Positions 1 through 64,000 of a DNA stretch of 64,000 nucleotides are shown one piece after another (position 1 is the first letter of the stretch; each line of letters begins with the position of its first letter). The DNA lies in NCBI GenBank assembly GCA_043788255.1, contig JAYVUA010000080.1:7488-71487 (forward strand), written 5' to 3'. Below the pieces are notes generated by a model that saw nothing but the letters and a program-made list of their open reading frames with translations, had not been told where the DNA came from and ran no database searches. This DNA is from Anaerolineales bacterium (lineage in GTDB: Bacteria; Chloroflexota; Anaerolineae; Anaerolineales; Villigracilaceae). The translations under genes were made by a program, and so were the position numbers.

Positions 1-4
1 ACGT

Positions 5-907
5 ATGGGGGCGTTGGCTCTGGATGCCTTGCTTGGACAAACTGGTGAAGGCGATAAATGGAGTCAGGGCTGGGTGACTGAAGTGATCAGCCCGGTGCTT
101 TCGAAGGTGATGGCGTTGGAACTTTCGCCTTGGTTATTCTCGGCCATGCACCAGGAACGCTTCGTGGACATGAACAAATGGATCGAGGAGAAAGCCTGGA
201 TCGTGCTGCGTTTGCCATCGGGCGAGATGGGTCGTGAAGGCGCGCGCTTGACGGCAGGTGTCTTGTACAACGTTTTCGATGCCGCCTATCGCCGCGCGAC
301 CCTGGAAAAACCTGTGCCGTTTTATTTCATCGTGGATGAAGCACAGGAGATCGGTTCAGGTATGCGCTTGGAGTCCATGCTGGCGGAGGGAGCCAAGTTC
401 GGCGCGCGCATGTTCGTCTTGGCACAGTCCTTATCCATGATGCGCAAGGTGGAAGGTATGGAGCCGGTCGTGCAGGCCATGCTGGCGAATACCTCCACGC
501 AGATGTTCTTCTCGCCGGATCCCGAAGATGCTGACTTGATCCGCGCTACGCTGAGTTCCACGGTGCGCTATGGAAACATGACGCTTGATCTGCCCTCTTT
601 GCAGTGCTGGTTGCGTGCGCGTATTGGCGGTCGCTGGCAGCCGCCGACCTTGACGCAGATCAAGCCCTTACCGCGTGCAGATGCTAGTCGGGTAAAGGCA
701 TTGATCGAGGAAGTGATCGCTTCACATCCTGAAGATTATCTGCCCGCCGATGGCTGGCAGGAAAAGGCCTCCAAAGCTTTGGAGGAAATGCTTCCGCCGG
801 CATTATCCAAACTATTGGATGAATTCCTCGCGGTGCGTTTGGAAAACCAGGAAGCAAGGGTTTCGCAGCCCGCGCCACAAGATGACGACCGCAGGCTGGG
901 TTTCTGA
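5..907 (+). CDS. Type IV coupling protein (VirD4/TraD/TraG-like) C-terminal part; 5' end outside window
   Basis: Walker-B-like FYFIVDEAQEIG followed by LAEGAKFGARMFVLAQSL and AMLANTSTQMFF, typical of the TraD/VirD4 C-terminal domain. Confidence 0.8.
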   Translation: MGALALDALLGQTGEGDKWSQGWVTEVISPVLSKVMALELSPWLFSAMHQERFVDMNKWIEEKAWIVLRLPSGEMGREGARLTAGVLYNVFDAAYRRATLEKPVPFYFIVDEAQEIGSGMRLESMLAEGAKFGARMFVLAQSLSMMRKVEGMEPVVQAMLANTSTQMFFSPDPEDADLIRATLSSTVRYGNMTLDLPSLQCWLRARIGGRWQPPTLTQIKPLPRADASRVKALIEEVIASHPEDYLPADGWQEKASKALEEMLPPALSKLLDEFLAVRLENQEARVSQPAPQDDDRRLGF

Positions 908-1022
908 TGACCGGGATGATTCTGCGTTTTCTTTTTCTGTTCTGCGGCGGCACGCTGGGCTGTGCAATTACGGCCTTCGGAGTCTTATATTTTGCCTGGG
1001 TCATGTCCCGGCATGACAATGG

Positions 1023-1367
1023 TTGGGAACGATGAATGATATGCAAGTTCTGATTGAACAAATGGTCTCAGATATATCCAGTCAAACTGTGCGGTTGGGT
1101 GAGGTGCGCCTGCAAAAGTTTCTGGAATGGTTGAAGTCTCATAGCAGCAAGGTAAAGACCGTGGAACAGGTTCGCGTTGAAGTCGCAGTTCATGTTGAAG
1201 GAAGTATCGATGATCGTCTCAAAAATGATTTGAAGAGATGGTTTGAGTCGTTACCCATGCCGGGTTTGCTTTGGGAATATCACCTGATCCTGAATGAGAT
1301 TGCCTGGTGGCGTGATCTCGATCCGCGTTCGCTTGCCCGAATCCTGCGATCTGAAGGGAGCGAGTGA
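1023..1367 (+). CDS. Hypothetical protein (start could be 1032)
   Basis: 114-aa ORF, co-directional and tightly packed with neighbours; no motif recognised. Confidence 0.65.
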   Translation: MGTMNDMQVLIEQMVSDISSQTVRLGEVRLQKFLEWLKSHSSKVKTVEQVRVEVAVHVEGSIDDRLKNDLKRWFESLPMPGLLWEYHLILNEIAWWRDLDPRSLARILRSEGSE

Positions 1368-1368
1368 A

Positions 1369-1536
1369 ATGCTTAAACTCCTGATCGGATTTATCGCCGG
1401 ATTGTTCGTGGGCTTTCTATTGGGGTTTGTGCTTCCGATTGAGGTTTTCTATATCGCCTGCATCATTCTTGTCCTGCTGGCAGTATTGTTGTTCTTCTTT
1501 TTTCATTTTGGATTGCGCGATTTTCAGGAATATTAA
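1369..1536 (+). CDS. Small hydrophobic membrane protein (55 aa)
   Basis: ATG at 1369 right after the upstream stop, SD-like gaagggag; two hydrophobic segments [15 protein letters not shown]...LLFFFFHF. Confidence 0.65.
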
Positions 1537-1553
1537 TCTCGCAGGAGTTTGGT

Positions 1554-3740
1554 ATGCAACGTGTGAAAATTGGCTTTATTTCATCTTTACTTTCTGTCAT
1601 CATCCTGCTGACGGCGGCCTTTACAAACGCCGCTCCGCTATCTGCAATTGTGATGAATGAAGGTCGAACGTATGACCAGGCGCATGACACCGGCTACATC
1701 GATTGGAGCGGTTCTGCGCAGTATGTGGTTGTCACACATAAAGATGGTTCCTCTCTACTCCCGGAGGAAGGTGGAGCATCTTGTAATTCAAGTTGTACAG
1801 AGTGGGTCACACGGCTCGGCAATGGAGGTATGGCGAGTGGTTCATTTGATCGAGATGTTTCCTATTTTGAGATCATGGTGGAATTTACCCGTGATTCCAA
1901 TGTGGGAAGTGCGACACTTCGCGCTTGCTCGGCTGTCAGTACGTGGTATTTGTATAACAGTGGGGGCAGTCTGCCTGGGTATGTAAGCATGGTTTTAACC
2001 GTGCCGGCAGGCTGCCGGTCGTGGTCGATCTCAGCTTCTGGTGGTTATGTGGACTTTCGGTCTGTCGATGTGAACTACAGCGGACCACCCTCCACACCCA
2101 CCTTTACGTCTACTCCATTACCAACTTTTACACCCTCTGCAACACGGACGCCAACGCTGATCCCTACATCTACCTTCACACCTACTCAGACATCTACACC
2201 AACATTCACATCCACAAATACTCTGACGCCGACACCTACGCAAACCTTCACTCCGACCAACACTTCGACGCCAACCTTTACACCTACATTTACTCCGACC
2301 AACACACCCTCTCCGACTCCAACGCCGTTACCGCCAGTGATCGTTGGGCAAGTGGTCTGCGACCTTTGGGGAGATGCAGGCTGGTGCAGAGGAAGCGAGA
2401 CTTTGGTGTTGACTGCCAGCGATCCGCAGGGATTTGATGTCACTATCAGTGGAGACTTAAATGGAATTCCATTCTCATGCGGAAGCGCCTGCAATCTACC
2501 CTTGCCGGAAGGAAGGGGAACTGCCAGTTACCTGGTTACTTCAACCAGCGGACGGACAGCAAGTGGATCGTCCACATGGCAGCGGGATGGCACGCCACCA
2601 AACCTCAATATTGTTCTTCCGCCGCTGGATGGAAGGAATGGATGGTATGTCTCAGAAGTGGATGTGTCGGCAACGGCAATGGATGCGGTTTCCGGTCTTT
2701 ATTCATTGTCAGGAAGTACGGATAATGGCACGACTTGGGTTTTATTCCCGATTCACCTCACGGATGGAGTTCATCCAGTAGTAGCTCATGCGCAGGACAT
2801 CGCTGGAAATGAAGGTTTGGAATCGGAAGCGGTCCACGTGGACACGGTTCCTCCTGTCTCACAATTTACATCTCATTCAAATGGAGAGGTGGTGAAGGGA
2901 AGCGTACTGTTGACGGGAAGTTTGGAAGATATGACCTCAGGCACAGATGGCGGTGAATTATCTATTGATGGCGGGATCACATGGCAGGCGGTGTCAATGG
3001 GAACGGGTGATACCTGGTCTTTTACCTGGCAATCAAATGAAGTGCCAAATGGCCAATATACATTGCAAATGCGCGGGGTGGACCAGGCCGGCAACGTGGG
3101 TGATCCAGCTTCCATTACTTTGGTTGTTGATAATGGTCCACCTGCTGTTTCCATTACAGAACGTTGGTGGATATGGGAAGCTGGTGAGCTAAAGGTTTCC
3201 CCCAGCCACTTTCCACTTGCCAGTGTACAGGTGACCATACGTGATCCGCAAAATCGCTGGCCGGCAGTGGTTTTGAATTTTGATCCTGATAAGGGTACTG
3301 ACTCCATATCCTGGAATCGGCGCTTTGCGGATGGAACCCTGGCTCCCTCTGGGGAATATCCTGTTGTGGCGGTAGCTTGTGACATTCACGACCTGTGTGG
3401 AAGTGATAGGGGAATCATCGCGATTCCAACGATGGCCACCTCGACCGCTATCACAACGCCATCGCCGACTGCAACAATGACACAGACTCCCTACGCTACA
3501 TCCACGGCGACACAAAAGCCGCCGACACCAACACCAGTGTTGGTCACCCCGTCGCCTCAAAATGTCTCCGAACCTGTCCGACCTTCGTTCCCGTTCTGGC
3601 AGCTACTTGGGTTGCTGGGCTTATTCATGGTAATCGCGTCTGCCAGTTTGGTTGATCCCCGCCCTGCGGCATTAGATCGGCTGAAGGAGAGCATCAAACT
3701 GCTACTTGTAAAGAACAACGGCTCATCGAAAGATGATTAA
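1554..3740 (+). CDS. Secreted surface protein with Thr/Pro-rich linker, Ig-like (Big) repeats and C-terminal membrane anchor
   Basis: N-terminal signal peptide; TPTFTPT repeats; D-x-A-G-N / VDTVPP / VDNGPP Ig-like motifs; C-terminal [18 protein letters not shown]. Confidence 0.8.
2090..2335 (+). repeat. Degenerate Thr-Pro coding repeat (linker)
   Basis: Translation TPTFTSTP...[20 protein letters not shown]. Confidence 0.8.
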
Positions 3741-3771
3741 TTAATAAATCAAATTAAAAGGAGTTAGGAAA

Positions 3772-4320
3772 ATGGAAATAATTCTTGCTATTGTAGTGGG
3801 TGCTGCTGTGATCTTTTTTGGTGTATTGATTAGCATGGGCAATGAACGGCAACGAAAGGCAATCGATGGCCTGCATGAACAAATTATCTTATGGGCCATG
3901 CAGGATCTGCGTATAAAGCGCGAAAGGCTTGCGCGTGATGTGCAAGTAAATAATCCCATCGAATGGCTCAATAAAATAACCGCCAAAGTTAGTGGTTTTA
4001 ATTTGAATTTGCAGGTTGTTGAGTTTTTCGATAACCCCCAGACGCTTGTGTGCGCTTCCGCTGATGGAACTAACAAGGTGATTTTCAGCCCCTTATCTCC
4101 AACTGAAACTCATCAAATTAATCGCAACAAACGCAGCCGACTTTCCCAGTATTCGGATCGAAATCCATTACTATCAATATCGCGCCATGTTCAAGTTTAT
4201 GAATTGTCAGTATTAAATGGCGGCATTCTATTTGATCTGGAGTTACCTCTTGCATGGAAAAGCTTAACCAATCAGGAGATAGAACAGATTGAGCGCCTTT
4301 GGATGTACAGGCCAAATTAG
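3772..4320 (+). CDS. Hypothetical protein with N-terminal membrane anchor
   Basis: 182 aa; RBS aaggag upstream; hydrophobic N-terminus; AT-rich. Confidence 0.75.
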   Translation: MEIILAIVVGAAVIFFGVLISMGNERQRKAIDGLHEQIILWAMQDLRIKRERLARDVQVNNPIEWLNKITAKVSGFNLNLQVVEFFDNPQTLVCASADGTNKVIFSPLSPTETHQINRNKRSRLSQYSDRNPLLSISRHVQVYELSVLNGGILFDLELPLAWKSLTNQEIEQIERLWMYRPN

Positions 4321-4323
4321 GAA

Positions 4324-4365
4324 TAATAAAGGTGACCCTGAATTATTCATGGGTCACCTTTATTA
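4324..4365. terminator. Bidirectional intrinsic terminator between convergent blocks
   Basis: 15-bp perfect inverted repeat taataaaggtgaccc / gggtcacctttatta. Confidence 0.85.
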
Positions 4366-4384
4366 CATGCAAAAGATCCGATTA

Positions 4385-4614
4385 TTACTGCTCAATTTGG
4401 TATCCGACATCCACCCATGCTGGTGTACCGCCTTCCAGCATTCAGAGGTTTATATAACCCTGATTTAACTAGGTGGAGATTGCCATTTTTGCCATGTCAG
4501 ATGTCAGGCAATACACCAGAAATTTGGCGTCTTTTTCCTGAGGAAGTTGATCGAGGTTTTTCTCAATCTGATCATCAGCGAGACGTAAATCAGTTTGAGA
4601 GATGTGACATTGAT
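4385..4614 (-). pseudogene. Rhodanese-like pseudogene (paralog of 19653-20066)
   Basis: Minus-strand translation HISQTDLRLADDQIEKNLDQLPQEKDAKFLVYCLTSDMAKMAIST*LNQGYINL*MLEGGTPAWVDVGYQIEQ* aligns by eye to NIADTDLSIPYDEI...LPVDKNAKIVFYCRSGRMS...GYTNIWNVTGGMVEW; two in-frame stops, 5' part lost. Confidence 0.8.
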
Positions 4615-4626
4615 CTTATTATCTAA

Positions 4627-5448
4627 TCATCTCGCCTTTATTGGGCTGGTTTTTCGCCTTTGAGTAAGCACAATGGAAATAATAACCGCCAAATAGCTCA
4701 AATAGGCAACGACCTCAGTTAAAGATGGGTTGCCGTTGTACCCGACCAATGCTTTCAGAAGCAAACCCATCTCACTTTTGTCGCTCAAAACCCCATTGAT
4801 ATCCCAAAGATTCTCGATCACTGAGGGGATGACACCTGCTTCATTAAACTCATGAATTCCCAATCCTACCAACCCTGCCGCAAAAACAATCAACAGGATA
4901 TTTGTAGCGCCAAAGAACCCACGCAGGCTGAGTTTTATGGTGGAAGTAAATAACACCCATCCCAAAATCGTCGCGATTAACAGTCCAAGCAACGCGCCTA
5001 AAAAGGTTTGTAAAGGGCTGGATGTCAGCCTTGCGGCCAGTAGAAATAACGCCAATTCAATGCCTTCACGAAACACTGCCAGAAAGGCCAGAGCGAACAA
5101 AGCCTTCTGCCCATTCCTCAACGTTGCCTGGTTGGTTTGTTCCTCAATTTCATTCTTGAGGGTACTTCCATGATTCTGCATCCACAGGATCATCCAGGTG
5201 AGTACGCCGGCGGCAAGCAGCATGGCGACTCCTTCAAAAACCTCCTCGCCTTTGCCCTCAAATTCCATACCAAGTAAATTGAGTGCGATTGCTGCCAGGA
5301 AGCTCAACAACACCGCCAGCCCCACCCCGCGCCAGACAACACCATTCAATTCTGTGCGTTTTATTTTGAGCAATACTCCCAACACGATTCCAATTATGAG
5401 GGCGGCTTCCAACCCCTCTCGCAGAGATAATAGAAAACTTGCAAGCAT
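4627..5448 (-). CDS. FTR1-family iron permease (EfeU/FtrC-like)
   Basis: Two RExxE motifs (LREGLE, FREGIE); ~7 TM segments; YNGNPS C-terminal motif. Confidence 0.92.
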   Translation of the reverse strand: MLASFLLSLREGLEAALIIGIVLGVLLKIKRTELNGVVWRGVGLAVLLSFLAAIALNLLGMEFEGKGEEVFEGVAMLLAAGVLTWMILWMQNHGSTLKNEIEEQTNQATLRNGQKALFALAFLAVFREGIELALFLLAARLTSSPLQTFLGALLGLLIATILGWVLFTSTIKLSLRGFFGATNILLIVFAAGLVGLGIHEFNEAGVIPSVIENLWDINGVLSDKSEMGLLLKALVGYNGNPSLTEVVAYLSYLAVIISIVLTQRRKTSPIKAR

Positions 5449-5469
5449 TGTATATAAACCTCCAGGTTT

Positions 5470-5934
5470 TTATGGGATCCAATTGGACAACACGTTCACA
5501 ACCAGATCTGGATTTGCGGGGTCATTTGTTTTGAGATGAATCCCAAAGTTGTGCGGACCATCCATCCCTTCGTGCATCATGAAAATAGCAGATTCAACGA
5601 TCGTGCTTTCGCCAGGCTTGAGTACCATCGAACCGATGGTAAGTTGAGGGGGTCAGCATCCCTCCAGGACTTCAACGAACGGTTCTTCCTTGAAACGCAG
5701 CACGCCGTCGCCTGTGTTGGTGACTTTTATCGCAAAGGTTTTATTGACTCCGAATTTCACATCGCCATAATCAATCCTTTGCTGATCGACTGTAATGAAT
5801 GGCGTTCCACCACCATCTCCGCCGCCTCGATTAGCGAAGAAGAAAGCAGCGATGATTAACAGGACACCGCCAATAACTACAAGTGCCCAGGGAAAACTTT
5901 TCCTTTGTTTTTGTCTCTTAATTTTTTTGCTCAT
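5470..5934 (-). CDS. DUF1573-like Ig-fold membrane-anchored protein, probable selenoprotein (in-frame TGA at 5655-5653)
   Basis: ORF track stops at ...VEVLEGC*, but the frame continues PPQLTIGSMVLKPGESTIVESAIFMMHEGMDGPHNFGIHLKTNDPANPDLVVNVLSNWIP to TAA at 5472-5470, just before the FTR1 RBS; hairpin 11 nt after TGA. Confidence 0.72.
5623..5641 (-). promoter_or_regulatory. Candidate bacterial SECIS element
   Basis: mRNA UGA-CCCCCUCAACU-UACCAUCG-GUU-CGAUGGUA: perfect 8-bp stem starting 11 nt after UGA, G-first apical loop. Confidence 0.65.
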
Positions 5935-5943
5935 AGTGCCTCC

Positions 5944-6945
5944 TTAATTGTCATATTCAAACTGGAACGAATATAGGTATGCGATCAAATCCCAGATTTG
6001 TTCTTCGGTGAAAATCGAGCCCCACATGGGCATGCCTGTCCCCATGCCGCCGCGCAGGATCTTGCCCTGTAATAATGCGGGACTGGCACCGAGCATCCGT
6101 GTTGGGTTTGTGAAATTAACAGGCGCCTGCATCATCATATTGTCTGCCCCTGTCATTGTCTGCATAGATGATGCACCCACCGCTTGCAGGTCATCGGCAA
6201 AGACTCCGTCGCCTGCACCGTTCTCGCCGTGACAGGCGGCACAGTTTTGGGTATAGAGTTGTCCTCCATTTGTTAGTGATTCTTTTGTTGTATTCGATTG
6301 CCAGATGTAAGCAACCACATCCCATCGTTGTGTTTCAGTGAGTGAAGTTCTATTCAGTTCATCGAATACTTGATAGGGTGAGCGTGTGCGGTAGTAATCA
6401 GCAGATCGGTCAATTAGCAAATTGGTTACTAACTTCTGCCCGCTGATTGCTGACGGTTGACTGCTCGGAATAACAGGCGCGTTGTGAGGAGCGTCAAGGT
6501 TGAGGTCGAGGGAAACATAAAGAGGTGGAGAAACAGGCTCAGGAGCCTGTCCTGAGCTTGTCGAAGGATCCGAGGGTGAACCGCCGACTTCTATCGTGCC
6601 GCGCATCCGCCAGTGATTGAGTCCGCACCAGCGCGTGCAGAAGAAGGTGTAAATCCCAGGCTTGTCAAAGATCAACGTAAGGTCAGTCACTTTGCCAGGC
6701 AGGATATCCACGCCTTCCATTTCCATCTGACCAACTGCAAACCCATGAACAACATCATCAGAGGTGAAACGTAAATGAAGCGGTTCGTTGACGTCCGCCT
6801 GAATGACATCGGGATTCCACCCGCCATTTTCCGACACTTGGGCATGGATCAGCGGTGTGCTTGACCAAAAGAAAAGCGGCGCGCCAATGGCAAGAAAAAT
6901 CCCTGCGATGATTAAGATGCGTGAGAGGAGTTCCGAACGCTTCAT
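5944..6945 (-). CDS. CuA-type cupredoxin (COX II-like) + cytochrome c fusion protein
   Basis: Start ATG 6945 overlaps upstream TGA; DVVHGF...FFCTRWCGLNHWRM CuA-like motif; CAACH heme-c motif with distal GMPMW. Confidence 0.85.
   Translation of the reverse strand: MKRSELLSRILIIAGIFLAIGAPLFFWSSTPLIHAQVSENGGWNPDVIQADVNEPLHLRFTSDDVVHGFAVGQMEMEGVDILPGKVTDLTLIFDKPGIYTFFCTRWCGLNHWRMRGTIEVGGSPSDPSTSSGQAPEPVSPPLYVSLDLNLDAPHNAPVIPSSQPSAISGQKLVTNLLIDRSADYYRTRSPYQVFDELNRTSLTETQRWDVVAYIWQSNTTKESLTNGGQLYTQNCAACHGENGAGDGVFADDLQAVGASSMQTMTGADNMMMQAPVNFTNPTRMLGASPALLQGKILRGGMGTGMPMWGSIFTEEQIWDLIAYLYSFQFEYDN
6545..6567. repeat. REP-like element (CCTTCGACAAGCTCAGGACAGGC) inserted in frame in the interdomain linker
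   Basis: Minus-strand sequence encodes PSTSSGQA; recognised from memory as a widespread short interspersed repeat. Confidence 0.55.
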
Positions 6946-8273
6946 AGGAGTAACCAGAGCATGACCAGTGTGGTGATGAAGCAAAATACGATGACAGGAG
7001 TTGAGGATGCTTTTATTTCGTTCGCGGCTTTTTGCGCAGTGCGCGCAGACCAGATCAAGCCGCCAACCAATGCAAGTGTTTGCGCGGGTGCAAGAACGGA
7101 CGTGAGCATCGGTTGCCACGCGGCGTTTGCCGTGCCGAATAAATCCCAGCCGAGACCCAGCGGATCGGAGAGAGCGGCGATGATGTAGGATGCATTGGTT
7201 AACACGAAAGATAAGCTGAATGCAACCCAGAACATCAAGCCGAGAGGAATGAGGGCTGTTGCAAGAGAAGCAAATCGTTGTTTCAGTGGAAGGGGGCTTT
7301 TCGTCTGTAGGATGCCAAGTGTGAAGAGTCCAGGAAGAACAACAAAGATAATCGCAAGAAAAATAACGGCATATATAAACCATGCGCTTGTACCAACATT
7401 GTATGCCGCATCTTTAAGTATGCCCCACGGACCAAGTAGTACACCCGCGTAGATCATTGCCGAACCGAGCATGATGAAGGCTTTGAAGGCTTCGTCCATT
7501 CGTGTGGATGGTTTGGCAAGGTCGGCGGAGAAAGGGCGCAAGTTGACGGCAATGTTGTCATGCGGACAGGTGCGGATACACTCCATGCACAGACCGCAAT
7601 ACGTGTTCTTCGTCAAACCTCCAGGAAAGACATCCCAAGGGCAGCCATATCCATTGGCTGAACCATTGTAGCAGGGCTTACCTTCACAGGTCACACAGAC
7701 CTGCTTGTCTTTGATTCGTAATTCGATGGGAGCAGTCTGGGAATACAAACCGATAAATCCGCCAACGGGACAGAGATAACGGCAAAAGGCGCGGCGTTCG
7801 AAGATGGTGCTCAGTCCAACGGCGGCGAAGAGCATGGCGGCAAGGACAATGCCCGTGATGTTTGGAGTCGTGAGCAGGACACTGCTGAAGAGAGCCAACA
7901 GAAGGAATGAAATATTTTGCAACCAGATGTTGCGGAACAATTTTGGCACACGCAAGTTGAGCCATTTCGGTTTTTTGTCAGGTGGAGCAAGTATCGCACC
8001 GCGTTGCAGCCACTCACCAGGCAATGGAATTGGACAGACCGCGCACCAGCCGCGTCCGAAAAATGGGACTGCAACGAGAATGAGGATAGCCCACCATGCG
8101 ATCCATACAAAGACAATGCTGAAGTTGTGACTTCCAACAGGCGTGCCGATAAGGCCTGCAAGAATGGCAAAGATATACCCAACCAGCATAACGATAAATA
8201 CGGCTAGTTGAGGATAGTGGCTCTTCAACGCATTTTTTATAAAGGGGATACGGGTAAGTTCGATCTTCGCCAT
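6942..8273 (-). CDS. Membrane polyferredoxin (4Fe-4S binding; NapH/NosR/FtrD/YccM-like)
   Basis: GRGWCAVCP, RAFCRYLCPVGG, CVTC...C, CGLCMECIRTCPHDN plus multiple TMs. Confidence 0.88.
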   Translation of the reverse strand: MAKIELTRIPFIKNALKSHYPQLAVFIVMLVGYIFAILAGLIGTPVGSHNFSIVFVWIAWWAILILVAVPFFGRGWCAVCPIPLPGEWLQRGAILAPPDKKPKWLNLRVPKLFRNIWLQNISFLLLALFSSVLLTTPNITGIVLAAMLFAAVGLSTIFERRAFCRYLCPVGGFIGLYSQTAPIELRIKDKQVCVTCEGKPCYNGSANGYGCPWDVFPGGLTKNTYCGLCMECIRTCPHDNIAVNLRPFSADLAKPSTRMDEAFKAFIMLGSAMIYAGVLLGPWGILKDAAYNVGTSAWFIYAVIFLAIIFVVLPGLFTLGILQTKSPLPLKQRFASLATALIPLGLMFWVAFSLSFVLTNASYIIAALSDPLGLGWDLFGTANAAWQPMLTSVLAPAQTLALVGGLIWSARTAQKAANEIKASSTPVIVFCFITTLVMLWLLL

Positions 8274-8283
8274 AATAATAGAA

Positions 8284-8727
8284 TTAAGTTTTTTGCTTTA
8301 TGGAAATAATCACACCAACAACAGCCAGCAGGGCCAACCCAATGGAACGAAATAACCAGTGATTGGAGCCCACGTTCAACTTGCCGATCATGAAAGGGTG
8401 CATTGCACCACAAGTCACATTGCATCTGAAGCGGAACGAGCCTGGCTTATCGGCAACGAACGATAAAGTTTTGGTCTGACCAGGGTCGGCTTGAATGGAA
8501 ATATCATAGCCATCCATATACAATCCATGCACCACATCTGTACTGACAAGTTGAATATTCACTGTGTCACCAGGGTTGACTTTAAGCTCGTAGGGAGAAT
8601 ATGCAAATTGTCCCGCTTCAATCCGAAAGGTCCGCTTTTGAGGCGTGATGGGCCGAACTGGCAGTGGCGCAAAAGCCACTACCAGACCAGCCATGACAAG
8701 GAGGAGAAGAGTGAAGCGCGGGTTCAT
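8284..8727 (-). CDS. CuA-type cupredoxin with N- and C-terminal TM
   Basis: DVVHGL...FRCNVTCGAMHPFM; ATG 8727 four nt after the upstream stop. Confidence 0.85.
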   Translation of the reverse strand: MNPRFTLLLLVMAGLVVAFAPLPVRPITPQKRTFRIEAGQFAYSPYELKVNPGDTVNIQLVSTDVVHGLYMDGYDISIQADPGQTKTLSFVADKPGSFRFRCNVTCGAMHPFMIGKLNVGSNHWLFRSIGLALLAVVGVIISIKQKT

Positions 8728-8731
8728 CAGC

Positions 8732-9178
8732 TTATGGAATATTGGAAGGTCCGTACTTGGCGTAGGTAGCATCCACATATGCCCTGGCTTTTGCAGGCGT
8801 CTGCCCCTCTTGCAACATCCGCATAACATCCTTGGTAATATCTACACAGATCGAACAGCCAAGTGCATGATTATCGAATTTTATAGTACCCTGTGCATCT
8901 ATATCTGAAACATAGCAGTCATAATTCGATGTATGTCCAATATCGCCACAGCCGCAATAACAGGGAATATCTTTCATTATGTCAGGGTTGATGGAGGCAA
9001 ATTGATAAGCCTCCTGTACTGCCACAGGCGCGGCTTGCACGTCCGCAGGCATTTGATCCATCGGCATCATGTAAAGATGGACATCACTTGATTTTGAAGT
9101 TGAACAGGCGGAAATTGCAGTGGACAACAAAACCGCTATGAGTGAAAGAAATAAAAATTTGCGTGACTTTGAAATCAT
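8732..9178 (-). CDS. PCYCGC-motif lipoprotein
   Basis: Lipobox AISAC; IPCYCGCGDIGH..NYDCY and CSIC motifs. Confidence 0.88.
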   Translation of the reverse strand: MISKSRKFLFLSLIAVLLSTAISACSTSKSSDVHLYMMPMDQMPADVQAAPVAVQEAYQFASINPDIMKDIPCYCGCGDIGHTSNYDCYVSDIDAQGTIKFDNHALGCSICVDITKDVMRMLQEGQTPAKARAYVDATYAKYGPSNIP

Positions 9179-9257
9179 ATTGGGACTCCAGTATCGGATA
9201 GCCCAATAGTAGTCTGATAGTTCAATAGTCTCCAGCGCAGGATAGCGTAATGGCGTA

Positions 9258-9273
9258 TGCGCCAAATGGCTTA
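9258..9273. promoter_or_regulatory. 7-2-7 operator copy (TGCGCCAAATGGCTTA)
   Basis: Matches consensus TARGCARAATNGCYTA; 80 bp upstream of start 9178. Confidence 0.6.
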
Positions 9274-9343
9274 TGATGAACGTCATAGCGAGCGCTTTCT
9301 AGAAGATTACAGTGCTCACCTATATTTGAAATATGAAGAATAT

Positions 9344-9643
9344 TTACTTTGCCACAACTTCTGCGCGGTATTCATGACGGCCATCGTTTCCCGATCCGAC
9401 TACAGCATTTACAAGCGCTTCAGCAGAGACCTTTCTGCCATTATAGAAAACTTCAGCCATCCCCATATTCAGGGATATTTCCGCGTGAAAAACTCCCTCC
9501 AGCAAAAGCAAGCCATTCCGCACGCGCGTGGCACAGTTCTGGCAGCCCATTCCCGAAACAGCTAAAAGGGCGCTGTCGGCATTACGGATCACACTGTCCA
9601 GCGCAGTTTTATTGATGGGTTCAACGTAGCATTTTTCGTCCAT
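9344..9643 (-). CDS. Heavy-metal-associated (HMA) domain copper chaperone, CopZ-like
   Basis: VSGMGCQNC motif in HMA fold. Confidence 0.88.
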   Translation of the reverse strand: MDEKCYVEPINKTALDSVIRNADSALLAVSGMGCQNCATRVRNGLLLLEGVFHAEISLNMGMAEVFYNGRKVSAEALVNAVVGSGNDGRHEYRAEVVAK

Positions 9644-9664
9644 GATATCAACTCCTTATCAGTT

Positions 9665-9868
9665 TCAGTTTTGCTGGCAAATTAATAAATGTTTTGTTTT
9701 CTTTACCTTCTCCCCAAACTCCGGCTTTGCAAAGGATTTTGGTGCGCGCTCAAATTGCGCCTGACATTGGGGACAACAAAGAAAGTAGTTGATGCCCTCG
9801 TGTTCTATGGTGATGTGTGCCTTTCCACGATTGATGCGTTTGCCGCATACTGGATCTTTGAATGACAT
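9665..9868 (-). CDS. YHS-domain protein
   Basis: DPVCG...YFLCCPQCQAQF; RBS aggag before ATG 9868. Confidence 0.85.
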   Translation of the reverse strand: MSFKDPVCGKRINRGKAHITIEHEGINYFLCCPQCQAQFERAPKSFAKPEFGEKVKKTKHLLICQQN

Positions 9869-9950
9869 ATCGGAACTCCTTGTTTTTGATTGACGTGCAG
9901 AGCGCATCTGAACATCTTCTTGATTTTAGATTAACGTTCAGGATTTCTTA

Positions 9951-9966
9951 AGCGCAGAATTGCCCG
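9951..9966. promoter_or_regulatory. 7-2-7 operator copy (AGCGCAGAATTGCCCG)
   Basis: Core GCAGAATTGCC; 83 bp upstream of start 9868. Confidence 0.55.
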
Positions 9967-10064
9967 ACTCGTACATAAGCATTTTTGCTTATGCCATTCT
10001 TGATAAAAATACTCCTGACCGCATTGACGGTCAGGAGAGAGAATCAGCATTTTATTGCCCTACA

Positions 10065-11654
10065 TTAATTTTCGATTTTGTAATTTCTCATCATACCTGC
10101 ATCTTCATGTTCGAGATTGTGACAGTGATAAAGAAATGTCCCGGCATAATTCTCAAAGCGGACAAGTACCTGAACCTTTTCTCCAGGCATGACCAGCACG
10201 GTATCCTTCCAGCCATCATCCACAAAACCAGCACTTAATTCCTGATACATCGACTCGTTACCCAGTGCAAGCTCGCGTCCGAGCACCTGAAATTGCACAC
10301 CGTGAATATGCATCGGATGCGGCATTTGCATATTCATCATACCCATTCCCATGCCGCCTCCGCCACCTTCGAGATTGGCAAATTCCCAAATCTCCAAATC
10401 GCCAAGCTGCACGATCTCATCACAGGCAACCGAATCCATTTCGAACACGCGACCGTTGATGGTATGAGTCATGCCCTGCATCGCCAGTGTAAACGAGCGT
10501 GGGTTATTTCGATTAACTGCATCTTCCGCACGATGACGCGCAATGATTGAAAGCTGAGCAGGGAGCGGGAGAACATCCGCGCCTTTCTCTCCGACTTTCA
10601 AACTCAGGATGTCGAATGGCGCGCCATTGGGCAGGCTGGAACCTCCGCCCATCATTCCTCCACCATTATCAAACCCTGAAAACGGTAAACTGACCAATCG
10701 CATTTCACTACCTGTTCGCTCACTAAAATCCACCCAGAGTTCCACCCGTTCACTAGGCGCGAGCGTAATATAGTCACGGGTTCCTGGCGCTTCCAGCAAA
10801 CCGCCGTCGGTGGCGATCACGGTTAGAGGTGTGCCATCCTGCCATGCGAGTTTATAGATGCGTGAGTTCGAGCCATTTAACAATCGCAAGCGGTACGCGC
10901 TGGCTTTAACATCCAGCGCCGCGTTTGGCGCACCGTTGACCAGAATCGTATCGCCCAGAAAACCAATCATCGAATCCAACATGCCGTTCGCCAGATAAAC
11001 CATCTCGTTTTGCGAGTCGAACGTACGGTCCTGTATTACCAGCGGCAGGTCATACTCACCAGACGGCAATCCCAGCGCGGCTTCCTCGTCGTCGCTGACG
11101 ATGAACAAACCCGCCAATCCGTAATACACCTGCGGGGCAGTCAACTGATGCGGATGCGGATGAAACCAATACATGCCTGCGCGGTTAATCACCCGAAAAT
11201 CATATTCAAAACTTTCGCCGGGCGCAATCGCATAACGCGGATGCCCGTCCATCTCTTCTGGAATTAACAGTCCGTGCCAGTGGATGATGGTGGGATCGGG
11301 AAGTTCGTTCTTAAGCCGAACCTGGACTCGTTGACCTTTCTTTACCCGAAAAATGGGGCCAAGATAGGAGTCGCTCAACGTCTGGATTGATTCTGCGCTT
11401 CCCTCCCGCACTGCTGACTGATACCACCAAACGGGCGTTTCTGCCCCTGAGAAAATAGGCAGCGTGGTTCGTCCAGCAGTCAAGTCAACGGCAAGGGAAA
11501 CAGGTATAGACGCGAGTGGCGTCAGGATAACGGGAGCAGTTGTCGGGTTCGCGAAGCGTGAAGCGGGCGGAATGAGTCCACAGGCACTGAGAGTCAATGT
11601 CCCTGCGCCCATTCCCATCAGTTTGATAAAGTCCCTGCGAGTGAGTCTGTTAAT
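10065..11654 (-). CDS. Three-domain multicopper oxidase (CueO-like), Tat-exported; probable ATT start
   Basis: HWHG, WFHPH, HPMHIHG, HCHNLEHEDAGMM motifs; the twin-Arg signal LTRRDFIKL lies upstream of the first ATG (11618), in frame from ATT at 11654, 9 nt after AAAGGAG. Confidence 0.9.
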   Translation of the reverse strand: MNRLTRRDFIKLMGMGAGTLTLSACGLIPPASRFANPTTAPVILTPLASIPVSLAVDLTAGRTTLPIFSGAETPVWWYQSAVREGSAESIQTLSDSYLGPIFRVKKGQRVQVRLKNELPDPTIIHWHGLLIPEEMDGHPRYAIAPGESFEYDFRVINRAGMYWFHPHPHQLTAPQVYYGLAGLFIVSDDEEAALGLPSGEYDLPLVIQDRTFDSQNEMVYLANGMLDSMIGFLGDTILVNGAPNAALDVKASAYRLRLLNGSNSRIYKLAWQDGTPLTVIATDGGLLEAPGTRDYITLAPSERVELWVDFSERTGSEMRLVSLPFSGFDNGGGMMGGGSSLPNGAPFDILSLKVGEKGADVLPLPAQLSIIARHRAEDAVNRNNPRSFTLAMQGMTHTINGRVFEMDSVACDEIVQLGDLEIWEFANLEGGGGGMGMGMMNMQMPHPMHIHGVQFQVLGRELALGNESMYQELSAGFVDDGWKDTVLVMPGEKVQVLVRFENYAGTFLYHCHNLEHEDAGMMRNYKIEN

Positions 11655-11687
11655 GGTGAAGTTCTCCTTTTATTTTGCAATGCTTCC

Positions 11688-11731
11688 AGTATAGACTCCC
11701 CGTGTAAAGGAATAATGAAGATAAGACAAAG
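11688..11731 (-). promoter_or_regulatory. Promoter with 11-bp-period direct repeats (OmpR/PhoB-type box) and -10 TATACT
   Basis: Plus-strand GTAAAG 11704, ATGAAG 11715, ACAAAG 11726; -10 (minus TATACT 11693-11688) 10 nt away. Confidence 0.6.
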
Positions 11732-11749
11732 ATTGCTTGAATGTCACCA

Positions 11750-11971
11750 CTACTCCCCATCTAGAGGATGTTCCACATCGCCTGCCAGAAATGGATCAGG
11801 GTCCTGTTCGAAAACACGCAGGCAGGCGCGAGTGCAAAAATAAAGGCGCTCGCCATGATAGATGGCGCTGGGATAGTTTTCGGGGTCTTTGATGACGCCT
11901 CCACAAACCGTTTTATATTCAGGCGATTGAGGTGTTGCAGTGACAGGTTGAGGCAAAATGTATTTCTCCAA
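11750..11971 (-). CDS. YHS-domain protein
   Basis: VCGG...YHGERLYFCTRACLRVFEQDP. Confidence 0.75.
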   Translation of the reverse strand: MEKYILPQPVTATPQSPEYKTVCGGVIKDPENYPSAIYHGERLYFCTRACLRVFEQDPDPFLAGDVEHPLDGE

Positions 11972-11993
11972 ATTGGGTTCAATAGATAATACG

Positions 11994-12020
11994 AAGGCGC
12001 AGGATAAAATCCTGCGCCTT
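11994..12020. terminator. Intrinsic terminator-like hairpin
   Basis: aaggcgcaggat-aaa-atcctgcgcctt. Confidence 0.75.
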
Positions 12021-12045
12021 ATAATTTCAAAGAAGCAGTAAGAGT

Positions 12046-13425
12046 CTACATTCTCATTGCCATCGGAAGCGTGAACAGAATCACATTCATAATAGTGAGG
12101 ACGACCATCAAGACTGCATAAGGGACAAAGGTTCCCCAGACCTTACCGTCGGCGCTGTTGTTTTTCGCGATGCGATAGGCAACATAAAGCGACCCGATGA
12201 AACCAAGCGCCAGCAGCCCAAATTGCAGGAATTGAATGGTAGCCATATCGAGAATGGCGAGGGAAGCTCCGTGAAATTCCATGCCGAATAATCCCATTGC
12301 CGTATAGTAAATGGATTTGCCTTCCGCCAAAAGATGGAACAGGTTGTGAGCAATATGACCTGCCATGTCCAACGCGATGATGGCATACCCGAAGCGGGCG
12401 AAATTTTCCACGAGAGAGACTTTGTTGAACTTACCTGCAACCCAGGAAGTAAAGCCAAGTAAAGCCACTGGCAAAATAATGGCGGTTGCAAAAGTAATAC
12501 TGAACGTGACTGCGTAATTGGTTGTGCCTGTAACCTGCTCCAGCCAATTTAGCACCTTGCCCCACACTTCGAGCATGGTCACATTCTGTACGAACACAAT
12601 ACCCATGATGACCGCTGAAAGGAAAGCTTCTTCAACTTTGGGCTTGCGGATGAACCATAATTCCTTTGTGGGCGGGCGCATCGTCAATTGAATGGAGTTA
12701 TTGGGGCAGCCTTTGATACATTCCGCGCAGAGCACGCAGTTGGCGCTGGAAGTCATGGTCTTGGGAAATTCGTACAAGGGACAGGGCATGGAATTATCTG
12801 TGCCTTTATAACATGCGGCCACTGTGCAGGTTGCACAGATATCAGGAGTTCCACGGAGGCTCAACATACCGTTTCGCGCGTAGTTACCGGATAATCCGCC
12901 GAGGAAACAAACGTAGCGGCAGAAGGTACGGCGTTCATAAAAAGCGCCAGAAACGATCACGCCCGTGGTTAATGTCAACATCAAGATACCAGAACCGAGC
13001 GGATTTTCCACCACGCCCCAGACATGGTCACTCCAGGTGATGAAGATGAAGAGTGCATCAATGATCCAGATGCCGTATTTTTTCAGGAACTTCGGCACAG
13101 GACGTTTGTTACCGACAAAGTTTTGAACAAGATCATTGATCTTGGCAAATGGACAAATGGCACACCAGAAACGTCCCAAAAACAGGAAGATGATCGGGAT
13201 CAACGGCCACCACAACACCCAGGTCAGGGCGGTACCGAAGTTGTCATGCGCGGCTTCGGGTCCAAGAATCAGCTCGAACATGATCAGCATAAAAATGATC
13301 AGAGTGGGCCATTGAATAATGCCGGGATACCAGCGGCTGCGCAGGAAATTATTAATCAACTTGTTGTCGAGCAGATTTCTGCCATTCAGCCAGGATGGGT
13401 TTGGAGTGTTGATCGGTGTTGTCAT
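12046..13425 (-). CDS. Second membrane polyferredoxin (4Fe-4S binding)
   Basis: GRFWCAICPF, RTFCRYVCFLGG, CATC, NCVLCAECIKGCPNN; paralog of 6942-8273. Confidence 0.88.
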   Translation of the reverse strand: MTTPINTPNPSWLNGRNLLDNKLINNFLRSRWYPGIIQWPTLIIFMLIMFELILGPEAAHDNFGTALTWVLWWPLIPIIFLFLGRFWCAICPFAKINDLVQNFVGNKRPVPKFLKKYGIWIIDALFIFITWSDHVWGVVENPLGSGILMLTLTTGVIVSGAFYERRTFCRYVCFLGGLSGNYARNGMLSLRGTPDICATCTVAACYKGTDNSMPCPLYEFPKTMTSSANCVLCAECIKGCPNNSIQLTMRPPTKELWFIRKPKVEEAFLSAVIMGIVFVQNVTMLEVWGKVLNWLEQVTGTTNYAVTFSITFATAIILPVALLGFTSWVAGKFNKVSLVENFARFGYAIIALDMAGHIAHNLFHLLAEGKSIYYTAMGLFGMEFHGASLAILDMATIQFLQFGLLALGFIGSLYVAYRIAKNNSADGKVWGTFVPYAVLMVVLTIMNVILFTLPMAMRM

Positions 13426-13450
13426 GGGAATATTCCTCTAAAGAATAAAA

Positions 13451-14125
13451 TTACTTGCGAATAACAAGAGACTTGCGTTTGAGAAAAGCCGCTGCCGCAA
13501 TCACAGTGCCATTAATGCCAAAGAAGCCAGCTAGTACCGCGTAATTCAAGCCAAGCGCGCGGGCAATCTCAATCGGGAAGTCAACTTCTGTAGTTTCGCC
13601 ATCGATCGTGAAATGCACATTGAACATCCACTCGCCGGATGCATCAAAGTGCATTTCACCAGCATATTCGCCAGATTCCATTGTGGGTTCAAGCATGATC
13701 GTCAGAGCTTCTTCAGTATGTTCATCTGCCGCAGGTTCGTTGGGTTTCATCACACCTGTGGATGGGACTTCCGTCGCCATGTCCATTCCACTTGAATTAC
13801 TGGTCATCACACCGACGGATGGAGCCTCAGTTGCCATTTCCATTTCGCTGTTTTCATCATGGGCAGACATTCCCTCAACTGGCATGGCAGAGACTTCCAC
13901 TTCCGCGTTTGAAACGGGCATGCCCATCGAATCCACGATCTGGATGTGGAATTCGTTTTCACCAACCATCGCAGGTTCCTTAAAGACAAGTTCAACCTGG
14001 TACCCGTTTGCTGTTGCAACATATCCATTTTCAGCACCACCATCAGCCAAGGCCATTGTGGGCGTTACCAACAAAATAGCGGTGACCAATAACACCGCCA
14101 TATTTCTGCGCATCATTCTGTTCAT
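13451..14125 (-). CDS. FixH/YtkA-like exported protein with Met/acidic insert
   Basis: Signal peptide; VGENEFHIQI...PVSNAEV...GEYAGEMHFDASGEWMFNV pattern; C-terminal TM. Confidence 0.7.
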   Translation of the reverse strand: MNRMMRRNMAVLLVTAILLVTPTMALADGGAENGYVATANGYQVELVFKEPAMVGENEFHIQIVDSMGMPVSNAEVEVSAMPVEGMSAHDENSEMEMATEAPSVGVMTSNSSGMDMATEVPSTGVMKPNEPAADEHTEEALTIMLEPTMESGEYAGEMHFDASGEWMFNVHFTIDGETTEVDFPIEIARALGLNYAVLAGFFGINGTVIAAAAFLKRKSLVIRK

Positions 14126-14220
14126 GAGCAATTTGCCTCCTGTAATCAAAGTTAATCGAAGTTGACAAATCTTATCGTGTCAATGCAAATCTCCAGAGCG
14201 CGATATGGCGTGATTTATCG

Positions 14221-14236
14221 TAGGCTAAATGACTTG
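14221..14236. promoter_or_regulatory. Weak 7-2-7 operator copy (TAGGCTAAATGACTTG)
   Basis: Partial match to the island consensus upstream of 14125. Confidence 0.4.
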
Positions 14237-14294
14237 TGACAAACATCAGGCATCGATTATGACAATCGTTTTCCCTGCCAAATAAATTAAAAAA

Positions 14295-14327
14295 GTGGTT
14301 GCTCAGGACATTACCTTGAGCAACCAC
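14295..14327. terminator. Intrinsic terminator of the copA operon
   Basis: gtggttgctca / tgagcaaccac stem followed by a T-run on the minus strand. Confidence 0.75.
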
Positions 14328-14351
14328 CTACCTGCCTTCAAACATTCTTTG

Positions 14352-14558
14352 TTAATGGTCGTGCTTTTCTGAATGTCCGAATATACTCCATGCTCCGATC
14401 AAAAGCACAGATACTGCCACGCCGATCAACCCAGCTAGGAAAACCAGTATTGAAGTGAAGTCGAGCCAGTATTTCCCGAAGGACCAGAACAATACGACGC
14501 CGATAATGAAAGCGCAGAGATAGGATATAGTGGAAAAATTGGTTCTGCCGTTTTTCAT
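14352..14558 (-). CDS. Small two-TM membrane protein
   Basis: 68 aa, two hydrophobic helices, His-containing C-terminus, operonic. Confidence 0.6.
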   Translation of the reverse strand: MKNGRTNFSTISYLCAFIIGVVLFWSFGKYWLDFTSILVFLAGLIGVAVSVLLIGAWSIFGHSEKHDH

Positions 14559-14574
14559 TTTCTTTCTTTTCTTT

Positions 14575-14952
14575 TTACTCGACGATCAACTTGCCGCGCA
14601 GCATCCCCATCTGGCATTGAAAGCCGAACTCACCAGAGTTTTCAGGTGTGAACTCAATGGTTGTCGGCTCGCCTTCTGGCAGGGGTGAACTTTTGTTGAA
14701 ATCAGGAAATAGCACCTGTTCCGAACACGCCGAACTTTCCTGTCGCGTAAAGGTCAAACGCACGGGGCGACCTTTTTGAACAACGATAATATCGGGTGTG
14801 TAGCCTCCCTTCACAGTGATCGCCACTTCCTGCGTACCCGATGCGGACACGGCAGCGCGTGTCTGCGCTTTGGGTGCGAACCAAAAGTACCAGGCAATAA
14901 GAATTGTTAGAACGATTCCCGAAAGAATTGCAAAGATTTGAATTGTGGTCAT
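14575..14952 (-). CDS. Membrane-anchored cupredoxin (CupA-like copper chaperone)
   Basis: GGYTPDII...SACSE...FQCQMGMLRG; N-terminal TM; RBS aaaggag. Confidence 0.85.
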   Translation of the reverse strand: MTTIQIFAILSGIVLTILIAWYFWFAPKAQTRAAVSASGTQEVAITVKGGYTPDIIVVQKGRPVRLTFTRQESSACSEQVLFPDFNKSSPLPEGEPTTIEFTPENSGEFGFQCQMGMLRGKLIVE

Positions 14953-14953
14953 G

Positions 14954-15586
14954 TTATTCTCCTTTGACAGCCCGCCACAAAGATAGCGGACCAAATATGG
15001 TGACGAAGTTCTGCGCTTCTTTGACTCCGCCGAAACCTGCTTCTGTTACGAAGAGCGGAATCTGCCCGTCGAAATTATCGGCGGTCTCTTCGAGTCGGCG
15101 TATGTACTTTGTCATGAAGCGGGTGAGAGGTGAATGCGGCGCACCGAAATCCAGGACGTGCAGTTCGCCATGTGGTTTGAGCACACGATAAATCTCCTTG
15201 AATGCGAGACGCTTATCGTTAGTGGTGAGATGGTGAATGACAAGGCTGGTGACCACCCTTTCGAAAACAGAATCAGGATACGGGAGGGAGGAGGCGAGTC
15301 CTTCATCCCATTGAATATCAGTACCGCGAGATTTATCTCGCGCTATATCCAATACCTGTGGGTCGCCATCCATGCCTGTAACTTCGGCTGTTGGATGCGC
15401 GCGCTTGAGCATGAGGGTCAACGTGCCTGTGCCGCAACCGAGATCGAGGACTTTCATCTGTGGTTGGATATTTGCCTGCTGGACTAATTTGCGCTTGAAG
15501 GTTTCCTCGCGCATGACCCATTTGAGAAGTGGGTCGTACAGCGGCGTGAGCCATTTGAAACTGAGGGCGGGAATATAGCGAGTCAT
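14954..15586 (-). CDS. Class I SAM-dependent methyltransferase
   Basis: VLDLGCGTG motif I; LPYPDSVFERV; LKPHGELHVLDF. Confidence 0.9.
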   Translation of the reverse strand: MTRYIPALSFKWLTPLYDPLLKWVMREETFKRKLVQQANIQPQMKVLDLGCGTGTLTLMLKRAHPTAEVTGMDGDPQVLDIARDKSRGTDIQWDEGLASSLPYPDSVFERVVTSLVIHHLTTNDKRLAFKEIYRVLKPHGELHVLDFGAPHSPLTRFMTKYIRRLEETADNFDGQIPLFVTEAGFGGVKEAQNFVTIFGPLSLWRAVKGE

Positions 15587-15587
15587 A

Positions 15588-15899
15588 TCACATCTGCTTA
15601 AATTGTTTGAGTTGTTCTCTCAACGTGGCAACAGTCGGAATGCCCTTGATGCCATCTGACGATGGAAAGACGCGGCAACTCAGCGCATACGTTTCTCGTT
15701 CCTCTGGCCAAAGTTCATGACCGTCAACGCGAAAGGACGGCGAACCAAGAAACTTCAATTGATTGGCTTCTTCGTTATCTTTCACTTCAATCACATCAAT
15801 AGGAGCGGTGAGGCCTTCTTCTTCCAGTGCAGATCGAAGATTCTTCAATCCATTTTTCCACGACGGACAACCATCAAAGTAAAGCAATTCGATTTTCAT
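15588..15899 (-). CDS. Thioredoxin-fold protein (DUF2703-like)
   Basis: IELLYFDGCPSW...FLGSPSFRVDG...LSCR. Confidence 0.75.
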   Translation of the reverse strand: MKIELLYFDGCPSWKNGLKNLRSALEEEGLTAPIDVIEVKDNEEANQLKFLGSPSFRVDGHELWPEERETYALSCRVFPSSDGIKGIPTVATLREQLKQFKQM

Positions 15900-15904
15900 A
15901 TTAA

Positions 15905-18541
15905 TTACCTGACACTGAATTTTGGTTTGAACCCACGCAAGCGATTCGCATTGCCCACAACCGTCACAGACGAGAACGCCATCGCCGCGCCCGCGATCAT
16001 TGGACTAAGCAATACGCCGAAGAATGGAAAGAGCAATCCCATTGCAACGGGGAGCCCCAGCACGTTATAGAAAAACGCACCAACAAGGTTTTGATAAATA
16101 TTGGACATCGTAGCGCGACTGACTTCAATCGCAGTGACCACGCCTTTAAGGCTGCCTTTGATGAGCGTGATGTCTGAGGCTTCGATGGCAACATCTGTGC
16201 CTGTGCCGATGGCAAGACCGACATCCGCTTGCGCCAGTGCGGGCGCATCGTTGATGCCATCGCCAACCATTGCGACTTTTTTGCCTTCGGCTTGAAGCAG
16301 GTGAATATTATTTGCTTTATCTTCGGGCAGCACTTCAGCCAACACGCGCGTCACACCAACTTTACGCGCAATCGCTTCAGCGGTGCGGCGGTTATCACCC
16401 GTGATCATCACCACCTCAATGCCCAAGGCTTGCAGGGCTTTGATGGCTTCGGCGGAATCTTCCTTGACTGTATCCGCCACCGCGATGATGCCTGCGGCCT
16501 TGCCATCGAGTGCAATGAACATCGGAGTCTTCCCATCGTCGGCAAGTGATTTTGATTTTTCTTCGAGCGAACCAAGCATGATATTTTCGCGGTTCATCAA
16601 TTTGAGATTCCCGATCAATATTTTTTTATCTTCTACTTTTGCTGAAACGCCATGGCCTGGAATGGCTTCAAAGTCTTTGACTTCCATCAATTCCAATTTA
16701 CGAGCCTGCGCACCATCGACAATCGCCTGCGCCAACGGATGTTCACTGACTTTTTCAATGGACGAAGCTACTTTCAACAACTCATCATCTTTCAAGATCG
16801 GCTGGTCGCTGATGATGATGTCAGTCAATTCAGGTTTACCTTTTGTGATCGTACCTGTCTTATCCAACACTACGATCTGAATGGCACGCGCGGTTTGTAA
16901 TGCTTCACCCGAGCGAATGAGAATTCCATGTTCCGCGCCCTTGCCGATGCCGACCATCAGACTCATGGGTGTGGCAAGCCCTAATGCACACGGACAGGCG
17001 ATAATGAGCACGGTCACGCTTGTGACGAGTGCATAAACGAGTTGCGGTTGCGGTCCAATCACGAACCAGATGACGAAGGTCCACACGGCCAGGATCATTA
17101 CAATAGGAACAAAATAACCTGAAACCGTGTCAGCCAGTCTTGCGATTGGCGCTTTCGAATTCTGTGCATCCTGCACCATCTTTACGATTTGTGCCAGTGC
17201 GGTATCTTTTCCAACTTTTGTAGCACGAAACTTGAATGCGCCAGTTTTATTGATCGTCGCGCCAATGACTTCATCGCCCATCTTTTTGGACGCTGGCAGT
17301 GACTCACCTGTCAGCATGGACTCATCCACAGCAGAGCTGCCTTCGACTATCACTCCATCCACAGGAACTTTCTCGCCAGGGCGGACCTGAATCACATCGC
17401 CGACTAAAACTTCCTCAACAGGCAAGTCCATCTCTTTACCATCGCGAATTACGCGTGCGGTCTTCGCCTGTAGACCCAATAATTTTTTGATTGCTGAACT
17501 GGATTGTCCCTTGGCACGTAATTCAAGCGCTTGTCCCAACACAACCAATGCAATCACGACTGCAACAACATCATAAAAAGGTTCTGATGTTCCTTCGGGA
17601 AAAACGGATGGCAACAGAATCGCAAAGGTTGAATATAACCATGCCGCCCCCGTGCCGAGCGTGATTAATGTATTCATGTTTGCCGAGCGATGTTTGAATG
17701 CTGCCCATGCGCCAGTGAAAAAATCACTGCCTGACCAGAACATGACGGGCAATGTCAGAAGCGCGGTCGCGCCCCATAATAATCTCAACGAGTCCATGTT
17801 CCAATCACGCAGGATTGGCATAACCTGATAATAAGCAGTTATCATCACAAACACAGAGACCGCAGCTGCAAACCAAAACTTGTTCATCAGCTTTCGATAT
17901 TCACGCGCGTGCGCTTCTTCCTGCTTATCCACGGGCGCATCGCTTGTTGAAGCGCGCGGTTTATAGCCCCAGGTTTCAATCGCTGCATTCAACTGCGAGA
18001 GAGTTGTGTTTTGTGGAAGATAGTCCACCGTCGCTTCCTGAGTAGCGATGTTGACGTTCGCATTCAAAACGCCCGCTGTGGATTTCAACTCATCTTCAAT
18101 GAATTTTACACATGAGGCGCAGCGCAGATTCTCAATGCCGATGCGTGTCTGTGCACCATCCACGGTATAGCCAGCGGATCGAATGGCGCCTGCCAGCCCG
18201 ACGAGATTGATTTTTTGCGGATCGTAATCGAGTTGCACCAAACCTGCCCCTGCATTCACGACCACCCGATCCACTCCATTCAGGGATAGCAAACCTGCTT
18301 CAAGCTTTGCTGCAGGTCTGACCATAGGCAGGTCTGCAACGGGTAGTTCGATGCGGGAAAGAGTCCGCTCAGGGTTGAAGCCTGTTGTTGCTGATGTCAT
18401 CACATAACGGTGCGGATCCTTGTCGAATTGATCCGCACAGGATTGAGAGCAAAAATAAAACATCTGCCCCATGTGCTCGCGTTTAGCAAAAGCGCTTTGG
18501 GGTTCGATTTCCATTCCACAAACTGGGTCATGTACTTTCAT
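15905..18541 (-). CDS. copA: Cu(I)-translocating P1B-1 ATPase with N-terminal YHS and HMA domains
   Basis: CPC in TM6, [21 protein letters not shown] and MAFSS motifs; DPVCGM YHS; LRCASC HMA. Confidence 0.95.
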
Positions 18542-18622
18542 GATTCACCTACTTTATAAGAGATGCTTAAAGTGTATATCCATTTGACGCAGTGTATGAG
18601 CGGCTTTCTGCCTAATTTGATA

Positions 18623-18638
18623 TAAGCAAAATGGCCTA
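18623..18638. promoter_or_regulatory. 7-2-7 operator copy (TAAGCAAAATGGCCTA); weaker copy at 18599-18614
   Basis: 82 bp upstream of the copA start. Confidence 0.7.
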
Positions 18639-18678
18639 TCTTTCGGATAGGCCATTTGAGTAAGCACGATAGGATTTA

Positions 18679-19029
18679 TTATTTCAGTGCCGTGCCGCAA
18701 TAAGGGCAATTCTGCCAGTCGGCTTGTGTGCTCTTTCCACAACTGGAGCAGGGAGTTTGAGAAACGGTCGGTGTGGCGTTTCCTGAACTTTTTACCAGCG
18801 CAGCAACGCCGAATATGATGAGCGCAAGTATGCCGATGGGGATCAGCCACATGAAGGCCATGCCGATCCAACCCAAAGGTGAGTAGTCCCAGCCGCCCAT
18901 CATACCGCCAGATTCCATCATGCCCCAGCCTCGATAACCCCAGCTGCCTGTCATCATACCTCCGCCAAACAGGAAGAGCAGAACAATGATACTAATGACA
19001 CTTACAATGAGCCAGTTTATTTTTTTCAT
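18679..19029 (-). CDS. Membrane protein with Met/Gly-rich segment and C-terminal zinc ribbon
   Basis: GGGMMTG...GGMMGG; CSSCGK...NCPYCG. Confidence 0.8.
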   Translation of the reverse strand: MKKINWLIVSVISIIVLLFLFGGGMMTGSWGYRGWGMMESGGMMGGWDYSPLGWIGMAFMWLIPIGILALIIFGVAALVKSSGNATPTVSQTPCSSCGKSTQADWQNCPYCGTALK

Positions 19030-19042
19030 TTCGTTTTTCCTT

Positions 19043-19219
19043 TTATAAAGCTTGTCCGCAGTGCAGGCAGTTTTTCCAGTCACTTTGCGCCGTTTGATTG
19101 CAATACGGGCACATACGGCTGGAGACGGGTTTCAGAGCGTTGGTGAGATTATTGCCAGAGGAGATGGCGTAAACCACCAATCCGATCAGTAGCAAGGGGA
19201 CGATCCACATGAGAAACAT
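19043..19219 (-). CDS. Small TM + zinc-ribbon protein (58 aa; absent from ORF track)
   Basis: aggag RBS; MFLMWIVPLLLIGLVVYAISSG...CPYCNQTAQSDWKNCLHCGQAL*, similar to the C-terminus of the next gene. Confidence 0.8.
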   Translation of the reverse strand: MFLMWIVPLLLIGLVVYAISSGNNLTNALKPVSSRMCPYCNQTAQSDWKNCLHCGQAL

Positions 19220-19243
19220 GATTAACTCCTTTTTGATGATCTA

Positions 19244-19298
19244 AGCATATCAGGCGTGATTAAAGTTTTTGTAAAGGCAAAACAAAGAGAAGGTAAAG
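19244..19298 (-). promoter_or_regulatory. Promoter with four 11-bp-period direct repeats (OmpR/PhoB-type) and -10 TATGCT
   Basis: Plus-strand TTAAAG 19260, GTAAAG 19271, ACAAAG 19282, GTAAAG 19293; -10 at 19249-19244. Confidence 0.68.
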
Positions 19299-19333
19299 GT
19301 TCTCATCAGGATTTTTGCATGGCGAAGGAAGCA

Positions 19334-19362
19334 GAATGGCCTGTCTTTTAGACAGGCCATTC
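19334..19362. terminator. Hairpin after YHS gene; overlaps a 7-2-7-like site at 19328-19343
   Basis: gaatggcctgtct-ttt-agacaggccattc. Confidence 0.65.
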
Positions 19363-19379
19363 AAGGAGAAGAAGAGATT

Positions 19380-19556
19380 CTATTGATGAGTGTGGTCGTC
19401 AGTCTTGTTGAGATACTTTTCAGGCTCTTTATCGAAAGCCTTTTTGCAGCCGAGCGAACAGAAGTGATAAGTCTGCCCGTTGTATTCGGATTTGCCAGCG
19501 GCGGTTGCGGGATCAATATCCATGCCGCAGACGGGGTCATGTACGGTAGTTGTCAT
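19380..19556 (-). CDS. YHS-domain protein
   Basis: DPVCGMDID...YHFCSLGCKKAFDKEPEKY; His-rich tail. Confidence 0.9.
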   Translation of the reverse strand: MTTTVHDPVCGMDIDPATAAGKSEYNGQTYHFCSLGCKKAFDKEPEKYLNKTDDHTHQ

Positions 19557-19633
19557 TTGTTGTCTCCTTATGTTTGATTGGATTATCATCTTAAAAGACA
19601 TCTTCAATGAGAGCCATATTACCCAAAGCTTTA

Positions 19634-19649
19634 CAGGCGATTCTGCCTA
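19634..19649. promoter_or_regulatory. 7-2-7 operator copy (minus strand TAGGCAGAATCGCCTG)
   Basis: 78 bp upstream of start 19556. Confidence 0.7.
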
Positions 19650-19652
19650 CAC

Positions 19653-20066
19653 TTATTTCTCTATCTCGAAACCTGCCTGTTCCCACTCCACCATGCCACC
19701 AGTCACATTCCAGATATTGGTATATCCAAGTGAAACAAGTTCTTCCGCCGCAATCACACTCATGCGGCCACTGCGGCAATAAAAAACAATTTTTGCATTT
19801 TTATCAACGGGCAGTTGAGAAAGATTTTCAGGCACGCCGATCTCGTCATATGGGATGGACAAGTCTGTATCTGCGATGTTCCCTGCAAAAGGGAAATGGA
19901 CATTGACGAACACAAAATCCTTGTTCTTCAGCATTGTGTTCAACTCAACAGGAGTGATATTTTGGTATGAGCCGCCAGACACCGTCACCGTTTCACCTAT
20001 TACAAATTTGGATTGACATGCTGCAAGCACAATAGCGGCCAGCAGGACAAGAAATATTTTTTTCAT
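19653..20066 (-). CDS. Rhodanese-domain lipoprotein
   Basis: Lipobox LAAC; active-site loop YCRSGRMS; GGMVEW. Confidence 0.88.
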   Translation of the reverse strand: MKKIFLVLLAAIVLAACQSKFVIGETVTVSGGSYQNITPVELNTMLKNKDFVFVNVHFPFAGNIADTDLSIPYDEIGVPENLSQLPVDKNAKIVFYCRSGRMSVIAAEELVSLGYTNIWNVTGGMVEWEQAGFEIEK

Positions 20067-20068
20067 CT

Positions 20069-20830
20069 CTACGCCTTTTGCATGGTGTGTCCACTCAGGT
20101 AACCCAGATAGGCTGGTACGAGCGGCAACACACACGGCGAAAGAAATGACAATAAACCTGCGAGAATCGCAGTTAAATAAGTCGGCGCCGCGGCATAGGC
20201 CGCGAAAGACTCAATGTAATACCCATTCTTGAATGCCCAGATGGCAATCAGGCTCATAGTGTTCGTCAGCAACAACATGCCAATCGTAATGATAAATAAG
20301 CCGCTGGCAATCTTAAAATATTTTTGATAAGGTCTCATGTGCTTAAGCCAGACCGAAGCGCGTTCCAAGCCCAGCGCCAAAACAAGAAATGGAATTCCCA
20401 ACCCAAGCGAGTATCCTGAAGATAACCACATCGCCTGCCCCACCGTCTGCTGGCTGAGTCCCATTGTCAGGATCGCGCCCAGGGTCGCTCCAATGCATGG
20501 GCTCCAGCCTGCGGCAAAAAAAATGCCCATGAGGGCAGACCCGCCATACGTCCCGCGTTGACCTGAGTATTGGGAGCGCGTGTCCGCATAGAACCAGGGA
20601 ATGCGAATCACTTCCAGAGTAGCCAATCCAAACATGATCACGATCACGCCGCCGAATTGCGCGATGACTCTTTTATACGCGCCAAATAGTTGACCGAGCG
20701 CCGTGACTGAGCCGCCCCAGCCAACAATAAAGACCAGCGAGAAACCGAGCACGAAAAGGAGCGCGTGCAAAAATATTTTCAATCTATCAGTTTGAGTTGG
20801 GACAAGTGGAATTGCGGTTTCAGATGACAT
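20069..20830 (-). CDS. ccdA: CcdA/DsbD-type thiol-disulfide transporter, circularly permuted
   Basis: FVLGFSLVF, GWSPCIGATL, YSLGLGIPF; the SFLSPCVLPLVPAYL motif is at the C-terminus. Confidence 0.85.
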   Translation of the reverse strand: MSSETAIPLVPTQTDRLKIFLHALLFVLGFSLVFIVGWGGSVTALGQLFGAYKRVIAQFGGVIVIMFGLATLEVIRIPWFYADTRSQYSGQRGTYGGSALMGIFFAAGWSPCIGATLGAILTMGLSQQTVGQAMWLSSGYSLGLGIPFLVLALGLERASVWLKHMRPYQKYFKIASGLFIITIGMLLLTNTMSLIAIWAFKNGYYIESFAAYAAAPTYLTAILAGLLSFLSPCVLPLVPAYLGYLSGHTMQKA

Positions 20831-20912
20831 AAGCCTGCCTGTATAAAATGGGATGGATATATCATAAGCAAAACCCCGCCCCTGCATGAGCGCAGGATGG
20901 CGGGGCTATGGA

Positions 20913-20928
20913 TAAGCAAAATGGCTTA
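20913..20928. promoter_or_regulatory. 7-2-7 operator copy (TAAGCAAAATGGCTTA)
   Basis: 83 bp upstream of the ccdA start. Confidence 0.7.
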
Positions 20929-20942
20929 TGACGTTTATCGCT

Positions 20943-22637
20943 TCACAATCGGACCGTTAGCCTGCTGCCCTTTCCCAAAGTGGATTCCATCTCGAGCCGC
21001 GCACCGATCAGGTCGGCGCGTTCATGCACGCCCAACAAACCGAAGTGTCCGCTCGGGGCAAGTTCAGTGGGACTTTTCGGCATGATGAAGCCATTGCCGT
21101 TGTCACTGACTTCCATCTTGATTTCCGAATCTTCAAAGGTAATTTTCAAATCGGCATGGCTGGCCTTGGAATGTTTGACCACATTACTGACTGCTTCCTG
21201 CGCGATTCGATAGAGCGATAATTCCTCTTCGCGTGAGAGGCGGCGTTCCTCTCCTCTTTTTTGAAAATCCACAGTCAATTGATTATTATGAGCAGTTTCG
21301 CGGGTTAACATATCAAGTGCGGTAACGAGCCCCAGATCTTCGAGATAGATGGGACGCAAGGCTCGTATCAGGCGGCGTAGGTTTTCAACAGTTTGTTCCG
21401 CAAGACCCTCAAGTTCCTGAAGTGAGCGTTTTCCGTTCTGGTCTTTGACCAACTTTTCGGCCAATTGCACGCGTTGTTTCAATGCGATCACCGATTGAAT
21501 GGTTTCATCATGCAATTCACGCGCCAGCCGCATGCGCTCATCTTCCTGCGCGGAAGTGATCGCGCCGATGTAATCATGCAATCCCTCCTGGGAAGCCTGT
21601 ACCTTGCGCGACATCTCAGTCAATTCCATTTGCAGATGCTGCACTTCCAAAATCCCGCCGACGGATTCTTTGATGGCTTCAAAGTCACCCCATGCCAGCG
21701 CGGCGGCCTTAGATTCAAGTTTTTGCAATGGCTGTACAATTTGCTTTGCACCAAACCAGATTGCGATCAGAGCAAGGATGAAAGCAGGAACCATGACAAG
21801 GGGGGCCATCTGGGTTAACTGCAACGATGGACTGATCACCATTTCCCATTCTTCCTCGGTGATCAACGCCCAGCCTGTCAATACGATGGGGCTATATGCA
21901 ACGACGTGTTCTGTCTTATCCTTCTTGACATAAAGCACGCCGCTATTTCCTTGCATTGCCTCTGTAACACCTGGGTGGTTGGGTTCCAAAGTTTCCTGTG
22001 CAAGTGCGCCGCTCACGAAAAGCAATCGACGCGATTTGTCGAGCAGGTAGATGGTTACATGGCTGCCTGTTGGATAAGTGGTAGAGAGGGTTTTAATGGC
22101 AAGTGTTTCAGGAGAAAACGCGCCCGCCACAATCACATTGCGGGAGGCGGAGTATGCTGAAATGATAACGAAAAGTTGGTTTGAGCTGGGGTCAAGGATT
22201 GGATCGGAGAAAATAGGTTCACGGTCCGAAGGAGAAGCGAGAGAAAGACTTTGTGCGTTTTGAGAAACCCATCCCCAAAAACTGTCATTGCCTGTATTGG
22301 CGAGCAAGCGTCCATCTGAATCGAGAAAGGCTATTTCACCATTGAAATCATTTGCAAGATCATTCGTAGTTGCAAAGATTTCTTCAAAAGTTAGCTCCTC
22401 AGAAGATAGAACAGCCATACTGGTAATTGTAGCCACGCGATGGTGTAATTCAGATTCGAGCGCGGCGGCAGAAGATTGAACCGCGCGCTCATCACGCTCG
22501 CCAACGAGGGCACGCATATCCTGCTGGTGCATGTTGACACCGCCAAAAGCGATTACCAACAGTAATACAGTAAGTGGCAGGATTGTGACTGCGAAAAGTT
22601 GTGTGAGGCCGCGCCAGCCAGGCAGGAGACGTTTCAT
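20943..22637 (-). CDS. Sensor histidine kinase (Cache-like sensor, HAMP, HisKA_3)
   Basis: ERMRLARELHDE H-box; LYRIAQEAVSNVVKHS; DNGNGF; GHFGL. Confidence 0.93.
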   Translation of the reverse strand: MKRLLPGWRGLTQLFAVTILPLTVLLLVIAFGGVNMHQQDMRALVGERDERAVQSSAAALESELHHRVATITSMAVLSSEELTFEEIFATTNDLANDFNGEIAFLDSDGRLLANTGNDSFWGWVSQNAQSLSLASPSDREPIFSDPILDPSSNQLFVIISAYSASRNVIVAGAFSPETLAIKTLSTTYPTGSHVTIYLLDKSRRLLFVSGALAQETLEPNHPGVTEAMQGNSGVLYVKKDKTEHVVAYSPIVLTGWALITEEEWEMVISPSLQLTQMAPLVMVPAFILALIAIWFGAKQIVQPLQKLESKAAALAWGDFEAIKESVGGILEVQHLQMELTEMSRKVQASQEGLHDYIGAITSAQEDERMRLARELHDETIQSVIALKQRVQLAEKLVKDQNGKRSLQELEGLAEQTVENLRRLIRALRPIYLEDLGLVTALDMLTRETAHNNQLTVDFQKRGEERRLSREEELSLYRIAQEAVSNVVKHSKASHADLKITFEDSEIKMEVSDNGNGFIMPKSPTELAPSGHFGLLGVHERADLIGARLEMESTLGKGSRLTVRL

Positions 22638-23326
22638 TCTTCTTCGATGATATTGCCCGAACCCTGTGAGATCAATCCCAGAGAGACGCCACGCATGACA
22701 GCTTCAGTTCGGCTGGTGGCTTGCAGTTTGGCGAAGATATGCGCGAGATGCCCCTGCACGGTACGGTCGCTGATGCTAAGCTGTACACCAATGGCTTTAT
22801 TGGTGAATCCTTTTGCAGCAAGTCGCAACACATCCAGTTCACGATCCGTCAGCGGTTCGACAATTTTCTTCTCTGTTCCTTTGAATATGTTGGACATCAA
22901 TTTGCGCGTGATGGCAGGGTCAAGTGCAGACTTGCCCTCATTTACATCGCGCACAGCTTGAATAAGATCGTCGGTTTGTGCTGTCTTGAGCACATAGCCA
23001 TTCGCGCCTGCCTGCAGGACTGCCATCACATATGGATCGTCATCGTAGGCCGTTAGGATTAACACGCCCACTTCTGGCAAATGTGCGCGCACCCAGCGAG
23101 TCACTTCGATACCACTGGCTTTGGGCATTTGGATATCCAGGACCGCCACATCAGGTTTGTGCTTCTGAATGAGGGCTTGGGCTTCTTCGCCATCTCCCGC
23201 CTCAGCTATGACCTGAAGATCGCTCGCGCTTTCAAGCAATTGGCGCACCCCTGCGCGGACGATGTGATGATCGTCAGCCAGAAGAATGCGGATTTTGGTT
23301 TTTGATTTGCTCAATGACTTTGCCAT
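22634..23326 (-). CDS. NarL/LuxR-family response regulator
   Basis: ILLADDH, VLDIQMP, LTDRELDVL...TNKAIG...TVQGH HTH. Confidence 0.93.
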   Translation of the reverse strand: MAKSLSKSKTKIRILLADDHHIVRAGVRQLLESASDLQVIAEAGDGEEAQALIQKHKPDVAVLDIQMPKASGIEVTRWVRAHLPEVGVLILTAYDDDPYVMAVLQAGANGYVLKTAQTDDLIQAVRDVNEGKSALDPAITRKLMSNIFKGTEKKIVEPLTDRELDVLRLAAKGFTNKAIGVQLSISDRTVQGHLAHIFAKLQATSRTEAVMRGVSLGLISQGSGNIIEEE

Positions 23327-24047
23327 AACTAAGTGGTTCCAATTCTTGATTGAGTGCTTGAGTCTGAAAAATATAAGGGAAGGCGAGCCAGACGATACCA
23401 AGACCAGCCAAAAGTCCAGTGATGAAGCGCATGAGAGAATTGAACGAACCGAGCGCATCGCCTGCGTAGAATGTCGCAGAGAATGAATTATTCGTCAGTA
23501 TCACAAGCCATTGATTTGTATCACGAAAGCCCTGTCCAATGCCAGCGAAATCGCTCAGCATATGCGTACCACCATCCATTATAAGAGGAAGCAGAAGCAA
23601 AATGAATCCGAACCAGGATAAGGTTTTGATCCTGCGTCGAAATGGAAACCAAAGTGCTGCAAACATCCAGACACTGGTGTAAAACGAGATCATGCGATCC
23701 GACCAGGCGACCTTCCAGCCCATGCTTTCATTACCAATAAATTGACGGAGAATCATGGGGTTAATAGTATCCTGCCAGACGGCTTGAACTTCACTCAACG
23801 AATACATGGTTTTTTCGCCAAAGAGAAAGAATGACCGTTCTGGAAGTTGATGACAAAAAAATGAGTAAATGAAGTATATGGCCCTTCCTGCTCCGATCCA
23901 ACCGATGTATATGAAGAAGGGTGCAAGAAAAGGCGCGAATACCCACAGTCCATAAACGATCAGAAAAGTCTCAAACCAATGGATGCCAATCCATTGAAAG
24001 ATGGACTGTTTGGGTTTTGGAAGAGCCGGTGTTGTGATGGTAGACAT
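23274..24047 (-). CDS. DUF2085-like membrane protein
   Basis: YSFFCHQLPERSF; MDGGTH; RFITGLLAG. Confidence 0.8.
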   Translation of the reverse strand: MSTITTPALPKPKQSIFQWIGIHWFETFLIVYGLWVFAPFLAPFFIYIGWIGAGRAIYFIYSFFCHQLPERSFFLFGEKTMYSLSEVQAVWQDTINPMILRQFIGNESMGWKVAWSDRMISFYTSVWMFAALWFPFRRRIKTLSWFGFILLLLPLIMDGGTHMLSDFAGIGQGFRDTNQWLVILTNNSFSATFYAGDALGSFNSLMRFITGLLAGLGIVWLAFPYIFQTQALNQELEPLSYGKVIEQIKNQNPHSSG

Positions 24048-24054
24048 TCTTTCC

Positions 24055-24633
24055 TTATGGTGCGTCAGGTTCAGGTGCTTTATTGAGATTGGAGCGGTAG
24101 AAGACCTTGGCCTGTTCTGCATCAAAAGTTTCAAAGCGCTGCAATCGTCCCCAGGATGTCATGACAAGTGGGGTATCAAGCGAAGGCCAGGGATAGGCAA
24201 TCAACTTTACGCCACCCAGATCATCGATTGTGGTTTTAATTTGTTCCTTTAAGTTCGTGCAATCAGATTCGTCCAGCAAGTCGCAGTTGTACCAGAAGAT
24301 CACATATCCATGTTCCAAATTATGGACGAGATAACCAGCTGGAAACTGATAATTGTTGTTGTCAAAAAAACCTGCCCTTGCCTCCTCCGCGTAATGTGGA
24401 CCTGAGGTTGGCGGGTCGGAATTGTATTCACCAGGATCGCTATCGACTGGGATATGTGGGTCGCTCACCATGATCGGGACAGACTCGCCTGCTGCTGGAC
24501 GGGCGCTCTGCGAAATGACAAGGGCGATGATCACAAGTATAGCCACTCCGATCCCACCCCAGACAAGACTACTTTTAAGTTTTTGTTTGCGCTGGCGGTC
24601 ATGCAATTGTTGACGTCTGTTTTTTGAATTCAT
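24055..24633 (-). CDS. DUF3105-like membrane-anchored protein
   Basis: YNSDPPTSGPHY; VHNLEHGYVIFWYNC. Confidence 0.85.
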   Translation of the reverse strand: MNSKNRRQQLHDRQRKQKLKSSLVWGGIGVAILVIIALVISQSARPAAGESVPIMVSDPHIPVDSDPGEYNSDPPTSGPHYAEEARAGFFDNNNYQFPAGYLVHNLEHGYVIFWYNCDLLDESDCTNLKEQIKTTIDDLGGVKLIAYPWPSLDTPLVMTSWGRLQRFETFDAEQAKVFYRSNLNKAPEPDAP

Positions 24634-24654
24634 TTAATTTCCTGAATTTAATGG

Positions 24655-24690
24655 TAAACAGGCATCAAAATGATTTCTGATGCCTGTTTA
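24655..24690. terminator. Terminator-like hairpin
   Basis: taaacaggcatca / tgatgcctgttta. Confidence 0.7.
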
Positions 24691-24698
24691 GATTTCAA

Positions 24699-25091
24699 TT
24701 ATTGAATTGGAAGATTGATGTCTTCTTTATAATCAAGTTCCCCTTTCCGCACGTAGATGGTTAACACCCAATCGCCAGAATCACTAAAATTGGCTTTGAT
24801 GGAATATTTTCCTCCACCTTGTTCGGTTGCCTGGCCGTTCATACCCATTCCTGCCATCGCAGGATGTTCAGCAGCCACATCCACTTTTGCACCTTCGATC
24901 AATGCACCACTGGCGTCGGTAATGGTGAACATTAATTCCACATCGCCTTTCACGGCAGGTGATGGATTGGTTTCCAGTTTGATGTTCACCTGCCCGGAGG
25001 AAGACGTGTCAGTCGGCGTTGCCGCATTGCCACAAGCCGCCAGTAAAACAGATAATGCCACGAGTAGATTGATTAACAAAAACTTACGCAT
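24699..25091 (-). CDS. FixH/YtkA-like lipoprotein
   Basis: Lipobox LAAC; HPAMAGMGM; GGGKYSIKANFSDSGDW. Confidence 0.8.
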   Translation of the reverse strand: MRKFLLINLLVALSVLLAACGNAATPTDTSSSGQVNIKLETNPSPAVKGDVELMFTITDASGALIEGAKVDVAAEHPAMAGMGMNGQATEQGGGKYSIKANFSDSGDWVLTIYVRKGELDYKEDINLPIQ

Positions 25092-25113
25092 TTCTTCTCC
25101 TTTAATAAAATGA

Positions 25114-26196
25114 TTATTCAACGACATTGATCATCAACATCAAGCCACCCGGCTCAACGTTGTCGTTTGTGGTGTGATGCAGGATGTGACAGTGCAGCAT
25201 CCATTGACCCGTTTCCGTGGCGACGAATTCGATGTCATAACGCTCGCCTGGCGCGACACTAATTGTGTCCTTCGTTAACTGTGCGCCTTCAGGGACGGGA
25301 TGTCCATCGGTGGCAACGATTTTGAAGGGCATCCCATGCAGGTGCATTGGATGAATAAATTGTCCGATTGCGATTAGTCGCAGGCGAACCAGATCACCTT
25401 TCTTGACCGTGATTGTCTCCGTTGCGGGGAATGACTTGCCGTTGATCGTAAAGTAATTCGGCTCCATCCCACCCATTGGCATGGCGGCGTATGTCTGCCC
25501 ATCCGTCATCCGTACTTCGGAAATCATTAGCACTTTATCCACAACAGGAGTGTTGGCTTCTGGTTCCTTCGGATCAATGATGAATGGAGCATATAATCCT
25601 GCGCCTACCTGTACATCACCTTCAAAATGCGAGTGATACATGAAGGTGCCCGCAGGTTTGGCGATGAATTCATATGTAAAAGATTCACCAGGCTGGATGG
25701 GATCCTGGGTAACTCCAGGTACGCCGTCCATTGCATTGGGAACTTCGACTCCATGCCAGTGAATGGTTGTCGGATCAGGCAGTTCGTTCTTAACGATGAT
25801 CCTGACCTGATCTCCCTCTGTGACACGGATCATTGGCCCGGGCACGGTTCCGTTGTATGTATATGCTGTGACCGTGACGCCATCCAAGATCGGCCATTGC
25901 ACTGCTTTTGTGGTCAGCTCAAATACTTTAACGCCATCTTCCTCGCGATAAGCAAGCGGTTGTCCGCCGGTTGTTTCAGTGGCAGGCTGAATGTTCGGGG
26001 CTGTGATCGGCTCCATCATGTGCGCGGCTCCGGGGTTGTTCGCCGTCATACTGCCTGGGGTTGGGATCCCGTCCGTCATATTGGAGTTATCGTTATTCAT
26101 TGGCATCGTGCTATCGGGCGTTGCAGCAGGCGCACAAGCCGACAAAGTCAAAGCCAGAGTCATTAACGAAAAAATCAGTATCTTCTTTATTTTCAT
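25114..26196 (-). CDS. Two-domain multicopper oxidase lipoprotein (T1 site in domain 2, type B-like)
   Basis: LSAC lipobox; HWHG, MYHSH, HPMHLHG, HCHILHH. Confidence 0.9.
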   Translation of the reverse strand: MKIKKILIFSLMTLALTLSACAPAATPDSTMPMNNDNSNMTDGIPTPGSMTANNPGAAHMMEPITAPNIQPATETTGGQPLAYREEDGVKVFELTTKAVQWPILDGVTVTAYTYNGTVPGPMIRVTEGDQVRIIVKNELPDPTTIHWHGVEVPNAMDGVPGVTQDPIQPGESFTYEFIAKPAGTFMYHSHFEGDVQVGAGLYAPFIIDPKEPEANTPVVDKVLMISEVRMTDGQTYAAMPMGGMEPNYFTINGKSFPATETITVKKGDLVRLRLIAIGQFIHPMHLHGMPFKIVATDGHPVPEGAQLTKDTISVAPGERYDIEFVATETGQWMLHCHILHHTTNDNVEPGGLMLMINVVE

Positions 26197-26277
26197 GTTT
26201 CCTCTTAAAGTTGGGATAGCCGCTAACTATAAGGAATTCACCATTTCTTAACCAGAGCAATTTGACGCAGTTGAAGA

Positions 26278-26293
26278 TAGGCCAAATTGCCTA
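26278..26293. promoter_or_regulatory. 7-2-7 operator copy (TAGGCCAAATTGCCTA)
   Basis: 82 bp upstream of start 26196. Confidence 0.72.
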
Positions 26294-26677
26294 TTTAGTC
26301 TTTGAAATCGAAACAGGATCGTTGGTTTCAAGTGCCTGCTGAATGGAATGGATTAATTTCTCATTTGCCCGTTGTTGCGAATCGTTTGCAATGGATACCC
26401 AGGTCTGTCCATCGTTGCCATGCAGAATCAGGGTTGCAGGTTCTGCAACTTTCCCATAAACCAATAGAACCACCATCTGGCAGTCACACTCCTCTGTCCC
26501 GTGATTCGGACAGGGACAATCGTGCAACGCCAGCCGCGCTGTGTGCAAATCAAAAGTCTGCACTACTCGGAGACTTGCCTGCGATAACTGTTGTTTTGTC
26601 CATTGCAAAGCTTCGTCACAGGGATGGTTGATTGATAAGAACGGAGAATTATTCATATGCGCCTCTGATGTCTCCAT
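26291..26677 (-). CDS. Hypothetical protein with CPCPNHGTEECDCQM Cys/His cluster (start 26677 or 26656)
   Basis: ORF track; Cys/His-rich motif. Confidence 0.7.
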   Translation of the reverse strand: METSEAHMNNSPFLSINHPCDEALQWTKQQLSQASLRVVQTFDLHTARLALHDCPCPNHGTEECDCQMVVLLVYGKVAEPATLILHGNDGQTWVSIANDSQQRANEKLIHSIQQALETNDPVSISKTK

Positions 26678-26727
26678 TTTACAGAATCTCTCTATAAGTC
26701 CGAAGAGCCGCGTGGCGTATTCTTTCA

Positions 26728-26743
26728 TAGGCAGAATCGCCTA
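26728..26743. promoter_or_regulatory. 7-2-7 operator copy (TAGGCAGAATCGCCTA)
   Basis: Best match to consensus; upstream of the 26291 gene. Confidence 0.72.
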
Positions 26744-26745
26744 TG

Positions 26746-26786
26746 AAAATCTTCCCCTGTTTGTTGAAGAAACAGGGGAAGATTTT
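26746..26786. terminator. Intrinsic terminator
   Basis: aaaatcttcccctgttt / aaacaggggaagatttt. Confidence 0.8.
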
Positions 26787-26810
26787 TCGAACCATGTAAG
26801 ATGAATATGT

Positions 26811-27938
26811 TCAGGGTGTCATTCCTGGCATATCCATCTGTCCACCTTCTGGTATTTCAAGTTGTATTTCAGGCGAAGAAGCTGGGAGGGCGGGCAGGCT
26901 TGAGAAACTAATTCCGTTCGGGGCCACCCCGCTGGGAATCTTCGCAATAACAGTTTTTTGCTCAATGTCGATCACAGACACTGTGTTTTCATAGATATTG
27001 GTGATGTACGCAAAACGACTTGATGGATCAATTACCACGCCGTGCGCGCCCTTTCCTGTTTCAATCGTAGCGACAATAGTGAAAGTGGCAACATCCACAA
27101 TTGAAACTGTGGTGCTGGGACTTTCCTGGGTTCCCTGGTTTGCGACAAGGATATACTTATTGTCAGGGGTAACGAATACTTGGATCGGTCCACCTTCCAC
27201 CTCCACTTTGCCAACCAATTCGCGCGTGGCAACATCCACTTTGCCCAGCGCATTCTCGCCATTGAGAGAGAAATAAATGAACATTCCATCAGGTGAAAAA
27301 CCCACTTGCACAGGGCGCTCACCGACTTCAATATCTGCGACCTTTACGTTCTGTTCAGTGTCGATCACGCTCAGGGTGGTAGATTTGGCATTAGCGGCAT
27401 AGACCCATTTTCCATCGGGGCTTACTCTCAAACCATGCGGGTATTCGCCAACTGAGATTGTAGCCATGACGGTCATTGTCTCCACATCAATTACGGTTAT
27501 CGTATTGTCTTCGCCGTTGGTGACGTACCCCTTTTTACCATCGGGCGTCAGGACGATATGAGCAGGCATCATCCCTGTGGGAACAACGCCATGAACTTCA
27601 TAAGTCAAAGCGTCTATCATAATAGCGAGCGAATCATGCCCACTAACCGCCCAGACCGTTTTTCCATCAGGGGCAACCTGCAGGTTATGTGCGCCCTCGA
27701 TTCCAGTCAGCGTCGTAAGTACCTGATTCGTGGCTGCGTCGATCACTGTGATACTGTTGCCTTCTTCATCGGCCACCCACACCGTTCCCTCCACACCTGC
27801 CGTTGGCTGGCTTTCTGTCGGTTGAATTGCTGTGGGCTGGCTCACGGTTGACTGGCTTGCATTGCCACTACATGCGCTCAAAACGATTGCGGCTCCTAAT
27901 AATAGGATTGCAACTCCCCAAATCATTGGTTGTTTCAT
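26811..27938 (-). CDS. YVTN/YncE-type beta-propeller lipoprotein
   Basis: LSAC lipobox; repeated VAPDG, TPDGKKGYVTN, SPDGKWVYAAN blades; His and Met residues in blades. Confidence 0.88.
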   Translation of the reverse strand: MKQPMIWGVAILLLGAAIVLSACSGNASQSTVSQPTAIQPTESQPTAGVEGTVWVADEEGNSITVIDAATNQVLTTLTGIEGAHNLQVAPDGKTVWAVSGHDSLAIMIDALTYEVHGVVPTGMMPAHIVLTPDGKKGYVTNGEDNTITVIDVETMTVMATISVGEYPHGLRVSPDGKWVYAANAKSTTLSVIDTEQNVKVADIEVGERPVQVGFSPDGMFIYFSLNGENALGKVDVATRELVGKVEVEGGPIQVFVTPDNKYILVANQGTQESPSTTVSIVDVATFTIVATIETGKGAHGVVIDPSSRFAYITNIYENTVSVIDIEQKTVIAKIPSGVAPNGISFSSLPALPASSPEIQLEIPEGGQMDMPGMTP

Positions 27939-28013
27939 TGTTTTTCAACTCCTTTAAGATTTGATTGACCGAATAACGATTAATCTTATACAGCATCCAA
28001 AAGGAGTTGAACA

Positions 28014-28029
28014 TACGCAGAATTGCCTA
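28014..28029. promoter_or_regulatory. 7-2-7 operator copy (TACGCAGAATTGCCTA)
   Basis: 76 bp upstream of start 27938. Confidence 0.7.
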
Positions 28030-28157
28030 ATACAATGCCATTTGTCCAAATTCACTCGTTGATTGGCGGAATTATCTGGTCACTAGAATCAAATCAATCG
28101 AGTATGCACGTACTATAAATCCAGAAAAGTAGCGGAAATATCGTCATTCTCAAATTG

Positions 28158-28358
28158 TTATATCTCGCCCACCTTAATATATTTTTCTGGCATACGTTCA
28201 AACAAATGTTTGCATACCCCGGAGCAAAAATAATATGTCTTACCTTTATACAGAATCTTGAATGGTGGTTTCTGCGGATCAACTTTCATTTCACATACGG
28301 GGTCAATTTCAAATGACAGGCCTGCCGCATTAAATCTTTGCATATTGAAACCGTTCAT
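28158..28358 (-). CDS. YHS-domain protein
   Basis: IDPVCEMKVD...YYFCSGVCKHLF. Confidence 0.75.
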   Translation of the reverse strand: MNGFNMQRFNAAGLSFEIDPVCEMKVDPQKPPFKILYKGKTYYFCSGVCKHLFERMPEKYIKVGEI

Positions 28359-28436
28359 GGTTTCCCTCCGCCATATATAGGCAACTTTACTGAAATTTAT
28401 TCGTACCATCCTAACAGGTTCCTTTGCTATATTGTA

Positions 28437-28452
28437 TAAGCAGAATTGCCTA
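28437..28452. promoter_or_regulatory. 7-2-7 operator copy (TAAGCAGAATTGCCTA) in divergent intergenic region
   Basis: 79 bp upstream of 28358 and 70 bp upstream of 28522. Confidence 0.72.
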
Positions 28453-28521
28453 TCGGTTTCATGGCAATCTGGCGCAAGACGTTTGGATCCATAAAAGCTA
28501 TGATCAGTAAAAAGGAGATTA

Positions 28522-28995
28522 ATGGTGAAACGTTTTCTAATTCCCCTCGCGGCTTTCCTGATCGGTTCGACCCTCATTGCGACATTCTATATCGGCATTC
28601 TCACTTGGGCGCAGGGTTGGGACTACGCTTCCTCGCAACTCGCGCGTGACCGTTGGTATGTTATCCCGATCATCGTCTGCTTCGGGGTTCAAGCCGCCTT
28701 GTATACCATATTGCGATTTCGTCTCTTCATTCCAATATCATCCACAGGTCATGCAGGTTCCATGATGGGCGCAAGCGGAGGTACATCCGCCACTGCAATG
28801 ATTGCCTGTTGCATTCATCATGTCACCGATGTTCTCCCTATTCTTGGACTGAGCGCGGCGGCGAGTTTTCTAACCCGCTATCAGCGCCCGTTCATGCTTG
28901 TAGGCCTAACCATGAACCTGATTGGAATTGGAGTCATGCTCTTTGTGCTTTATCGTGAACGACAGAAACTTCAACCTATTCTGGAAACAATATGA
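28522..28995 (+). CDS. Hypothetical membrane protein with CCxHH motif
   Basis: Four hydrophobic segments; AMIACCIHHVTD; RBS aaggag. Confidence 0.8.
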   Translation: MVKRFLIPLAAFLIGSTLIATFYIGILTWAQGWDYASSQLARDRWYVIPIIVCFGVQAALYTILRFRLFIPISSTGHAGSMMGASGGTSATAMIACCIHHVTDVLPILGLSAAASFLTRYQRPFMLVGLTMNLIGIGVMLFVLYRERQKLQPILETI

Positions 28996-29468
28996 AACGA
29001 ATTCTTTTACCTATATTTTTGATTTTATCCCTTGTACTTAGCGCATGTTCTGTGACTTCGACCTCGCTTCCAACCGACCCTCAGCCTGATGCCGTTTCGA
29101 CGGATTCTTCCTCCCCTTCAAACGACTCTGCCATGCGTATTGACCAGCAAGGGGCAATTATCTTTGAAATCACGCCGCTCAATCTTCGCGCGCCAACTGA
29201 CACACTCGAGTTCGATGTAGTGATGACTACTCACTCCATAGACTTGATTATGGACCTTGCAAAGTTATCCACCCTCACCACCGACACAGGAGTCAGCGTA
29301 GATGCAACTGTCTGGGACGCACCGCTCGGCGGTCATCACGTGGAAGGCAAGCTAATCTTTCCCACGACCAAAGATGGCAAGTCCATCCTCGAAGGCGCAA
29401 CAAAACTTACACTCACAATCATTAATGTTGACTCCCCTTCTCGTATCTTTGAATGGGAGTTGAAATAA
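28992..29468 (+). CDS. Hypothetical lipoprotein
   Basis: LSAC lipobox; THSIDL and GGHH motifs. Confidence 0.8.
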
Positions 29469-29491
29469 AAAATCCACAAAAGGAGATAATC

Positions 29492-29722
29492 ATGAACAAG
29501 AAACATATGCTAATTATGCTCATCTGCTGCTTGCTTCCAATTGCAGGCTTTGCCGCGGTTTTTCTTTTCAAGATTCCACTGAACACGGCATTACTTGTAG
29601 GGCTGGCGTTACTTTGTCCATTATCGCACCTGCTCATGATGGGACAGATGAGGCACGATCACGGAAACGAACCGCACGCCGTTCACGTCCATGTTGAATC
29701 TGATAGTAAGAAAAAGTTATAA
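29492..29722 (+). CDS. DUF2933-like small membrane protein
   Basis: HMLIMLICC...[11 protein letters not shown]...HDH; RBS aaggag. Confidence 0.8.
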
Positions 29723-30806
29723 CCCTATCTCGCGCCGTGACTTTCTCAAGCTCGCCTCGCTTGGGGCAAGTGCAATTGCCCTTCGCCCGTTTGCAAAACT
29801 GGACCTGCCTGAGTTCCCTCAGGCTGATTTACTGGGTCGCGTCACAGTTGGCAAAGTGGATGTCTTCGTGCGACCCGACGCGAACAGCCAGATCATTGGT
29901 GCTTTATATGAAGATAATGTCGTGCCGTGGCTTCGCGAATCGGTGGGGATAATGCCTGGGCGTATCAATCAACGTTGGGTGGAGACTCCCTATGGATTCA
30001 TCTGGGGTGGAAATCTGCAGCCCGTTTACAATCAACCAAACGTGGCTATGGACACACTGCCATTTACAAGTCTGGGAATAGGGATGTGGGTGGAGGTCAC
30101 GATCCCGTATGTGGACTTAATTCTCGACAACCCACCCTCACGCGCTCCCTGGCTTCAATATCGTGAATCGATTGGATTGCCCGCACGCTTTGTCTACAGT
30201 CAGATCGTCTGGGTAGATCAGATCCGCACCGACGAGGCTGGAAAGATCTGGTACCGACTCAACGAAAAATATGGCTCAGGTGATTTGTTCTGGGGTCCCG
30301 CTGAAGCCTTTCGACCTTTAACTTCGGATGAAATATCCCCCATCAACCCACTTGCGGAAGAAAAACGAATCGTTGTCAATATTGATTATCAAACCTTATC
30401 CTGCTTTGAGGGTGAAAACGAAGTTCATTTTGCGCGCATTTCGAGTGGCGCATTGTATGATGCTTGGGGTAATCGCGTGGATGTATGGGAGACGCCCGTT
30501 GGAGAATTCCCCATCTGGCGTAAAGCCATATCTTTACCATTGAGTGGAGGTAGTTCCTCGGCAGGTTGGAGTCTACCGGCTGTAGGATGGGTCAGCCTAT
30601 TCGTTGGGTCGGGGGTTGCAATTCACTCGACGTATTTGCATAACAATTATGGTGAGCCGTCTTCACGCGGGTGTGTCAATGCAAGCCCGGAAGATGCGAA
30701 ATGGCTTTTCCGATGGAGTCAACCTGATGTAACTTATGATCCTGGTGATCTCACGGTAGAAATGCCTGGCGGAACGAAAGTCAGTGTGATGAAGAAAGAA
30801 ACATAA
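29691..30806 (+). CDS. L,D-transpeptidase (YkuD) with Tat signal; start uncertain
   Basis: SRRDFLK; catalytic AIHSTY...SSRGCVN. Confidence 0.85.
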
Positions 30807-31084
30807 TTTTCCATAATACCATTTACCCACGGCTGATATGGTTCGAAACACAAAGTGGCACTTGTGACTAAAGAATGTATTGCCATTCAAGACATCAGTG
30901 ACATCTATATGATAATTTACGATGAATAGCATAAATCTATAAAACCGAACGCTCTAAAATAAACATGGGATTAAATAATACAAAAATCTTAATTCATTGC
31001 TAAAGAAAAACTCTATAAACCTATCTGGCGCATGTTGTCTTTTGATACTAAAGTGTATGCACATACTTTCAAAAGCGGCTGGTC

Positions 31085-32386
31085 ATGCACATCTACTGTC
31101 TCGGACTCAATCACAACACCACTCCCATCGAACTTCGTGAGCAATTGTCACTCAGCGAAGATGCGATCCGTTCCGCACTGGCCCGCCTGGCTTGCGGACA
31201 TCTCGCCTCATCCATCGTGGAACTTGTCATCGTTTCCACATGCAATCGAATCGAACTATACGCTGCCTCCAGTCACATGGCAATTGCCGAACTGGAGGCT
31301 TTTTTGTCGAATGCCTGTGGTATTCCTGCGAAACAATTTAGTGCCCACGCATATCAATATGAAGATCTCGACACAGTTCGCCACCTCTTTGAAGTCGCCT
31401 CAGGGCTGGACTCGCTCGTCATCGGTGAACCACAAATTTTGGGGCAGATCGTCCGTACGCTGGAACTTTCACGTGGACAAAACATGGCGGGTCCCGTACT
31501 CAACCGCCTCTTCCAATCCGCCATCCATGCAGGCAAACGCGCCCGCACTGAAACGGGCATCAGCCGCAACCCTGCCTCGGTCTCTTCCCTCGCCGCGTCA
31601 CTGGTGGAAAGAGTCGTTCACCCCATTGCCGAAGCGCAGGTCGTCATCCTTGGCGCAGGCAAAATGGCGGAACTGGCAGTCGAAGCCTTGCGCAAGCGCG
31701 GAGCAAATCGCATTCTGGTTGTCAATCGTACCCTGGAACGCGCCCACGCCATCGCAAATCGTTGGGATGCAGAAATCACCACATTTGAAAACCTGGATGC
31801 TGCGCTGGTTTCTGCCGATATTCTAATCTCATCCACGGGCGCACCCCATACGATCCTATCCGCTGAGATGGTCAAACACTCGATGCGAGCGCGCGCGCAA
31901 CGTCCGCTGGTCTTGATCGACATCGCCGTGCCGCGCGATATTGACCCCGACACGGCCAACATCCCACATGTCAAACTGTATGACATCGACAACTTGAATG
32001 AAAAACTCGAAGGCGCGCTTGCCGAACGTATGGCAGAAGTGCCGCAGGTTAAGTTCATCCTCGCTGAAGAGATCAAGGAATTCGCAGGGTACATGAAATC
32101 ACTGGAGATGCTTCCGATCATCTCCGATATACGCCAACAAGCTGAAACCATCCGCCAGGCGATGCTCGAAAAGACCCTGCGCCGCCTGCCCGACCTAACC
32201 GAAGCCGAGCGTGCCCGCATCGAAGCCATGACTCAGGCGCTGGTGAAACAGATATTGCATGCCCCCACCAACCGTCTGCGTGCTGAGGCGGGATCATCCC
32301 GCGCGCCAGAATATGCGGCAGTCGCGCGGACGCTCTTCAATTTGTCTGATGAGCCAACAAACCCAATGTCCATTGCCGCCGACTAG
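31085..32386 (+). CDS. hemA: Glutamyl-tRNA reductase
   Basis: STCNRIE, GEPQILGQ, GAGKMA, DIAVPRDID. Confidence 0.97.
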   Translation: MHIYCLGLNHNTTPIELREQLSLSEDAIRSALARLACGHLASSIVELVIVSTCNRIELYAASSHMAIAELEAFLSNACGIPAKQFSAHAYQYEDLDTVRHLFEVASGLDSLVIGEPQILGQIVRTLELSRGQNMAGPVLNRLFQSAIHAGKRARTETGISRNPASVSSLAASLVERVVHPIAEAQVVILGAGKMAELAVEALRKRGANRILVVNRTLERAHAIANRWDAEITTFENLDAALVSADILISSTGAPHTILSAEMVKHSMRARAQRPLVLIDIAVPRDIDPDTANIPHVKLYDIDNLNEKLEGALAERMAEVPQVKFILAEEIKEFAGYMKSLEMLPIISDIRQQAETIRQAMLEKTLRRLPDLTEAERARIEAMTQALVKQILHAPTNRLRAEAGSSRAPEYAAVARTLFNLSDEPTNPMSIAAD

Positions 32387-32400
32387 AAAGCTATTCACCT

Positions 32401-33318
32401 ATGAAACTTATTTTCGCCACCCGCCCCTCCGCCCTTGCTCGCTGGCAAACCCAATGGGTTATCTCGGAATTACAAAAAAATCATTCATCTCTTGTCTGTG
32501 AAGAGAAGGTCATTACCACCCAAGGCGACAAAATTCTTGACAAGCCATTACCCGAAATTGGCGGCAAAGGCCTGTTCACGCAGGAACTTGAATCTGAATT
32601 GTTGAATGGCGAAGTTCATTGCGCTGTGCATTCATTGAAAGATTTGCCTGTTGAAAACCCCGCCGGATTAACAATCGGATGTATCCCTGCGCGCGCCGAA
32701 GTGCGTGATGCGTTGATTTCTAAAAATGGACATACCATCGCCACACTTTCAAAAGGCGCTTCAGTCGGGACCTCGAGCTTGCGCCGTGCTGCCCAGATCC
32801 TTTCCCTCCGCCCAGACGTGAAAACCGAATCTCTGCGCGGCAATGTGGACACCCGTCTGCGCAAAGCATTGGACGGTCAATATGACGCAATCATCCTCGC
32901 GGGTGCAGGATTAACTCGCTTGAGTTTGGATCAGCACGTGACGGAATGGCTGTCGCTGGATGTGATGCTTCCCGCGCCAGGACAAGGCGCGCTCGCCATT
33001 CAATGCCGCGCCGACGATCAGTCCACCCTCAACCTTCTTGCAAAACTTGAAGACGACTCTACCTGTAAATGTGTCACAGCCGAACGTGCTTTCCTGAGCG
33101 GACTTGGCGGAGGTTGTGCAGTGCCTGTAGCGGCTTACGCGGCCACTAGTGATCAGTCATCAGTGATTAGTCTAACGGGTTTGGTAATTTCATTAGATGG
33201 CAAACGAACTGTCAAAGTTTCAGGTGAAGGTAGCGACGTGCTTGAACTCGGAAAACACCTTGCTAATGAAGCCATCGCACGAGGCGCCAATGAAATTCTT
33301 GCCACCCCTTTGAATTAG
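32401..33318 (+). CDS. hemC: Hydroxymethylbilane synthase
   Basis: TRPSALARWQ, GKGLFT, HSLKD, RGNVDTRL, GGCAVP. Confidence 0.97.
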   Translation: MKLIFATRPSALARWQTQWVISELQKNHSSLVCEEKVITTQGDKILDKPLPEIGGKGLFTQELESELLNGEVHCAVHSLKDLPVENPAGLTIGCIPARAEVRDALISKNGHTIATLSKGASVGTSSLRRAAQILSLRPDVKTESLRGNVDTRLRKALDGQYDAIILAGAGLTRLSLDQHVTEWLSLDVMLPAPGQGALAIQCRADDQSTLNLLAKLEDDSTCKCVTAERAFLSGLGGGCAVPVAAYAATSDQSSVISLTGLVISLDGKRTVKVSGEGSDVLELGKHLANEAIARGANEILATPLN

Positions 33319-33335
33319 CACTGACACTTAAACAT

Positions 33336-34085
33336 ATGACACGCATTCTCATCACCCGCCCCCGTGCCCAAGCCAGCGACTTCGCAGAAAAACTACATTC
33401 AGCAGGCTTTGAACCGATATTTTTTCCTGTCATTGAGATCCTCCCAATTGAAGACAACGTCGCGCTTGAGAAGGCAATAGAGAAATTAAACTGCTATGAA
33501 TGGGCGGTGTTCACATCAGTCAATGCGGTGGAGGTGGTGTTCGACAAGTATTCCACCTTCTTTTCGGGAGGGGGGCTAGGAGTCAGGTTTGCCGCCATTG
33601 GACCGAAGACTGCCGAAGCCTTGCAAAAGCGTGGCATTACACCTGATTTTGTCCCTAAAGAATATGTAGCCGAAGCCATTTTGCCTGGGCTTGGTGATTT
33701 GAAAAATAAGTGGGTCTTGTTGCCGCGCGCGGAGATTGCGCGGCAGGAATTACCAGAAGCGATTTTAACAGCAGGCGGAATCGCACATGAGATCGTAGTG
33801 TATCGAACTCTTCCTGCAGAAATTGATATGGATGGACTCACCGCGCTGAAAATGGGTGTGGATATCATCACCTTTACCAGCGCATCTACGGTTAAAAATT
33901 TTGTCACTATTATGTGCCAAAACAAACTCGACCCATTGAACCTGCCGAATAATCCGTTGTTTGCCTGTATTGGTCCCATCACAGAACAAGCCGCGCGGGA
34001 AGAAGGATTGTTAAATCTTGTCGTTGCAAAAGAATATACAACTGAAGGTCTGATTCAAACCATAAGTAATTTGGAGAAACCATGA
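33336..34085 (+). CDS. hemD: Uroporphyrinogen-III synthase
   Basis: LITRP, FTSVNAV, AIGPKTA, FTSASTV. Confidence 0.93.
33565..33587. repeat. Degenerate REP-like remnant in frame within hemD (SGGGLGVR)
   Basis: cgggaggggggctaggagtcagg resembles the element at 38008-38043. Confidence 0.4.
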
Positions 34086-35125
34086 CTCTACTTGATCTTG
34101 AAAAACAAAAAACAATCATTGATCATCGATCTCTGATTACTCGTCCACGCAGACTGCGCGCTACGCCTGCCATCCGCGCGATGGTGCGGGAGACGGAACT
34201 CAACGCGCGCGATTTTATCTATCCGCTGTTCGTGCGGCATGGGACGGGACGAACTGCCATAGGCTCGATGCCTGGCGTGTATCAACTGTCCGTGGTGGAA
34301 GCGGTTCGAGAAGCAGAAGCAGCTGCAAAGTCGGGTGTGAGCGCTGTTATCCTGTTTGGAATTCCAAAAGAGAAGGATCCGATCGGGCTGGAGAACTTTT
34401 CGGAAGATGGAATTGTCCAACAGGCAATTCGCGCGATCAAGAAGGAAATCCCAGAGATGGTGGTGGTGACGGATGTGTGTTTGTGCGAGTATACCGACCA
34501 CGGGCATTGCGGAATTTTGAACACAGGCGAACATTTTCATGCGGGGTTGCCCGAAGGCTATGTGTTAAACGACCCTACGCTGGATGTGTTGGCGAAGATT
34601 GCGATCTCACACGCTGAATGCGGCGCGGATATTGTTGCGCCGAGCGGCATGATGGATGGCATGGTGACAGCGATCCGCGATGGATTGGATTTTGCAGGTT
34701 ACGAAAATCTTCCGATTTTAAGTTATGCCGTGAAATATGCTTCCTCATTTTATGGGCCATTCCGTGATGCGGCGGAAGGCGCGCCAAAATTTGGAGATCG
34801 AAAATCACACCAGATGGATCCCGCCAATGTGCGTGAGGCGTTGCATGAAGCCGCAATTGATGTAGAGGAAGGCGTGGACATGTTGATGGTCAAGCCCGCG
34901 CTGGCATATCTGGATGTGATCCGCGTGGTGAAGGATGCGTACCCCGAAGTGCCGCTGGCAGCGTATAACGTCAGCGGTGAATACTCGATGATCAAAGCCG
35001 CTGCTGCGAATGGCTGGGTGGATGAAGAAAAAGTTACCCTGGAAACTTTGACTGCCATCAAGCGCGCGGGCGCCGATGTAATTATTACCTATCACGCCGT
35101 CGATGCGGCGAGATGGTTGAAGTAA
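34082..35125 (+). CDS. hemB: Porphobilinogen synthase (Zn-type)
   Basis: [35 protein letters not shown]. Confidence 0.97.
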
Positions 35126-35141
35126 TGGATTGGAGGAATCA

Positions 35142-36293
35142 ATGACAACAGTATCACCAAATTTAAATGAACGCGCTGCAGCTGAACGGTCACTTCACAA
35201 CGCACATATGGTGCAGGCAGATTTTAGTCAGGCTCCTTTTACGATTGCCTGGGAAGTAACACGTGCCTGCGCTTACGCATGCGTGCATTGCCGTGCCGAT
35301 GCGCTGCATGTCGCTGACCCAAATGAATTAAATACGGAAGAGTCTTTGCGGCTGATTGACCGTCTGGTTGAATTTGGTTCGCCGATCTTGATCTTCACGG
35401 GCGGTGACCCGATGATGCGCAAAGATTTGCATGAACTTATTTCTTATGCGACGCAAAAAGGTCTGCGCTGTTCGTTAACGCCAACTGCTACTGCCTTACC
35501 CACGACAGCACGACTTGAAAAAGTGCGCGATGCGGGTGTTCGCAGAATTGCGCTTTCATTAGATGCACCAACTGCAGAAATTCACGATAGCTTTCGGCAA
35601 GTGCAAGGCTCATGGCAGCGGACGATGGACATTTTGCGCCGCGCTCAATCCATTGGGATTAGTGTGCAGGTCAATACAACGGTTGCAAAACATAATGTGG
35701 ATATTCTGGCTGATATGGTTCCGTTCTTGCAGGAAGTAGGCGCGGTGCAATGGTCATTGTTTTTCCTTGTTCCTACAGGGCGCGCCCAAGTCAGCAATAT
35801 GATCTCTGCTGAACAACATGAACAGACTTTCAATTGGCTTTATGACCTCTCCAAGACTGCGCCATTTGATATTAAATCCACTGCCGCGCCGATGTATCGC
35901 CGCGTAGCGATCGAACGCAAACGCGCGGAGCAAGCTGATGGAACTCCTGTCACATTTCAAGGCGCGGGTTTCCAATACGCGGATGGGCTCAACCGCCCGA
36001 CGCGCGGCGTCAATGATGGCAACGGTTTTCTGTTCATTTCGCATGTCGGCGATATCCAGCCATCTGGCTTCTTGCCGCTCACAGCAGGGAATGTCCGCAC
36101 GGATGATGTCATCGATGTGTACCGTAACTCACAGCTTTTTACCGACCTACGTACTCCTGACAAGATCAAAGGGCGCTGCGGCATCTGTGAATACCGTGAT
36201 GTGTGCGGCGGTCAACGCGGGCGTGCATACGGCATCACGGGTGATTATCTTGAATCTGATCCAGCATGTTCATACATTCCAAAGGCGGCTTAA
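35142..36293 (+). CDS. Radical SAM/SPASM protein, AhbD/NirJ-like heme-biosynthesis family
   Basis: WEVTRACAYACVHCRA CxxxCxxC; C-terminal CGICEYRDVCGG.R.RA...C SPASM. Confidence 0.8.
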   Translation: MTTVSPNLNERAAAERSLHNAHMVQADFSQAPFTIAWEVTRACAYACVHCRADALHVADPNELNTEESLRLIDRLVEFGSPILIFTGGDPMMRKDLHELISYATQKGLRCSLTPTATALPTTARLEKVRDAGVRRIALSLDAPTAEIHDSFRQVQGSWQRTMDILRRAQSIGISVQVNTTVAKHNVDILADMVPFLQEVGAVQWSLFFLVPTGRAQVSNMISAEQHEQTFNWLYDLSKTAPFDIKSTAAPMYRRVAIERKRAEQADGTPVTFQGAGFQYADGLNRPTRGVNDGNGFLFISHVGDIQPSGFLPLTAGNVRTDDVIDVYRNSQLFTDLRTPDKIKGRCGICEYRDVCGGQRGRAYGITGDYLESDPACSYIPKAA

Positions 36294-36297
36294 TTAA

Positions 36298-36996
36298 ATG
36301 GACAACACCACCCCTGACGAAACTTTACACCGCACGCTCAATCATTATGCTTTGATTTCTTTCAAAGATGCTTACTGGTCTCTGCCTTCAAAAGAACGCG
36401 AAGAATTTCATACAAACTGGTTAAGTGGATTACGCGCCGCCGCACAAAAAGTGGATATCTTTCAAGCTACCGAGAGCGGCATTGACTTGATTGTCTGGTC
36501 TGCGCTTTCGGCAGATGACAAGCAGGATGCCGCAGTATTTTTTGAGAAATTTGCACTGGCAAGCAAACCTTATCGTCACTTAATCGAGATTAAAGATTCA
36601 CTATGGGGCTTCACGCGCCCATCGCAATATTCAAAGGCACGCTCCAAGCAGGAAATTGATCCATTTGCTGAAGAGCGCAAACCATACCTGATCATTTATC
36701 CATTCAGCAAAACAACCGAATGGTATTTGATGAGTCGCGAAGCACGTCAGGGCATGATGAACGAACACATCCGCCTTGGCAAACAATATGATGACATCAG
36801 CCAGCTTCTCCTATATTCATTCGGTTTGCAGAACCAGGAATTTGTAGTCGTGTATGAAACTGATGAACTGACCCGCTTTTCAGATCTTGTTAATGAATTG
36901 CGCGATACCGAAGCCCGCCGTTACACATTGCGCGATACCCCGCTCCACACCGTCATCTATCACCCCGCCGAGGAGACTTTATCCCTATGGAAATAA
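36298..36996 (+). CDS. chdC: Coproheme decarboxylase (ChdC/HemQ; chlorite dismutase family)
   Basis: YPFSK...WY...MMNEH...YSFGL..QEFVVVYE; position in the hem operon. Confidence 0.8.
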   Translation: MDNTTPDETLHRTLNHYALISFKDAYWSLPSKEREEFHTNWLSGLRAAAQKVDIFQATESGIDLIVWSALSADDKQDAAVFFEKFALASKPYRHLIEIKDSLWGFTRPSQYSKARSKQEIDPFAEERKPYLIIYPFSKTTEWYLMSREARQGMMNEHIRLGKQYDDISQLLLYSFGLQNQEFVVVYETDELTRFSDLVNELRDTEARRYTLRDTPLHTVIYHPAEETLSLWK

Positions 36997-38051
36997 GCCA
37001 GCGTTTTTTGCAAGCCTGTCATCGCGAGCCCGTGGATGTAACCCCAGTCTGGTTCATGCGTCAGGCAGGACGATACATGCCCGAATACCGCGCCATCCGC
37101 GAGAAATATTCACTGATCGAAATCTGTCAGCGCCCTGAAATTGCGGCAGAAGTCACCATGCAACCTGTCCGCGCTTTGGGCGTGGATGCGGCGATTCTTT
37201 TTGCAGATATTCTCCTGCCCGTGATTCCGCTCGGGCTTGGCTTGGAGTTTGCCAAAGGCGAGGGGCCAGTGATCGCATCGCCCGTGCGGACGCTGGAAGA
37301 TGTCCGCGCGATGAAGCCTTTCGACGCTGAATCAGATCTCGGCTACGTGATGGATGCGATCCGCATCCTGCGCGGGATCTTGGGCGGCGTGCCATTAATC
37401 GGCTTTTGTGGTGCTCCATTCACGGTTGCATCTTATATTATCGAAGGCGGATCATCGCGTGAATTCCTGAAAACCAAAACGATGATGTATTCCGCGCCCG
37501 AAGTTTTTCATGCCTTGATGGAAAAACTTTCAATTGTACTCAGTAATTACCTCGAGGCGCAAATTCATGCGGGTGCACAAGTTGTGCAAGTCTTTGACTC
37601 ATGGGTCGGTGCGTTGAGTCCGCAGGATTACGAGACTTTTGTTCTGCCCTATTCTCAAAAAGTTTTGAAAGCTGCCGAAGTACTGAGTGTGCCTGTGATT
37701 CATTTTGGGACAAACACCACAACCCTGTTGCCGTTGATGAAGCGTGCAGGTGGATCGGTCCTCGGCTTGGATTGGCGCTTGCCGCTCGATGATGGCTGGA
37801 AAATTATCGGTTACGACCGCGCTGTGCAAGGCAACCTTGACCCTGCTCTGTTGTTCGCTCCGCTCTCTGAAATCAAAATGCGTGTTCACGATATCCTGCG
37901 CCGCGCGGATGGCAGACTAGGTCACATCTTTAACTTGGGTCATGGCATTTTGCAGCACACACCTGTGGATAATGTCAAAGCTGTAGTGGATATAGTGCAT
38001 GAGTATTCCTCTCTCCCCGCGGGAGAGGGGTTAGGGGTGAGGGAAGCATAA
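36987..38051 (+). CDS. hemE: Uroporphyrinogen decarboxylase
   Basis: WFMRQAGRYMPEY, FADIL, HIFNLGHG. Confidence 0.97.
   Translation: MEISQRFLQACHREPVDVTPVWFMRQAGRYMPEYRAIREKYSLIEICQRPEIAAEVTMQPVRALGVDAAILFADILLPVIPLGLGLEFAKGEGPVIASPVRTLEDVRAMKPFDAESDLGYVMDAIRILRGILGGVPLIGFCGAPFTVASYIIEGGSSREFLKTKTMMYSAPEVFHALMEKLSIVLSNYLEAQIHAGAQVVQVFDSWVGALSPQDYETFVLPYSQKVLKAAEVLSVPVIHFGTNTTTLLPLMKRAGGSVLGLDWRLPLDDGWKIIGYDRAVQGNLDPALLFAPLSEIKMRVHDILRRADGRLGHIFNLGHGILQHTPVDNVKAVVDIVHEYSSLPAGEGLGVREA
38008..38043. repeat. REP-like palindromic element forming the hemE C-terminus
   Basis: cctctctccc-cgc-gggagagggg ttaggggtgaggg; encodes SLPAGEGLGVR. Confidence 0.6.
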
Positions 38052-38458
38052 TGAATTTCATCGGGGTGATTGCTGCACTGACTGCGTTCTTCAGTATTTG
38101 GTTCGGGCATGTCGCTGTGCGTAAAATTGAATTCATTTCGCGGACGATTTGGATTCCAACCGTAATCTTTGCGACACTTGGATTGATCGTGGAATTTCTG
38201 TCACTGTCCACTGTAAACCGTTCACTGTCAACTGCTTTTGGCATCCTTGGCATTACCCTGCTGTTCGACGCACTTGAATTTACCCGCCAACAACATCGCA
38301 TCGCAAGAGGGCATGCGCCTGCCAACCCCAATAATTCACGCCATGTAAAAATCCTTGCGACGCATCTTTCTGCAACCACCTTGGATTTACTCAAGCGTGA
38401 ACCTGTGGGACGAAACGTCTCACAGGACGAAGCCGTGAAACTGATTACTGGTCACTGA
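38051..38458 (+). CDS. DUF4491-like membrane protein
   Basis: MNFIG...WFGHVAVRKIEF; ELTRQQHRI..GHAP.NP pattern. Confidence 0.65.
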   Translation: MNFIGVIAALTAFFSIWFGHVAVRKIEFISRTIWIPTVIFATLGLIVEFLSLSTVNRSLSTAFGILGITLLFDALEFTRQQHRIARGHAPANPNNSRHVKILATHLSATTLDLLKREPVGRNVSQDEAVKLITGH

Positions 38459-38463
38459 TCACT

Positions 38464-38796
38464 ATGAATTATTTCGGCATTCTACTTGGCATTGCAACTT
38501 TGCTTATCATGGGGCTGGGTTTTCCGCTTGTGATTCGTGGTGAAAGATATCTTGGCTTTTTATGGTGGCCCTACATGATGGGTGCTGGGCTCATTATGAT
38601 TTTCGCATCTCTTTTCATCTCTACAAACTGGCTATCGGTTGTAGTGGGTGTCTTGGGTGCGACTTTTGTTTGGGGCCCAACTGAACTCAAGGAACAAGCC
38701 GTGCGTACTGAACTCGGCTGGTTTCCCTTTAATGGAAACAAGATCACGCCACCCTTTAAAAATATTATTGAGAAATGGAGAGCACCACACTTATGA
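38464..38796 (+). CDS. DUF4491-like membrane protein (tandem paralog)
   Basis: MNYFG...GFPLVIRGE; ELKEQAVR...GWFPFN. Confidence 0.7.
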   Translation: MNYFGILLGIATLLIMGLGFPLVIRGERYLGFLWWPYMMGAGLIMIFASLFISTNWLSVVVGVLGATFVWGPTELKEQAVRTELGWFPFNGNKITPPFKNIIEKWRAPHL

Positions 38797-39707
38797 TCGG
38801 TTTATTGGTAATGGCATACGGCGGACCGAACACGATTGACGAAGTCGAACCCTATCTACTGGATGTGCGCGGGTATCGTCCCACCTCACCAGAGATTATT
38901 CATGAAGTGCGTGAGCGTTACCGTGAAATTGGCGGACGCTCCCCGATTCTGGAACAGACGCAGGCGCAAGCCTCCGCGCTTGAAGTTGCATTGAATAGGA
39001 ATGGACAGGAATTTAAAGCCTTCGTCGGAATGCGTCACTGGCATCCGTATATCAAAGATACGCTCGCAGAAATGCAAGCACAAGATATCACGCGCACTGT
39101 CGGATTGGTCATGGCGCCGCATTATTCACGCATGAGCATCGAAGCTTATTTCAAAAAAATCGGTGAGGCTGGGTCGTCCATCGAAGTTGCGCCCATTAAT
39201 GAATGGTATCTATTACCTGGTTATTTGGATACGCTTGTCGGCCGTGTGCATGCCGCGCTGGAACGCTTTCCCGCTGATGTGCGTTCGCAAGTCCCTGTGA
39301 TTTTCAGCGCGCACAGTTTGCCTGAACGAATCCTGACCTGGAACGACCCTTATCCCAATCAACTGCGCGCCACCGTAGAGGCGGTCATGCAAAGACTGGG
39401 TGACCAGCCTCATGAATTCGCTTTTCAGTCTGCGGCTATCTCAAATGAACCCTGGCTCGGACCCGATGTCTCGGAGTCAATAAAACGCTACACCGCGCAG
39501 GGGCAGAAAAATATCATCAGTTGCCCAATTGGATTCATTTGCGAACATGTTGAAGTGTTATATGACATTGATATTGTCTATCAAAAATTAGCCAGGTCAT
39601 TAGGTGTGCGTCTGGAACGAATTGAGATGGTGCATACCGCGCCGCAAATGGTGGCGGGGCTGGCTGAACTTATCCGCGCAACTGCAAAGGAAGCAAACTG
39701 GTTATGA
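38793..39707 (+). CDS. hemH: (Copro)porphyrin ferrochelatase
   Basis: MAYGGP, GGRSP, GMRHWHP, FSAHSLP, GFICEHVEVLYDID. Confidence 0.95.
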   Translation: MIGLLVMAYGGPNTIDEVEPYLLDVRGYRPTSPEIIHEVRERYREIGGRSPILEQTQAQASALEVALNRNGQEFKAFVGMRHWHPYIKDTLAEMQAQDITRTVGLVMAPHYSRMSIEAYFKKIGEAGSSIEVAPINEWYLLPGYLDTLVGRVHAALERFPADVRSQVPVIFSAHSLPERILTWNDPYPNQLRATVEAVMQRLGDQPHEFAFQSAAISNEPWLGPDVSESIKRYTAQGQKNIISCPIGFICEHVEVLYDIDIVYQKLARSLGVRLERIEMVHTAPQMVAGLAELIRATAKEANWL

Positions 39708-41137
39708 ATAAAATCGTCATCATCGGCGGCGGTATCGCAGGACTTTCTGCCGCATATTACGCAACAAAGAAAGCGCCTGGCGCACAGATCACGCTACTCG
39801 AATCGGATTCGCGCTGGGGCGGCAAGATCATCACTGATCGCGCCACTTTTGAGGATGGACAATTTATCATCGAAGGCGGCCCCGATACTTTTCTGGCGAC
39901 GAAACCGTATGCCACTGCGCTTTGTAAAGAACTTGGTCTCAGCGAACGTTTGCATAGCACAAATCCCAATCAAAAAAATACGTACGTTCTTCACCGCAAC
40001 AAACTTGAGCCTTTGCCCGATGGCCTTGCCATGATGATTCCCACCAACATGCAGGCGATTCTCAAGTCGCATCTTGTCTCGTGGTTTGGCAAAGCGCGTA
40101 TGGGACTTGATTTCATCCAACCTGCAAAAAATGTCAACGGCGACGAATCTCTCGGCGCCTTTGTCAGTCGTCGGTTGGGGCGTGAAGCGTATGAAAATCT
40201 GATCGAGCCGCTCATGTCTGGCATCTATGCGGGCGATGGCGATCAACTTTCCCTCGCGTCCACGTTTCCATATCTGCGTGATCTTGAAATCAAATATGGT
40301 TCGCTGGCACGCGGCGCGCTCCAAATGCGGGCGCAGTCCAACGGCAAAGCCGTGCAAGGTTCGCGCTCTGCATTTCTCACACCTACTACGGGTCTTGCAG
40401 AGATTGTCCAGGCATTGGTCGAAAGTCTAAAGTCAAAAGTCGATTTACGCCTCGACACATCTGTCTCTCGAATATCCAATATCGATTCTCGTTATCTTTT
40501 GGAATTGGAAGATGGTTCAAGCCTCGAATCTGATTCTGTCATCCTGGCCACGCCTGCGTTTGTCAGCGCAACCCTGCTCGCTTCATTCGCCCCGATGCTT
40601 GCTTCTGATCTACAAAGAATTCCCTACGCCTCAACAGCTACTGTCTCCCTCGCCTACCGACAAAGTGACCTACCCCGAAAACTGGATGGTTATGGTTATG
40701 TCATCCCGCGCCGCGCAGGACGCAAGGCCCTCGCCTGCACATGGACCTCGACAAAATTTCCGCACCGTGCTCCTGAAGGATATGCTCTTGTTCGTGTTTT
40801 CGTTGGTCGTGCGGGGCAGGATATTCCTTGGAATGAAAATGATCTGCTCGCATTGGCAAAGGAAGAATTAAATCTCACACTTGGTATATCCGCTGAACCG
40901 ATTCTCTCACGCGTCTTCATGTGGGATAAAGCCATGCCGCAATACAATCTCGGTCATCCTGAAATTCTTAAACGCATCGATGCCGAGTTGGAGAATTTCT
41001 CTGGTCTCGCATTGGCAGGTAATGGCTATCGCGGAATTGGCATTCCTGACTGCATTCATTCGGGTGAGTTGGCTGTGGAACGTGTTCTCACGTTTGCACG
41101 TTCAAACATTGAAACGCTCCAAGCTGCGAACCTGTAA
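39704..41137 (+). CDS. hemG: Proto/coproporphyrinogen oxidase (HemY/CgoX)
   Basis: GGGIAGLSAA, EGGPDTF, GIYAGD, GIGIPDCI. Confidence 0.95.
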   Translation: MNKIVIIGGGIAGLSAAYYATKKAPGAQITLLESDSRWGGKIITDRATFEDGQFIIEGGPDTFLATKPYATALCKELGLSERLHSTNPNQKNTYVLHRNKLEPLPDGLAMMIPTNMQAILKSHLVSWFGKARMGLDFIQPAKNVNGDESLGAFVSRRLGREAYENLIEPLMSGIYAGDGDQLSLASTFPYLRDLEIKYGSLARGALQMRAQSNGKAVQGSRSAFLTPTTGLAEIVQALVESLKSKVDLRLDTSVSRISNIDSRYLLELEDGSSLESDSVILATPAFVSATLLASFAPMLASDLQRIPYASTATVSLAYRQSDLPRKLDGYGYVIPRRAGRKALACTWTSTKFPHRAPEGYALVRVFVGRAGQDIPWNENDLLALAKEELNLTLGISAEPILSRVFMWDKAMPQYNLGHPEILKRIDAELENFSGLALAGNGYRGIGIPDCIHSGELAVERVLTFARSNIETLQAANL

Positions 41138-41158
41138 ATATTTTTCTCGGAGTCAATC

Positions 41159-42442
41159 ATGAACATCAACAAATCCATCTCTCTCTTTCAAGAAGCACAA
41201 ACTATATTTCCTGGCGGTGTGAATTCACCTGTGCGCGCTTTTCGCGCAGTGGGCGGACAACCGCTTTTCATCGAGCGGGGTGAGGGAGCCTATCTCATTG
41301 ATGTAGATGGCAATCGTTTCATTGATTATGTTTTGTCGTGGGGTCCTCTCATCTCAGGCCATGCTCATCCAAAGGTTATTGAAGCCATTCAGCAGGCGGC
41401 ACTCAAAGGCACATCGTATGGCGCGCCAAGTCCGCTGGAGATCGATCTCGCCAGAAGCATCATGGAGTTTTTGCCCAAAATTGAGATGATTCGCTTCGTC
41501 AACTCAGGGACAGAAGCAACCATGTCTGCACTGAGGCTGGCGCGTGCTTATACCAAACGCGACAAGATCATCAAATTCGATGGCTGTTATCACGGTCATG
41601 CAGATATGTTACTTGTGCAGGCTGGTTCAGGCGTGGCAACATTAGGCTTGCCCGATTCTCCTGGCGTCCCCGCCACAGTTGCGGCTGATACTTTGGTTGC
41701 AAATTTCAATAACCTTGATTCTGTCGAAGCGTTATTCAAAAAATACCCCGATCAGATCGCGGGCATCATTGTGGAACCTGTGGCAGGGAATATGGGAGTT
41801 GTACTACCTGTGCAAGGATTCCTTGAAGGCCTACGTAAGCTGACGACTGAGTATGGCGCAGTATTGATCTTCGATGAAGTGATGACTGGCTTTCGTGTCC
41901 ATCGCGGCGGCGCACAAACACTTTACAACATCAAGCCAGATTTAACAACCTTGGGCAAAGTCATCGGCGGTGGATTGCCTGTCGGTGCGTATGGTGGCAA
42001 AAAGGAAATCATGCAAATGGTGGCGCCTGTCGGTCCGATGTATCAGGCGGGGACATTGTCAGGGAATCCGCTAGCAATGAGCGCGGGCATTGCGGCACTG
42101 AGTCTGATTCGGGGCGATGAAGTTTGGAGAAAATTAGAGCAGGCTGCGGCTAAGTTGGAAGCGGGTGTTTTATCTGCGGCACAACATGTGGGAGTTTCCA
42201 TTCAACAAACGAGGGTCGGCACGATGTTCACTACCTTCTTTAGCGAAACAAGGCCTGTAGATTGGAACACAGTCAAAGTGGCGGATAAAATCCGCTTTGG
42301 AAAATTTTTCCAAAAGATGCTGGAGAATGGAGTTTATCTTGCGCCTTCGCAATTTGAAGCGGGATTTATTTCGACGATGCATACGGATGATGTGATTGAA
42401 AAAACGATTGCGGCTGTAACGGAGGCTTTTCGAACATGGTAA
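41159..42442 (+). CDS. hemL: Glutamate-1-semialdehyde 2,1-aminomutase
   Basis: GGVNSPVRAF, NSGTEATMSALRLAR, FDEVMTGFR, GKVIGGG. Confidence 0.97.
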   Translation: MNINKSISLFQEAQTIFPGGVNSPVRAFRAVGGQPLFIERGEGAYLIDVDGNRFIDYVLSWGPLISGHAHPKVIEAIQQAALKGTSYGAPSPLEIDLARSIMEFLPKIEMIRFVNSGTEATMSALRLARAYTKRDKIIKFDGCYHGHADMLLVQAGSGVATLGLPDSPGVPATVAADTLVANFNNLDSVEALFKKYPDQIAGIIVEPVAGNMGVVLPVQGFLEGLRKLTTEYGAVLIFDEVMTGFRVHRGGAQTLYNIKPDLTTLGKVIGGGLPVGAYGGKKEIMQMVAPVGPMYQAGTLSGNPLAMSAGIAALSLIRGDEVWRKLEQAAAKLEAGVLSAAQHVGVSIQQTRVGTMFTTFFSETRPVDWNTVKVADKIRFGKFFQKMLENGVYLAPSQFEAGFISTMHTDDVIEKTIAAVTEAFRTW

Positions 42443-42864
42443 CTGAAGAAAAAACTACAGATATGGTTTTAGCGCGTTATCGTTTGGGTACTGTGATGAT
42501 CTGGCTGGGTGTACTGACATGGCTGCCATTTATTGTGTTGCGCATTGCTGGAGAGAAACCTTCGTTGTTTTGGTTTTTGCCAATTCATCTTGTTGGCGTT
42601 GTCGGCGGGTCACGTCTGCACGCGTATGCCCGCAAGGAGATAGGCGCGCGCCCACCCAAAAAGGGCCGACTGCGTGTGATTGGTCATGGATTGATTTATA
42701 TCGGAATTTTGGTCTGGGCACCATACTTTTACTTGAAGTTAACTACACAGGCAGCGGTGGATGTGATGAATTTTCTACCGTATCACCTAACTGGTGTATT
42801 GGGCGGTATCACGCTATTGGTAATAAATTTTTTGATTTCCCGAAAAAATGATGTGAAAGCTTGA
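42436..42864 (+). CDS. Four-TM membrane protein with internal duplication (W-x-P...FLP-x-HL-x-GV-x-GG twice)
   Basis: Overlaps the hemL stop; WLPF...FLPIHLVGVVGG and WAPY...FLPYHLTGVLGG. Confidence 0.8.
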   Translation: MVTEEKTTDMVLARYRLGTVMIWLGVLTWLPFIVLRIAGEKPSLFWFLPIHLVGVVGGSRLHAYARKEIGARPPKKGRLRVIGHGLIYIGILVWAPYFYLKLTTQAAVDVMNFLPYHLTGVLGGITLLVINFLISRKNDVKA

Positions 42865-43072
42865 AGTTTTTTACGCAAAATGGCAAGTTTTTGAATTTAT
42901 TACGATAGCGGGTTCGCCACATACTGGATCAGGGTAATCCTTAGGCATTCTTCATATTGGAAGGGATGGTGCACAATATAGATATAGGTGAATATATTCT
43001 GTTAAGAGGGCGGTAAAAGCGCATAAGAGTCAATCCTGACATAATCAAGGAATTCCTTATATCTTTCGCAGA

Positions 43073-43119
43073 GGAATGAAAACAGTTGCGAATATAATAT
43101 TCGGAACTGTTTTCATTCC
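43073..43119. repeat. Long near-perfect palindrome, followed by a second hairpin to ~43165
   Basis: ggaatgaaaacagtt...aactgttttcattcc with inner cgaatat/atattcg. Confidence 0.8.
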
Positions 43120-43454
43120 GGGAAATAATGGTATAGTGTAGGAATTACCATTTAATTTCCGGGGGAAATACTCCCCGATAAATGGATTTATTCAGAAATG
43201 CTTTCAGAATCACTCTTTTCTTTTTTGAACAGCAGGAGAAATATGTCTGATTGTGTGTATCCCTGCCCCCAAGGATTCATATCCCCTTTTGTGAGAAAAT
43301 ACACCGTGTTACTCTAGGAATTTAAAATTGCCATAGCCTAGTCTTCTTCGTAATTTAAGTGATGGCTTAGCTGAAACCAAAGAAACGCTTTTTAACTAGT
43401 ACAGGTAAAATTACTTACTTCGCTGTTTCGCTGTGCAAATTCTTCGTGTGAGGT

Positions 43455-44951
43455 ATGCATATGACAGAAGCAACTTGGGGCATGCAGTTTAATGAATATC
43501 CAAATTACCAACGCGTCGGTAAAGGGCAAAAGCCAGAGGGGTGCCCGGAATGGCTTGAATCACATCAAACCCACAAATGGGAAGAACAAGGGCTGATTAT
43601 CTGGAATAATATAGATAGAAAAATAGAGTCCCTACGTGGAACTGAATCACTGGGGTTATTAAGCAAATTGAAATCGCAAGATGCATGGAAATCCGATGGT
43701 GTATCTGTTACACGTTTGGTTCATCGAATCGAGATAAACCTGCCATCCAGTAAGAAACGAAAGAAGGGCGAGCCAGAACTAGACGTTGAAAAGCCTAAAA
43801 GTGAAGCTGTTTACGAAGAAATCATACATTTACCATCCGAGGCCGGCTATGAATTGATTGAGCTTCTGGAGTCCAAAAAACAACTTGTTTTCCAGATGGC
43901 AGAGCAAGAGAAAAAACAGATTCAAGAGGCGATGAGACAATTCTGGGACAGCGTATTTGAGCTCTCCCACAAAAAGGAGATGAATGAATTTGATTTCAAG
44001 GCCAGATCCTTTGAATGGCAAAGTGATGATGCTTCTCGCATGATATGTCACTATCAGACAGCCGAAGGGAGGATTTGGCTAGCCAAGGACAAGCTTTTCT
44101 GGAACACCTGCGTCAAACGAGAAGTCCATGTGGGGAATTCACACCAGTTTATGAAGTTTTCTGAAGCAGTTGATTGGGTGGAAAAGGCAATCGTTGAACT
44201 TGCAAACGAACCAGATTTAAAGAAGGAAGGGCGAATTCTGACCGATGAAGAGATCAAAGCAAACCGTATCCGCTTAAAAGAGAAACACATAAATGGACCC
44301 TATTGGCTCGATCCTGCTCGAATGGAACCGCAACGAGTTACTTACAAGGTCTTAATCGATCTGGATGCTAAACCTGTTTCCCACAAAAGTTTTGAGACAA
44401 TTTGCGGTGACATCCATGAATACGCTGATCGTTACCCAACTCCACTCAAGCTCGCAGCTGATATAAATCTTGATGCCAGTAATTTCCAGATTGACCAGCC
44501 AATCGGAGATAACTCAGAGTTTTATCGATTCACTTCACTGACAAATTATTTTCAAGAAGCATCTGCGGCAGAGCAGGCGCAGAAAGCTTGGAATCAAAGT
44601 CGGATATTGCAACAGTTCAAAACAGGGAAAATCGCTCGTGGACAATTTGGATATCAGGAAGTCGAGACAGGTTTCATTATCTTGCTAGGAGTATGTGGAG
44701 AGACTGATCATGTATGGCATGAGGAGAAAAATCGGGTTGAATTCATGGAATGGAAAGCATTGCGAGAATCACTGAGTTTTGCTCTGGATATAAATGATTA
44801 CCGTGATTTCCTTGGTGTATCTACGGAATTAATTGAAGACGAACGGCTATTGGAATTCATGCACCAAACTAGGAGTAACTCAAAGTTTATTCCGGATCAG
44901 ACAAGAAGAGAAAGCCGGGTTTGGCTGGCACAGCATAAGCCGCTGGATTGA
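43455..44951 (+). CDS. Hypothetical protein (498 aa)
   Basis: Long ORF; gagg RBS; no motif recognised. Confidence 0.85.
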   Translation: MHMTEATWGMQFNEYPNYQRVGKGQKPEGCPEWLESHQTHKWEEQGLIIWNNIDRKIESLRGTESLGLLSKLKSQDAWKSDGVSVTRLVHRIEINLPSSKKRKKGEPELDVEKPKSEAVYEEIIHLPSEAGYELIELLESKKQLVFQMAEQEKKQIQEAMRQFWDSVFELSHKKEMNEFDFKARSFEWQSDDASRMICHYQTAEGRIWLAKDKLFWNTCVKREVHVGNSHQFMKFSEAVDWVEKAIVELANEPDLKKEGRILTDEEIKANRIRLKEKHINGPYWLDPARMEPQRVTYKVLIDLDAKPVSHKSFETICGDIHEYADRYPTPLKLAADINLDASNFQIDQPIGDNSEFYRFTSLTNYFQEASAAEQAQKAWNQSRILQQFKTGKIARGQFGYQEVETGFIILLGVCGETDHVWHEEKNRVEFMEWKALRESLSFALDINDYRDFLGVSTELIEDERLLEFMHQTRSNSKFIPDQTRRESRVWLAQHKPLD

Positions 44952-45131
44952 TAACTTACTGTCAACTAGGGCGTAATATCTGCCGTGCCTGGGACAACTC
45001 CTTCCTTGACGACAGGGCAGTAATACCAGAGTACCAAACCTCCTAAAATTTGGCTTGTTGAAGGTCAGATTGCAGACATTGATATGCCATCGTCAATTTT
45101 CTGTCTCATAACCGCAATCGGATCTGTCCGG

Positions 45132-45252
45132 CGGGGTACATATCTGGTATACGGGTATAAGTTTAGGCCCGCCCGATATATGCCCACCATATAGAGAACA
45201 AAACATCAATAATGGACAAACGCCCCTAGCTATAGCGGCGTTTTCTTTTGGG
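45132..45252 (+). repeat. ~120-bp direct repeat, copy 1 (ends in terminator-like hairpin)
   Basis: About 9 mismatches in the first 101 nt versus 53472-53572. Confidence 0.9.
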
Positions 45253-45333
45253 TTCCGATAGACAATCATACCGCTTTTTAGTTATCATACAGCCCCAATA
45301 CGGGTTTCCCTCGGCGTAGAAATGACGGGTACG

Positions 45334-45383
45334 TTGACTTCCACTTGAAAAAAAGGTACAATCTGTCCAGTCTGTCTAGACTG
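45334..45383 (+). promoter_or_regulatory. Sigma70 promoter and TA operator
   Basis: TTGACT-N17-TACAAT (45334-45362); inverted repeat CAGTCT-N4-AGACTG (45368-45383). Confidence 0.75.
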
Positions 45384-45395
45384 AAAGGAGAAAAT

Positions 45396-45644
45396 ATGAA
45401 TGAAACGTGGCAAATCCAGGATGCGAAAAATAAATTGAGTGAGGTGATCGCACGCGCCTTAGCGCAAGGTCCTCAATTGATCACGAAACACGGCGAAAAA
45501 ACCGTGGTGGTTATTTCATATGCAGAATACGAAAACCTGCGTAAATCTCAAGGGAAACTCTCCGAGTTTTTTCAGACATCTCCCTTGGCTGGACTTGAAC
45601 TCCTTCGAGACAAGTCCCTGCCACGCAAGGGGCTCGAATTATGA
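45396..45644 (+). CDS. Phd/YefM-family antitoxin
   Basis: WQIQDAKNKLSEVIARA...PQLITKHG. Confidence 0.92.
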   Translation: MNETWQIQDAKNKLSEVIARALAQGPQLITKHGEKTVVVISYAEYENLRKSQGKLSEFFQTSPLAGLELLRDKSLPRKGLEL

Positions 45645-46060
45645 AATATCTGCTTGATACGTGCGTCATCTCGGAACTTGTTGCCAAGCATCCGAATCTG
45701 AAAGTTGTAGACTTTATCGATTCACTAGACTCTGATGATGTTTTCTTGAGCGTGATCACGATTGGAGAAATTGCCAAAGGCGTTGAAAAATTGACTAAAT
45801 CGAAGCGAAAACAGGAATTACATTCCTGGCTCAAGGAAAATCTATTAGTGCGTTTTGATGGAAGGATCATCCCATTAGATACAGAGGTCTTGATGGAATG
45901 GGGGATTCTGATTGCGCGCCTGGAATCAAAAGGAATAACTTTACCTGCAATAGATTCACTTATTGCTGCAACAACATTGACGCAAAAGTTGACACTGGTC
46001 ACCCGAAACGTGGATGATTTCAGCGGAACCGGTATTGAAATCGTAAATCCTTGGGAGTAA
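45641..46060 (+). CDS. vapC: PIN-domain toxin
   Basis: YLLDTCVISE, ITIGEI, DSLIAAT, LVTRNVDDF. Confidence 0.93.
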   Translation: MKYLLDTCVISELVAKHPNLKVVDFIDSLDSDDVFLSVITIGEIAKGVEKLTKSKRKQELHSWLKENLLVRFDGRIIPLDTEVLMEWGILIARLESKGITLPAIDSLIAATTLTQKLTLVTRNVDDFSGTGIEIVNPWE

Positions 46061-46105
46061 ACGACACGTCTCGCAACTGTTATTCATGTTTACCAACAGA
46101 GAGCT

Positions 46106-48106
46106 ATGAGTAAAAATTTCTCCCCCCGTTTTGATCCGATCAACCTACCGCGACGCCTGCGCGAAGGATTACAAGAAGCTGACGATCTTTTAGAGCGAGG
46201 CAAGCCACAGCAAGCCTTGGAACTGTTAAGCGAACTGGATAAAAGTTTTCCCCGCCAGTTGGATGTTCTGGGCTTGATGGCAAATGCCAACCTGGACATG
46301 GATAACCAGCACGGCTATCTACATGCCATCCATAAGTTGCATGAACTAACACCCAATCGAGCGGAAGTGAAACTGGGGTTGGCTGGCGCTTATCTTTCGA
46401 ATGGCTATCCGGCGCTCGCGCTGCAAACATTCCACCAGTTTTTGAAACGCTGGTCTCACGATGAGCGCGCGTCCGACGTGCAGAAAACCATTCTGCAACT
46501 GGAAAATGCGCTGAGGGAACTCCTCCACGATATTGGCGATTCTTTAGAAACAGGATTTGAGTTTGCCTGCCAGCACGAAGGAGTACGCTTGCTTATGGAA
46601 TCGGGAAACTACACCCGTTGCAGGCAATTGGCAAAAAAGCTACTCCAGCAACGACCAGATTTTGTTCCCATTCTCAATAATCTCAGCCAGGTTGACTGGC
46701 TCGAAGACGACTTGCCAGGGGCAATTGAAACGAGCCGCAAAGTTCTTGAAATAGACCCGCAGAATATTCATGCGCTTTCCAATCTGACCCGTTATCTTTT
46801 TATGCAAGGCAAGAAGGACGAGGCTTGGGAATTTGCAAAACAGCTGAAAGATTCCAGCGCGGACGCGGCAGAACGCTGGGTCAAGGTGGGCGAGGCGCTC
46901 AGTTTTATCGGAGATGATGACGGACTATTGAGTCTTTTCAATCAAGCAAAAAACGCCAAGGAACTTGATCAATGGAACGAAAATCTATGGCATTGGTGCG
47001 CGGCTGCTGAATATCGAAAGGGAAATATTTCCACGGCCCGCAAACACTGGCAAGCATGTTTGAAACTTGCCCCTTATTTTTCTCTTGCCAGTAAAAACCT
47101 GGAGGAGTTGAAAAAGCCTCAACACGAACGCACCTGTCCGCAGATATTCCCGTTGGAGATGTGGATTACCAGAAAAATGCTAGAATCTTTGATGTCTGCA
47201 ACAACGCGGGCGGCAAATCAAAAGAATGACGCCGTCTTTCGTACGAAGATCGCTGAAAATATCGGACGTCATCCTGAGCTGATTCATTTTGTTCCTGCCG
47301 CGCTTGCAAACGGCGATGAACAATGCAAGGAGTTTGCCATCAACCTCGCGGATATGTCCGCCCATCCAGCAATTCTTGATTCTTTGAAAGAGTTTTCTCT
47401 TGGGCAAGACGGGCCTGATTCGCTGCGGATGGAAGCGGCGCAACTCCTCACGAAATATGGAATATTCAAGTCAGGCGAAACGATTGATCTGTGGATTGAA
47501 GGCGCATCCAGACCTCTGATGATGTTGGGTTTTCAAATCTCGTATGACGCCCAGGATCGCCCGAAACTGAAACCTGCCGCGCAGCGTCTGATGGAGCAGG
47601 CGATTTACGCGCTGCGGAAAGAAGACGGCGCGAAAGCTGAAATCCACCTGCGCAAAGCGCTCGAAATCCAAAAGGATGAACCGGGTTTGTTCAACAATCT
47701 GGCGGTTTCCCTGAGTATGCAGGGAAAACATGACGAAGCAAGCGCAATTGCCGACGAAATTCCCACCCGTTTCCCGGATTATTTTTTCGGGCAGGTTATT
47801 ACTGTCAGGAAAGCGATTCAAGCAAGCGATCTGGATACAGCCCAAACTATCCTGGATAAAATGATGCAAAAGCAAGAATTACATGTTACCGAGTTTGGCG
47901 CATTATGCGGCTGTCAAATTGATTACATGATCGAAAATGATAAACCTGAAGGCGCGGTCTCATGGTTTGAAATGTGGGAGCAGGGATATCCCGACGATCC
48001 CTCGTTGAAAAATTATGAGCACAAGGTCGCCATGATTGATGTCTTTGCAAAACTCAAAGCCGGGTTTCCCAAATCGCGAGGCAAAAGCAAGAAGCGCGTG
48101 AATTGA
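46106..48106 (+). CDS. Tetratricopeptide-repeat protein
   Basis: Multiple TPR-like helical repeats (LLQQRPDFVPILNNL, LEIDPQNIHAL, LEIQKDEPGLFNNL). Confidence 0.85.
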   Translation: MSKNFSPRFDPINLPRRLREGLQEADDLLERGKPQQALELLSELDKSFPRQLDVLGLMANANLDMDNQHGYLHAIHKLHELTPNRAEVKLGLAGAYLSNGYPALALQTFHQFLKRWSHDERASDVQKTILQLENALRELLHDIGDSLETGFEFACQHEGVRLLMESGNYTRCRQLAKKLLQQRPDFVPILNNLSQVDWLEDDLPGAIETSRKVLEIDPQNIHALSNLTRYLFMQGKKDEAWEFAKQLKDSSADAAERWVKVGEALSFIGDDDGLLSLFNQAKNAKELDQWNENLWHWCAAAEYRKGNISTARKHWQACLKLAPYFSLASKNLEELKKPQHERTCPQIFPLEMWITRKMLESLMSATTRAANQKNDAVFRTKIAENIGRHPELIHFVPAALANGDEQCKEFAINLADMSAHPAILDSLKEFSLGQDGPDSLRMEAAQLLTKYGIFKSGETIDLWIEGASRPLMMLGFQISYDAQDRPKLKPAAQRLMEQAIYALRKEDGAKAEIHLRKALEIQKDEPGLFNNLAVSLSMQGKHDEASAIADEIPTRFPDYFFGQVITVRKAIQASDLDTAQTILDKMMQKQELHVTEFGALCGCQIDYMIENDKPEGAVSWFEMWEQGYPDDPSLKNYEHKVAMIDVFAKLKAGFPKSRGKSKKRVN

Positions 48107-48244
48107 TATTGGTATAGCGCATCAGCATCGATCTGCAATTGGCGAATTTGTTTACTATTTCCATTTCCAAAATGATAAAAGATTATCCAAGTCCAACAGA
48201 GTAAAAAAAAACTACAATACGATCGAGAGCTCTCCAGCGCGGCA

Positions 48245-48270
48245 TATATCATGTATATGGGTATAAATTT
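48245..48270 (+). repeat. Partial third copy of the 120-bp repeat
   Basis: tatatcatgtatatgggtataaattt versus tatatcatgtatacgggtataagttt (24/26). Confidence 0.65.
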
Positions 48271-48356
48271 CGCAGGCGGGACGTAGGCGTCACGTAGGCG
48301 GCAAGATGTATCGCTTTTAGGATATTTTTCGACTAAAAACTGATTGGAAATCCGGC

Positions 48357-48402
48357 TTAAATCAAAAGCGGTGGAGATTTGTCTCTGCCGCTTTTGATTT
48401 AA
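48357..48402. terminator. Strong hairpin
   Basis: ttaaatcaaaagcgg / ccgcttttgatttaa. Confidence 0.7.
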
Positions 48403-48426
48403 GTACTTTACCAATTTTCAGCTTCG

Positions 48427-48804
48427 GACATTTACATTAAAGTACCGGGAGTAGCTTATGAAAAGTTAAGCGGGAATAAGATGAGCGAAACAAGCAACGT
48501 GATCCGTCAACGAGTACAAGCCGCGCGGGAAATTCAACGAATTCGATTCTCGAGCAACGGATCATCTGACATTATTTGCAACGCCGACATGCGCATCGGA
48601 GAGATCAGGCAATTTTGTCACTTGCAGGCCAAGGGTCAGAGTTTGATGCGGGCGGCGATGAGTCAGCTAAATTTATCAACCCGTGCCTATCACCGTATCC
48701 TAAAGCTATCGCGCACGATTGTAGATTTAGCGGAAAGAGAAGAGATCCAATCTCTGCATTTGGCAGAGGCGCTGCAGTATAGACCGAAGATTATGATGGG
48801 GTAA
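48427..48804 (+). pseudogene. comM: 3' fragment of ComM/YifB Mg-chelatase-like ATPase
   Basis: DIYIKVPGVAYEKLSG...IRQRVQAAREIQ..RF...RAYHRILKLSRTIVDL...HLAEALQYRPK; the N-terminal ~75% is absent. Confidence 0.85.
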
Positions 48805-48817
48805 AGCAAGCAATCTC

Positions 48818-48842
48818 ACCTGATTTATAAATCAGGTATAAT
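48818..48842 (+). promoter_or_regulatory. Perfect 20-bp palindrome (operator) abutting a TATAAT -10
   Basis: acctgatttataaatcaggt at 48818-48837; TATAAT at 48837-48842. Confidence 0.7.
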
Positions 48843-48848
48843 ACGAAC

Positions 48849-49385
48849 ATGAAGAATATCTCGGTATCACACACAGCAACTGAGGTCATTTTCCAAGATG
48901 CCATACAACGCGATATCACCACTGCCCGTCGTACCACCCTCCTTCAAATCCTATGGAATGAACGCTACCTCACTCGCGTCCAATTAATTGTCAGGGTTGA
49001 ATATATACTGGGCAGGAATTGTTTTGGAACATCTGCATGGGAGGATACGTTTTACCGGGACATGCGTGTGGTCAAGCAGGCATTTCAAGCTGCTGGTTAT
49101 ATTTTGAAATATAGCCGCAACAAGGAACAATATGGATACTACTTGCAGGGTCAACCGGCCCTCTTGCCTGAATTTAGGCAAATGGTGAAAGCAAGCGCCG
49201 CCGAAGTGGATCAGCGACAGATTGAGATTTATCATCAGTTGTCTTCTGTGGCTCGTTTTCGACAGGGCTGTGCCATCAGCGACACCGCCCGAAAGGTAGT
49301 AGCACACCGCATCCGCCAGGATAATCCTAAACTTACCCCACAAGAAGCCAATCAAATAGCACTACAGCGAGCATATACGCTATGA
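48849..49385 (+). CDS. HTH-like protein, putative antitoxin/regulator
   Basis: wHTH-like LLQILW...TFYRDMRVVK N-terminus; ATGA overlap with the next gene. Confidence 0.65.
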   Translation: MKNISVSHTATEVIFQDAIQRDITTARRTTLLQILWNERYLTRVQLIVRVEYILGRNCFGTSAWEDTFYRDMRVVKQAFQAAGYILKYSRNKEQYGYYLQGQPALLPEFRQMVKASAAEVDQRQIEIYHQLSSVARFRQGCAISDTARKVVAHRIRQDNPKLTPQEANQIALQRAYTL

Positions 49386-49975
49386 ATAATGATCAGCCGT
49401 TAGATATTACTGGTTTCCTTAAGCTAATTCTTGAAACCCTTGAAGCTACCGGAGTTGAATATTTGATCGGAGGTGCGATCGCAGAGTGGGCTTGGGGGGA
49501 ACCACGCGCAACCCAGGATCTGGATATTGTCATCAACCTCCCTATCAAAGCCATTGGCAGGTTTTCCAAGGAACTTGAGAAAAGAAATATGCTCGTTCCC
49601 GCTGACATAATTTTGGACACCTTGACGGAAGACCGGGCAGACATTCCGCTGAACGCGATCCATATGTACAGCGGTCTCAAAGCAGACATCTATTTGATGC
49701 GGGATGGCGACAAACTTCGGCAAAGTGCATTTCAACGCCGTGTGCTGGTAGATTACGGTCCGCCGATTGGGAAGGTATATGTCCATTCCCCTGAGGACCT
49801 AATTCTCTACAAACTTATGTATTTAGGGCTGAGCGGACAGCCGAAACATGCCCGTGATATTGCGGCAATTATTCGGGCAAAGAAAAATCTACTTGATTTT
49901 GGATATATCGAAGAATGGATTGGTCAACTGGGGCTGGGTTCTGTTTGGAAGGAATTGCTGGATAGCATTGCATAG
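49382..49975 (+). CDS. Nucleotidyltransferase-fold protein, putative toxin
   Basis: YLIGGAIA...PRATQDLDIV; SPEDLILYKL...KHARD. Confidence 0.75.
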   Translation: MNNDQPLDITGFLKLILETLEATGVEYLIGGAIAEWAWGEPRATQDLDIVINLPIKAIGRFSKELEKRNMLVPADIILDTLTEDRADIPLNAIHMYSGLKADIYLMRDGDKLRQSAFQRRVLVDYGPPIGKVYVHSPEDLILYKLMYLGLSGQPKHARDIAAIIRAKKNLLDFGYIEEWIGQLGLGSVWKELLDSIA

Positions 49976-50110
49976 ATCAATTGATCAAATTATGCCTCTG
50001 CCTCGCAGGATTAATATCCAGATAAAATCTCTTCGCCTCGACAAATATTGTCGGACGATTTTATTTAACTTCATTGCTCAATCAACAAATAGTTCGTTAT
50101 ACTTCGTTCA

Positions 50111-53437
<3,327 letters not shown>

Positions 53438-53471
53438 CTCCTGAGCTATAAATTTACAACTATCATCCCAA

Positions 53472-53591
53472 CGGGGTATATATCATGTATACGGGTATAA
53501 GTTTAGGCCCGCCCGTTATATGCCCGCCATATAGAGAATAAAACATTAATAATGGACAAACACCCCTGGCTAGGGATGTTTTCTTTTTAGG
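53472..53591 (+). repeat. ~120-bp direct repeat, copy 2
   Basis: Matches 45132-45252, 8340 bp away. Confidence 0.9.
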
Positions 53592-53644
53592 TTTGGGTTT
53601 TCTCGAAAAGTTTTCGGCGCAGTCCGCGAGCTTAATTTTTAATA

Positions 53645-54325
53645 CTACATAGGCTGATCCTTCACGCCCTTAATCAACAACCAAAGCGGAAATGCAATTT
53701 CGATGAACGCCAGAGAAATAAGTGATTTGAATAGCGCTTCGGATTGTGGGAAAAGAATGATTCCGAAACTTTGTGTTAAATAGAGCAGGGCCGTAATCAC
53801 CAATACGACTCCCAGCCACTTGGGCATGTAGCCAGACTTGTACGCCAAATATCCCAACACCAGCAAATGCAAACCGAAGAACATGCCCCAGATCAGCGCA
53901 ACCGAGTCGTGAGCGTTGAGAAACAACGAGACTAATGCTTCGGTTTGCCCGCTCGCAAAAGCGGACAAGTACCCAGCACCGCTTGTCAACAAGAGGACAA
54001 AGACATAGTTGAGCAGGTTGATGCCTTGAACAACGGTCATCGCCAAGCGGGCATAAGCAGCGATAAGTGCAAGTGTTTTATCCACAGGCTTGACGAGAAA
54101 ATAGACAAGCACCGTCAGCGCGATTTCAAGCAGAAAGACAACCGCATCACTGGCGATGGCAGCGCGGAAGAGTCCCTGCGATGCCTGGATGTTGCCTGCT
54201 GTGGCAATCGCATCCCCTGCTACGATCAATTTGGATGGGACATATAACATGCTGAAAGGCGCGATGAGCGTGATGAGAATGTACAGCACCCCTGCGATAT
54301 GTGAAGTTGTTTTGAGTGAGTTCAT
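53645..54325 (-). CDS. DUF4386-like membrane protein
   Basis: AGVLYIL; FFGLHLLVLGYL..KSGYMPKWLG...EIAFPLWLLIKG; RBS ggag. Confidence 0.85.
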   Translation of the reverse strand: MNSLKTTSHIAGVLYILITLIAPFSMLYVPSKLIVAGDAIATAGNIQASQGLFRAAIASDAVVFLLEIALTVLVYFLVKPVDKTLALIAAYARLAMTVVQGINLLNYVFVLLLTSGAGYLSAFASGQTEALVSLFLNAHDSVALIWGMFFGLHLLVLGYLAYKSGYMPKWLGVVLVITALLYLTQSFGIILFPQSEALFKSLISLAFIEIAFPLWLLIKGVKDQPM

Positions 54326-54345
54326 TTGTTTTCTCCGTGTGTGGG

Positions 54346-55239
54346 TTAAAGTTTCGCTGAATTGAATCCCTTGACGATCAGCCATACGCCGATGGACATT
54401 TCCCACAAACCACCTGGAAGCGTGTGGAGTAGCTGCAAGTTGAAACCCAAGGCTTCCAGCATGGATCCACCCAGAAAGCTCACGTACCCAATGAAACCCC
54501 AAATGACAAAAAACTGCGGAACCAATTTTGCCCGATAGAGCCCGTAGCAAAGTGTCAAACCAGCCATTCCTAAGGCGACCATGCCAATCTGGTAGCTGTA
54601 AGCCTGCGACTGCAGTAATAGTGCGCTAATGAATTGAAGATAAGAAGTTTGAGAGGCGCTGGCTTTCAGGAACTCGTTACCGACAGGAATTTGAAGCAGG
54701 ATGAATAAAGCTGAGACGGCAATAATAGCGGCTTCAACGACTCTGGCGCCGAAATAGCCGAGCGCTATGCGTTCGTTGTTCTGCTTCAAAATCGGGAACA
54801 TCATCACCCCGTGAGCGGCGTCGCCAGCGGCAGCGATCACCCAGAGCAGCGCGCCAATTGCGATCATCATGCTCCTGGCAGAAACTGTGTCAAGCTGACC
54901 TGGCGTGCTAAGAACGGATCCCGCAATGCCAACAACGAACCCCAGGATGTATAGCGCCCCCACTACTTTTGCTGTCGTTCTGTGTGTATTAACCTCTTGT
55001 TTTGTATTCATAATATTTTCTCCTTTGATTGAATGATATTGATTGACCGCCAGCAAAGGCAGACCGAGATCACGCACCTTTTTTAGCAATCCGTGCAGGG
55101 CAGGTTGATCAGCTACAGGTCCAGTAAGAAGCGTTTGCCCGTCATCCAATGTAATGGACATGCCATCGAACCACTCTGTCCATTGCGAACCGAGCTGTGC
55201 GTCAATCCTGATTTGGTAAATCGCGCTGTGCTCTGACAT
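54346..55239 (-). CDS. Small conserved protein (YQIRI...DQPALHGLL..VRDLGL) fused in frame to a DUF4386-like protein (internal RBS/ATG at 55011)
   Basis: No stop between the two modules; aaaggag precedes ATG 55011. Confidence 0.8.
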   Translation of the reverse strand: MSEHSAIYQIRIDAQLGSQWTEWFDGMSITLDDGQTLLTGPVADQPALHGLLKKVRDLGLPLLAVNQYHSIKGENIMNTKQEVNTHRTTAKVVGALYILGFVVGIAGSVLSTPGQLDTVSARSMMIAIGALLWVIAAAGDAAHGVMMFPILKQNNERIALGYFGARVVEAAIIAVSALFILLQIPVGNEFLKASASQTSYLQFISALLLQSQAYSYQIGMVALGMAGLTLCYGLYRAKLVPQFFVIWGFIGYVSFLGGSMLEALGFNLQLLHTLPGGLWEMSIGVWLIVKGFNSAKL

Positions 55240-55325
55240 GCTTTCCTTTCGACGCGGCAAACTATAACGGCAGACGGGGCTGCCGTTTAGATACTTAAGT
55301 ATTGATGTTGGGTATTGTTTGGGGT

Positions 55326-58046
55326 TTAGAGCAAACCCAGCTCGCGGGCGCGGGCAACGGCTTCGGTGCGGCTTTTGGCTTGCAGTTTGTTGAAGATGCG
55401 CAGGTTGTGTCCCTTGACCGTGCTGAGCGAAAGGAAAAGTTTTTCGCTGATGACGGTATTTGAAAAGCCTTGCGCCACAAGGCGCAGCACTTCCAACTCG
55501 CGTTCACTCAACGGGTCGATCAATTCATATTTTTGATTTACGATTTTTGATTTTGGATTTGGGGGCAATGTTGACTGAGGAAATTCTGCGAGAATTTTTT
55601 CGATATAACCGAACAAAGGGTGCGCCGTTCTTTCAATTGTCAATCGTAAATCGGCAATCAATAATCTGGCAGGTTCACCTTCATTGACAAACAGGCGCAG
55701 GTAACCTTCTGGCTCGGCGAGAGTTAAAGCGTGTTGCAAAGAAACCAGTGCTTTCGATGGGTTGCCTTGTGCCTGATGCGCCAGCGCTTGCAGAATTAAA
55801 ATCTCGATCGTGCTGCCTATTCTGTTCCCAGCTTGCGCCATTATTAATAGACGGTCGAGAAAATCCAGGACAGGTTGAAGATGTTTTGTTTTGTGGTTTT
55901 GATATTCGGCAATCAACACACGTGCTAGCGTGATGTGTTCGAACTCGCGTAAATAGCTCAGTTCATCATCAACAGAAAATCGACTCGCCCACGCGCGCGC
56001 TTTGGCAGCCTGTCCGTGCTTAAGATAGACCCGTGCCTTGAACGCTTCAATCGGTTGGGCATCAGGGATTGGTGTTCGCACGTAGGATTTTTTCGCGTCA
56101 TCGAATAACTTGAGCGCGGCGTCAAAATCTCCAGCCGATTCTTTCAAACGAGCCTGAGCCAGGTCCCGCCGATATGCCCAATCCACGATCGTGAAACCAA
56201 CGCCCAGCTCCAAACTTTTTTGCAAATGTTCCTCAGCCGCAGTGTCAGCTCCCATTTCATGGAACAACATCGCCAGCCCCAAATGATGATGCGCCGTGAA
56301 ACGCTCGCCTTCTTTTCCGAACCCCGCTGCAAACTGCAGCGACTCTTCATACATCGTGACCACATCCCGCAAACGTCCCTGCGCCAGCAAAATATCCGCC
56401 AAACCGTGCGCCGTCATGATCGCAAATACAAAATTGCCCGCCATGCGTACCTGATCCCGCCAGGTGCTCATGGCGCGAAATGCCACATCCAATTCGCCGT
56501 TTGCCCAATGCGCTCCCGCGAGAATCGCCGTTGTTTGCGCGCGCATAAATTGATTCTCTTCAGGTGTCAGCCGCAATGCTGCCTCTGCAAACTTCACCGT
56601 CGCAGAAACTTCGCCTTTCGTCTGTGAGTTGTAGGCGCGTGCAATCGCAATGCGGGCAGGCAACGTCTTGAACTGCGACTCATCCACGACAATCATTTCA
56701 CCAGGCGACTCACGCAGACATTGCTCCGCCTCCAGTAAATAGGATTCGCTTTCGTCGGCTTTGCCTGCATCCATATATGCCCATGCGATTTGCACACACA
56801 ACACGGGACGCAGCCGCCTCACACTCCCCGATAACTGATTCACCCACCCAAGCCACATCCCACTCTGAAAGTTTTCATCCATGCCGAGCCACGCCCGTTC
56901 AGCCACCTCCGCTGCTCGATTGAAGTCTTTGGCAGACATCGCATGTCGAAATGCGTCAGACAGTTCACCATTCTCCTCATACCACTTGCTGGCACGGATG
57001 TGCAGTTGCGCAGCTTCATCGAACGTCAAACCCTGCCCCAACCGTTGACGTAATAGATCTCCAAAGAGATGATGATAGCGATACCAGCGGCGCTCACCAT
57101 CTAAAGCCACGATAAACAAATTGGAATGTTCCAAATATTCCAACGCCTTCTGGCTGACAGGTTTTTCATTCCCCAAGACCGCATCACACAATGAGCCGCT
57201 CAAGCGATTCAGAATCGAAGTCCGCAGTAAAAATTGTTGAATGTTCTGGGGCTGGCGTTGCAAAACTTCTTCGAGTAGATAATCCAGCACAAAATGATGC
57301 GCCCCCGTAAACGATTGGATGAAGCCTGCTATATCTTGATTTCCCTGCATGGAAAGCGCCGCCAATTGCAGACCCGCGATCCAGCCTTCGGTGCGGGTTT
57401 CGAGCGCGGATACATCCTCCGCTGAAAGAGACAGTCCCATCACTTGGTTGAGAAACTCAGCCGCTTCCGCAGAGGTGAATCGCAAGTCCGCAGTCCGTAA
57501 TTCCGTCAATTGTCCCCGCGCGCGCAGACGCGCCAAAGGCAGCGGCGGGTCTTCTCTCGAAGCGATGACAAGGTGCATTTGCGGCGGCAGGTTCTCCACC
57601 AAAAAGAGCAGCGCTTCATCCACAGGTTTTGAATCCAATTCGTGGTAATCATCCAACACAAGGATAAAATCTCGCGAGATCGAATCAATGTCATTGAGCA
57701 GGTCCGTCAGAAGTGTCTCGGTACTGGGCGGCTGATGTGATTGGAGCACGCTCAATACCGCAGCACCCGTATCAGCCTCAACGGTCTGTAAAGCAGAAAC
57801 GAGATAGGTTAGAAAACGGGAGAGTTCTTTATCGCCTTCATCCAATGAGACCCATGCGATTGGATGTGTTAATGCTGCCAGCCATTCAATGACCAGCGTA
57901 GTCTTTCCAAACCCCGCAGGCGCAGAGACCAGTGTCAGTTTTCGCCCAGGCTCTCCGTTCAATCGCTCTATCAAACGCGGGCGAGACACGACCTTCGAGC
58001 GCGGCGGCGGGATATGAAGTTTGGTCGATATAACGGAGGCAGGCAT
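55326..58046 (-). CDS. MalT-like LuxR regulator (STAND ATPase-TPR-LuxR HTH)
   Basis: SAPAGFGKTT, LVLDDYH, TEGWIAGLQLAAL, YRYHHLF, LSERELEVL. Confidence 0.95.
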   Translation of the reverse strand: MPASVISTKLHIPPPRSKVVSRPRLIERLNGEPGRKLTLVSAPAGFGKTTLVIEWLAALTHPIAWVSLDEGDKELSRFLTYLVSALQTVEADTGAAVLSVLQSHQPPSTETLLTDLLNDIDSISRDFILVLDDYHELDSKPVDEALLFLVENLPPQMHLVIASREDPPLPLARLRARGQLTELRTADLRFTSAEAAEFLNQVMGLSLSAEDVSALETRTEGWIAGLQLAALSMQGNQDIAGFIQSFTGAHHFVLDYLLEEVLQRQPQNIQQFLLRTSILNRLSGSLCDAVLGNEKPVSQKALEYLEHSNLFIVALDGERRWYRYHHLFGDLLRQRLGQGLTFDEAAQLHIRASKWYEENGELSDAFRHAMSAKDFNRAAEVAERAWLGMDENFQSGMWLGWVNQLSGSVRRLRPVLCVQIAWAYMDAGKADESESYLLEAEQCLRESPGEMIVVDESQFKTLPARIAIARAYNSQTKGEVSATVKFAEAALRLTPEENQFMRAQTTAILAGAHWANGELDVAFRAMSTWRDQVRMAGNFVFAIMTAHGLADILLAQGRLRDVVTMYEESLQFAAGFGKEGERFTAHHHLGLAMLFHEMGADTAAEEHLQKSLELGVGFTIVDWAYRRDLAQARLKESAGDFDAALKLFDDAKKSYVRTPIPDAQPIEAFKARVYLKHGQAAKARAWASRFSVDDELSYLREFEHITLARVLIAEYQNHKTKHLQPVLDFLDRLLIMAQAGNRIGSTIEILILQALAHQAQGNPSKALVSLQHALTLAEPEGYLRLFVNEGEPARLLIADLRLTIERTAHPLFGYIEKILAEFPQSTLPPNPKSKIVNQKYELIDPLSERELEVLRLVAQGFSNTVISEKLFLSLSTVKGHNLRIFNKLQAKSRTEAVARARELGLL

Positions 58047-58091
58047 GATTCAATTATAGACCATAGACCTGTAATAAAAACACCAGCGTGT

Positions 58092-58138
58092 ATTTGGCAG
58101 AGGCGCTGCACGCTTCGCAGTCATCCCAAGTTGATGCT
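58092..58138 (+). repeat. Degenerate second copy of the comM 3' end
   Basis: atttggcagaggcgctgca is identical to 48758-48776, then cccaagttgatg recalls RPKLM. Confidence 0.65.
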
Positions 58139-58141
58139 TTC

Positions 58142-59977
58142 CTAGCGAAGGCGTTTATAAAACAACAGCCTTTGCAATGGAGCAGGAACAGAGCTCAGTA
58201 CGATGGGACCTATAAAAACTTGTTCCGTCCAATGATCCTGCCATTGGCCAGAGGGAATATATACATCGCGTTGTCGTATATTCGGATTGACCACCGGCGC
58301 AACAAGAATATCGTCACCCAGTAAAAACTCGTCATCACAAGTTAATGCGCGCTCGTCATTTGGCGTATCCCAAAAGATGGGGCGAATAATCGGGTTTCCA
58401 TTTTCAGCCGAGGCTCTTGCGATCTCCAAAATTTTCGGCGCATACTCCGTATGAAGCTTTGCATATTGACGGCAAATCAGCGCGCTCTCTTCACCGTACT
58501 CCCATGGCGGAAGACTGAACTGCATCGAAGGCAGCAGCGCATTCAATTGTGTCCAGCGGATCATCATCTCGGCATCCGCTTTTTCTTCGTACTCATTGCC
58601 GCCGATCATATCGGGTAAAACAAATGGATAACCTGCCATGCCAAGCGCAAGAATGCCAGTCAACACCGAATGCAAACCATTATCCAAACCCCATGAAGTT
58701 GTTTTATCCCATTGGCGGAAGAAGATCGGCACGCTTTGATTCTTCCAACCTGCACGCACTTCGGTGATGCGATAATGTTTCGCTACAGCACCCACATAAA
58801 TTTGGGTATATTCATTTGGCTGAATCTTTTGATGAGTAACCGCGTCTGACGGGAGGAAGCAAGCCTCGCCCGCATCGAATTTAAAGCCATCGAGTCCAGT
58901 CTCAAGCTGAAGCCTGCTCAGCCGTTCGAAGAACCACTCCACCGCTGACGGATCGGTCACATCCAGTAATCCGCCATGTCCCTGCCACCATTCGACAAGA
59001 TAAGGTGAGCCGTCAGGCATGCGAACCAACCAACCGTTTTTTGCACCATCAGCAAAGGCTTGGGATTGTGGATCCAAAAATGGAATAACCCAGGCAGTGA
59101 CCTTGAAACCTTTGGCGTGCAGTTGATCGATCATTTGTTTTGGGTTGGGAAATCGCTTGGGGTCAAACCCTAAATCGCCATAATAGATTTGCCAGCGGTC
59201 ATCGATCTCGATTACGTTATACGGATAATCATTTTTGATAATGTCATCGGCGTATTGCAGAACGATATTCTGATCGATGGCAGTTTTGTAGCGCGCCCAG
59301 GTTGTCCATGTGGGTTTTTCAAAAAGGCTTTCAGGCGGGATTTCAGTTGGGTGGCCAAAATGCTGCACCAGATTTTGATAAGCGGTAATCACATTTTCTG
59401 AAAAGGAGAATTTCAGATTCAGCGCGTTGCCTTTGAATGTAAATACTCCATCGCCAATTTTATTCGAGTCAAGATACGGACGGTTAGCAAAGGGTCCACG
59501 GCCTTCGGAGGAGAAGCTCCATTTGTAACGCGGGTAATCAGCAGGCGGCTGGTTGATACCGACTTCCACTGGAGAGTCAGCGATGATCAACGCGCCATTG
59601 GATGAATACCATGCGGGAGTTAGCTTTCCACTTAAGCCAGTGTCGCCGTTATCGAAGGTCTGGAACGGCGCGATTTGCAGCATAATCTTGTTAAGCGGCC
59701 ATTGCTGGTTGATGAGTTCGCCGTGTCCATACCAGTGACCGGGCAGTTCGATGGTGAGCTCGACGGACGAGTCTCCCGGGGACGAACTTAATGTCCATTG
59801 ATCAGCGAGCAGGTTGAGGTTAAGGGTGAACGCTGCGAATATTGCAGCGACAGAAGATGAATCGCTGCGGAGGTCAAGCACAGGCGAAGCCGAATGTCTA
59901 ACGGTCATCAATAAATTATTATCTTGTTTGAAGGAGATGGAGAAGGGGGAACGAGTGGTTTCGAGTTGAATGTTCAT
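58142..59977 (-). CDS. Glycoside hydrolase family 31 (MYORG-like)
   Basis: EIDDRW, GFKFDAGE nucleophile, QWDK, LPDMIGGN, QFSLPPW. Confidence 0.9.
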   Translation of the reverse strand: MNIQLETTRSPFSISFKQDNNLLMTVRHSASPVLDLRSDSSSVAAIFAAFTLNLNLLADQWTLSSSPGDSSVELTIELPGHWYGHGELINQQWPLNKIMLQIAPFQTFDNGDTGLSGKLTPAWYSSNGALIIADSPVEVGINQPPADYPRYKWSFSSEGRGPFANRPYLDSNKIGDGVFTFKGNALNLKFSFSENVITAYQNLVQHFGHPTEIPPESLFEKPTWTTWARYKTAIDQNIVLQYADDIIKNDYPYNVIEIDDRWQIYYGDLGFDPKRFPNPKQMIDQLHAKGFKVTAWVIPFLDPQSQAFADGAKNGWLVRMPDGSPYLVEWWQGHGGLLDVTDPSAVEWFFERLSRLQLETGLDGFKFDAGEACFLPSDAVTHQKIQPNEYTQIYVGAVAKHYRITEVRAGWKNQSVPIFFRQWDKTTSWGLDNGLHSVLTGILALGMAGYPFVLPDMIGGNEYEEKADAEMMIRWTQLNALLPSMQFSLPPWEYGEESALICRQYAKLHTEYAPKILEIARASAENGNPIIRPIFWDTPNDERALTCDDEFLLGDDILVAPVVNPNIRQRDVYIPSGQWQDHWTEQVFIGPIVLSSVPAPLQRLLFYKRLR

Positions 59978-59988
59978 GTTAAAAATTT

Positions 59989-60021
59989 AGACCTTAAGGG
60001 GTTTGAAAACCCTTAAGGTCT
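59989..60021. repeat. Intergenic REP-like palindrome
   Basis: agaccttaagggg-tttgaaaa-cccttaaggtct. Confidence 0.65.
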
Positions 60022-60029
60022 TTTGTGTT

Positions 60030-61553
60030 TTATCTTTTGAATTTTTTACCAGTGGCAAGCTCAACGCTTTTATAAGCGCCATCGTAAATGCCAATGCTTT
60101 TGTTCTTGACAATGCAATCGCAGAACATGGCCAACAGGTCATCGGCTTCGGTGAGCAGATCAATCGCCTGCAGAGTTTGCGGGATGGTGCGGGTTTCGAC
60201 GGTGCTGTCGCCGATTTCTGCGCCGCGGATCGCGCCCCACATTTCATGGCCGCCGACGCGCGCGTTGAATATTTTAGGAACAGGATAGAAGGCGAGTTCG
60301 CTGGGCTTGGTGATCATCACATCCATGACGCGCATGAGATAGTTGGTGGCATACACAGCATGGAAGGTGTTGTCGTACAGGAAGATGTGCAGGCCATGCG
60401 CAGGCTTCTTGCGAATGCTGTCTGTGAATTTTTTCGTATCTTCCCAGGTGAAGTGTGTGTTGATCAGGTCCTTGTGCTGGGCGAGTTGTTCCTGTAACCA
60501 GGTCCAGTTATCTTTGTGATCGCCGAGATTAATGAAGAGCGCGATCTTATCTTTTTGAATCATCGGGATGGCATGTTCAATAATGGCTTTGAATAATTCA
60601 CGTTGTGCACCTGCGCCGCCCATGGTGACTAGAAAGCGGCGTGGCTCTTTGGCTTTCATACGAGTCAAACGATCTTTGCAATCAGCTTCGATGTTTTCCA
60701 CGATTTCATGATCCACATGATGACCGGTGAAATGGATTGCATCCTGCGGAACAGGCTTGAGAACTTTGCCTTTGTCGTCAAATCCACGCATAGCGCGGAA
60801 ACCGTAATAGCCTGACGGCGATTGAACCGCGTGTTTCGCGCCTTCGGTCAATTGAAAAGCCATCGGCCAGTTATCGAACATCATGTCAACCACATTGGTC
60901 ATACCGCCTGAAACCGCGCCCATGCAATTCCACATGTGTGAGGTAAGGATGGGCATATCGGATGGAAGCGCGCCGTAAAGATTGTTAAAGAGTTCGCTCA
61001 TCTTGTAATCTTTGACTTCAGTCTTGAGGAAGCGCCACGGCCAGGTGCTGGTCATGTAATTGAAGAGCGCATCCAACCCGGGCAGAGTTGGTTCGCCTGT
61101 CGTGAGAGATTCCCATACGTATTTATCGAACCATGCATAACGTTGAGAGATGCGCGAATATTTACTATAGTTGGCATTACACCAACCAATCACATCGGTG
61201 CTGATGCCGGGGATGCCAAGCAAATCAAGCCAATAAGGGGTAAAGCCCATCGCCTTTGCCGCTGAAACACCCGCCATGGCAATGCGGTAGTGACCAAATC
61301 CCATGCGGATGGTACTGACGATGACGCCTTGCTTTTTATCAACAGGTTGTCCGCTGCCGTTACGGACAATATTCTTAAGTCCGAAAATATCGAAACCGTA
61401 GGGATGATCTTCGACGGTCAGGTTAAATTTTTCATTGGGGTCGTAATTGAATTTTTTTGCGAGCATATCCTTCCACTGATCTGCTGCGCGGGTCTGGCGT
61501 TTGCTAATTGGGTTGCCGTAGACTTCGTAGCGGCCTTCCTTTTTTTGTAACAT
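60030..61553 (-). CDS. GT-B glycosyltransferase-like protein (MGDG synthase/UgtP-related, DUF6937/6938-like)
   Basis: RMGFGHYRIA, LVTMGGAG, MITKPSE, VGGHE motifs. Confidence 0.55.
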   Translation of the reverse strand: MLQKKEGRYEVYGNPISKRQTRAADQWKDMLAKKFNYDPNEKFNLTVEDHPYGFDIFGLKNIVRNGSGQPVDKKQGVIVSTIRMGFGHYRIAMAGVSAAKAMGFTPYWLDLLGIPGISTDVIGWCNANYSKYSRISQRYAWFDKYVWESLTTGEPTLPGLDALFNYMTSTWPWRFLKTEVKDYKMSELFNNLYGALPSDMPILTSHMWNCMGAVSGGMTNVVDMMFDNWPMAFQLTEGAKHAVQSPSGYYGFRAMRGFDDKGKVLKPVPQDAIHFTGHHVDHEIVENIEADCKDRLTRMKAKEPRRFLVTMGGAGAQRELFKAIIEHAIPMIQKDKIALFINLGDHKDNWTWLQEQLAQHKDLINTHFTWEDTKKFTDSIRKKPAHGLHIFLYDNTFHAVYATNYLMRVMDVMITKPSELAFYPVPKIFNARVGGHEMWGAIRGAEIGDSTVETRTIPQTLQAIDLLTEADDLLAMFCDCIVKNKSIGIYDGAYKSVELATGKKFKR

Positions 61554-61615
61554 GATTCACGTTCTCCTTAGAATAAAATAATTGCGAGTGACATAATGCC
61601 CGCTATTTTTTTGAA

Positions 61616-61642
61616 ACCGCCAGCCGTAAATCGGCTGGCGGT
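61616..61642. terminator. Hairpin within the operon
   Basis: accgccagccg-taaat-cggctggcggt. Confidence 0.6.
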
Positions 61643-61660
61643 AAATTCATTATACTTTTC

Positions 61661-62878
61661 CTATCCTTTGACTCCGCTGCTTGCCACACTCTCCACAAAG
61701 AAGCGCTGACCGAAAATGAAAACGATCAACGGGGGAATCACAGCAATCGCCGCGCCCGCCAGAATTAAATTAGGCGTATCGGACGCACGTCCCCGCAGCA
61801 CGTTGAGCGCAAGGGTCAGCACGTGATTTTTCTCGTTGCCCACGTTGATGATCACCAGCGGCCAGAAGAAAGAATTCCATGCGTACAGGAATGTAAATGT
61901 GGATTGGGTTGCCAAAGCAGGCACGCTGGCTGGGATCAAAATTTGGGTAAGGATTTGAAAACGTGATGCGCCATCCAATAATGCCGCCTCTTCAATTTCC
62001 TTGGGGAAGGTGATGAAGTGCTGGCGCATCAGGAAGGTTCCATACGCAGTGAATATCCACGGAATGATGAGCGCGGCGAGACGGTCTGTCCAGCCGATGA
62101 GCACCATGAGTTGATACAAGGGAACAATCAGCATGACAAAGGGGATCATGATCGTGCCGAGGTAAAACACAAAAAGCGTATCACGCCCGGGAAATTTCAA
62201 ACGCGCAAAAGCATAGCCACCTATTACCGATGTAACAAGTTGCCCCAGCACCACCAAAATAGTTACCAACGCTGTGTTCGTGAGTGCGCGGTTCATATTG
62301 TTTAATTCAAGAACTTTTGTATAGTTCTCGGTATGTATACTTATACTTTCCACCGGCTCACTTAAGCGCACGTTTTGATAGGCTTTTTTCGCCGGGTCTT
62401 TGGGATCGATAAATTCTCCAACAGTGGTCTGGCTGATCTGGATCATTGGGACGATCTTACCGTCGACTTTCACATCGAAGAGATTTTCATCCTTTCCGTT
62501 CACGCTTACTGTCAGCTGATTCGCCCCGCCTGTTGGCGTCACCTCATCGACGAATCGTTCAACCGTCGCCGTTACATTATCTGCCGGGGCGTAAGTTCCG
62601 AATTTTATGTTGCTCTTTGCAAGAGCGTATTCCTGTTTTTTTCCATCCACTTCAACATAGTATAACGGAAGCGGCTTTTCGAAACCTGCCACGATAACAA
62701 AAGCCGGGTCACGCGGCAACAAGCGCGGCGGGTAACGGAAGGTATCTGCTGGAAGTTTAAAAGAGGTGGTGAGCATGTATACGAAAGGAAAGATCATCAC
62801 CAGGGCAAAAAAAGTGAGCACCAAATAAACGATCAACTTATTGAAAAATTGCAGAAAGCGATAGGATTGGATTTTCAC
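61661..62878 (-). CDS. Carbohydrate ABC transporter permease (MalG-type) with large inserted loop
   Basis: EEAALLDGAS EAA motif; FLYAWNSFFWPL. Confidence 0.92.
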   Translation of the reverse strand: MKIQSYRFLQFFNKLIVYLVLTFFALVMIFPFVYMLTTSFKLPADTFRYPPRLLPRDPAFVIVAGFEKPLPLYYVEVDGKKQEYALAKSNIKFGTYAPADNVTATVERFVDEVTPTGGANQLTVSVNGKDENLFDVKVDGKIVPMIQISQTTVGEFIDPKDPAKKAYQNVRLSEPVESISIHTENYTKVLELNNMNRALTNTALVTILVVLGQLVTSVIGGYAFARLKFPGRDTLFVFYLGTIMIPFVMLIVPLYQLMVLIGWTDRLAALIIPWIFTAYGTFLMRQHFITFPKEIEEAALLDGASRFQILTQILIPASVPALATQSTFTFLYAWNSFFWPLVIINVGNEKNHVLTLALNVLRGRASDTPNLILAGAAIAVIPPLIVFIFGQRFFVESVASSGVKG

Positions 62879-62890
62879 GTTGTCTCCTGT

Positions 62891-64000
62891 TTAGCTCTCG
62901 TAAATACTGGATTTGCGCTGGCGTTGGAACTGAACAAGCGTAAGACCAAAAATAACAATGAACAATACCCACGCAATGGCCGATGCATAACCCTGTTTGA
63001 AATTTTGGAAGCCGCTTCGATATAGATAAAGCACCAATGTAATGGTGGAGTTGTTCGGCCCTTCCGGCGGGTTCATCAGAATGAAGACCTGTTCAAAGAC
63101 CTGCATGGCTTGAATGGTGGTTGTAGACACAACAAAAAAGGTTGTGGGCGCGAGCATGGGAAGTGTAATAGACCAGAACTTATCCCATGGGCCTGCGCCA
63201 TCCACGGTGGCCGCTTCGTAGAGTTCACCGGGAATGTTTTGTAGACCAGCGAGGAAAAGCACGGTATTAAATCCCATGGTTTGCCAGGCGGCAATGAGAA
63301 CGACTGCAAGGAGCGCGGTTTTCTCATCAGACACCCATTGGATCTTGGGGTCAACCACTGCGAGGTGGAAGAGGTTATTCCAAAATTGTATACCCAACGT
63401 GATGAAATAATTTATATAACCAATTGTTGCGTTATACAACCATTGCCAGACGAGTGAGATGCCGACGACCGCGGCGATACTTGGCATGAAGTAAAGTGCC
63501 CGATAGAATTTCATGCCGGGCAGTTTGCTGTTCAGGATATTCGACAATACCAAAGCTGGGATCACGCTCAAAGGAACAGCAAACAGCACAAAGACCAACG
63601 TGTTGCGAAGCGCCAGCCAGAAGTATTTGTCTGCGGCGGCAAATAAAATCCCCTTGTTTCCAATAATAAAACGGCCTACCTCATCATAGATCTTAATATC
63701 CACGACTTCCTTAGCCAATTGGTCCGGGGATGAAAGTGTGGCAAATTGGATATTCAGAATTTTTGCGTAATTGGCAAAGCCAACCCAATTGGGTGTTTTA
63801 AATGCATCAGAATCGGTAAAAGAAAAATATAGTGAAAGGATAAGCGGACCTGCAAAGAAGATAAGGAAACCCAACAGGTTCGGCGAGAGAAAGAGCCAGC
63901 CGCTCAAAATTTGCTCATGATTGGTTTTGACATGTAAAGCCTGGGCGGTTTCAGATCTTCCAATTGCCCAGATCGACAAGCCGAAAATTACACTGCCTAT
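62891..64000 (-). CDS. Carbohydrate ABC transporter permease (MalF-type); 5' end beyond window
   Basis: YEAATVDGAG EAA motif; QGYASAIAW; frame open to the window edge. Confidence 0.9.
   Translation of the reverse strand: MGSVIFGLSIWAIGRSETAQALHVKTNHEQILSGWLFLSPNLLGFLIFFAGPLILSLYFSFTDSDAFKTPNWVGFANYAKILNIQFATLSSPDQLAKEVVDIKIYDEVGRFIIGNKGILFAAADKYFWLALRNTLVFVLFAVPLSVIPALVLSNILNSKLPGMKFYRALYFMPSIAAVVGISLVWQWLYNATIGYINYFITLGIQFWNNLFHLAVVDPKIQWVSDEKTALLAVVLIAAWQTMGFNTVLFLAGLQNIPGELYEAATVDGAGPWDKFWSITLPMLAPTTFFVVSTTTIQAMQVFEQVFILMNPPEGPNNSTITLVLYLYRSGFQNFKQGYASAIAWVLFIVIFGLTLVQFQRQRKSSIYES

Follow-up and report, generated by a model that had tools for sequence, protein, structure and literature searches.

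FtrABCD iron-import systems occur in Bordetella, Brucella, Burkholderia, and Rubrivivax; their FtrB component is a Cup-II protein that lacks the His/His/Cys ligands (PMC11966278), and Ftr iron import, which is copper-induced in Rubrivivax, aids tolerance of copper and cadmium (PMC7415376). CcoG, a membrane cupric reductase, has two [4Fe-4S] clusters and, in the periplasm, an Ig-like domain whose role is not known (PMC7558416). CYCXC, DUF1573, and YHS proteins are catalogued with selenoprotein forms (PMC9312934; PMC13188914).

The window, the whole 64,000-nucleotide stretch of Anaerolineales DNA that was analyzed, carries on its minus strand six co-directional genes (9178–4627, from the ORF listing and reading of the sequence), of which the PCYCGC gene is the first and FTR1 the last. 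They encode a PCYCGC lipoprotein (8732–9178), a membrane-anchored cupredoxin of predicted CuA type (8284–8727), a polytopic polyferredoxin (6942–8273), a TM-anchored fusion of a predicted CuA-type cupredoxin with cytochrome c (5944–6945), a TM-anchored Ig-like selenoprotein (5470–5934), and, as an accessory sixth gene, an EfeU-type FTR1 permease (4627–5448). The tight spacing reported in the preliminary description agrees with the ORF listing, in which the successive gaps are 4, 10, −4 (an ATGA overlap), 9, and 21 nt, and the motifs quoted there (CNVTCGAMHPFM, CTRWCGLNHWRM, CAACH, PCYCGC, and REGLE/REGIE, the last two in FTR1) were all found. The ATGA overlap joins the polyferredoxin gene (8273–6942) to the CuA/cytochrome c gene (6945–5944).

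Gene-neighborhood counts were drawn from 80 Anaerolineales loci, with the loci informative for each gene as denominator; the genome scan was anchored on the CuA-cupredoxin/cytochrome c protein, which has 352 relatives. Five genes make up the conserved unit, a membrane redox module: the PCYCGC, cupredoxin, polyferredoxin, CuA-cytochrome c, and selenoprotein genes. The PCYCGC gene is present in 60/60 loci, the stand-alone cupredoxin gene in 60/61, and the polyferredoxin gene in 68/68, and a selenoprotein-family gene adjoins the anchor gene in 75/75. As suggested earlier, PCYCGC proteins acquire a context. A conserved operon had been claimed, and the first five genes indeed keep one order in every one of the 60–75 informative loci, an arrangement far beyond chance expectation. 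The five-gene module occurs in hundreds of Anaerolineales genomes, within copper/heavy-metal islands. FTR1, described earlier as an integral member, does not share this pattern: the five genes co-occur in other genomes, but FTR1 follows them in just 11/56 genome loci and is absent from 45/56, and both a three-gene and a five-gene form occur without it. It is a late add-on in about a fifth of genomes and not part of the conserved unit.

The permease (PF03239, 180 bits) has both REGLE and REGIE, which are conserved. It is closer to EfeU than to FtrC (35–39% to plasmid-borne EfeU; 31% over 204 aa to FtrC), with a score of 239 bits against the EfeU model, under the equivalog cut-off of 255; the FtrABCD reference was the ftrABCD cluster on Azospirillum oryzae plasmid NZ_CP054622 (locus L089). 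Orthologues of at least 80% identity lie behind the module in all 18 informative metagenome loci, and relatives of 51–73% identity are never found with it. Outside the window lineage, members of the clade are stand-alone genes, many of them neighbors of a DtxR-type repressor (30/62 loci), and because these relatives adjoin DtxR-type iron repressors, iron is probably what the permease itself carries. P19/FtrA is missing from the operon, as had been noticed, and neither P19, EfeO, nor EfeB was found among the scanned window ORFs.

Both cupredoxins pass the Pfam COX2 cut-off of 22 bits and have complete ligand sets, in keeping with the two CuA-motif domains first proposed, and each carries a predicted CuA (COX2-type) site with a Cys2His2Met pattern. 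The stand-alone protein (COX2 31.3 bits; Cupredoxin_1 30.8 bits) has an N- and a C-terminal TM segment and the array H67...C102-X3-C106-X3-H110-X2-M113; it matches the CuA domains of CoxB and NosZ, and its five CuA ligands are invariant in 55 orthologues. In the fusion protein (Cytochrom_C 61.3 bits; COX2 37.0 bits), CuA ligands H67, C103, C107, H111, and M114 are accompanied by the heme motif CAACH and by GMPMWG, and the CuA ligands and heme motif are invariant in 72 orthologues. The three-gene variant, L004, no longer has the CuA ligands. Identity of the cupredoxins with FtrB was considered and rejected, since they are not similar to Azospirillum FtrB (E 0.044) and possess a Cys2His2Met CuA site.

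The polyferredoxin is the most conserved module protein (72–93% identity among genome-contig loci). It combines a Fer4_5 membrane domain (38 bits) with CX2CP, CX3CP, and two 4Fe-4S motifs, conserved as WCAVCP, FCRYLCP, CVTCEGKPC...CP, and CGLCMECIRTCP. Its matches to NapH/MauN models and E. coli yccM place it in the NapH/CcoG/YccM group of the superfamily that contains FtrD. Identity to Azospirillum FtrD is 27% over 228 aa (E 7e-15); the relationship to a non-Ftr paralogue in the same island (12046–13425) is the stronger one, with 27% identity over the full length (E 4e-41). Hydrophobic segments and the positive-inside rule predict that its Fe-S clusters face the cytoplasm. Each of the two polyferredoxin genes of the window has a gene for an Ig-like protein next to it.

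The PCYCGC protein (PF13798, 93.8 bits against a threshold of 25) has the lipobox ISAC and seven conserved cysteines, its motif and all cysteines being invariant in 54 orthologues; against the NCBIfam "CYCXC family (seleno)protein" model it scores 66 bits, under the cut-off of 90. The fifth gene had been flagged as a candidate selenoprotein gene, and this is borne out: its in-frame TGA (5655–5653) aligns with a cysteine of homologues of about 154 aa (GC-U-PP versus GCCPP, at the same place) and recurs at this codon in 76/81 instances and in 94 orthologous genes in all, and Cys forms are restricted to stand-alone, tandem, or three-gene-variant copies. Bacterial SECIS elements are hairpins that lie shortly downstream of the UGA and have G/U in the apical loop. 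Here a SECIS-like hairpin (5623–5641; TACCATCG-GTT-CGATGGTA) begins 11 nt past the TGA and folds as a local stem of 7–8 bp with the loop GUU. The third positions of its codons (ACC ATC GGT TCG ATG) have zero entropy across 81 distinct sequences, compared with 0.85–1.57 bits in neighboring codons, and variation among orthologues amounts to one compensatory change (the pair CCGTCG/CGACGG in L069) and one G-U change. Read through the TGA and compared with its Cys-containing homologues, the gene is a genuine selenoprotein gene. No selA, selB, selC, or selD was found within the 64-kb window (no tRNA; Pfam scan of window ORFs).

Conserved motifs of the selenoprotein are GC-U-PP and FMMHxGMDGxH; C-U/C, H121, M124, and H128 are invariant, and M120 and D125 nearly so. 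An AF2 model of the homologue P0001 (pLDDT 84.6) has an ASH/PapD-like fold, with 2qsv in the fold set. The earlier label DUF1573 fits weakly: some homologues have precomputed PF07610 matches, but the window protein scores 17.8 bits against a cut-off of 26.1, and none of the NCBIfam selenoprotein models matched it. Fold searches returned no functional analogue for either thiol protein, PCYCGC or selenoprotein.

Upstream of the module lie genes for a CopZ-like HMA metallochaperone (9344–9643; GMGCQNC, no signal peptide; Pfam HMA 38.6 bits, under the NCBIfam CopZ model cut-offs) and a YHS/TRASH-domain protein (9665–9907; Pfam YHS 37.3 bits), a pair that stands immediately 5′ of the module in many loci. 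Transcription of the unit probably begins upstream of the PCYCGC gene, with the YHS gene first, because no terminator-like site separates the HMA gene (9643–9344) from the PCYCGC gene, a terminator-like hairpin (10037–10012) and a promoter-like site (9951–9923) lie upstream of the YHS gene, and metatranscriptome contigs span the HMA-PCYCGC-cupredoxin-polyferredoxin junctions. An operator at 9258 had been proposed to govern the six genes; the candidate itself, an imperfect 18-bp palindrome (9257–9274; ATAAGCCA-TT-TGGCGCAT), is kept upstream of the PCYCGC gene in nearly all related loci, with a perfect copy in L013. The same palindrome with the box CCGCCATCCTGCGCT precedes ccdA in the window (about 20912–20929), and the combination is also found in L001, L025, L041, L068, and L072; this common candidate operator suggests that ccdA and the rhodanese belong to the same putative regulon as the module. 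A leader hairpin (9179–9207) that would pair the Shine-Dalgarno sequence ends directly before the PCYCGC ATG. In an RNAalifold analysis of 35 leaders, it forms a 12-pair helix in which one pair shows 15 GC-to-AU double changes and G-U pairs are many, and 98% of cells are paired, against 33–41% when partners are slid; the window copy has one mismatch, and no match was found in Rfam. The upstream ATG of the PCYCGC gene at 9286 is not conserved.

The iron context assumed at first does not hold for the neighborhood, which is one of copper/heavy-metal homeostasis: in 31/34 loci of 15 kb or more, copper genes (homologues of CopA, multicopper oxidase, HMA, YHS, Cupredoxin_1, or YtkA) accompany the module, a P1B ATPase is present in 27/34, and 3/34 show no such copper gene within 10 kb. 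In the window, the island comprises CopA (TIGR01511, 622 bits, above the cut-off), a CueO-like oxidase, a CopZ-like protein, YHS, Cupredoxin_1, a two-domain multicopper oxidase, YtkA, and a second polyferredoxin. Of the classical copper sensors, CueR, CsoR, CopY, and CopRS were not seen; the sensor domain of a kinase near the module is of the dCache type. Because the islands also carry Zn/Cd-type ATPases, specificity for copper is putative.

Our preferred reading, offered tentatively and from gene content and context, is that the module may serve copper redox chemistry and trafficking, with iron import bolted on in the window lineage; substrate, direction of electron flow, and coupling to FTR1 are the parts of this scheme that we infer. 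The soft-ligand proteins (CYCGC; GC-U with the Met/His motif) would bind Cu(I) on the outward-facing side of the membrane, and the two CuA centers and the heme would exchange electrons with that copper, interconverting Cu(I) and Cu(II). The polyferredoxin would link the CuA/heme chain to cellular redox carriers or, alternatively, act like CcoG and make cytoplasmic Cu(I) for CopZ and CopA. CcdA and the lipoprotein rhodanese, which have the candidate operator in common with the module, may keep the outer Cys/Sec residues reduced. In the window sub-lineage, an otherwise stand-alone iron permease has been attached to the module, which could supply the Fe(II) oxidation step required by FTR1; alternatively, FTR1 may simply boost iron supply under copper stress. 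Operation in the oxidase direction would need another electron sink, because the potentials of CuA and cytochrome c greatly exceed those typical of Fe-S clusters. It should also be noted against the copper reading that Fe-S clusters on the cytoplasmic side, as predicted, leave no obvious path to the outer CuA and heme sites. The missing classical copper sensors, the three long loci without a copper gene, the Zn/Cd-type ATPases, and the fold searches without a functional analogue count against it as well.

A respiratory electron-transfer branch is an unlikely alternative to copper handling. The two CuA proteins, which resemble a caa3 subunit II without subunit I, would carry electrons to or from a terminal enzyme encoded elsewhere, and the other three proteins would act as dedicated maturation factors: the polyferredoxin as a CcoG-like Cu(I) supplier, the PCYCGC protein as a thiol reductant or copper donor, and the selenoprotein as a PCuAC/YtkA-like copper chaperone. 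The domains of the fusion come in the same order as in caa3 subunit II, CcoG is a precedent in oxidase assembly, ccdA is within the same putative regulon, and the best fold match of the PCYCGC protein is CcmH, albeit not significant (E 1.7). Yet no terminal oxidase or reductase of the families tested lies within 10 kb in any locus, and the polyferredoxin, as the most conserved protein, would be an unusual assembly factor. The three-gene variant, moreover, keeps the PCYCGC and Ig-like proteins despite its lost CuA cysteines, so these two cannot be CuA-insertion factors only. The preliminary description favored dedicated Ftr-like iron uptake, in which the cupredoxins would oxidize Fe(II), FTR1 would import Fe(III), and the electrons would go through the polyferredoxin to the quinone pool. 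"Ftr-like" is apt insofar as the permease is of the FTR1 family, has both REXXE motifs, and is encoded 21 nt behind the selenoprotein gene, its orthologues of at least 80% identity with readable flanks all sit behind the module (18 loci), its relatives adjoin iron repressors, and the polyferredoxin is a distant homologue of true FtrD. It is inapt in that FTR1 is missing from 45/56 module loci, forms of three and five genes dispense with it, its relatives work without such partners nearby, P19 is lacking, the cupredoxins are unrelated to FtrB, and the conserved neighbors are copper genes; we judge this reading to be quite improbable.

A defense function directed at thiophilic metals other than copper, or at chalcogen oxyanions (Hg, Ag, Au, selenite, tellurite), with the Cys-Sec pair and the CYCGC protein as reactive site, has a small probability. 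The vicinal Cys-Sec pair is reminiscent of thioredoxin reductase, whose redox tail reads GCUG. Several small thiol-protein families of the island are catalogued with selenoprotein forms, of which several have a link to heavy-metal resistance (NCBIfam names DF, UxxU HMA-like, and rhodanese "(seleno)protein" families), a pyridine-nucleotide-disulfide oxidoreductase lies near the module in L004, and Zn/Cd-type ATPases are neighbors. Against it, neither the window nor the loci showed mer genes, CuA and cytochrome c potentials are ill-suited to reducing disulfide or selenenylsulfide bonds, and copper genes are the most frequent neighbors. That the genes are adjacent by chance, with a pseudogene interrupted by a stop codon, could be read from the TGA, which breaks the selenoprotein gene into two ORFs (93 and 52 aa), and from the truncated form given by gene callers (P0081, P0115, P0120); it is so improbable as to be negligible and was rejected as already refuted by the conservation data, given that the same TGA, the downstream frame, and the nucleotide-invariant hairpin are retained in 94 genes, gene order is invariant, and the region is present in RNA libraries.

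Set beside known systems, the module shares parts with each. Like caa3 subunit II and the NosZ CuA domain, its cupredoxins have the motif H-X35-C-X3-C-X3-H-X2-M, and the order of a CuA domain followed by a CXXCH cytochrome c domain is also that of caa3 subunit II; the module differs in having no subunit I or catalytic partner nearby, a single TM helix in the fusion protein, whose cupredoxin domain is short, and a second, stand-alone CuA cupredoxin in the operon. With CcoG/YccM and NapH/NosH the polyferredoxin shares the Fer4_5 membrane domain, CXnCP motifs, and two 4Fe-4S motifs, as well as a link to copper handling, CopZ and CopA being close to the module. The Ig-like outer domain of CcoG contrasts with the separate Ig-like proteins encoded alongside in the window, where the polyferredoxin has no FixG_C domain in cis and more predicted TM helices; no ccoNOQP/ccoHIS, nap, or nos genes are found at the module, and the partners of the polyferredoxin, whose activity here is putative, are CuA cupredoxins and cytochrome c. 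The PCYCGC protein belongs to the same broad family (PF13798) as CYCXC/OS_HP4 (seleno)proteins but is an all-Cys form. The selenoprotein resembles catalogued DUF1573 selenoproteins in its broad PF07610-like Ig fold and in having Sec in place of a Cys of a Cys-rich motif, which is C-U (GCUPP) in the window and U-G-C in those proteins. Relative to EfeUOB, the permease resembles EfeU, short of the equivalog cut-off, and has no EfeO or EfeB with it. FtrABCD and the window operon both unite an FTR1-family permease, a cupredoxin-fold protein, and a polytopic 4Fe-4S polyferredoxin, the polyferredoxins being homologous; the window operon, in contrast, lacks P19/FtrA, has CuA-type cupredoxins unrelated to FtrB and an optional, EfeU-like permease, adds cytochrome c, PCYCGC, and selenoprotein components, and belongs to module loci with a copper rather than an iron context.

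The gene set that runs from 9178 to 4627 on the minus strand of the window, which derives from a sediment metagenome and whose relatives are Anaerolineales, comprises six co-directional genes, as the preliminary description had it from a reading of the sequence, with gaps of 4, 10, 9, and 21 nt and one ATGA overlap. These genes encode a PCYCGC-motif lipoprotein (9178–8732; Pfam PCYCGC, 93.8 bits), a cupredoxin with a TM segment at each end (8727–8284; Pfam COX2, 31.3 bits), a polytopic polyferredoxin (8273–6942; Pfam Fer4_5, 38 bits), a TM-anchored fusion of a cupredoxin with a c-type cytochrome (6945–5944; COX2, 37.0 bits, and Cytochrom_C, 61.3 bits), a TM-anchored Ig-like protein with an in-frame TGA at 5655–5653 (5934–5470), and an FTR1 permease (5448–4627; Pfam FTR1, 180 bits). 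The DUF1573 label first given to the Ig-like gene is weak, the match of 17.8 bits lying under the Pfam cut-off of 26.1.

A scan with the CuA/cytochrome c fusion protein, one genome per species, returned 352 relatives; the best 80 of these come from Anaerolineales/Chloroflexota assemblies, except for three bins labelled otherwise that are probably binning errors. When the window proteins were searched against these loci by tblastn, counting for each gene the loci with enough flank, the polyferredoxin was present in 68/68, the cupredoxin in 60/61, PCYCGC in 60/60, and the selenoprotein in 75/75, but FTR1 in only 11/56. The conserved unit is a module of five genes with FTR1 outside it, so that the co-occurrence expected of the whole operon is constant for the five and fails for the permease. 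Elsewhere the genes downstream of the module vary and include sensor kinases, Zn/Cd-type P1B ATPases, an ArsR-like gene (from sequence reading), and Met-rich proteins. L013 (11539–13587), L020 (10477–12537), and most FTR1-bearing loci carry a convergent Zn/Cd/Pb-type P1B ATPase (TIGR01512, ~470 bits) just downstream of the module or FTR1, a position from which it is absent in the window. A reduced three-gene form, consisting of PCYCGC, the cytochrome c protein, and a Cys-type Ig-like protein, adjoins CopA in L004 (8565–10471) and L005; it is without the cupredoxin and polyferredoxin genes, and the cupredoxin domain of its fusion protein is without both CuA cysteines (STTPSSPNFWRM).

In NCBIfam, both cupredoxins hit the CoxB and NosZ CuA domains, and the CuA motifs read from the sequence at the outset prove to be complete ligand sets: H67/C102/C106/H110/M113 in the cupredoxin and H67/C103/C107/H111/M114 in the fusion protein, which also has CAACH and GMPMWG motifs. 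The CuA ligands, together with CAACH/GMPMWG in the fusion, are invariant in 55 distinct cupredoxin and 72 distinct fusion orthologues. In both sites 35–36 residues separate the His from the first Cys, the same spacing as in cytochrome oxidase subunit II. Apart from those of cytochrome oxidase and N2O reductase, few CuA centres are found in nature; here two conserved CuA sites occur in one operon, outside oxidases. For the PCYCGC protein, a fold search gave no significant match (CcmH was best, E 1.7), the best 120 matches listed in a homologue search were close orthologues only, and the literature searched mentions it as an uncharacterised lipoprotein and nothing more. The context hoped for PCYCGC proteins is provided by their fixed set of partners and metal surroundings, which make the function of the PCYCGC/CYCXC family testable.

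The fifth gene, flagged earlier as a candidate, is supported as a genuine selenoprotein gene on three sequence grounds: alignment of its TGA with Cys, conservation of the TGA, and a SECIS-like hairpin. More than 1000 full-length homologues (~154 aa) have GCCPP where the window has GC-TGA-PP, and the nearest relatives end at the same codon as the TGA. In the loci that include the neighbouring gene, TGA is present in 76 of 81 instances; across both locus sets it occurs in 94 genes (81 distinct). Cys is found instead only in stand-alone copies (L002, L003), the extra tandem copy of L001, and the three-gene variant. The two tandem Ig-like genes of L001 (GCA_040960765.1) follow the module, where FTR1 is absent; the one at 10001–10465 is Cys-Cys (GCCQP) and that at 10517–10981 is Cys-TGA. 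One homologue, P0041, is 89% identical to the window protein and has Trp at the Sec position; it comes from a 594-bp contig, and the Trp is probably no real substitution but the product of gene calling with a genetic code in which TGA means Trp. The hairpin TACCATCG-GUU-CGATGGTA lies at 5641–5623, 11 nt past the TGA. Third-position variation in its core codons (ACC ATC GGT TCG ATG) is zero, against 0.85–1.57 bits in the flanking codons on both sides, and the changes observed are a compensatory CCGTCG/CGACGG pair in L069 and a G-U pair in L084; together these features are, judged from sequence, the signature of a bacterial SECIS. No sel genes or tRNA were found when the 64-kb window was searched for Sec machinery. 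An AF2 model of the homologue P0001, 69% identical to the window selenoprotein, gives a TM-anchored ASH/PapD-like beta-sandwich (pLDDT 84.6), and a fold search with the selenoprotein recovered generic ASH/PapD-like Ig folds only. The C-C/U pair, P96, H121, M124, and H128 are invariant, and M120 and D125 nearly so, a pattern that reads as a set of soft ligands, Cys/Sec together with Met/His. In the catalogued DUF1573 selenoproteins the motif is UGC (PMC9312934, PMC13188914), whereas that of the window protein is C-U; a keyword search of these two selenoproteome reviews found no Ig-like C-U form, and the form matches none of the NCBIfam selenoprotein models. The Ig-like proteins with a vicinal Cys-Sec pair, essentially always Sec inside the module, define a new selenoprotein clade.

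The module lies in a region rich in copper genes. Upstream, all on the minus strand, are genes for a CopZ-like HMA protein (9643–9344), a YHS protein (9907–9665), a CueO-like multicopper oxidase (11618–10065), a second polyferredoxin (13425–12046) that is 27% identical to that of the operon and is paired with a Met/His-rich YtkA-like protein (14149–13451), a Cupredoxin_1 protein, a DF-family (seleno)protein in Cys form directly after CopA (15588–15899; NCBIfam 86.8 bits, over cut-off), CopA with a YHS head (18541–15905), an extracytoplasmic rhodanese lipoprotein with CcdA, and a dCache histidine kinase, a NarL-type regulator, and DUF2085. The second polyferredoxin/YtkA-like pair recurs in 9–10 related loci. 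Past the two-component system, a minus-strand stretch at 24055–27938 encodes DUF3105, a 360-aa two-domain multicopper oxidase (25114–26196), for which a NirK identity was rejected (87.7 bits, cut-off 296), and a YncE-like beta-propeller, bringing the copper island to ~27 kb. Its small thiol families are mostly ones with known selenoprotein forms (CYCXC, DF, YHS, UxxU HMA-like, rhodanese, DUF1573). Among 34 related loci of at least 15 kb, at least one copper-gene homologue is present in 31 and a P1B ATPase in 27. Farther away on the plus strand, a complete haem biosynthesis cluster (31085–42442: GluTR, HemC, HemD, HemB, a radical SAM enzyme, a chlorite-dismutase-like coprohaem decarboxylase, HemE, ferrochelatase, an amine-oxidase-type oxidase, and HemL) indicates, from its gene content, a coproporphyrin-dependent route; downstream of the operon, also on the plus strand, are a gene for a surface protein of 728 aa (1554–3740), which has bacterial Ig-like domains as well as long linkers rich in Pro and Thr, and a 182-aa ORF (3772–4320) with no family match.

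A terminator-like hairpin follows the CueO-like oxidase gene (10037–10012), and the YHS gene has a promoter-like site ahead of it (9951–9923); no terminator-like site was found in the HMA-PCYCGC interval. Bioreactor metatranscriptome contigs cover the operon in full and run across the HMA-PCYCGC-cupredoxin-polyferredoxin junctions, with DNA carry-over in the libraries possible. Nucleotide-level conservation takes in about 115 nt before the PCYCGC start; a 184-aa reading of PCYCGC from an ATG at 9286 was discarded, since this ATG is not kept in the related loci and the conserved stretch has the behaviour of non-coding sequence. The operator placed at 9258 corresponds to an 18-bp palindrome in the 5′ part of the leader, ATAAGCCA-TT-TGGCGCAT (9257–9274), which is perfect in L013 and remains a candidate operator. 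The ccdA gene, too, is preceded by the palindrome and a second box, CCGCCATCCTGCGCT, just past the kinase gene (~20912–20929). The shared element of ~55 nt (palindrome ATAAGCCATTTGGCKYAT plus the box) is found at 9179–9300 and ~20895–20960, minus strand, as well as in five related loci (L001, L025, L041, L068, L072), and because palindrome and box are common to both, the PCYCGC operon and ccdA probably form one regulon. The 7-2-7 layout of the palindrome would suit the adjacent NarL-type regulator (22634–23458). A third class of site, GATAAGCCATTCGGCG before OmpR-type regulators, may be a chance resemblance and was set aside. The 3′ part of the leader folds into a hairpin of 12 pairs that covers the Shine-Dalgarno sequence. 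Pairing holds in 98% of cells, compared with 33–41% when the partners are slid; at one pair, 15 sequences have AU in place of GC, and where only one side of the helix changes, the result is mostly a G-U pair. In the ccdA leader a terminator-like hairpin follows the shared element. The leader has no match in Rfam; it may be either an operator accompanied by hairpins that act independently or a regulatory RNA that works through two expression platforms.

The origin of FTR1 was traced by using the protein as a query in a metagenome scan. At 80% identity or more, FTR1 lies directly behind the module in 18/18 informative loci; only L093 seems to depart from this, and there an insertion sequence lies upstream (transposase fragments at 964–2009, directly upstream of an FTR1 90% identical to that of the window, where the module is expected). 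Relatives at 51–73% identity are never with the module, and in 30/62 loci without module genes a DtxR/IdeR-type repressor gene (Fe_dep_repr_C, FeoA) adjoins the permease. A hypoxanthine phosphoribosyltransferase-like gene often adjoins these distant permeases too (L109–L169; e.g., L115, 643–1338). This distribution argues that an iron-regulated, stand-alone permease was recruited recently in one sub-lineage, and the joining of a DtxR-linked iron permease to the end of a copper operon makes an evolutionary step visible.

On the preferred reading, the operon is a metal redox/transport system centred on copper, not iron; the gene set seen at the outset is confirmed, and its interpretation is upheld in part, with copper moved to the centre. 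By the positive-inside rule, the four proteins other than the polyferredoxin would face outward and the Fe-S motifs of the polyferredoxin the cytoplasm. This predicted topology, a polyferredoxin of the CcoG group, and Ig-like neighbours with soft ligands suggest that the module is a copper redox and trafficking device, in which the PCYCGC and Cys-Sec proteins would hold Cu(I), electrons would pass between the held Cu(I) and the CuA and haem centres, and the polyferredoxin would tie the module to redox or copper supply in the cytoplasm. Electrons may flow in either direction. Oxidation of the metal would account for the attached FTR1, which needs Fe(III) made in situ, and for the usefulness of the module under conditions in which copper oxidases that depend on oxygen fail, but it requires a sink above the Fe-S potential, perhaps a terminal oxidase reached via the cytochrome; flow in the reducing direction is easier thermodynamically. 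FTR1 itself may draw on the module, or it may merely raise iron supply under copper stress, as Ftr does in Rubrivivax (PMC7415376). Somewhat improbable, and put forward as a speculation, is that the five-gene module represents an unrecognised class of membrane metallo-oxidoreductase that is Se-dependent, is without an oxygen-reducing centre of its own, and oxidises Cu(I) at the outer face (and Fe(II) where FTR1 is attached) through two stand-alone CuA centres, haem c, and a Cys-Sec substrate site, under the control of its conserved leader, possibly a cis-regulatory RNA of a new kind. If so, the module would take the role of multicopper oxidases in facultative anaerobes. The monoderm-type phylum that carries it is common in sludge and sediments, sites of metal accumulation.

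The literature search returned no description of the gene set and no paper joining Anaerolineae, copper resistance, and cupredoxin; the domains are all of known kinds, and what is new is their combination and the Cys-Sec Ig-like clade. A true ftrABCD reference is provided by a plasmid of Azospirillum oryzae (NZ_CP054622; locus L089). The window polyferredoxin is 27% identical to FtrD over 228 aa (E 7e-15) and 27% identical to its own paralogue at 12046–13425 over the full length (E 4e-41); the cupredoxin has no similarity to FtrB (E 0.044), a Cup-II protein without the His/His/Cys site (PMC11966278); and FTR1 shares 31% identity with FtrC over 204 aa and 35–39% over its full length with plasmid-borne EfeU; among NCBIfam models, too, EfeU is the nearest (239 bits, cut-off 255). 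A tblastn search of plasmids with the polyferredoxin, and three neighbourhoods from it, were uninformative on function. The likeness to ftrABCD is thus one of outline, with most signs of membership absent: the Ftr-like reading retains its general plan and loses FtrB, an obligatory FTR1, and the iron context, the surroundings being those of copper. The polyferredoxin matches the NapH/MauN models of NCBIfam as well as yccM. CcoG is a membrane cupric reductase with two [4Fe-4S] clusters that supplies CopZ and P1B ATPases with Cu(I) and bears a periplasmic Ig-like domain with no assigned role, a domain that its homologue YccM lacks (PMC7558416). In CcoG the Ig-like domain is present in cis, whereas both polyferredoxins of the island adjoin genes for outward-facing Ig-like proteins with soft metal ligands; CcoG/NapH-type polyferredoxins are tied here to extracytoplasmic copper proteins in a monoderm-type phylum, and each pair of polyferredoxin and Ig-like protein looks, by analogy, like CcoG split into two genes.

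Follow-up and report, generated by a model that had tools for sequence, protein, structure and literature searches.

The question raised by this locus is whether a gene of an Anaerolineales bacterium ends where its open reading frame appears to end. In the window, by which we mean the whole stretch of 64,000 nucleotides that was analysed, a 93-codon open reading frame on the minus strand closes with the residues F-V-E-V-L-E-G-C, followed by a TGA codon (5655..5653). Past this codon the frame stays open for exactly 60 codons, reading PPQLTIGSMVLKPGES...FMMHEGMDGPHNFGIHLKTNDP...NWIP, up to a TAA (5472..5470) that lies 7 nt ahead of the ribosome-binding site GGAGG (5463..5459) of the gene for an FTR1 permease; 21 nt separate this stop codon from the FTR1 ATG (5448). 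A first-pass annotation of this DNA had noted the end of the open reading frame, its 60-codon continuation and the stop ahead of the FTR1 ribosome-binding site, all of which hold, and had proposed that the TGA encodes selenocysteine (Sec) in a hidden selenoprotein. From the comparisons described below, the window gene is very probably a genuine bacterial selenoprotein gene in which UGA is recoded as selenocysteine.

Gene structure and conservation across the UGA

Read with selenocysteine at codon 94, the complete gene spans positions 5470..5934 of the minus strand and comprises 154 codons plus the TAA, as given by translation and by the end-to-end alignment of homologues of ~154 residues. Its ATG (5934..5932, minus strand) is preceded by a ribosome-binding site, AAGGAGG (5939..5945, minus strand), which overlaps the TAA of the upstream gene for a CuA cupredoxin fused to a cytochrome c domain; an AAGGAG motif likewise stands ahead of the ATG in 20 related loci. 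The window sequence recurs letter for letter in contigs from four sediment-metagenome runs that are independent of one another (depth 11–26). Since these runs agree and the TGA recurs in relatives, an assembly or sequencing error is rejected. Global reassignment of UGA (genetic code tables 4 or 25) was ruled out as well, as TGA ends 18 of the 61 long open reading frames of the window, FTR1 next door among them, and a mechanical scan of the window for TGA-joined pairs of open reading frames gave no other in-frame-TGA candidate resembling coding sequence. As the first-pass annotation anticipated, standard annotation truncates the gene: in GenBank, every copy checked among the relatives is entered as a ‘hypothetical protein’ of 90–93 residues, an entry that would be wrong, the annotated ‘stop’ being very probably a selenocysteine codon. 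No full-length Sec form was found among the 5.8 billion proteins searched, and none of the NCBIfam models recognises the window protein.

At least 160 genes of the TGA form were recovered, 142 of them distinct, and about 66 of these genes come from Anaerolineales/Chloroflexota genome assemblies (of the best 80 genome matches, ~66 are GTDB species representatives). The codon pair TGC/TGT-TGA is found in the window, in loci L001–L004, in 80/80 of the best GTDB-genome loci and in 78/80 of the best metagenome loci, and yet the profile used for the metagenome search was that of the Cys form. The codon of Cys93, the first residue of the vicinal Cys-Sec pair (TGC, 5656..5658, minus strand), is TGC or TGT in 160/160 TGA-form genes, and this Cys is invariant in the Cys forms. 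The in-frame UGA itself, the predicted selenocysteine codon 94 (5653..5655, minus strand), is TGA in 160/160 members of the clade; all 160 encode the G-C-U-P-P motif, and in each of them exactly 60 codons follow the TGA. The Cys homologues, ~154 residues long, carry an invariant G-C-C-P-P motif whose second Cys aligns with the TGA of the window gene. Neither Thr nor Trp occurs at this position in the homologues, the sole ‘W’ (P0041) being a TGA that was translated with genetic code table 4. In the TGA-form set, pN/pS is 0.123 downstream of the TGA and 0.157 upstream of it, with pS at ~0.6–0.7; the downstream peptide is under purifying selection. Dozens of Anaerolineales species have such genes, a single genome carrying as many as three, and Sec and Cys paralogues occur side by side. 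By chance alone, a frame would stay open for 60 codons past a stop with a probability of roughly 5%; what decides against chance is the comparison with relatives, as 160 genes share the TGA, the extension of 60 codons and the hairpin described below.

A SECIS-like hairpin and the selenocysteine machinery

A SECIS-like element spans positions 5604..5658 (minus strand). Its apical hairpin, UACCAUCG-GUU-CGAUGGUA at 5641..5623, begins 11 nt past the UGA and has 8 bp in the window (−8.9 kcal/mol), while its 7-bp core stem with a G-U-U loop, ACCAUCG-GUU-CGAUGGU at 5640..5624, begins 12 nt past the UGA. The 8-bp stem described in the first pass is thus correct for the window, as are the loop and the spacing, but the stem conserved among relatives is one of 6–7 bp, and the eighth pair (U14-A32) forms in just 50/133 distinct sequences. 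In a predicted lower helix, UGCU (5658..5655) pairs with AGCA (5607..5604) and so takes in the U of the UGA; the RNAalifold consensus adds this helix too, its changes being GC/GU and one-sided only. The hairpin lies within the minimum free energy (MFE) fold of 117/133 distinct sequences, and of the window sequence as well. The folding energy of the 76-nt region is ordinary (z = −0.78 against shuffles), and no Rfam family was matched in the window, the hairpin element included.

The nucleotides of the hairpin core are invariant in 74–142 distinct sequences, at four synonymous sites among others. Codons 99–102 (T-I-G-S) are each represented by a single codon, ACC ATC GGT TCG, in 140–142 of 142 sequences, and in these same sequences the flanking Pro, Leu, Val and Thr codons vary, with 4–6 codons in use. 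Compensatory covariation is absent because the hairpin is invariant. As the two closest Cys forms, P0002 and P0050, retain the hairpin core, its sequence is not wholly confined to the TGA forms; the more distant P0093, P0031 and L098 have lost it and encode the same or a similar peptide through other codons.

SelB-dependent recoding of UGA is the standard bacterial mechanism. In the window gene, the hairpin 12 nt downstream of the UGA at codon 94, with its G-U-U loop, would recruit SelB-GTP-Sec-tRNASec, selenocysteine would be inserted, and the ribosome would go on for 60 codons to complete a protein of 154 residues. The predicted product possesses an N-terminal membrane anchor, a Gly-rich linker and one extracytoplasmic β-sandwich with Cys93-Sec94 in the G-C-U-P-P motif.

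No selA, selB, selD or tRNA-Sec gene was found in the 64-kb window: ARAGORN reported no tRNA of any kind there, and none of the 37 window proteins scanned is SelA, SelB or SelD. At one related locus (L035), a full-length selB lies 6.3 kb from the TGA-form gene on the same contig (TIGR00475, 354.9 bits; cut-off 242). This NCBIfam-confirmed gene was the sole match when 1.59 Mb of related-locus DNA was searched by tblastn with approximate E. coli SelA, SelB and SelD queries; tRNA-Sec was found neither in 60 loci around the relatives nor in these 1.59 Mb. When contigs of the four source metagenomes were compared with the L035 selB at 80% identity, only short GTPase-motif fragments were recruited. 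At least 120 SelB clusters are of Anaerolineales/Chloroflexi origin. In four MAGs, a SelB accession lies within 100–2313 numbers of the accession of the truncated gene, and these MAGs, which include the one behind L005, the top-ranked relative of the window gene (lowest E-value), appear to encode SelB together with a TGA-form gene. In the literature, A. thermophila UNI-1 and single-cell genomes of Anaerolineales are reported to have SelB (PMC4959059), and tRNASec is on record from Chloroflexi (PMC5389517).

These observations bear on three other readings of the UGA. That it is a true stop, giving a 93-residue product, with the downstream 60 codons a pseudogene remnant or a non-coding spacer, is what every annotation pipeline reports, and the lack of Sec machinery in the 64-kb window would fit this. 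However, such a stop would cut a single β-sandwich domain mid-way, and a remnant would build up stops and frameshifts, whereas the 60-codon frame is intact in 160/160 genes at a pN/pS of 0.12 and with synonymous divergence nearly saturated. The intact, selected downstream frame effectively refutes the true-stop reading, to which we accord hardly any likelihood. That the downstream part forms a small gene of its own, with a separate start, has a probability close to nil: a 52-codon open reading frame does begin with an ATG at 5628 (5470..5628), but a ribosome-binding site is missing ahead of this ATG, which encodes the Met in the conserved strand TIGSM and lies within the hairpin, and the downstream part is not encoded separately in the relatives, the Cys homologues being single polypeptides across both halves and the Pfam domain matches of the read-through protein spanning the junction. 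There is a small probability that the UGA is read through without selenocysteine: a tRNASec-like tRNACys(UCA) of the selC* type would insert Cys, or near-cognate tRNAs would insert Trp or Cys, and the hairpin would do no more than slow termination. In favour of such readthrough, the UGA is followed by C, a weak termination context in E. coli, and Cys is functional at position 94 in paralogues. SelB-dependent insertion of Cys by a selC* tRNACys has indeed been shown in other phyla, but selC* was found in Firmicutes, Thermodesulfobacteria, Nitrospirae and Proteobacteria and not in Chloroflexi, where tRNASec was found instead (PMC5389517). A Cys product, moreover, would be obtained from a plain TGC or TGT, sparing 160 genes the conserved UGA and hairpin; Trp, for its part, is never seen at position 94 in homologues, and the hairpin has the canonical spacing and the loop G of a SECIS element. 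The selenocysteine reading, that of a hidden Cys-Sec selenoprotein with a SECIS-like hairpin, is upheld by the UGA/Cys alignment, the TGA in 160/160 genes, the conservation of the hairpin at synonymous sites and the presence of SelB in relatives.

Protein architecture, gene neighbourhood and possible function

The selenoprotein would begin with a Lys/Arg-rich N-terminus, after which come a membrane anchor (MSKKIKRQKQRKSFPWALVVIGGVLLIIAAFFFANRGGGDGGG, approximately residues 16–34; 5833..5889, minus strand) and the Gly-rich linker. The structure model considered is the AlphaFold model of P0002, the closest Cys homologue, which stands in for the window protein; it has a pLDDT of 86 and a helix at residues 16–34, and from the positive-inside rule we infer an N-in, domain-out topology. 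The domain is a PapD/ASH/DUF1573-like β-sandwich, predicted to be extracytoplasmic. Foldseek matched the P0002 model with PapD-like/HYDIN domains and with 2qsv, and P19, Sco and PCuAC were not among its matches; a profile search of PDB sequences gave weak HYDIN matches only and no metal-protein relative. The ‘DUF1573-like’ label of the first pass stands at the superfamily level only: for DUF1573 (PF07610) the read-through protein scores 17.8 bits, under the gathering cut-off of 26.1, and its best Pfam match, the HYDIN/VesB Ig-like family PF22544, reaches 23.1 bits against a cut-off of 25.5. Some homologues have precomputed PF07610 matches. Downstream of the Cys-Sec pair, the residues F118-M-M-H121-E-G-M124-D-G-P-H128-...-H133 (5536..5583, minus strand) occupy invariant or nearly invariant alignment columns and form a candidate metal site; we infer metal binding by M119, M120, H121, M124, H128 and H133 of this His/Met patch.

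The genes around it, all on the minus strand, form a recognizable module. Its first gene (8732..9286) encodes a PCYCGC/CYCXC-family protein in the Cys form (Pfam PF13798; sequence CYCGC), which scores 65 bits with the NCBIfam model ‘CYCXC family (seleno)protein’, under the cut-off of 90. It is followed by a cupredoxin with a CuA motif (CNVTCGAMHPFM; 8284..8829, the true start lying probably within the open reading frame), by a membrane polyferredoxin (Fer4_5; NapH/FtrD-like; 6942..8273), found in the same place in related operons, and by a further CuA-motif cupredoxin (CTRWCGLNHWRM) fused to a cytochrome c domain (CAACH; Pfam COX2/Cupredoxin/Cytochrom_C; 5944..6945), whose gene directly precedes the selenoprotein gene in 67/68 genome loci. 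Both cupredoxins contain CxxxCxxxHxxM with an upstream VVHG and also match the COX2/NosZ C-terminal domain; with the copper-binding motif H...C-x3-C-x3-H-x2-M present, they are of the CuA type. No homologue of P19 (FtrA) was found among the operon proteins by Pfam and NCBIfam scans. In the window, the CuA module is followed by the gene for the FTR1/EfeU-type iron permease (4627..5448), which comes immediately after the selenoprotein gene and ends in an ordinary TGA stop, and the whole lies within a larger copper-homeostasis island that further holds CopA, two multicopper oxidases, YHS, HMA and DsbD_TM. An FTR1 gene stands downstream of the selenoprotein gene in only 11/68 related loci, and it is absent from the vicinity of Cys forms that have the same module. 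One Cys paralogue adjoins a DsbD_TM gene. The tie to iron/copper uptake proposed in the first pass is therefore only partly sustained, the FTR1 link being facultative and the constant partner being the CuA-cupredoxin/cytochrome c protein.

It is possible, at somewhat less than even probability, that, on the outward side of the membrane, the Cys-Sec pair together with the His/Met residues binds Cu(I) and/or works as a selenylsulfide redox couple; the copper function is read from motifs and gene neighbourhood. The selenoprotein would then serve the co-transcribed CuA module, consisting of the two CuA cupredoxins, the NapH/FtrD-like polyferredoxin and the PCYCGC protein. In the manner of Sco or PCuAC, it might supply the CuA sites with copper or reduce copper for them; alternatively, it might be the metal-binding entry point of the electron chain of the module. 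That it is a selenium-dependent copper chaperone or reductant dedicated to assembling or feeding the adjoining CuA centres seems to us unlikely. A doubtful alternative is that the selenoprotein belongs to an Ftr-type system for iron uptake, as its metal-binding subunit in the periplasm, taking the place of P19/FtrA and handing Fe to FTR1, possibly assisted by Cu, while the cupredoxins and polyferredoxin would take an electron away. This would suit the position of the gene directly before FTR1 in the window, with a gap of 21 nt, and an operon that mirrors FtrABCD in its FtrB-like cupredoxins and FtrD-like polyferredoxin and has no P19 homologue. On the other hand, FTR1 follows in 11 of the 68 loci only, whereas the CuA-cytochrome c gene precedes in 67; Cys forms have the same module without FTR1 nearby; the ligand set of Cys, Sec, His and Met is typical of soft Cu(I) and not of Fe; and the surrounding island is concerned with copper.

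Whatever its partner metal, a membrane-anchored, outward-facing selenoprotein would be unusual, most bacterial selenoproteins being, to our knowledge, cytoplasmic redox enzymes. The combination of a Cys-Sec pair, invariant His and Met residues and CuA-cupredoxin neighbours offers a testable link between selenium and copper. The family also provides a natural series, from Sec forms with a frozen SECIS element through recent Cys converts that have the hairpin to older Cys forms that do not, which should be useful for the study of Sec/Cys exchange. Were the protein a CuA chaperone, it could be a major reason why the abundant Anaerolineales of sludge, sediment and groundwater keep the selenocysteine machinery, it might account for ‘orphan’ SelB genes such as that of A. 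thermophila UNI-1, and, outside the cytoplasm, the handling of copper or respiration would be tied to the availability of selenium. A literature search on selenocysteine with cupredoxin or polyferredoxin, and on PCYCGC, found nothing relevant, recent selenoproteome surveys, which may list the family, having been outside its scope.

Comparison with known systems

In the SECIS element of E. coli fdhF, a spacer of ~11–12 nt precedes an apical stem-loop of ~17 nt with a G and then a U in the loop at nucleotides 23–24. By our comparison, the window hairpin has nearly the geometry of the minimal fdhF element: the hairpin lies in the coding sequence directly 3' of the UGA, spacer and stem-loop agree in length, G and then U fall at nucleotides 23–24 counted from the U of the UGA, and the lower helix includes the UGA. 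The two differ in the loop, which is GGUC in fdhF and the 3-nt G-U-U here, and in the bulged U, which is not evident here.

Vicinal Cys-Sec pairs can close into an eight-membered selenylsulfide ring or act as chelators of soft metals. Mammalian thioredoxin reductase, with its C-terminal G-C-U-G, likewise has adjacent Cys and Sec after Gly, and PMC13188914 lists SaoL, SaoC and KCU-star as bacterial ‘CU’ selenoproteins. Their folds are unrelated, however, and the pair resides there in a flexible C-terminal tail or a cytoplasmic enzyme, whereas in the window protein it is internal, followed by Pro-Pro, and would lie in an extracytoplasmic β-sandwich. Among proteins that serve CuA centres, Sco1/SenC use Cys pairs and PCuAC uses His/Met motifs, reducing the CuA cysteines and delivering Cu(I). 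They too are small membrane-anchored or periplasmic proteins encoded beside CuA proteins; the selenoprotein has both a chalcogen pair and invariant His and Met, and its gene adjoins a CuA gene in 67/68 loci. Yet there is no kinship of sequence or fold, Sco having a thioredoxin fold and the selenoprotein a PapD/ASH/HYDIN-like one, so that the proposed likeness would be one of functional analogy. FtrABCD, an iron uptake system of Bordetella, Brucella and Burkholderia, resembles the window operon in that an FTR1 permease, a cupredoxin and a membrane polyferredoxin are encoded together; unlike it, the operon has no P19/FtrA, its cupredoxins are of the CuA type, one of them fused to cytochrome c, and FTR1 accompanies it in 11/68 loci.

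The closest precedent is the DUF1573 selenoprotein (PF07610, with a U-G-C motif) predicted in deltaproteobacterial symbionts of Olavius algarvensis and listed in PMC9312934 and PMC13188914. There, too, Sec is predicted to sit in a small PapD-like/DUF1573-type β-sandwich, at a Cys motif ahead of a P-G strand, and the family is listed for these symbionts beside YHS and CYCXC/PCYCGC selenoproteins, Cys versions of both of which are present in the island of the window. By the published description of its motif, that protein (MDJ0815992.1) has U-G-C in place of the G-C-U-P-P seen here, and it belongs to Desulfobacterota, whereas ours comes from Anaerolineales (Chloroflexota); the window protein also falls under the gathering score of PF07610 (17.8 against 26.1) and fits the HYDIN/VesB Ig-like model better. 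Since UGA would be recoded here by the standard mechanism, and published lists already include a DUF1573-type selenoprotein, the locus does not represent a new kind of system; it very probably represents a real, unannotated selenoprotein family that is widespread in Anaerolineales.

The reading frame through the UGA

Translation of the minus strand (5934..5470) from the ATG at 5934, which follows an AAGGAGG (5945..5939) overlapping the TAA of the upstream gene, yields 93 codons up to ...EEPFVEVLEGC, the TGA at 5655..5653 and then 60 sense codons (PPQLTIGSMVLKPGESTIVESAIFMMHEGMDGPHNFGIHLKTNDPANPDLVVNVLSNWIP) ending with the TAA at 5472..5470. The ribosome-binding site (5463..5459) and ATG (5448) of FTR1 follow immediately on the same strand. 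The first-pass annotation had described an ORF ending in VEVLEGC-TGA whose frame stays open for 60 more codons up to the FTR1 ribosome-binding site, and translation bears this out; as translation and fold agree with each of its statements about the sequence, all of these are correct. Four sediment-metagenome runs (depth 11-26) contain contigs that match the window sequence letter for letter.

When the stop was replaced by Cys and the product used to query 5.8 billion proteins, 1,454 homologues were returned. G-C-C-P-P is present in every full-length homologue (~154 aa, identity no higher than 71%), and the window TGA is aligned with its second Cys; the homologue alignment proposed at first pass thus gives Cys in the TGA column. 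The only closer matches were the 106-aa P0041 and three fragments of 93 aa, P0115, P0120 and the window's own P0081, and their DNA (loci L001-L003) reads TGC-TGA every time. A genuine Trp at the 'W' of P0041 was rejected, the DNA being a TGA translated with genetic code table 4. In GTDB, scanned at one genome per species, 196 relatives were found, and TGC/TGT-TGA was present in all 80 of the best 80 loci. The ~66 assemblies behind these loci, sampled from groundwater, soil, sludge and the subsurface, carry in nearly every case an Anaerolineales, Anaerolineae or Chloroflexota label. Several GTDB assemblies (for example, JACRBJ01, JANMSY01 and QZIJ01) hold two or three TGA copies. TGA forms also make up 78 of the best 80 metagenome loci, despite a Cys-form profile as the seed.

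In every pooled TGA-form gene (n=160, 142 distinct) the distance from the TGA to the next stop is exactly 60 codons. Pairwise pN/pS is 0.157 over the 49 codons upstream of the TGA and 0.123 over the 60 downstream, at a synonymous divergence of ~0.6-0.7, so the sequence past the TGA is translated, under a constraint like that on the sequence ahead of it. Pfam matches to HYDIN/VesB Ig-like, OCRL ASH and DUF1573 all span the TGA junction. Global recoding of UGA was rejected, because TGA ends 18 of the 61 long window ORFs, the neighbouring FTR1 among them, and is thus an ordinary stop in this organism. GenBank entries for TGA-form genes are hypothetical proteins of 90-93 aa, the truncation by standard annotation that had been predicted, and the 5.8-billion-protein collection holds no full-length Sec form. 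The predicted selenoprotein family is real, widespread and systematically mis-annotated.

The RNA hairpin and the selenocysteine machinery

The hairpin UACCAUCG-GUU-CGAUGGUA (5641..5623, minus strand) starts 11 nt past the UGA and lies within the minimum-free-energy fold. The 8-bp stem with a GUU loop noted at first pass is therefore present in the window, but its eighth pair (14-32, numbered from the U of UGA at 0) is formed in only 50 of 133 sequences. Folding energy is unconvincing alone (z-score -0.78 for the 76-nt stretch; -7.6 kcal/mol for the 17-nt core). Positions 15-31 (ACC AUC GGU UCG AUG GU) are essentially invariant in the 74 distinct 72-nt sequences of the genome set and the 142 distinct genes overall. 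Thr99, Ile100, Gly101 and Ser102 use one codon each (ACC, ATC, GGT, TCG) in 140-142 of 142 sequences, whereas nearby Pro95, Pro96, Leu98, Val104, Pro107 and Thr111 use four to six, which shows an RNA-level constraint on top of the protein constraint. RNAalifold predicts an apical helix from C16-G30 to G21-C25 (with A15-U31 in most sequences) around the loop G22-U23-U24, a lower helix (U-3:A51, G-2:C50, C-1:G49, U0:A48) and the further pairs C3:G43 and C4:G42; changes within these helices are GC-to-GU only, with pairing kept. The minimal SECIS of Escherichia coli fdhF is a 17-nt stem-loop 11 nt past the UGA with G23 and U24 in its loop, and the window hairpin, counted in the fdhF way, likewise has G and U at 23-24.

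The closest Cys forms, P0002 (locus L165) and P0050 (L166), keep the hairpin core and look like recent Sec-to-Cys conversions with a relic SECIS; at L165 2209-2270 and L166 6271-6330 the core ACCATCGGTTCGATGG follows TGC-TGC or TGT-TGT. The stem is lost under other codons in P0093 (L168; ACA ATC GGT TCG ATG GCG), P0031 (L170; ACT ATT GGC TCG ATG ACT) and the Cys form L098 (ACC ATT AGC ACG), so the nucleotides are not dictated by the peptide. L098 (about 2211-2300) also has an in-frame TAA 19 codons past Cys-Cys (KPGSSA*VSSPDF) with conserved sequence beyond; unlike the clean TGA forms, L098 probably represents a pseudogene or else an error of sequencing. Cys and TGA paralogues share one contig in L168, directly in tandem (6001-6960). 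They also share one in L170 (6001-6465 and 11698-12171), where the canonical place in the operon is taken by the Sec copy and a DsbD_TM gene adjoins the Cys copy.

In the 64-kb window itself no tRNA was found and no Rfam family matched, and SelA, SelB and SelD were absent from the 37 window proteins scanned. In 1.59 Mb of relatives' DNA, tblastn located a 631-aa SelB in L035, a Chloroflexi MAG locus, 6.3 kb from its TGA-form gene (full-length match to NCBIfam selB TIGR00475, 354.9 bits against a cut-off of 242.25). As a query it matched at least 120 clusters at 74% identity or more, many named 'selenocysteine-specific translation elongation factor [Anaerolineales bacterium]'. In four MAGs the GenBank numbers of SelB and the truncated 'hypothetical protein' are close together: MBI5944740.1/MBI5945270.1 (the MAG behind L005, the lowest-E-value relative of the window gene), MBE0680730.1/MBE0680830.1, MCL4270558.1/MCL4272431.1 and MBI5823391.1/MBI5825704.1. 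From this consecutive numbering we infer that each pair comes from the same genome. SelB is known from Anaerolineales single-cell genomes, and A. thermophila UNI-1 has SelB but lacks an annotated selenoprotein dehydrogenase (PMC4959059); for Chloroflexi, a tRNASec is on record (PMC5389517). An ARAGORN 'tmRNA' in L064 (10348-10765) encloses two tRNA-Ala genes and is almost certainly a false call over the pair. It is very probable that the UGA is recoded as Sec by the standard SelB/SECIS route.

A copper island and the possible role of the protein

A recurrent module runs PCYCGC protein, cupredoxin, Fer4_5 polyferredoxin, cupredoxin-cytochrome c and selenoprotein gene, and both cupredoxins carry the CuA motif C-x3-C-x3-H-x2-M. 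Of 68 genome loci whose flanks are long enough, 67 have the cupredoxin/cytochrome c fusion directly upstream of the selenoprotein gene. The window's copy of the module lies inside a ~24-kb copper/iron homeostasis island (4627-28000, mostly minus strand) that includes FTR1, the two CuA cupredoxins and the PCYCGC protein (8732-9286, minus; Cys here, CYCGC, and 65 bits against NCBIfam 'CYCXC family (seleno)protein', under the cut-off of 90). It also holds two Fer4_5 polyferredoxins (6942-8273 and 12046-13425), small YHS and HMA genes (between ~9300 and 10000), two multicopper oxidases (10065-11618 and 25114-26196), YtkA (13451-14149), a CopA-type P-ATPase with YHS and HMA domains (15905-18541), DsbD_TM (20069-20887), a HisKA_3 kinase with a LuxR-type response regulator (20943-23458) and a YncE-like β-propeller (26811-27938).

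The island is flanked by a TraG-like gene and a haem-biosynthesis cluster. The former encodes a TraG/TrwB-type type IV secretion coupling protein (5-907, plus) at the left window edge, and on the matching Logan contig (L004 9383-13599) a VirB4-like AAA_10 ATPase lies beyond it. The island may border an integrative conjugative element or form part of one; such a setting would agree with the patchy order of genes that surrounds the module in different genomes. The haem cluster (31085-42442, plus) is complete (GluTR, porphobilinogen deaminase, HemD, ALAD, a radical SAM protein, UroD, ferrochelatase, a HemY-type oxidase and GSA aminotransferase), which marks the window as chromosomal DNA from a haem producer; this agrees with the cytochrome c domain encoded in the selenoprotein operon. 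Farther on are tandem DUF4386 genes (53645-54550 and 54346-55260, within 53645-55260, minus), whose mechanical ORFs overlap by ~200 nt, and an adjoining MalT-like LuxR regulator (55326-58046).

AlphaFold predicts for P0002, the closest Cys homologue, a helix (16-34) and a nine-strand β-sandwich (pLDDT 86.4). Foldseek matched PapD-like/ASH/HYDIN Ig domains and also 2qsv, an uncharacterised Porphyromonas gingivalis protein (23% identity, rmsd 3.2). A Lys/Arg-rich N-terminus, one hydrophobic helix and a Gly-rich linker suggest that the protein is anchored N-in, its domain lying on the outer side of the membrane. G92, C93, C/U94, P96, P107, G108, S110, F118, H121, G123, M124, G126, H128, H133, T136, N137, D138 and W152 are invariant in alignments, and M119 and M120 nearly so.

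As to function, the favoured reading, a tentative one to which we give somewhat less than even chances, is that the protein handles copper for the CuA module. Soft ligands (Cys, Sec, His, Met) and adjacent Cys and Sec residues would suit either or both of two activities: binding of Cu(I), and a selenylsulfide redox couple that might reduce Cu(II) or the cysteines of CuA, using reducing equivalents from a DsbD/CcdA-type protein. The main functional rival, replacement of P19 in Ftr-type iron uptake, appears unlikely and is weakened by the facultative presence of FTR1, downstream in only 11 of the 68 loci. Of the tie to iron/copper uptake suggested at first pass, the copper side is the one favoured, through the module and its CuA cupredoxins; FTR1 is not a constant partner. 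A selenium-copper link is plausible.

Comparison with known selenoproteins

The Cys-Sec pair has an analogue in the G-C-U-G of thioredoxin reductase. Further analogues are the 'CU' proteins of PMC13188914. Among the selenoproteins given in reviews (PMC9312934, PMC13188914) are a 'DUF1573 domain-containing protein' with the motif U-G-C, from an Olavius symbiont study, and members of the YHS and CYCXC/PCYCGC families. The latter two families, both in the window island, have Sec-containing members in other phyla, and three domain types of the island therefore recur among predicted selenoproteins. The predicted location is unusual for a selenoprotein; the recoding mechanism itself is conventional. 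NCBIfam has no model for the present family. The proposed DUF1573 likeness holds at the level of the fold, where the family is kin to the listed selenoprotein, yet it falls under the PF07610 threshold, belongs to Anaerolineales and carries G-C-U-P-P instead of U-G-C.

Follow-up and report, generated by a model that had tools for sequence, protein, structure and literature searches.

The window analysed here, a 64,000-nt stretch of DNA from an uncultured member of the Anaerolineales (Chloroflexota), contains a copper-resistance island of 22.7 kb, the remainder amounting to 41.3 kb. The island adjoins a conjugative coupling-protein gene. Embedded in it are two adjacent and overlapping genes for a two-component system:

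22634..23326, minus strand: NarL/FixJ-family response regulator (REC plus GerE helix-turn-helix), proposed to bind the promoter boxes described below.
20943..22637, minus strand: sensor histidine kinase with two transmembrane segments, a Cache-like periplasmic domain, HisKA_3 and HATPase_c.

The regulator carries a receiver domain (Pfam Response_reg, 1.5e-30) and a C-terminal GerE domain (2.9e-19), and in 76 orthologues the stretches with D18-D19, D63 (VLDIQMP), T92 and K114 are conserved. Among solved structures its closest relatives are VraR, DevR, ChrA and NarL, all full-length matches with E values of 1e-41 to 1e-34. The kinase matches HisKA_3 (1.5e-13) and HATPase_c (7.6e-11), and its periplasmic domain combines conserved His and Met residues with a sub-threshold match to Cache. 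With GerE in the regulator and HisKA_3 in the kinase, the pair lacks the winged-helix Trans_reg_C and HisKA domains. Among the island open reading frames scanned, the regulator is the sole protein with a DNA-binding domain; no CueR-, CsoR- or OmpR-type regulator was found, in agreement with an earlier note on this DNA.

That note had proposed an island-wide 16-bp operator built from two inverted heptamers with a 2-bp spacer (7-2-7); the element is real, and the case for it is stronger than first described. Its degenerate 16-mer matches exactly four times, with 0 expected from shuffled sequence, and 11 times with at most two mismatches (0.62 expected in shuffles). The island palindrome, A-TAGGCAA-TT-TTGCCTA-T, is an 18-bp inverted repeat with the half-site TAGGCAA; in a logo of 184 sites, T0 A1 G2 G3 C4 A5 A6 mirrors T9 T10 G11 C12 C13 T14 A15 across a spacer at positions 7-8. 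When motif frequency was compared between island and rest within the window, using a palindromic weight matrix and counting scores of at least 14 bits as strong, nine matches fell in the 22.7-kb island (9976, 18623, 19328, 19634, 20913, 26278, 26728, 28014 and 28437) versus one in the other 41.3 kb (33672, within a coding region). The palindrome lies upstream of nearly every island transcription unit, including the operon of the HisKA_3 kinase and REC plus GerE regulator. Full sigma-70-type promoters with both -35 and -10 hexamers are not enriched in the island (32 versus 26.5).

The earlier note had further placed the operator at a fixed distance from start codons. The distances of 80, 83, 82, 78, 83, 82, 76 and 79 bp are correct as measured, and a Shine-Dalgarno sequence precedes each start, but what is constant is the distance to the -10 hexamer, not that to the start codon. 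The unit is a two-box promoter and not a single operator. Counted from the palindrome start, it comprises the palindrome (0-15), an 8-bp gap, a degenerate proximal box with consensus YnCGYcAnnYkGCkCT (24-39), 22 unconserved bp and a -10 hexamer of consensus TAnAAT at +62 (positions 62-67). Most promoters have leaders of 11-25 nt, and the gap from -10 to start codon is mostly 17-37 nt; it is these short leaders that make the motif-to-start-codon distance appear fixed. Across 184 promoters the boxes are conserved while the spacers sit at background composition, which amounts to a phylogenetic footprint. The same logo shows an A at +74 in 64% of promoters, 7 nt past the -10, which is likely to be the transcription start. 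The individual features are as follows:

28437..28452, unstranded: distal palindrome common to two divergent composite promoters. The minus-strand promoter precedes a 66-aa YHS gene (start 28358; -10 TAAAGT at +63); the plus-strand promoter precedes a 157-aa membrane protein gene (28522-28995; proximal box ATGGCAATCTGGCGCA, -10 TATGAT at +62).
28014..28029, minus strand: palindrome of atypical geometry upstream of a beta-propeller gene (start 27938).
26670..26743, minus strand: composite promoter of a 121-aa Cys-rich gene (26291-26656), with palindrome 26728-26743, proximal box TACGCCACGCGGCTCT and -10 TAAAAT at +62.
26220..26293, minus strand: composite promoter of the kinase/regulator operon, with palindrome 26278-26293, proximal box TGCGTCAAATTGCTCT and -10 TATAGT; predicted to be autoregulatory.
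26196 down to 20943, minus strand: the operon behind it, MCO360 - YtkA - DUF3105 - DUF2085 - response regulator - histidine kinase.
20855..20928, minus strand: composite promoter of DsbD-like and rhodanese genes (start 20830), with palindrome 20913-20928, proximal box CCCGCCATCCTGCGCT and -10 TATGAT.
19576..19649, minus strand: composite promoter of a 58-aa YHS gene (19380-19556), with palindrome 19634-19649, proximal box TGGGTAATATGGCTCT and -10 GATAAT.
19328..19343, minus strand: 15-bit motif copy directly 3' of the stop codon of the 58-aa YHS gene, part of a 9-bp hairpin.
18565..18638, minus strand: composite promoter of the copA operon, with palindrome 18623-18638, proximal box 18599-18614 TAGGCAGAAAGCCGCT and -10 TACACT. 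The operon encodes CopA (15905-18541), then a thioredoxin-like protein, a methyltransferase, a cupredoxin and a 68-aa ORF.
14163..14236, minus strand: composite promoter of a YtkA232 - Fer4_5 operon, with a weak distal box CAAGTCATTTAGCCTA (<8 bits), proximal box CACGCCATATCGCGCT and -10 TAAGAT.
9917..9991, minus strand: composite promoter of YHS67 and HMA chaperone genes (start 9868), with distal palindrome 9976-9991 TAAGCAAAAATGCTTA, proximal box 9951-9966 CGGGCAATTCTGCGCT, -10 TAAAAT at +63 and a 48-nt leader.
9200..9273, minus strand: composite promoter of a PCYCGC - cupredoxin - Fer4_5 - cytochrome c/cupredoxin operon (start 9178), with distal box TAAGCCATTTGGCGCA (11 bits), proximal box TACGCTATCCTGCGCT and -10 TACTAT.

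Several sites take on a different identity in the light of this architecture. Position 9951, previously read as a palindrome copy, matches only in its core GCAATTCTGC and is a proximal box; the distal palindrome belonging to it, 108 bp from the start codon, had been overlooked. Likewise, the supposed weak copy at 18599 belongs to the 18623 promoter as its proximal box. The copies at 9258 and 14221 have weak palindromes, yet each is followed by a full proximal box and a -10 at +62 and is therefore a real promoter, as is the further copy at 26728, which serves the 121-aa gene. At 19328 the motif itself holds up, with neither a proximal box nor a -10 downstream of it. The weak copy at 42872 and the match at 33672 show no composite architecture and are due to chance. 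The 28014 promoter has no -10 at +62 and instead carries an extended -10, TGTATAAGAT, at about +37..46, a layout that recurs in two related loci (L006 and L012). In the 20913 promoter, the terminator hairpin of the kinase operon is embedded between proximal box and -10.

Conservation was assessed in 80 Anaerolineales loci (1.16 Mb) anchored on a regulator 83-97% identical to that of the island, so that co-occurrence of motif and regulator is partly built in. In these loci 268 matches reach 14 bits or more, where shuffled sequence gives 5-8. Of 247 dereplicated sites, 166 have TAnnnT exactly at +62, and 227 (92%) have a slightly relaxed -10 at +61..63 versus 4% of random positions; 168 additionally keep GCnCT in register, versus 0.075% at random. 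Across the loci, the composite promoter precedes at least ten copper-gene families, among them the 121-aa Cys-rich protein (the commonest gene behind it), multicopper oxidase, DsbD-like, CopA, PCYCGC, YtkA and YHS proteins, a cupredoxin lipoprotein and the 157-aa membrane protein. The sequence thus shows the motif, its enrichment, its fixed architecture and their conservation in many species and gene families. It also shows the link to the regulator operon: 67 of the 80 loci have a composite promoter in the same orientation as the regulator and 0.5-5.7 kb upstream (no more than 3.5 kb away in all but one case), and 12 of the remaining 13 have less than 3 kb of upstream sequence, which leaves a single regulator-kinase operon with enough flank and no such promoter. 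Up to three island copies occur per genome. A metagenome scan with the palindrome alone returned 120 loci, 63 of them with homologues of island genes; 53 of the other 57 also lack the composite architecture, as expected of chance matches. Metatranscriptome contigs examined for transcription starts were too short and too divergent for mapping.

The motif is probably the distal, high-affinity box of a rigid promoter that has two boxes, depends on an activator and drives nearly all units of the copper-homeostasis island. The anatomy of the promoter argues for activation. Relative to the putative start, the boxes are centred near -66.5 (distal) and -42.5 (proximal); no -35 hexamer is present in the logo, because positions 40-44 carry no information, and no extended -10, because position 60 is a C rather than a G. 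The geometry would fit class II activation, in which an activator site near -41.5 or -42.5 stands in for a poor or absent -35: the proximal box is at 24-39, the -10 at 62-67, positions 40-44 are uninformative, and the start is predicted from the -10 together with the A at +74. These box centres, combined with the absence of either core-promoter element, point to an activator, and the predicted activation of the island promoters by the candidate NarL-family regulator is well supported on this anatomy. The proposal that the pair activates most island operons fits both the box positions and their coverage, with the exception of a 517-aa multicopper oxidase gene that lies behind a strong terminator and has no box.

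In the mechanism that we propose, the membrane histidine kinase, with its HisKA_3 and its Cache-like, His- and Met-bearing periplasmic domain, would sense periplasmic copper, or stress caused by copper, and would phosphorylate the regulator. One regulator dimer would occupy the palindrome near -66.5 and help a second onto the proximal box near -42.5, the normal place of a -35 hexamer. Both dimers would then recruit RNA polymerase with its housekeeping sigma factor to the -10, exactly 62 bp from the palindrome start, and transcription would begin at the conserved A, giving short leaders. Since the regulator-kinase operon itself lies behind one such promoter, we propose that the circuit is positively autoregulated.

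Gene content suggests that the signal is copper. A P1B ATPase with HMA and YHS domains, an HMA chaperone and two multicopper oxidases are classic copper cargo, as are the cupredoxins, PCYCGC, YtkA and YHS proteins, and the periplasmic domain of the kinase retains His and Met, residues that typically serve as copper ligands. The regulon could be real and answer instead to silver, to iron, to oxygen or the redox state, or to a general stress on envelope or thiols, and we give this a modest chance: besides cytochrome c and 4Fe-4S (Fer4_5) proteins it includes DsbD-like, thioredoxin-like and rhodanese proteins, an FTR1 iron permease borders it, and the sensor domain is matched to Cache below threshold.

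The binder of the palindrome is most likely the island's own NarL-type response regulator. NarL-family dimers bind 7-2-7 inverted heptamers, which is the geometry found here, and the promoter precedes the regulator-kinase operon in all but one locus with sufficient flank. The recognition helix ISDRTVQGHLAH is unvaried in 76 distinct orthologues, in keeping with the likewise invariant motif core GGC/GCC; a helix that does not vary offers no covariation with the motif. Another transcription factor might occupy the boxes while the two-component system controls something else; we judge this unlikely. Several island ORFs have no Pfam family. The palindrome matrix gives the proximal box a poor score, and the 3' end of that box, GCkCT, differs from the GCCTA of the palindrome, so that contact by something other than the regulator is conceivable. 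The 24-bp spacing between box centres is not a whole number of helical turns, which counts against the proposed mechanism. Candidates for another factor would be a gene elsewhere in the genome or an uncharacterised island protein, such as the 121-aa Cys-rich protein, whose gene is the commonest behind the promoter, or a zinc-ribbon protein. However, the model of the former shows an alpha/beta fold that weakly resembles DUF302 and has a Cys/His loop but lacks a helix-turn-helix, and the latter is a membrane protein. A MalT-like LuxR-type protein in the window (55326-58046) is an unlikely binder: it lies among sugar genes, differs in its recognition helix and does not occur in the 80 loci.

Were the regulator wholly or mainly a repressor at these boxes, it would cover the stretch from -74 to -35 and keep polymerase off in the absence of the signal. 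The proximal box does overlap the contact place of sigma region 4, and some NarL-family regulators are known to repress. Nevertheless, promoters with neither a -35 hexamer nor an extended -10 should be weak unaided, the main box at -66.5 lies upstream of the polymerase footprint, with -10 and start free of boxes, and contacts between activator and polymerase call for phasing as strict as the 62 bp to the -10 seen here; we regard repression as very improbable. That the motif is a repeat, a mobile sequence or a terminator hairpin of no regulatory role deserves almost no credence and is rejected by the architecture statistics, for although the motif is palindromic, lies within a longer hairpin directly 3' of a stop codon at 18623 and 19328 and has a terminator inside the promoter at 20913, it is phased at exactly 62 bp to a -10 hexamer, is accompanied by an oriented proximal box and stands at a fixed place before start codons in 92% of 247 sites, the spacers between boxes are unconserved, and the upstream hairpin arm is found in only 23 of 184 promoters.

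With activation by the island's regulator as the preferred reading, we lean towards a new class of copper-sensing two-component system, centred on or restricted to Anaerolineales, in which a Cache-like HisKA_3 kinase and a NarL-family regulator travel in a self-contained, horizontally spreading island and act on a strictly phased two-box cassette used about ten times per island. If true, the regulon would define several new copper-homeostasis families, including the 121-aa DUF302-like protein with its Cys4/His loop and the membrane protein of 157 aa, which has a CCIHH motif. Confirmation would bring both a new family of regulators and a new operator into copper biology. Experimental genetics is almost absent in the phylum Chloroflexota. 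The rigid promoter could serve as a computational marker for copper-responsive genes, including families of no assigned function, in the abundant Anaerolineales of wastewater, groundwater and sediment, and the compact set of sensor, regulator and promoter could be transferred to a model host as a copper reporter. The work is an in silico regulon reconstruction of a familiar type of circuit, solid and useful, and leaves the concept unchanged.

The characterised bacterial copper regulators are, to our knowledge, CueR (MerR family), CsoR, CopY and the OmpR-type CusR/CopR; a full-text literature search found no NarL-family copper system. CueR, CsoR and CopY similarly place copA, copZ and multicopper oxidase genes under copper control, but they are cytoplasmic one-component sensors with operators within or over the core promoter, which for MerR-type control means inside a 19-20 bp spacer separating -35 and -10; here the boxes lie upstream of position -35, and no gene of the MerR family, or of CueR, CsoR or CopY type, was found among the island ORFs scanned. 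CusRS/CopRS come closer in logic, in that a periplasm-facing kinase and its regulator activate copper efflux and oxidase genes and their own operon (as proposed here), often on transferable islands, yet they use a winged-helix OmpR-type domain, HisKA and direct-repeat 'copper boxes' where the present system has GerE, HisKA_3 and an inverted repeat. LuxR-type class II promoters, with a lux box at -42.5, share the palindromic box over the -35 region and the missing -35 hexamer, and the multi-site promoters of VraR/LiaR and DevR share a strong upstream site with a weaker promoter-proximal one, although signals and regulons differ. A constant gap of 8 bp separating two 16-bp boxes, with about ten uses in one island, is not known to us from these LuxR-type, VraR/LiaR and DevR systems. 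NarL/NarP of the Escherichia coli nitrate regulon likewise pair a REC plus GerE regulator with a HisKA_3 kinase and use 16-bp inverted heptamer pairs with a 2-bp spacer and TA at both ends, with several sites possible per promoter. Their signal, by contrast, is nitrate rather than the presumed copper, their sensor a NarX-type four-helix bundle rather than Cache-like, and NarL sites occur at variable positions, often with FNR, where the geometry here is rigid. The designation as a NarL-type site stands for the 7-2-7 geometry and the protein family and fails for the half-site, TA(G/a)GC(a/c)A, which shares only the leading TA with the TACYYMT of NarL; the base-contacting residues of the recognition helix presumably differ from those of NarL as well.

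The 16-bp motif that the earlier note had described across the copper-resistance gene cluster (the island, 22.7 kb at about 5.9–28.4 kb) is enriched there and forms part of a composite promoter, in which a distal palindrome, a proximal box and a −10 element follow one another in fixed spacing. A search for the degenerate 16-mer gave 4 exact matches and 11 with at most two mismatches, compared with 0 and 0.62 in shuffles of the window. With a palindromic weight matrix made from nine sites and a cut-off of 14 bits, we found nine matches in the 22.7 kb of the island versus one in the other 41.3 kb. That single match, at 33672, lies within a heme-biosynthesis gene and has neither proximal box nor −10, indicating a chance match. 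Scanning 80 Anaerolineales loci gathered through orthologues of the island's response regulator (1.16 Mb in total) with the window-derived matrix returned 268 matches, compared with 5–8 in shuffles.

Aligning the locus sites on the motif yielded a conserved layout, numbered here from the palindrome start. The distal box (0–15), A-TA(G/a)GC(a/c)A-TT-TTGC(C/t)TA-T, consists of TAGGCAA half-sites in a genuine 7-2-7 inverted repeat. An unconserved gap of 8 bp separates it from the proximal box (24–39), YnCG(C/t)cAnnYkGC(G/t)CT, in which conservation is highest at G27 (0.98), A30 (0.85), G35 (0.83), C36 (0.97), C38 (0.99) and T39 (0.90). A 22-bp spacer of background composition leads to the −10 hexamer, TA(t)AAT, at positions 62–67, and 64% of promoters carry an A at position 74. 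Within this otherwise unconserved spacer, +51 to +54, about 8–11 bp upstream of the −10, are mildly G-rich (G 0.46–0.59). Of 247 sites, 166 have TAnnnT at precisely +62, with about 4 at each other offset. A relaxed −10 at +61 to +63 in at least one orientation accompanies 92% of sites versus 4% of random positions, and GCnCT is in register as well in 68% versus 0.075%. The apparent −10 exceptions are mostly promoters of YHS genes, which read (C/G)ATAAT.

Positions 40–44 of the promoter logo, where a −35 hexamer would be expected, hold no information; an extended −10 would need G at a position where 61% of promoters have C, and the island shows no enrichment of full sigma-70-type promoters. The proximal box has G3, A6, G11 and C12 in common with the palindrome and differs in its outer 3′ bases. 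As a second palindrome copy it would have to score at +24, where the weight matrix gives at most 5 bits, and we describe it, from its sequence, as a related but distinct box. Its GCGCT could be read as the −35 of an alternative sigma factor, yet the 22-bp spacer to the −10 is outside the sigma-70-family range. By inspection, a sigma-54 promoter is rejected because the coding-strand GG and GC elements stand 9 bp apart, not 12.

The earlier note had also reported a fixed distance from motif to start codon. The distances of 76–83 bp to minus-strand start codons are correct and a Shine–Dalgarno sequence precedes each start, but the element is phased to the −10, and the start-codon distance is nearly constant because leaders are short. 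The motif lies 70–89 nt from a Shine–Dalgarno-preceded start codon in 157 of the 224 dereplicated sites with a detectable downstream start. Most promoters have 17–37 nt between −10 and start codon, implying leaders of about 11–30 nt, in which Rfam and tRNA searches found no RNA elements or tRNA. Taking the A at +74 as the transcription start would put the centres of the distal and proximal boxes at −66.5 and −42.5. Public RNA was uninformative on start sites, consisting of short metatranscriptome contigs from relatives about 88–90% similar, some of them crossing the promoter.

Composite promoters of the canonical template in the window, by palindrome position:
9258, PCYCGC operon
9976 (proximal box 9951), YHS67 and HMA chaperone
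14221, YtkA232–Fer4_5 operon
18623 (proximal box 18599), copA operon
19634, YHS58
20913, DsbD-like and rhodanese genes
26278, operon running from a multicopper oxidase to the regulator and kinase
26728, 121-aa Cys-rich protein
28437, both directions: YHS66 (−) and 157-aa membrane protein (+)

Two positions formerly counted as motif copies, 9951 and 18599, are therefore the proximal boxes of the 9976 and 18623 promoters, and a third, 42872, is a chance match with neither proximal box nor −10. The copy at 19328 has no promoter downstream. The beta-propeller gene has a variant layout at 28014 (27938–28029), where the palindrome, near −45, is followed about 37 bp downstream by an extended −10, TGTATAAG, with no proximal box; this layout is conserved in loci L006 (at about 5309) and L012 (at about 5317). 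At 20877–20905 (−) the hairpin that terminates the kinase operon, CCCCGCC...GGCGGGG plus TTTT, sits between the proximal box and −10 of the next promoter, placing termination and regulated initiation within about 75 bp. The left arm of the palindrome is repeated in inverted form, as a 9-bp sequence 9 nt further upstream and right after a stop codon, at 18639–18656 and 19344–19361 (AATGGCCTR-N9-YAGGCCATT). This extra arm may act as a terminator stem or as a third half-site; as a general feature it is rejected, since it accompanies just 23 of the 184 locus promoters. Direct control seems not to extend to the 517-aa multicopper oxidase or to a 73-aa YHS-like ORF (11750–11982): no palindrome or proximal box was found for them in 10065–12020, and they lie between strong terminators at 12020–11994 and 10037–10012.

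To define specificity independently of the regulator, metagenome contigs were scanned with the 18-bp palindrome alone, giving 120 loci. Island-gene homologues were present in 63. The other 57 have lower G+C, and 53 of them have neither proximal box nor −10, as expected of chance matches at that collection size; the four exceptions are on contigs no longer than about 3.4 kb. These results indicate that the palindrome alone can arise by chance, whereas the full composite arrangement is linked to the copper island. That the motif set constitutes a regulon is well supported.

The only DNA-binding domain among the island proteins belongs to the NarL-family response regulator (REC+GerE, 22634–23326, −), which overlaps the gene of its histidine kinase (Cache-like, HisKA_3, HATPase_c; 20943–22637, −). 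The regulator is 83–97% identical to the proteins of the 80 loci, and its nearest solved relatives are VraR, DevR, ChrA and NarL. All 76 distinct orthologues have the same recognition helix, ISDRTVQGHLAH, just as the GGC/GCC core of the motif does not vary; the constancy of the helix makes helix–motif covariation unusable. A composite promoter oriented towards the regulator gene lies 0.5–5.7 kb upstream of it in 67 of the 80 loci (at most 3.5 kb in all but one), and in 12 of the 13 others the upstream sequence is shorter than 3 kb. Which genes lie in between varies among loci, so that the promoter and the regulator–kinase pair are the constant unit, as expected of an autoregulated two-component system. 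A 16-bp 7-2-7 inverted repeat is a known arrangement for NarL dimers. The NarL-family protein is a plausible predicted controller of the regulon. Two other candidates were rejected. The 121-aa Cys-rich protein, as a hidden regulator, has a weakly DUF302-like alpha/beta model without a DNA-binding fold. The 906-aa MalT-like LuxR protein (55326–58046, −; AAA_16, MalT TPR, GerE) differs in its recognition helix and shows no conservation alongside the island; it lies 27 kb away, adjoins GH31 and ABC sugar-transport genes and is unrelated to the island.

Copper is the signal that we infer from the cargo genes. Every gene between about 5.9 and 28.4 kb lies on the minus strand, and together they make up a copper-handling set: a P1B ATPase with YHS and HMA domains, an HMA chaperone, small YHS proteins, two multicopper oxidases, cupredoxins, a beta-propeller protein, and PCYCGC, YtkA, DUF3105, DUF2085, DsbD-like, rhodanese, thioredoxin-like and Fer4_5 proteins, besides the kinase and regulator. 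The kinase varies most in its periplasmic Cache-like domain (residues 36–285), yet across orthologues 62–91% identical this domain keeps H37, M41, H65, H66, H221, M228 and H244 as plausible copper ligands.

Among the first genes downstream of composite promoters, the most frequent (48 dereplicated cases) encodes the 121-aa cytoplasmic protein (26291–26656, −), a candidate new copper-binding protein with invariant H38, C47, C49, H52, C57, C59 and H79 and the motif HDCxCPNHGTxxCDCQ. It has no Pfam family; none of its more than 1100 homologues has a functional name, and the few with organism labels are from Chloroflexi/Anaerolineales. The TM of its weak DUF302 likeness is about 0.5. On the other strand, 28522–29468 (+) encodes the 157-aa membrane protein, with a CCIHH motif, and then a 158-aa ORF, neither with a Pfam family. 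The membrane protein has its own divergent composite promoter sharing the 28437 palindrome, an arrangement repeated in other loci (about 20 dereplicated orthologues).

The window derives from an uncultured Anaerolineales (Chloroflexota) bacterium in sediment metagenomes. A housekeeping heme-biosynthesis operon flanks the island on the right. A TraG/TraD-like type IV (conjugative) coupling protein fragment (5–907) on the left, the FTR1 iron permease (4627–5448) at the island edge, and two or three island or regulator copies in some Anaerolineales assemblies suggest that the copper island is carried on a conjugative element.

Searches of open-access text turned up neither a NarL-family copper system nor an Anaerolineae copper regulon nor this motif. 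The logic resembles that of CusRS/CopRS, in which a periplasm-facing kinase and its regulator activate copper genes and their own operon, as we infer here. CusRS/CopRS use a winged helix, HisKA and a direct repeat; the island system has GerE, HisKA_3 and an inverted repeat, which places it outside that family. By its domains the regulator belongs to NarL/FixJ, and the NarL-type reading of the motif holds for its 7-2-7 geometry but not for its half-site, which is unrelated to NarL's TACYYMT. The predicted promoter use is similar to class II LuxR-type activation, here with an additional upstream helper site.
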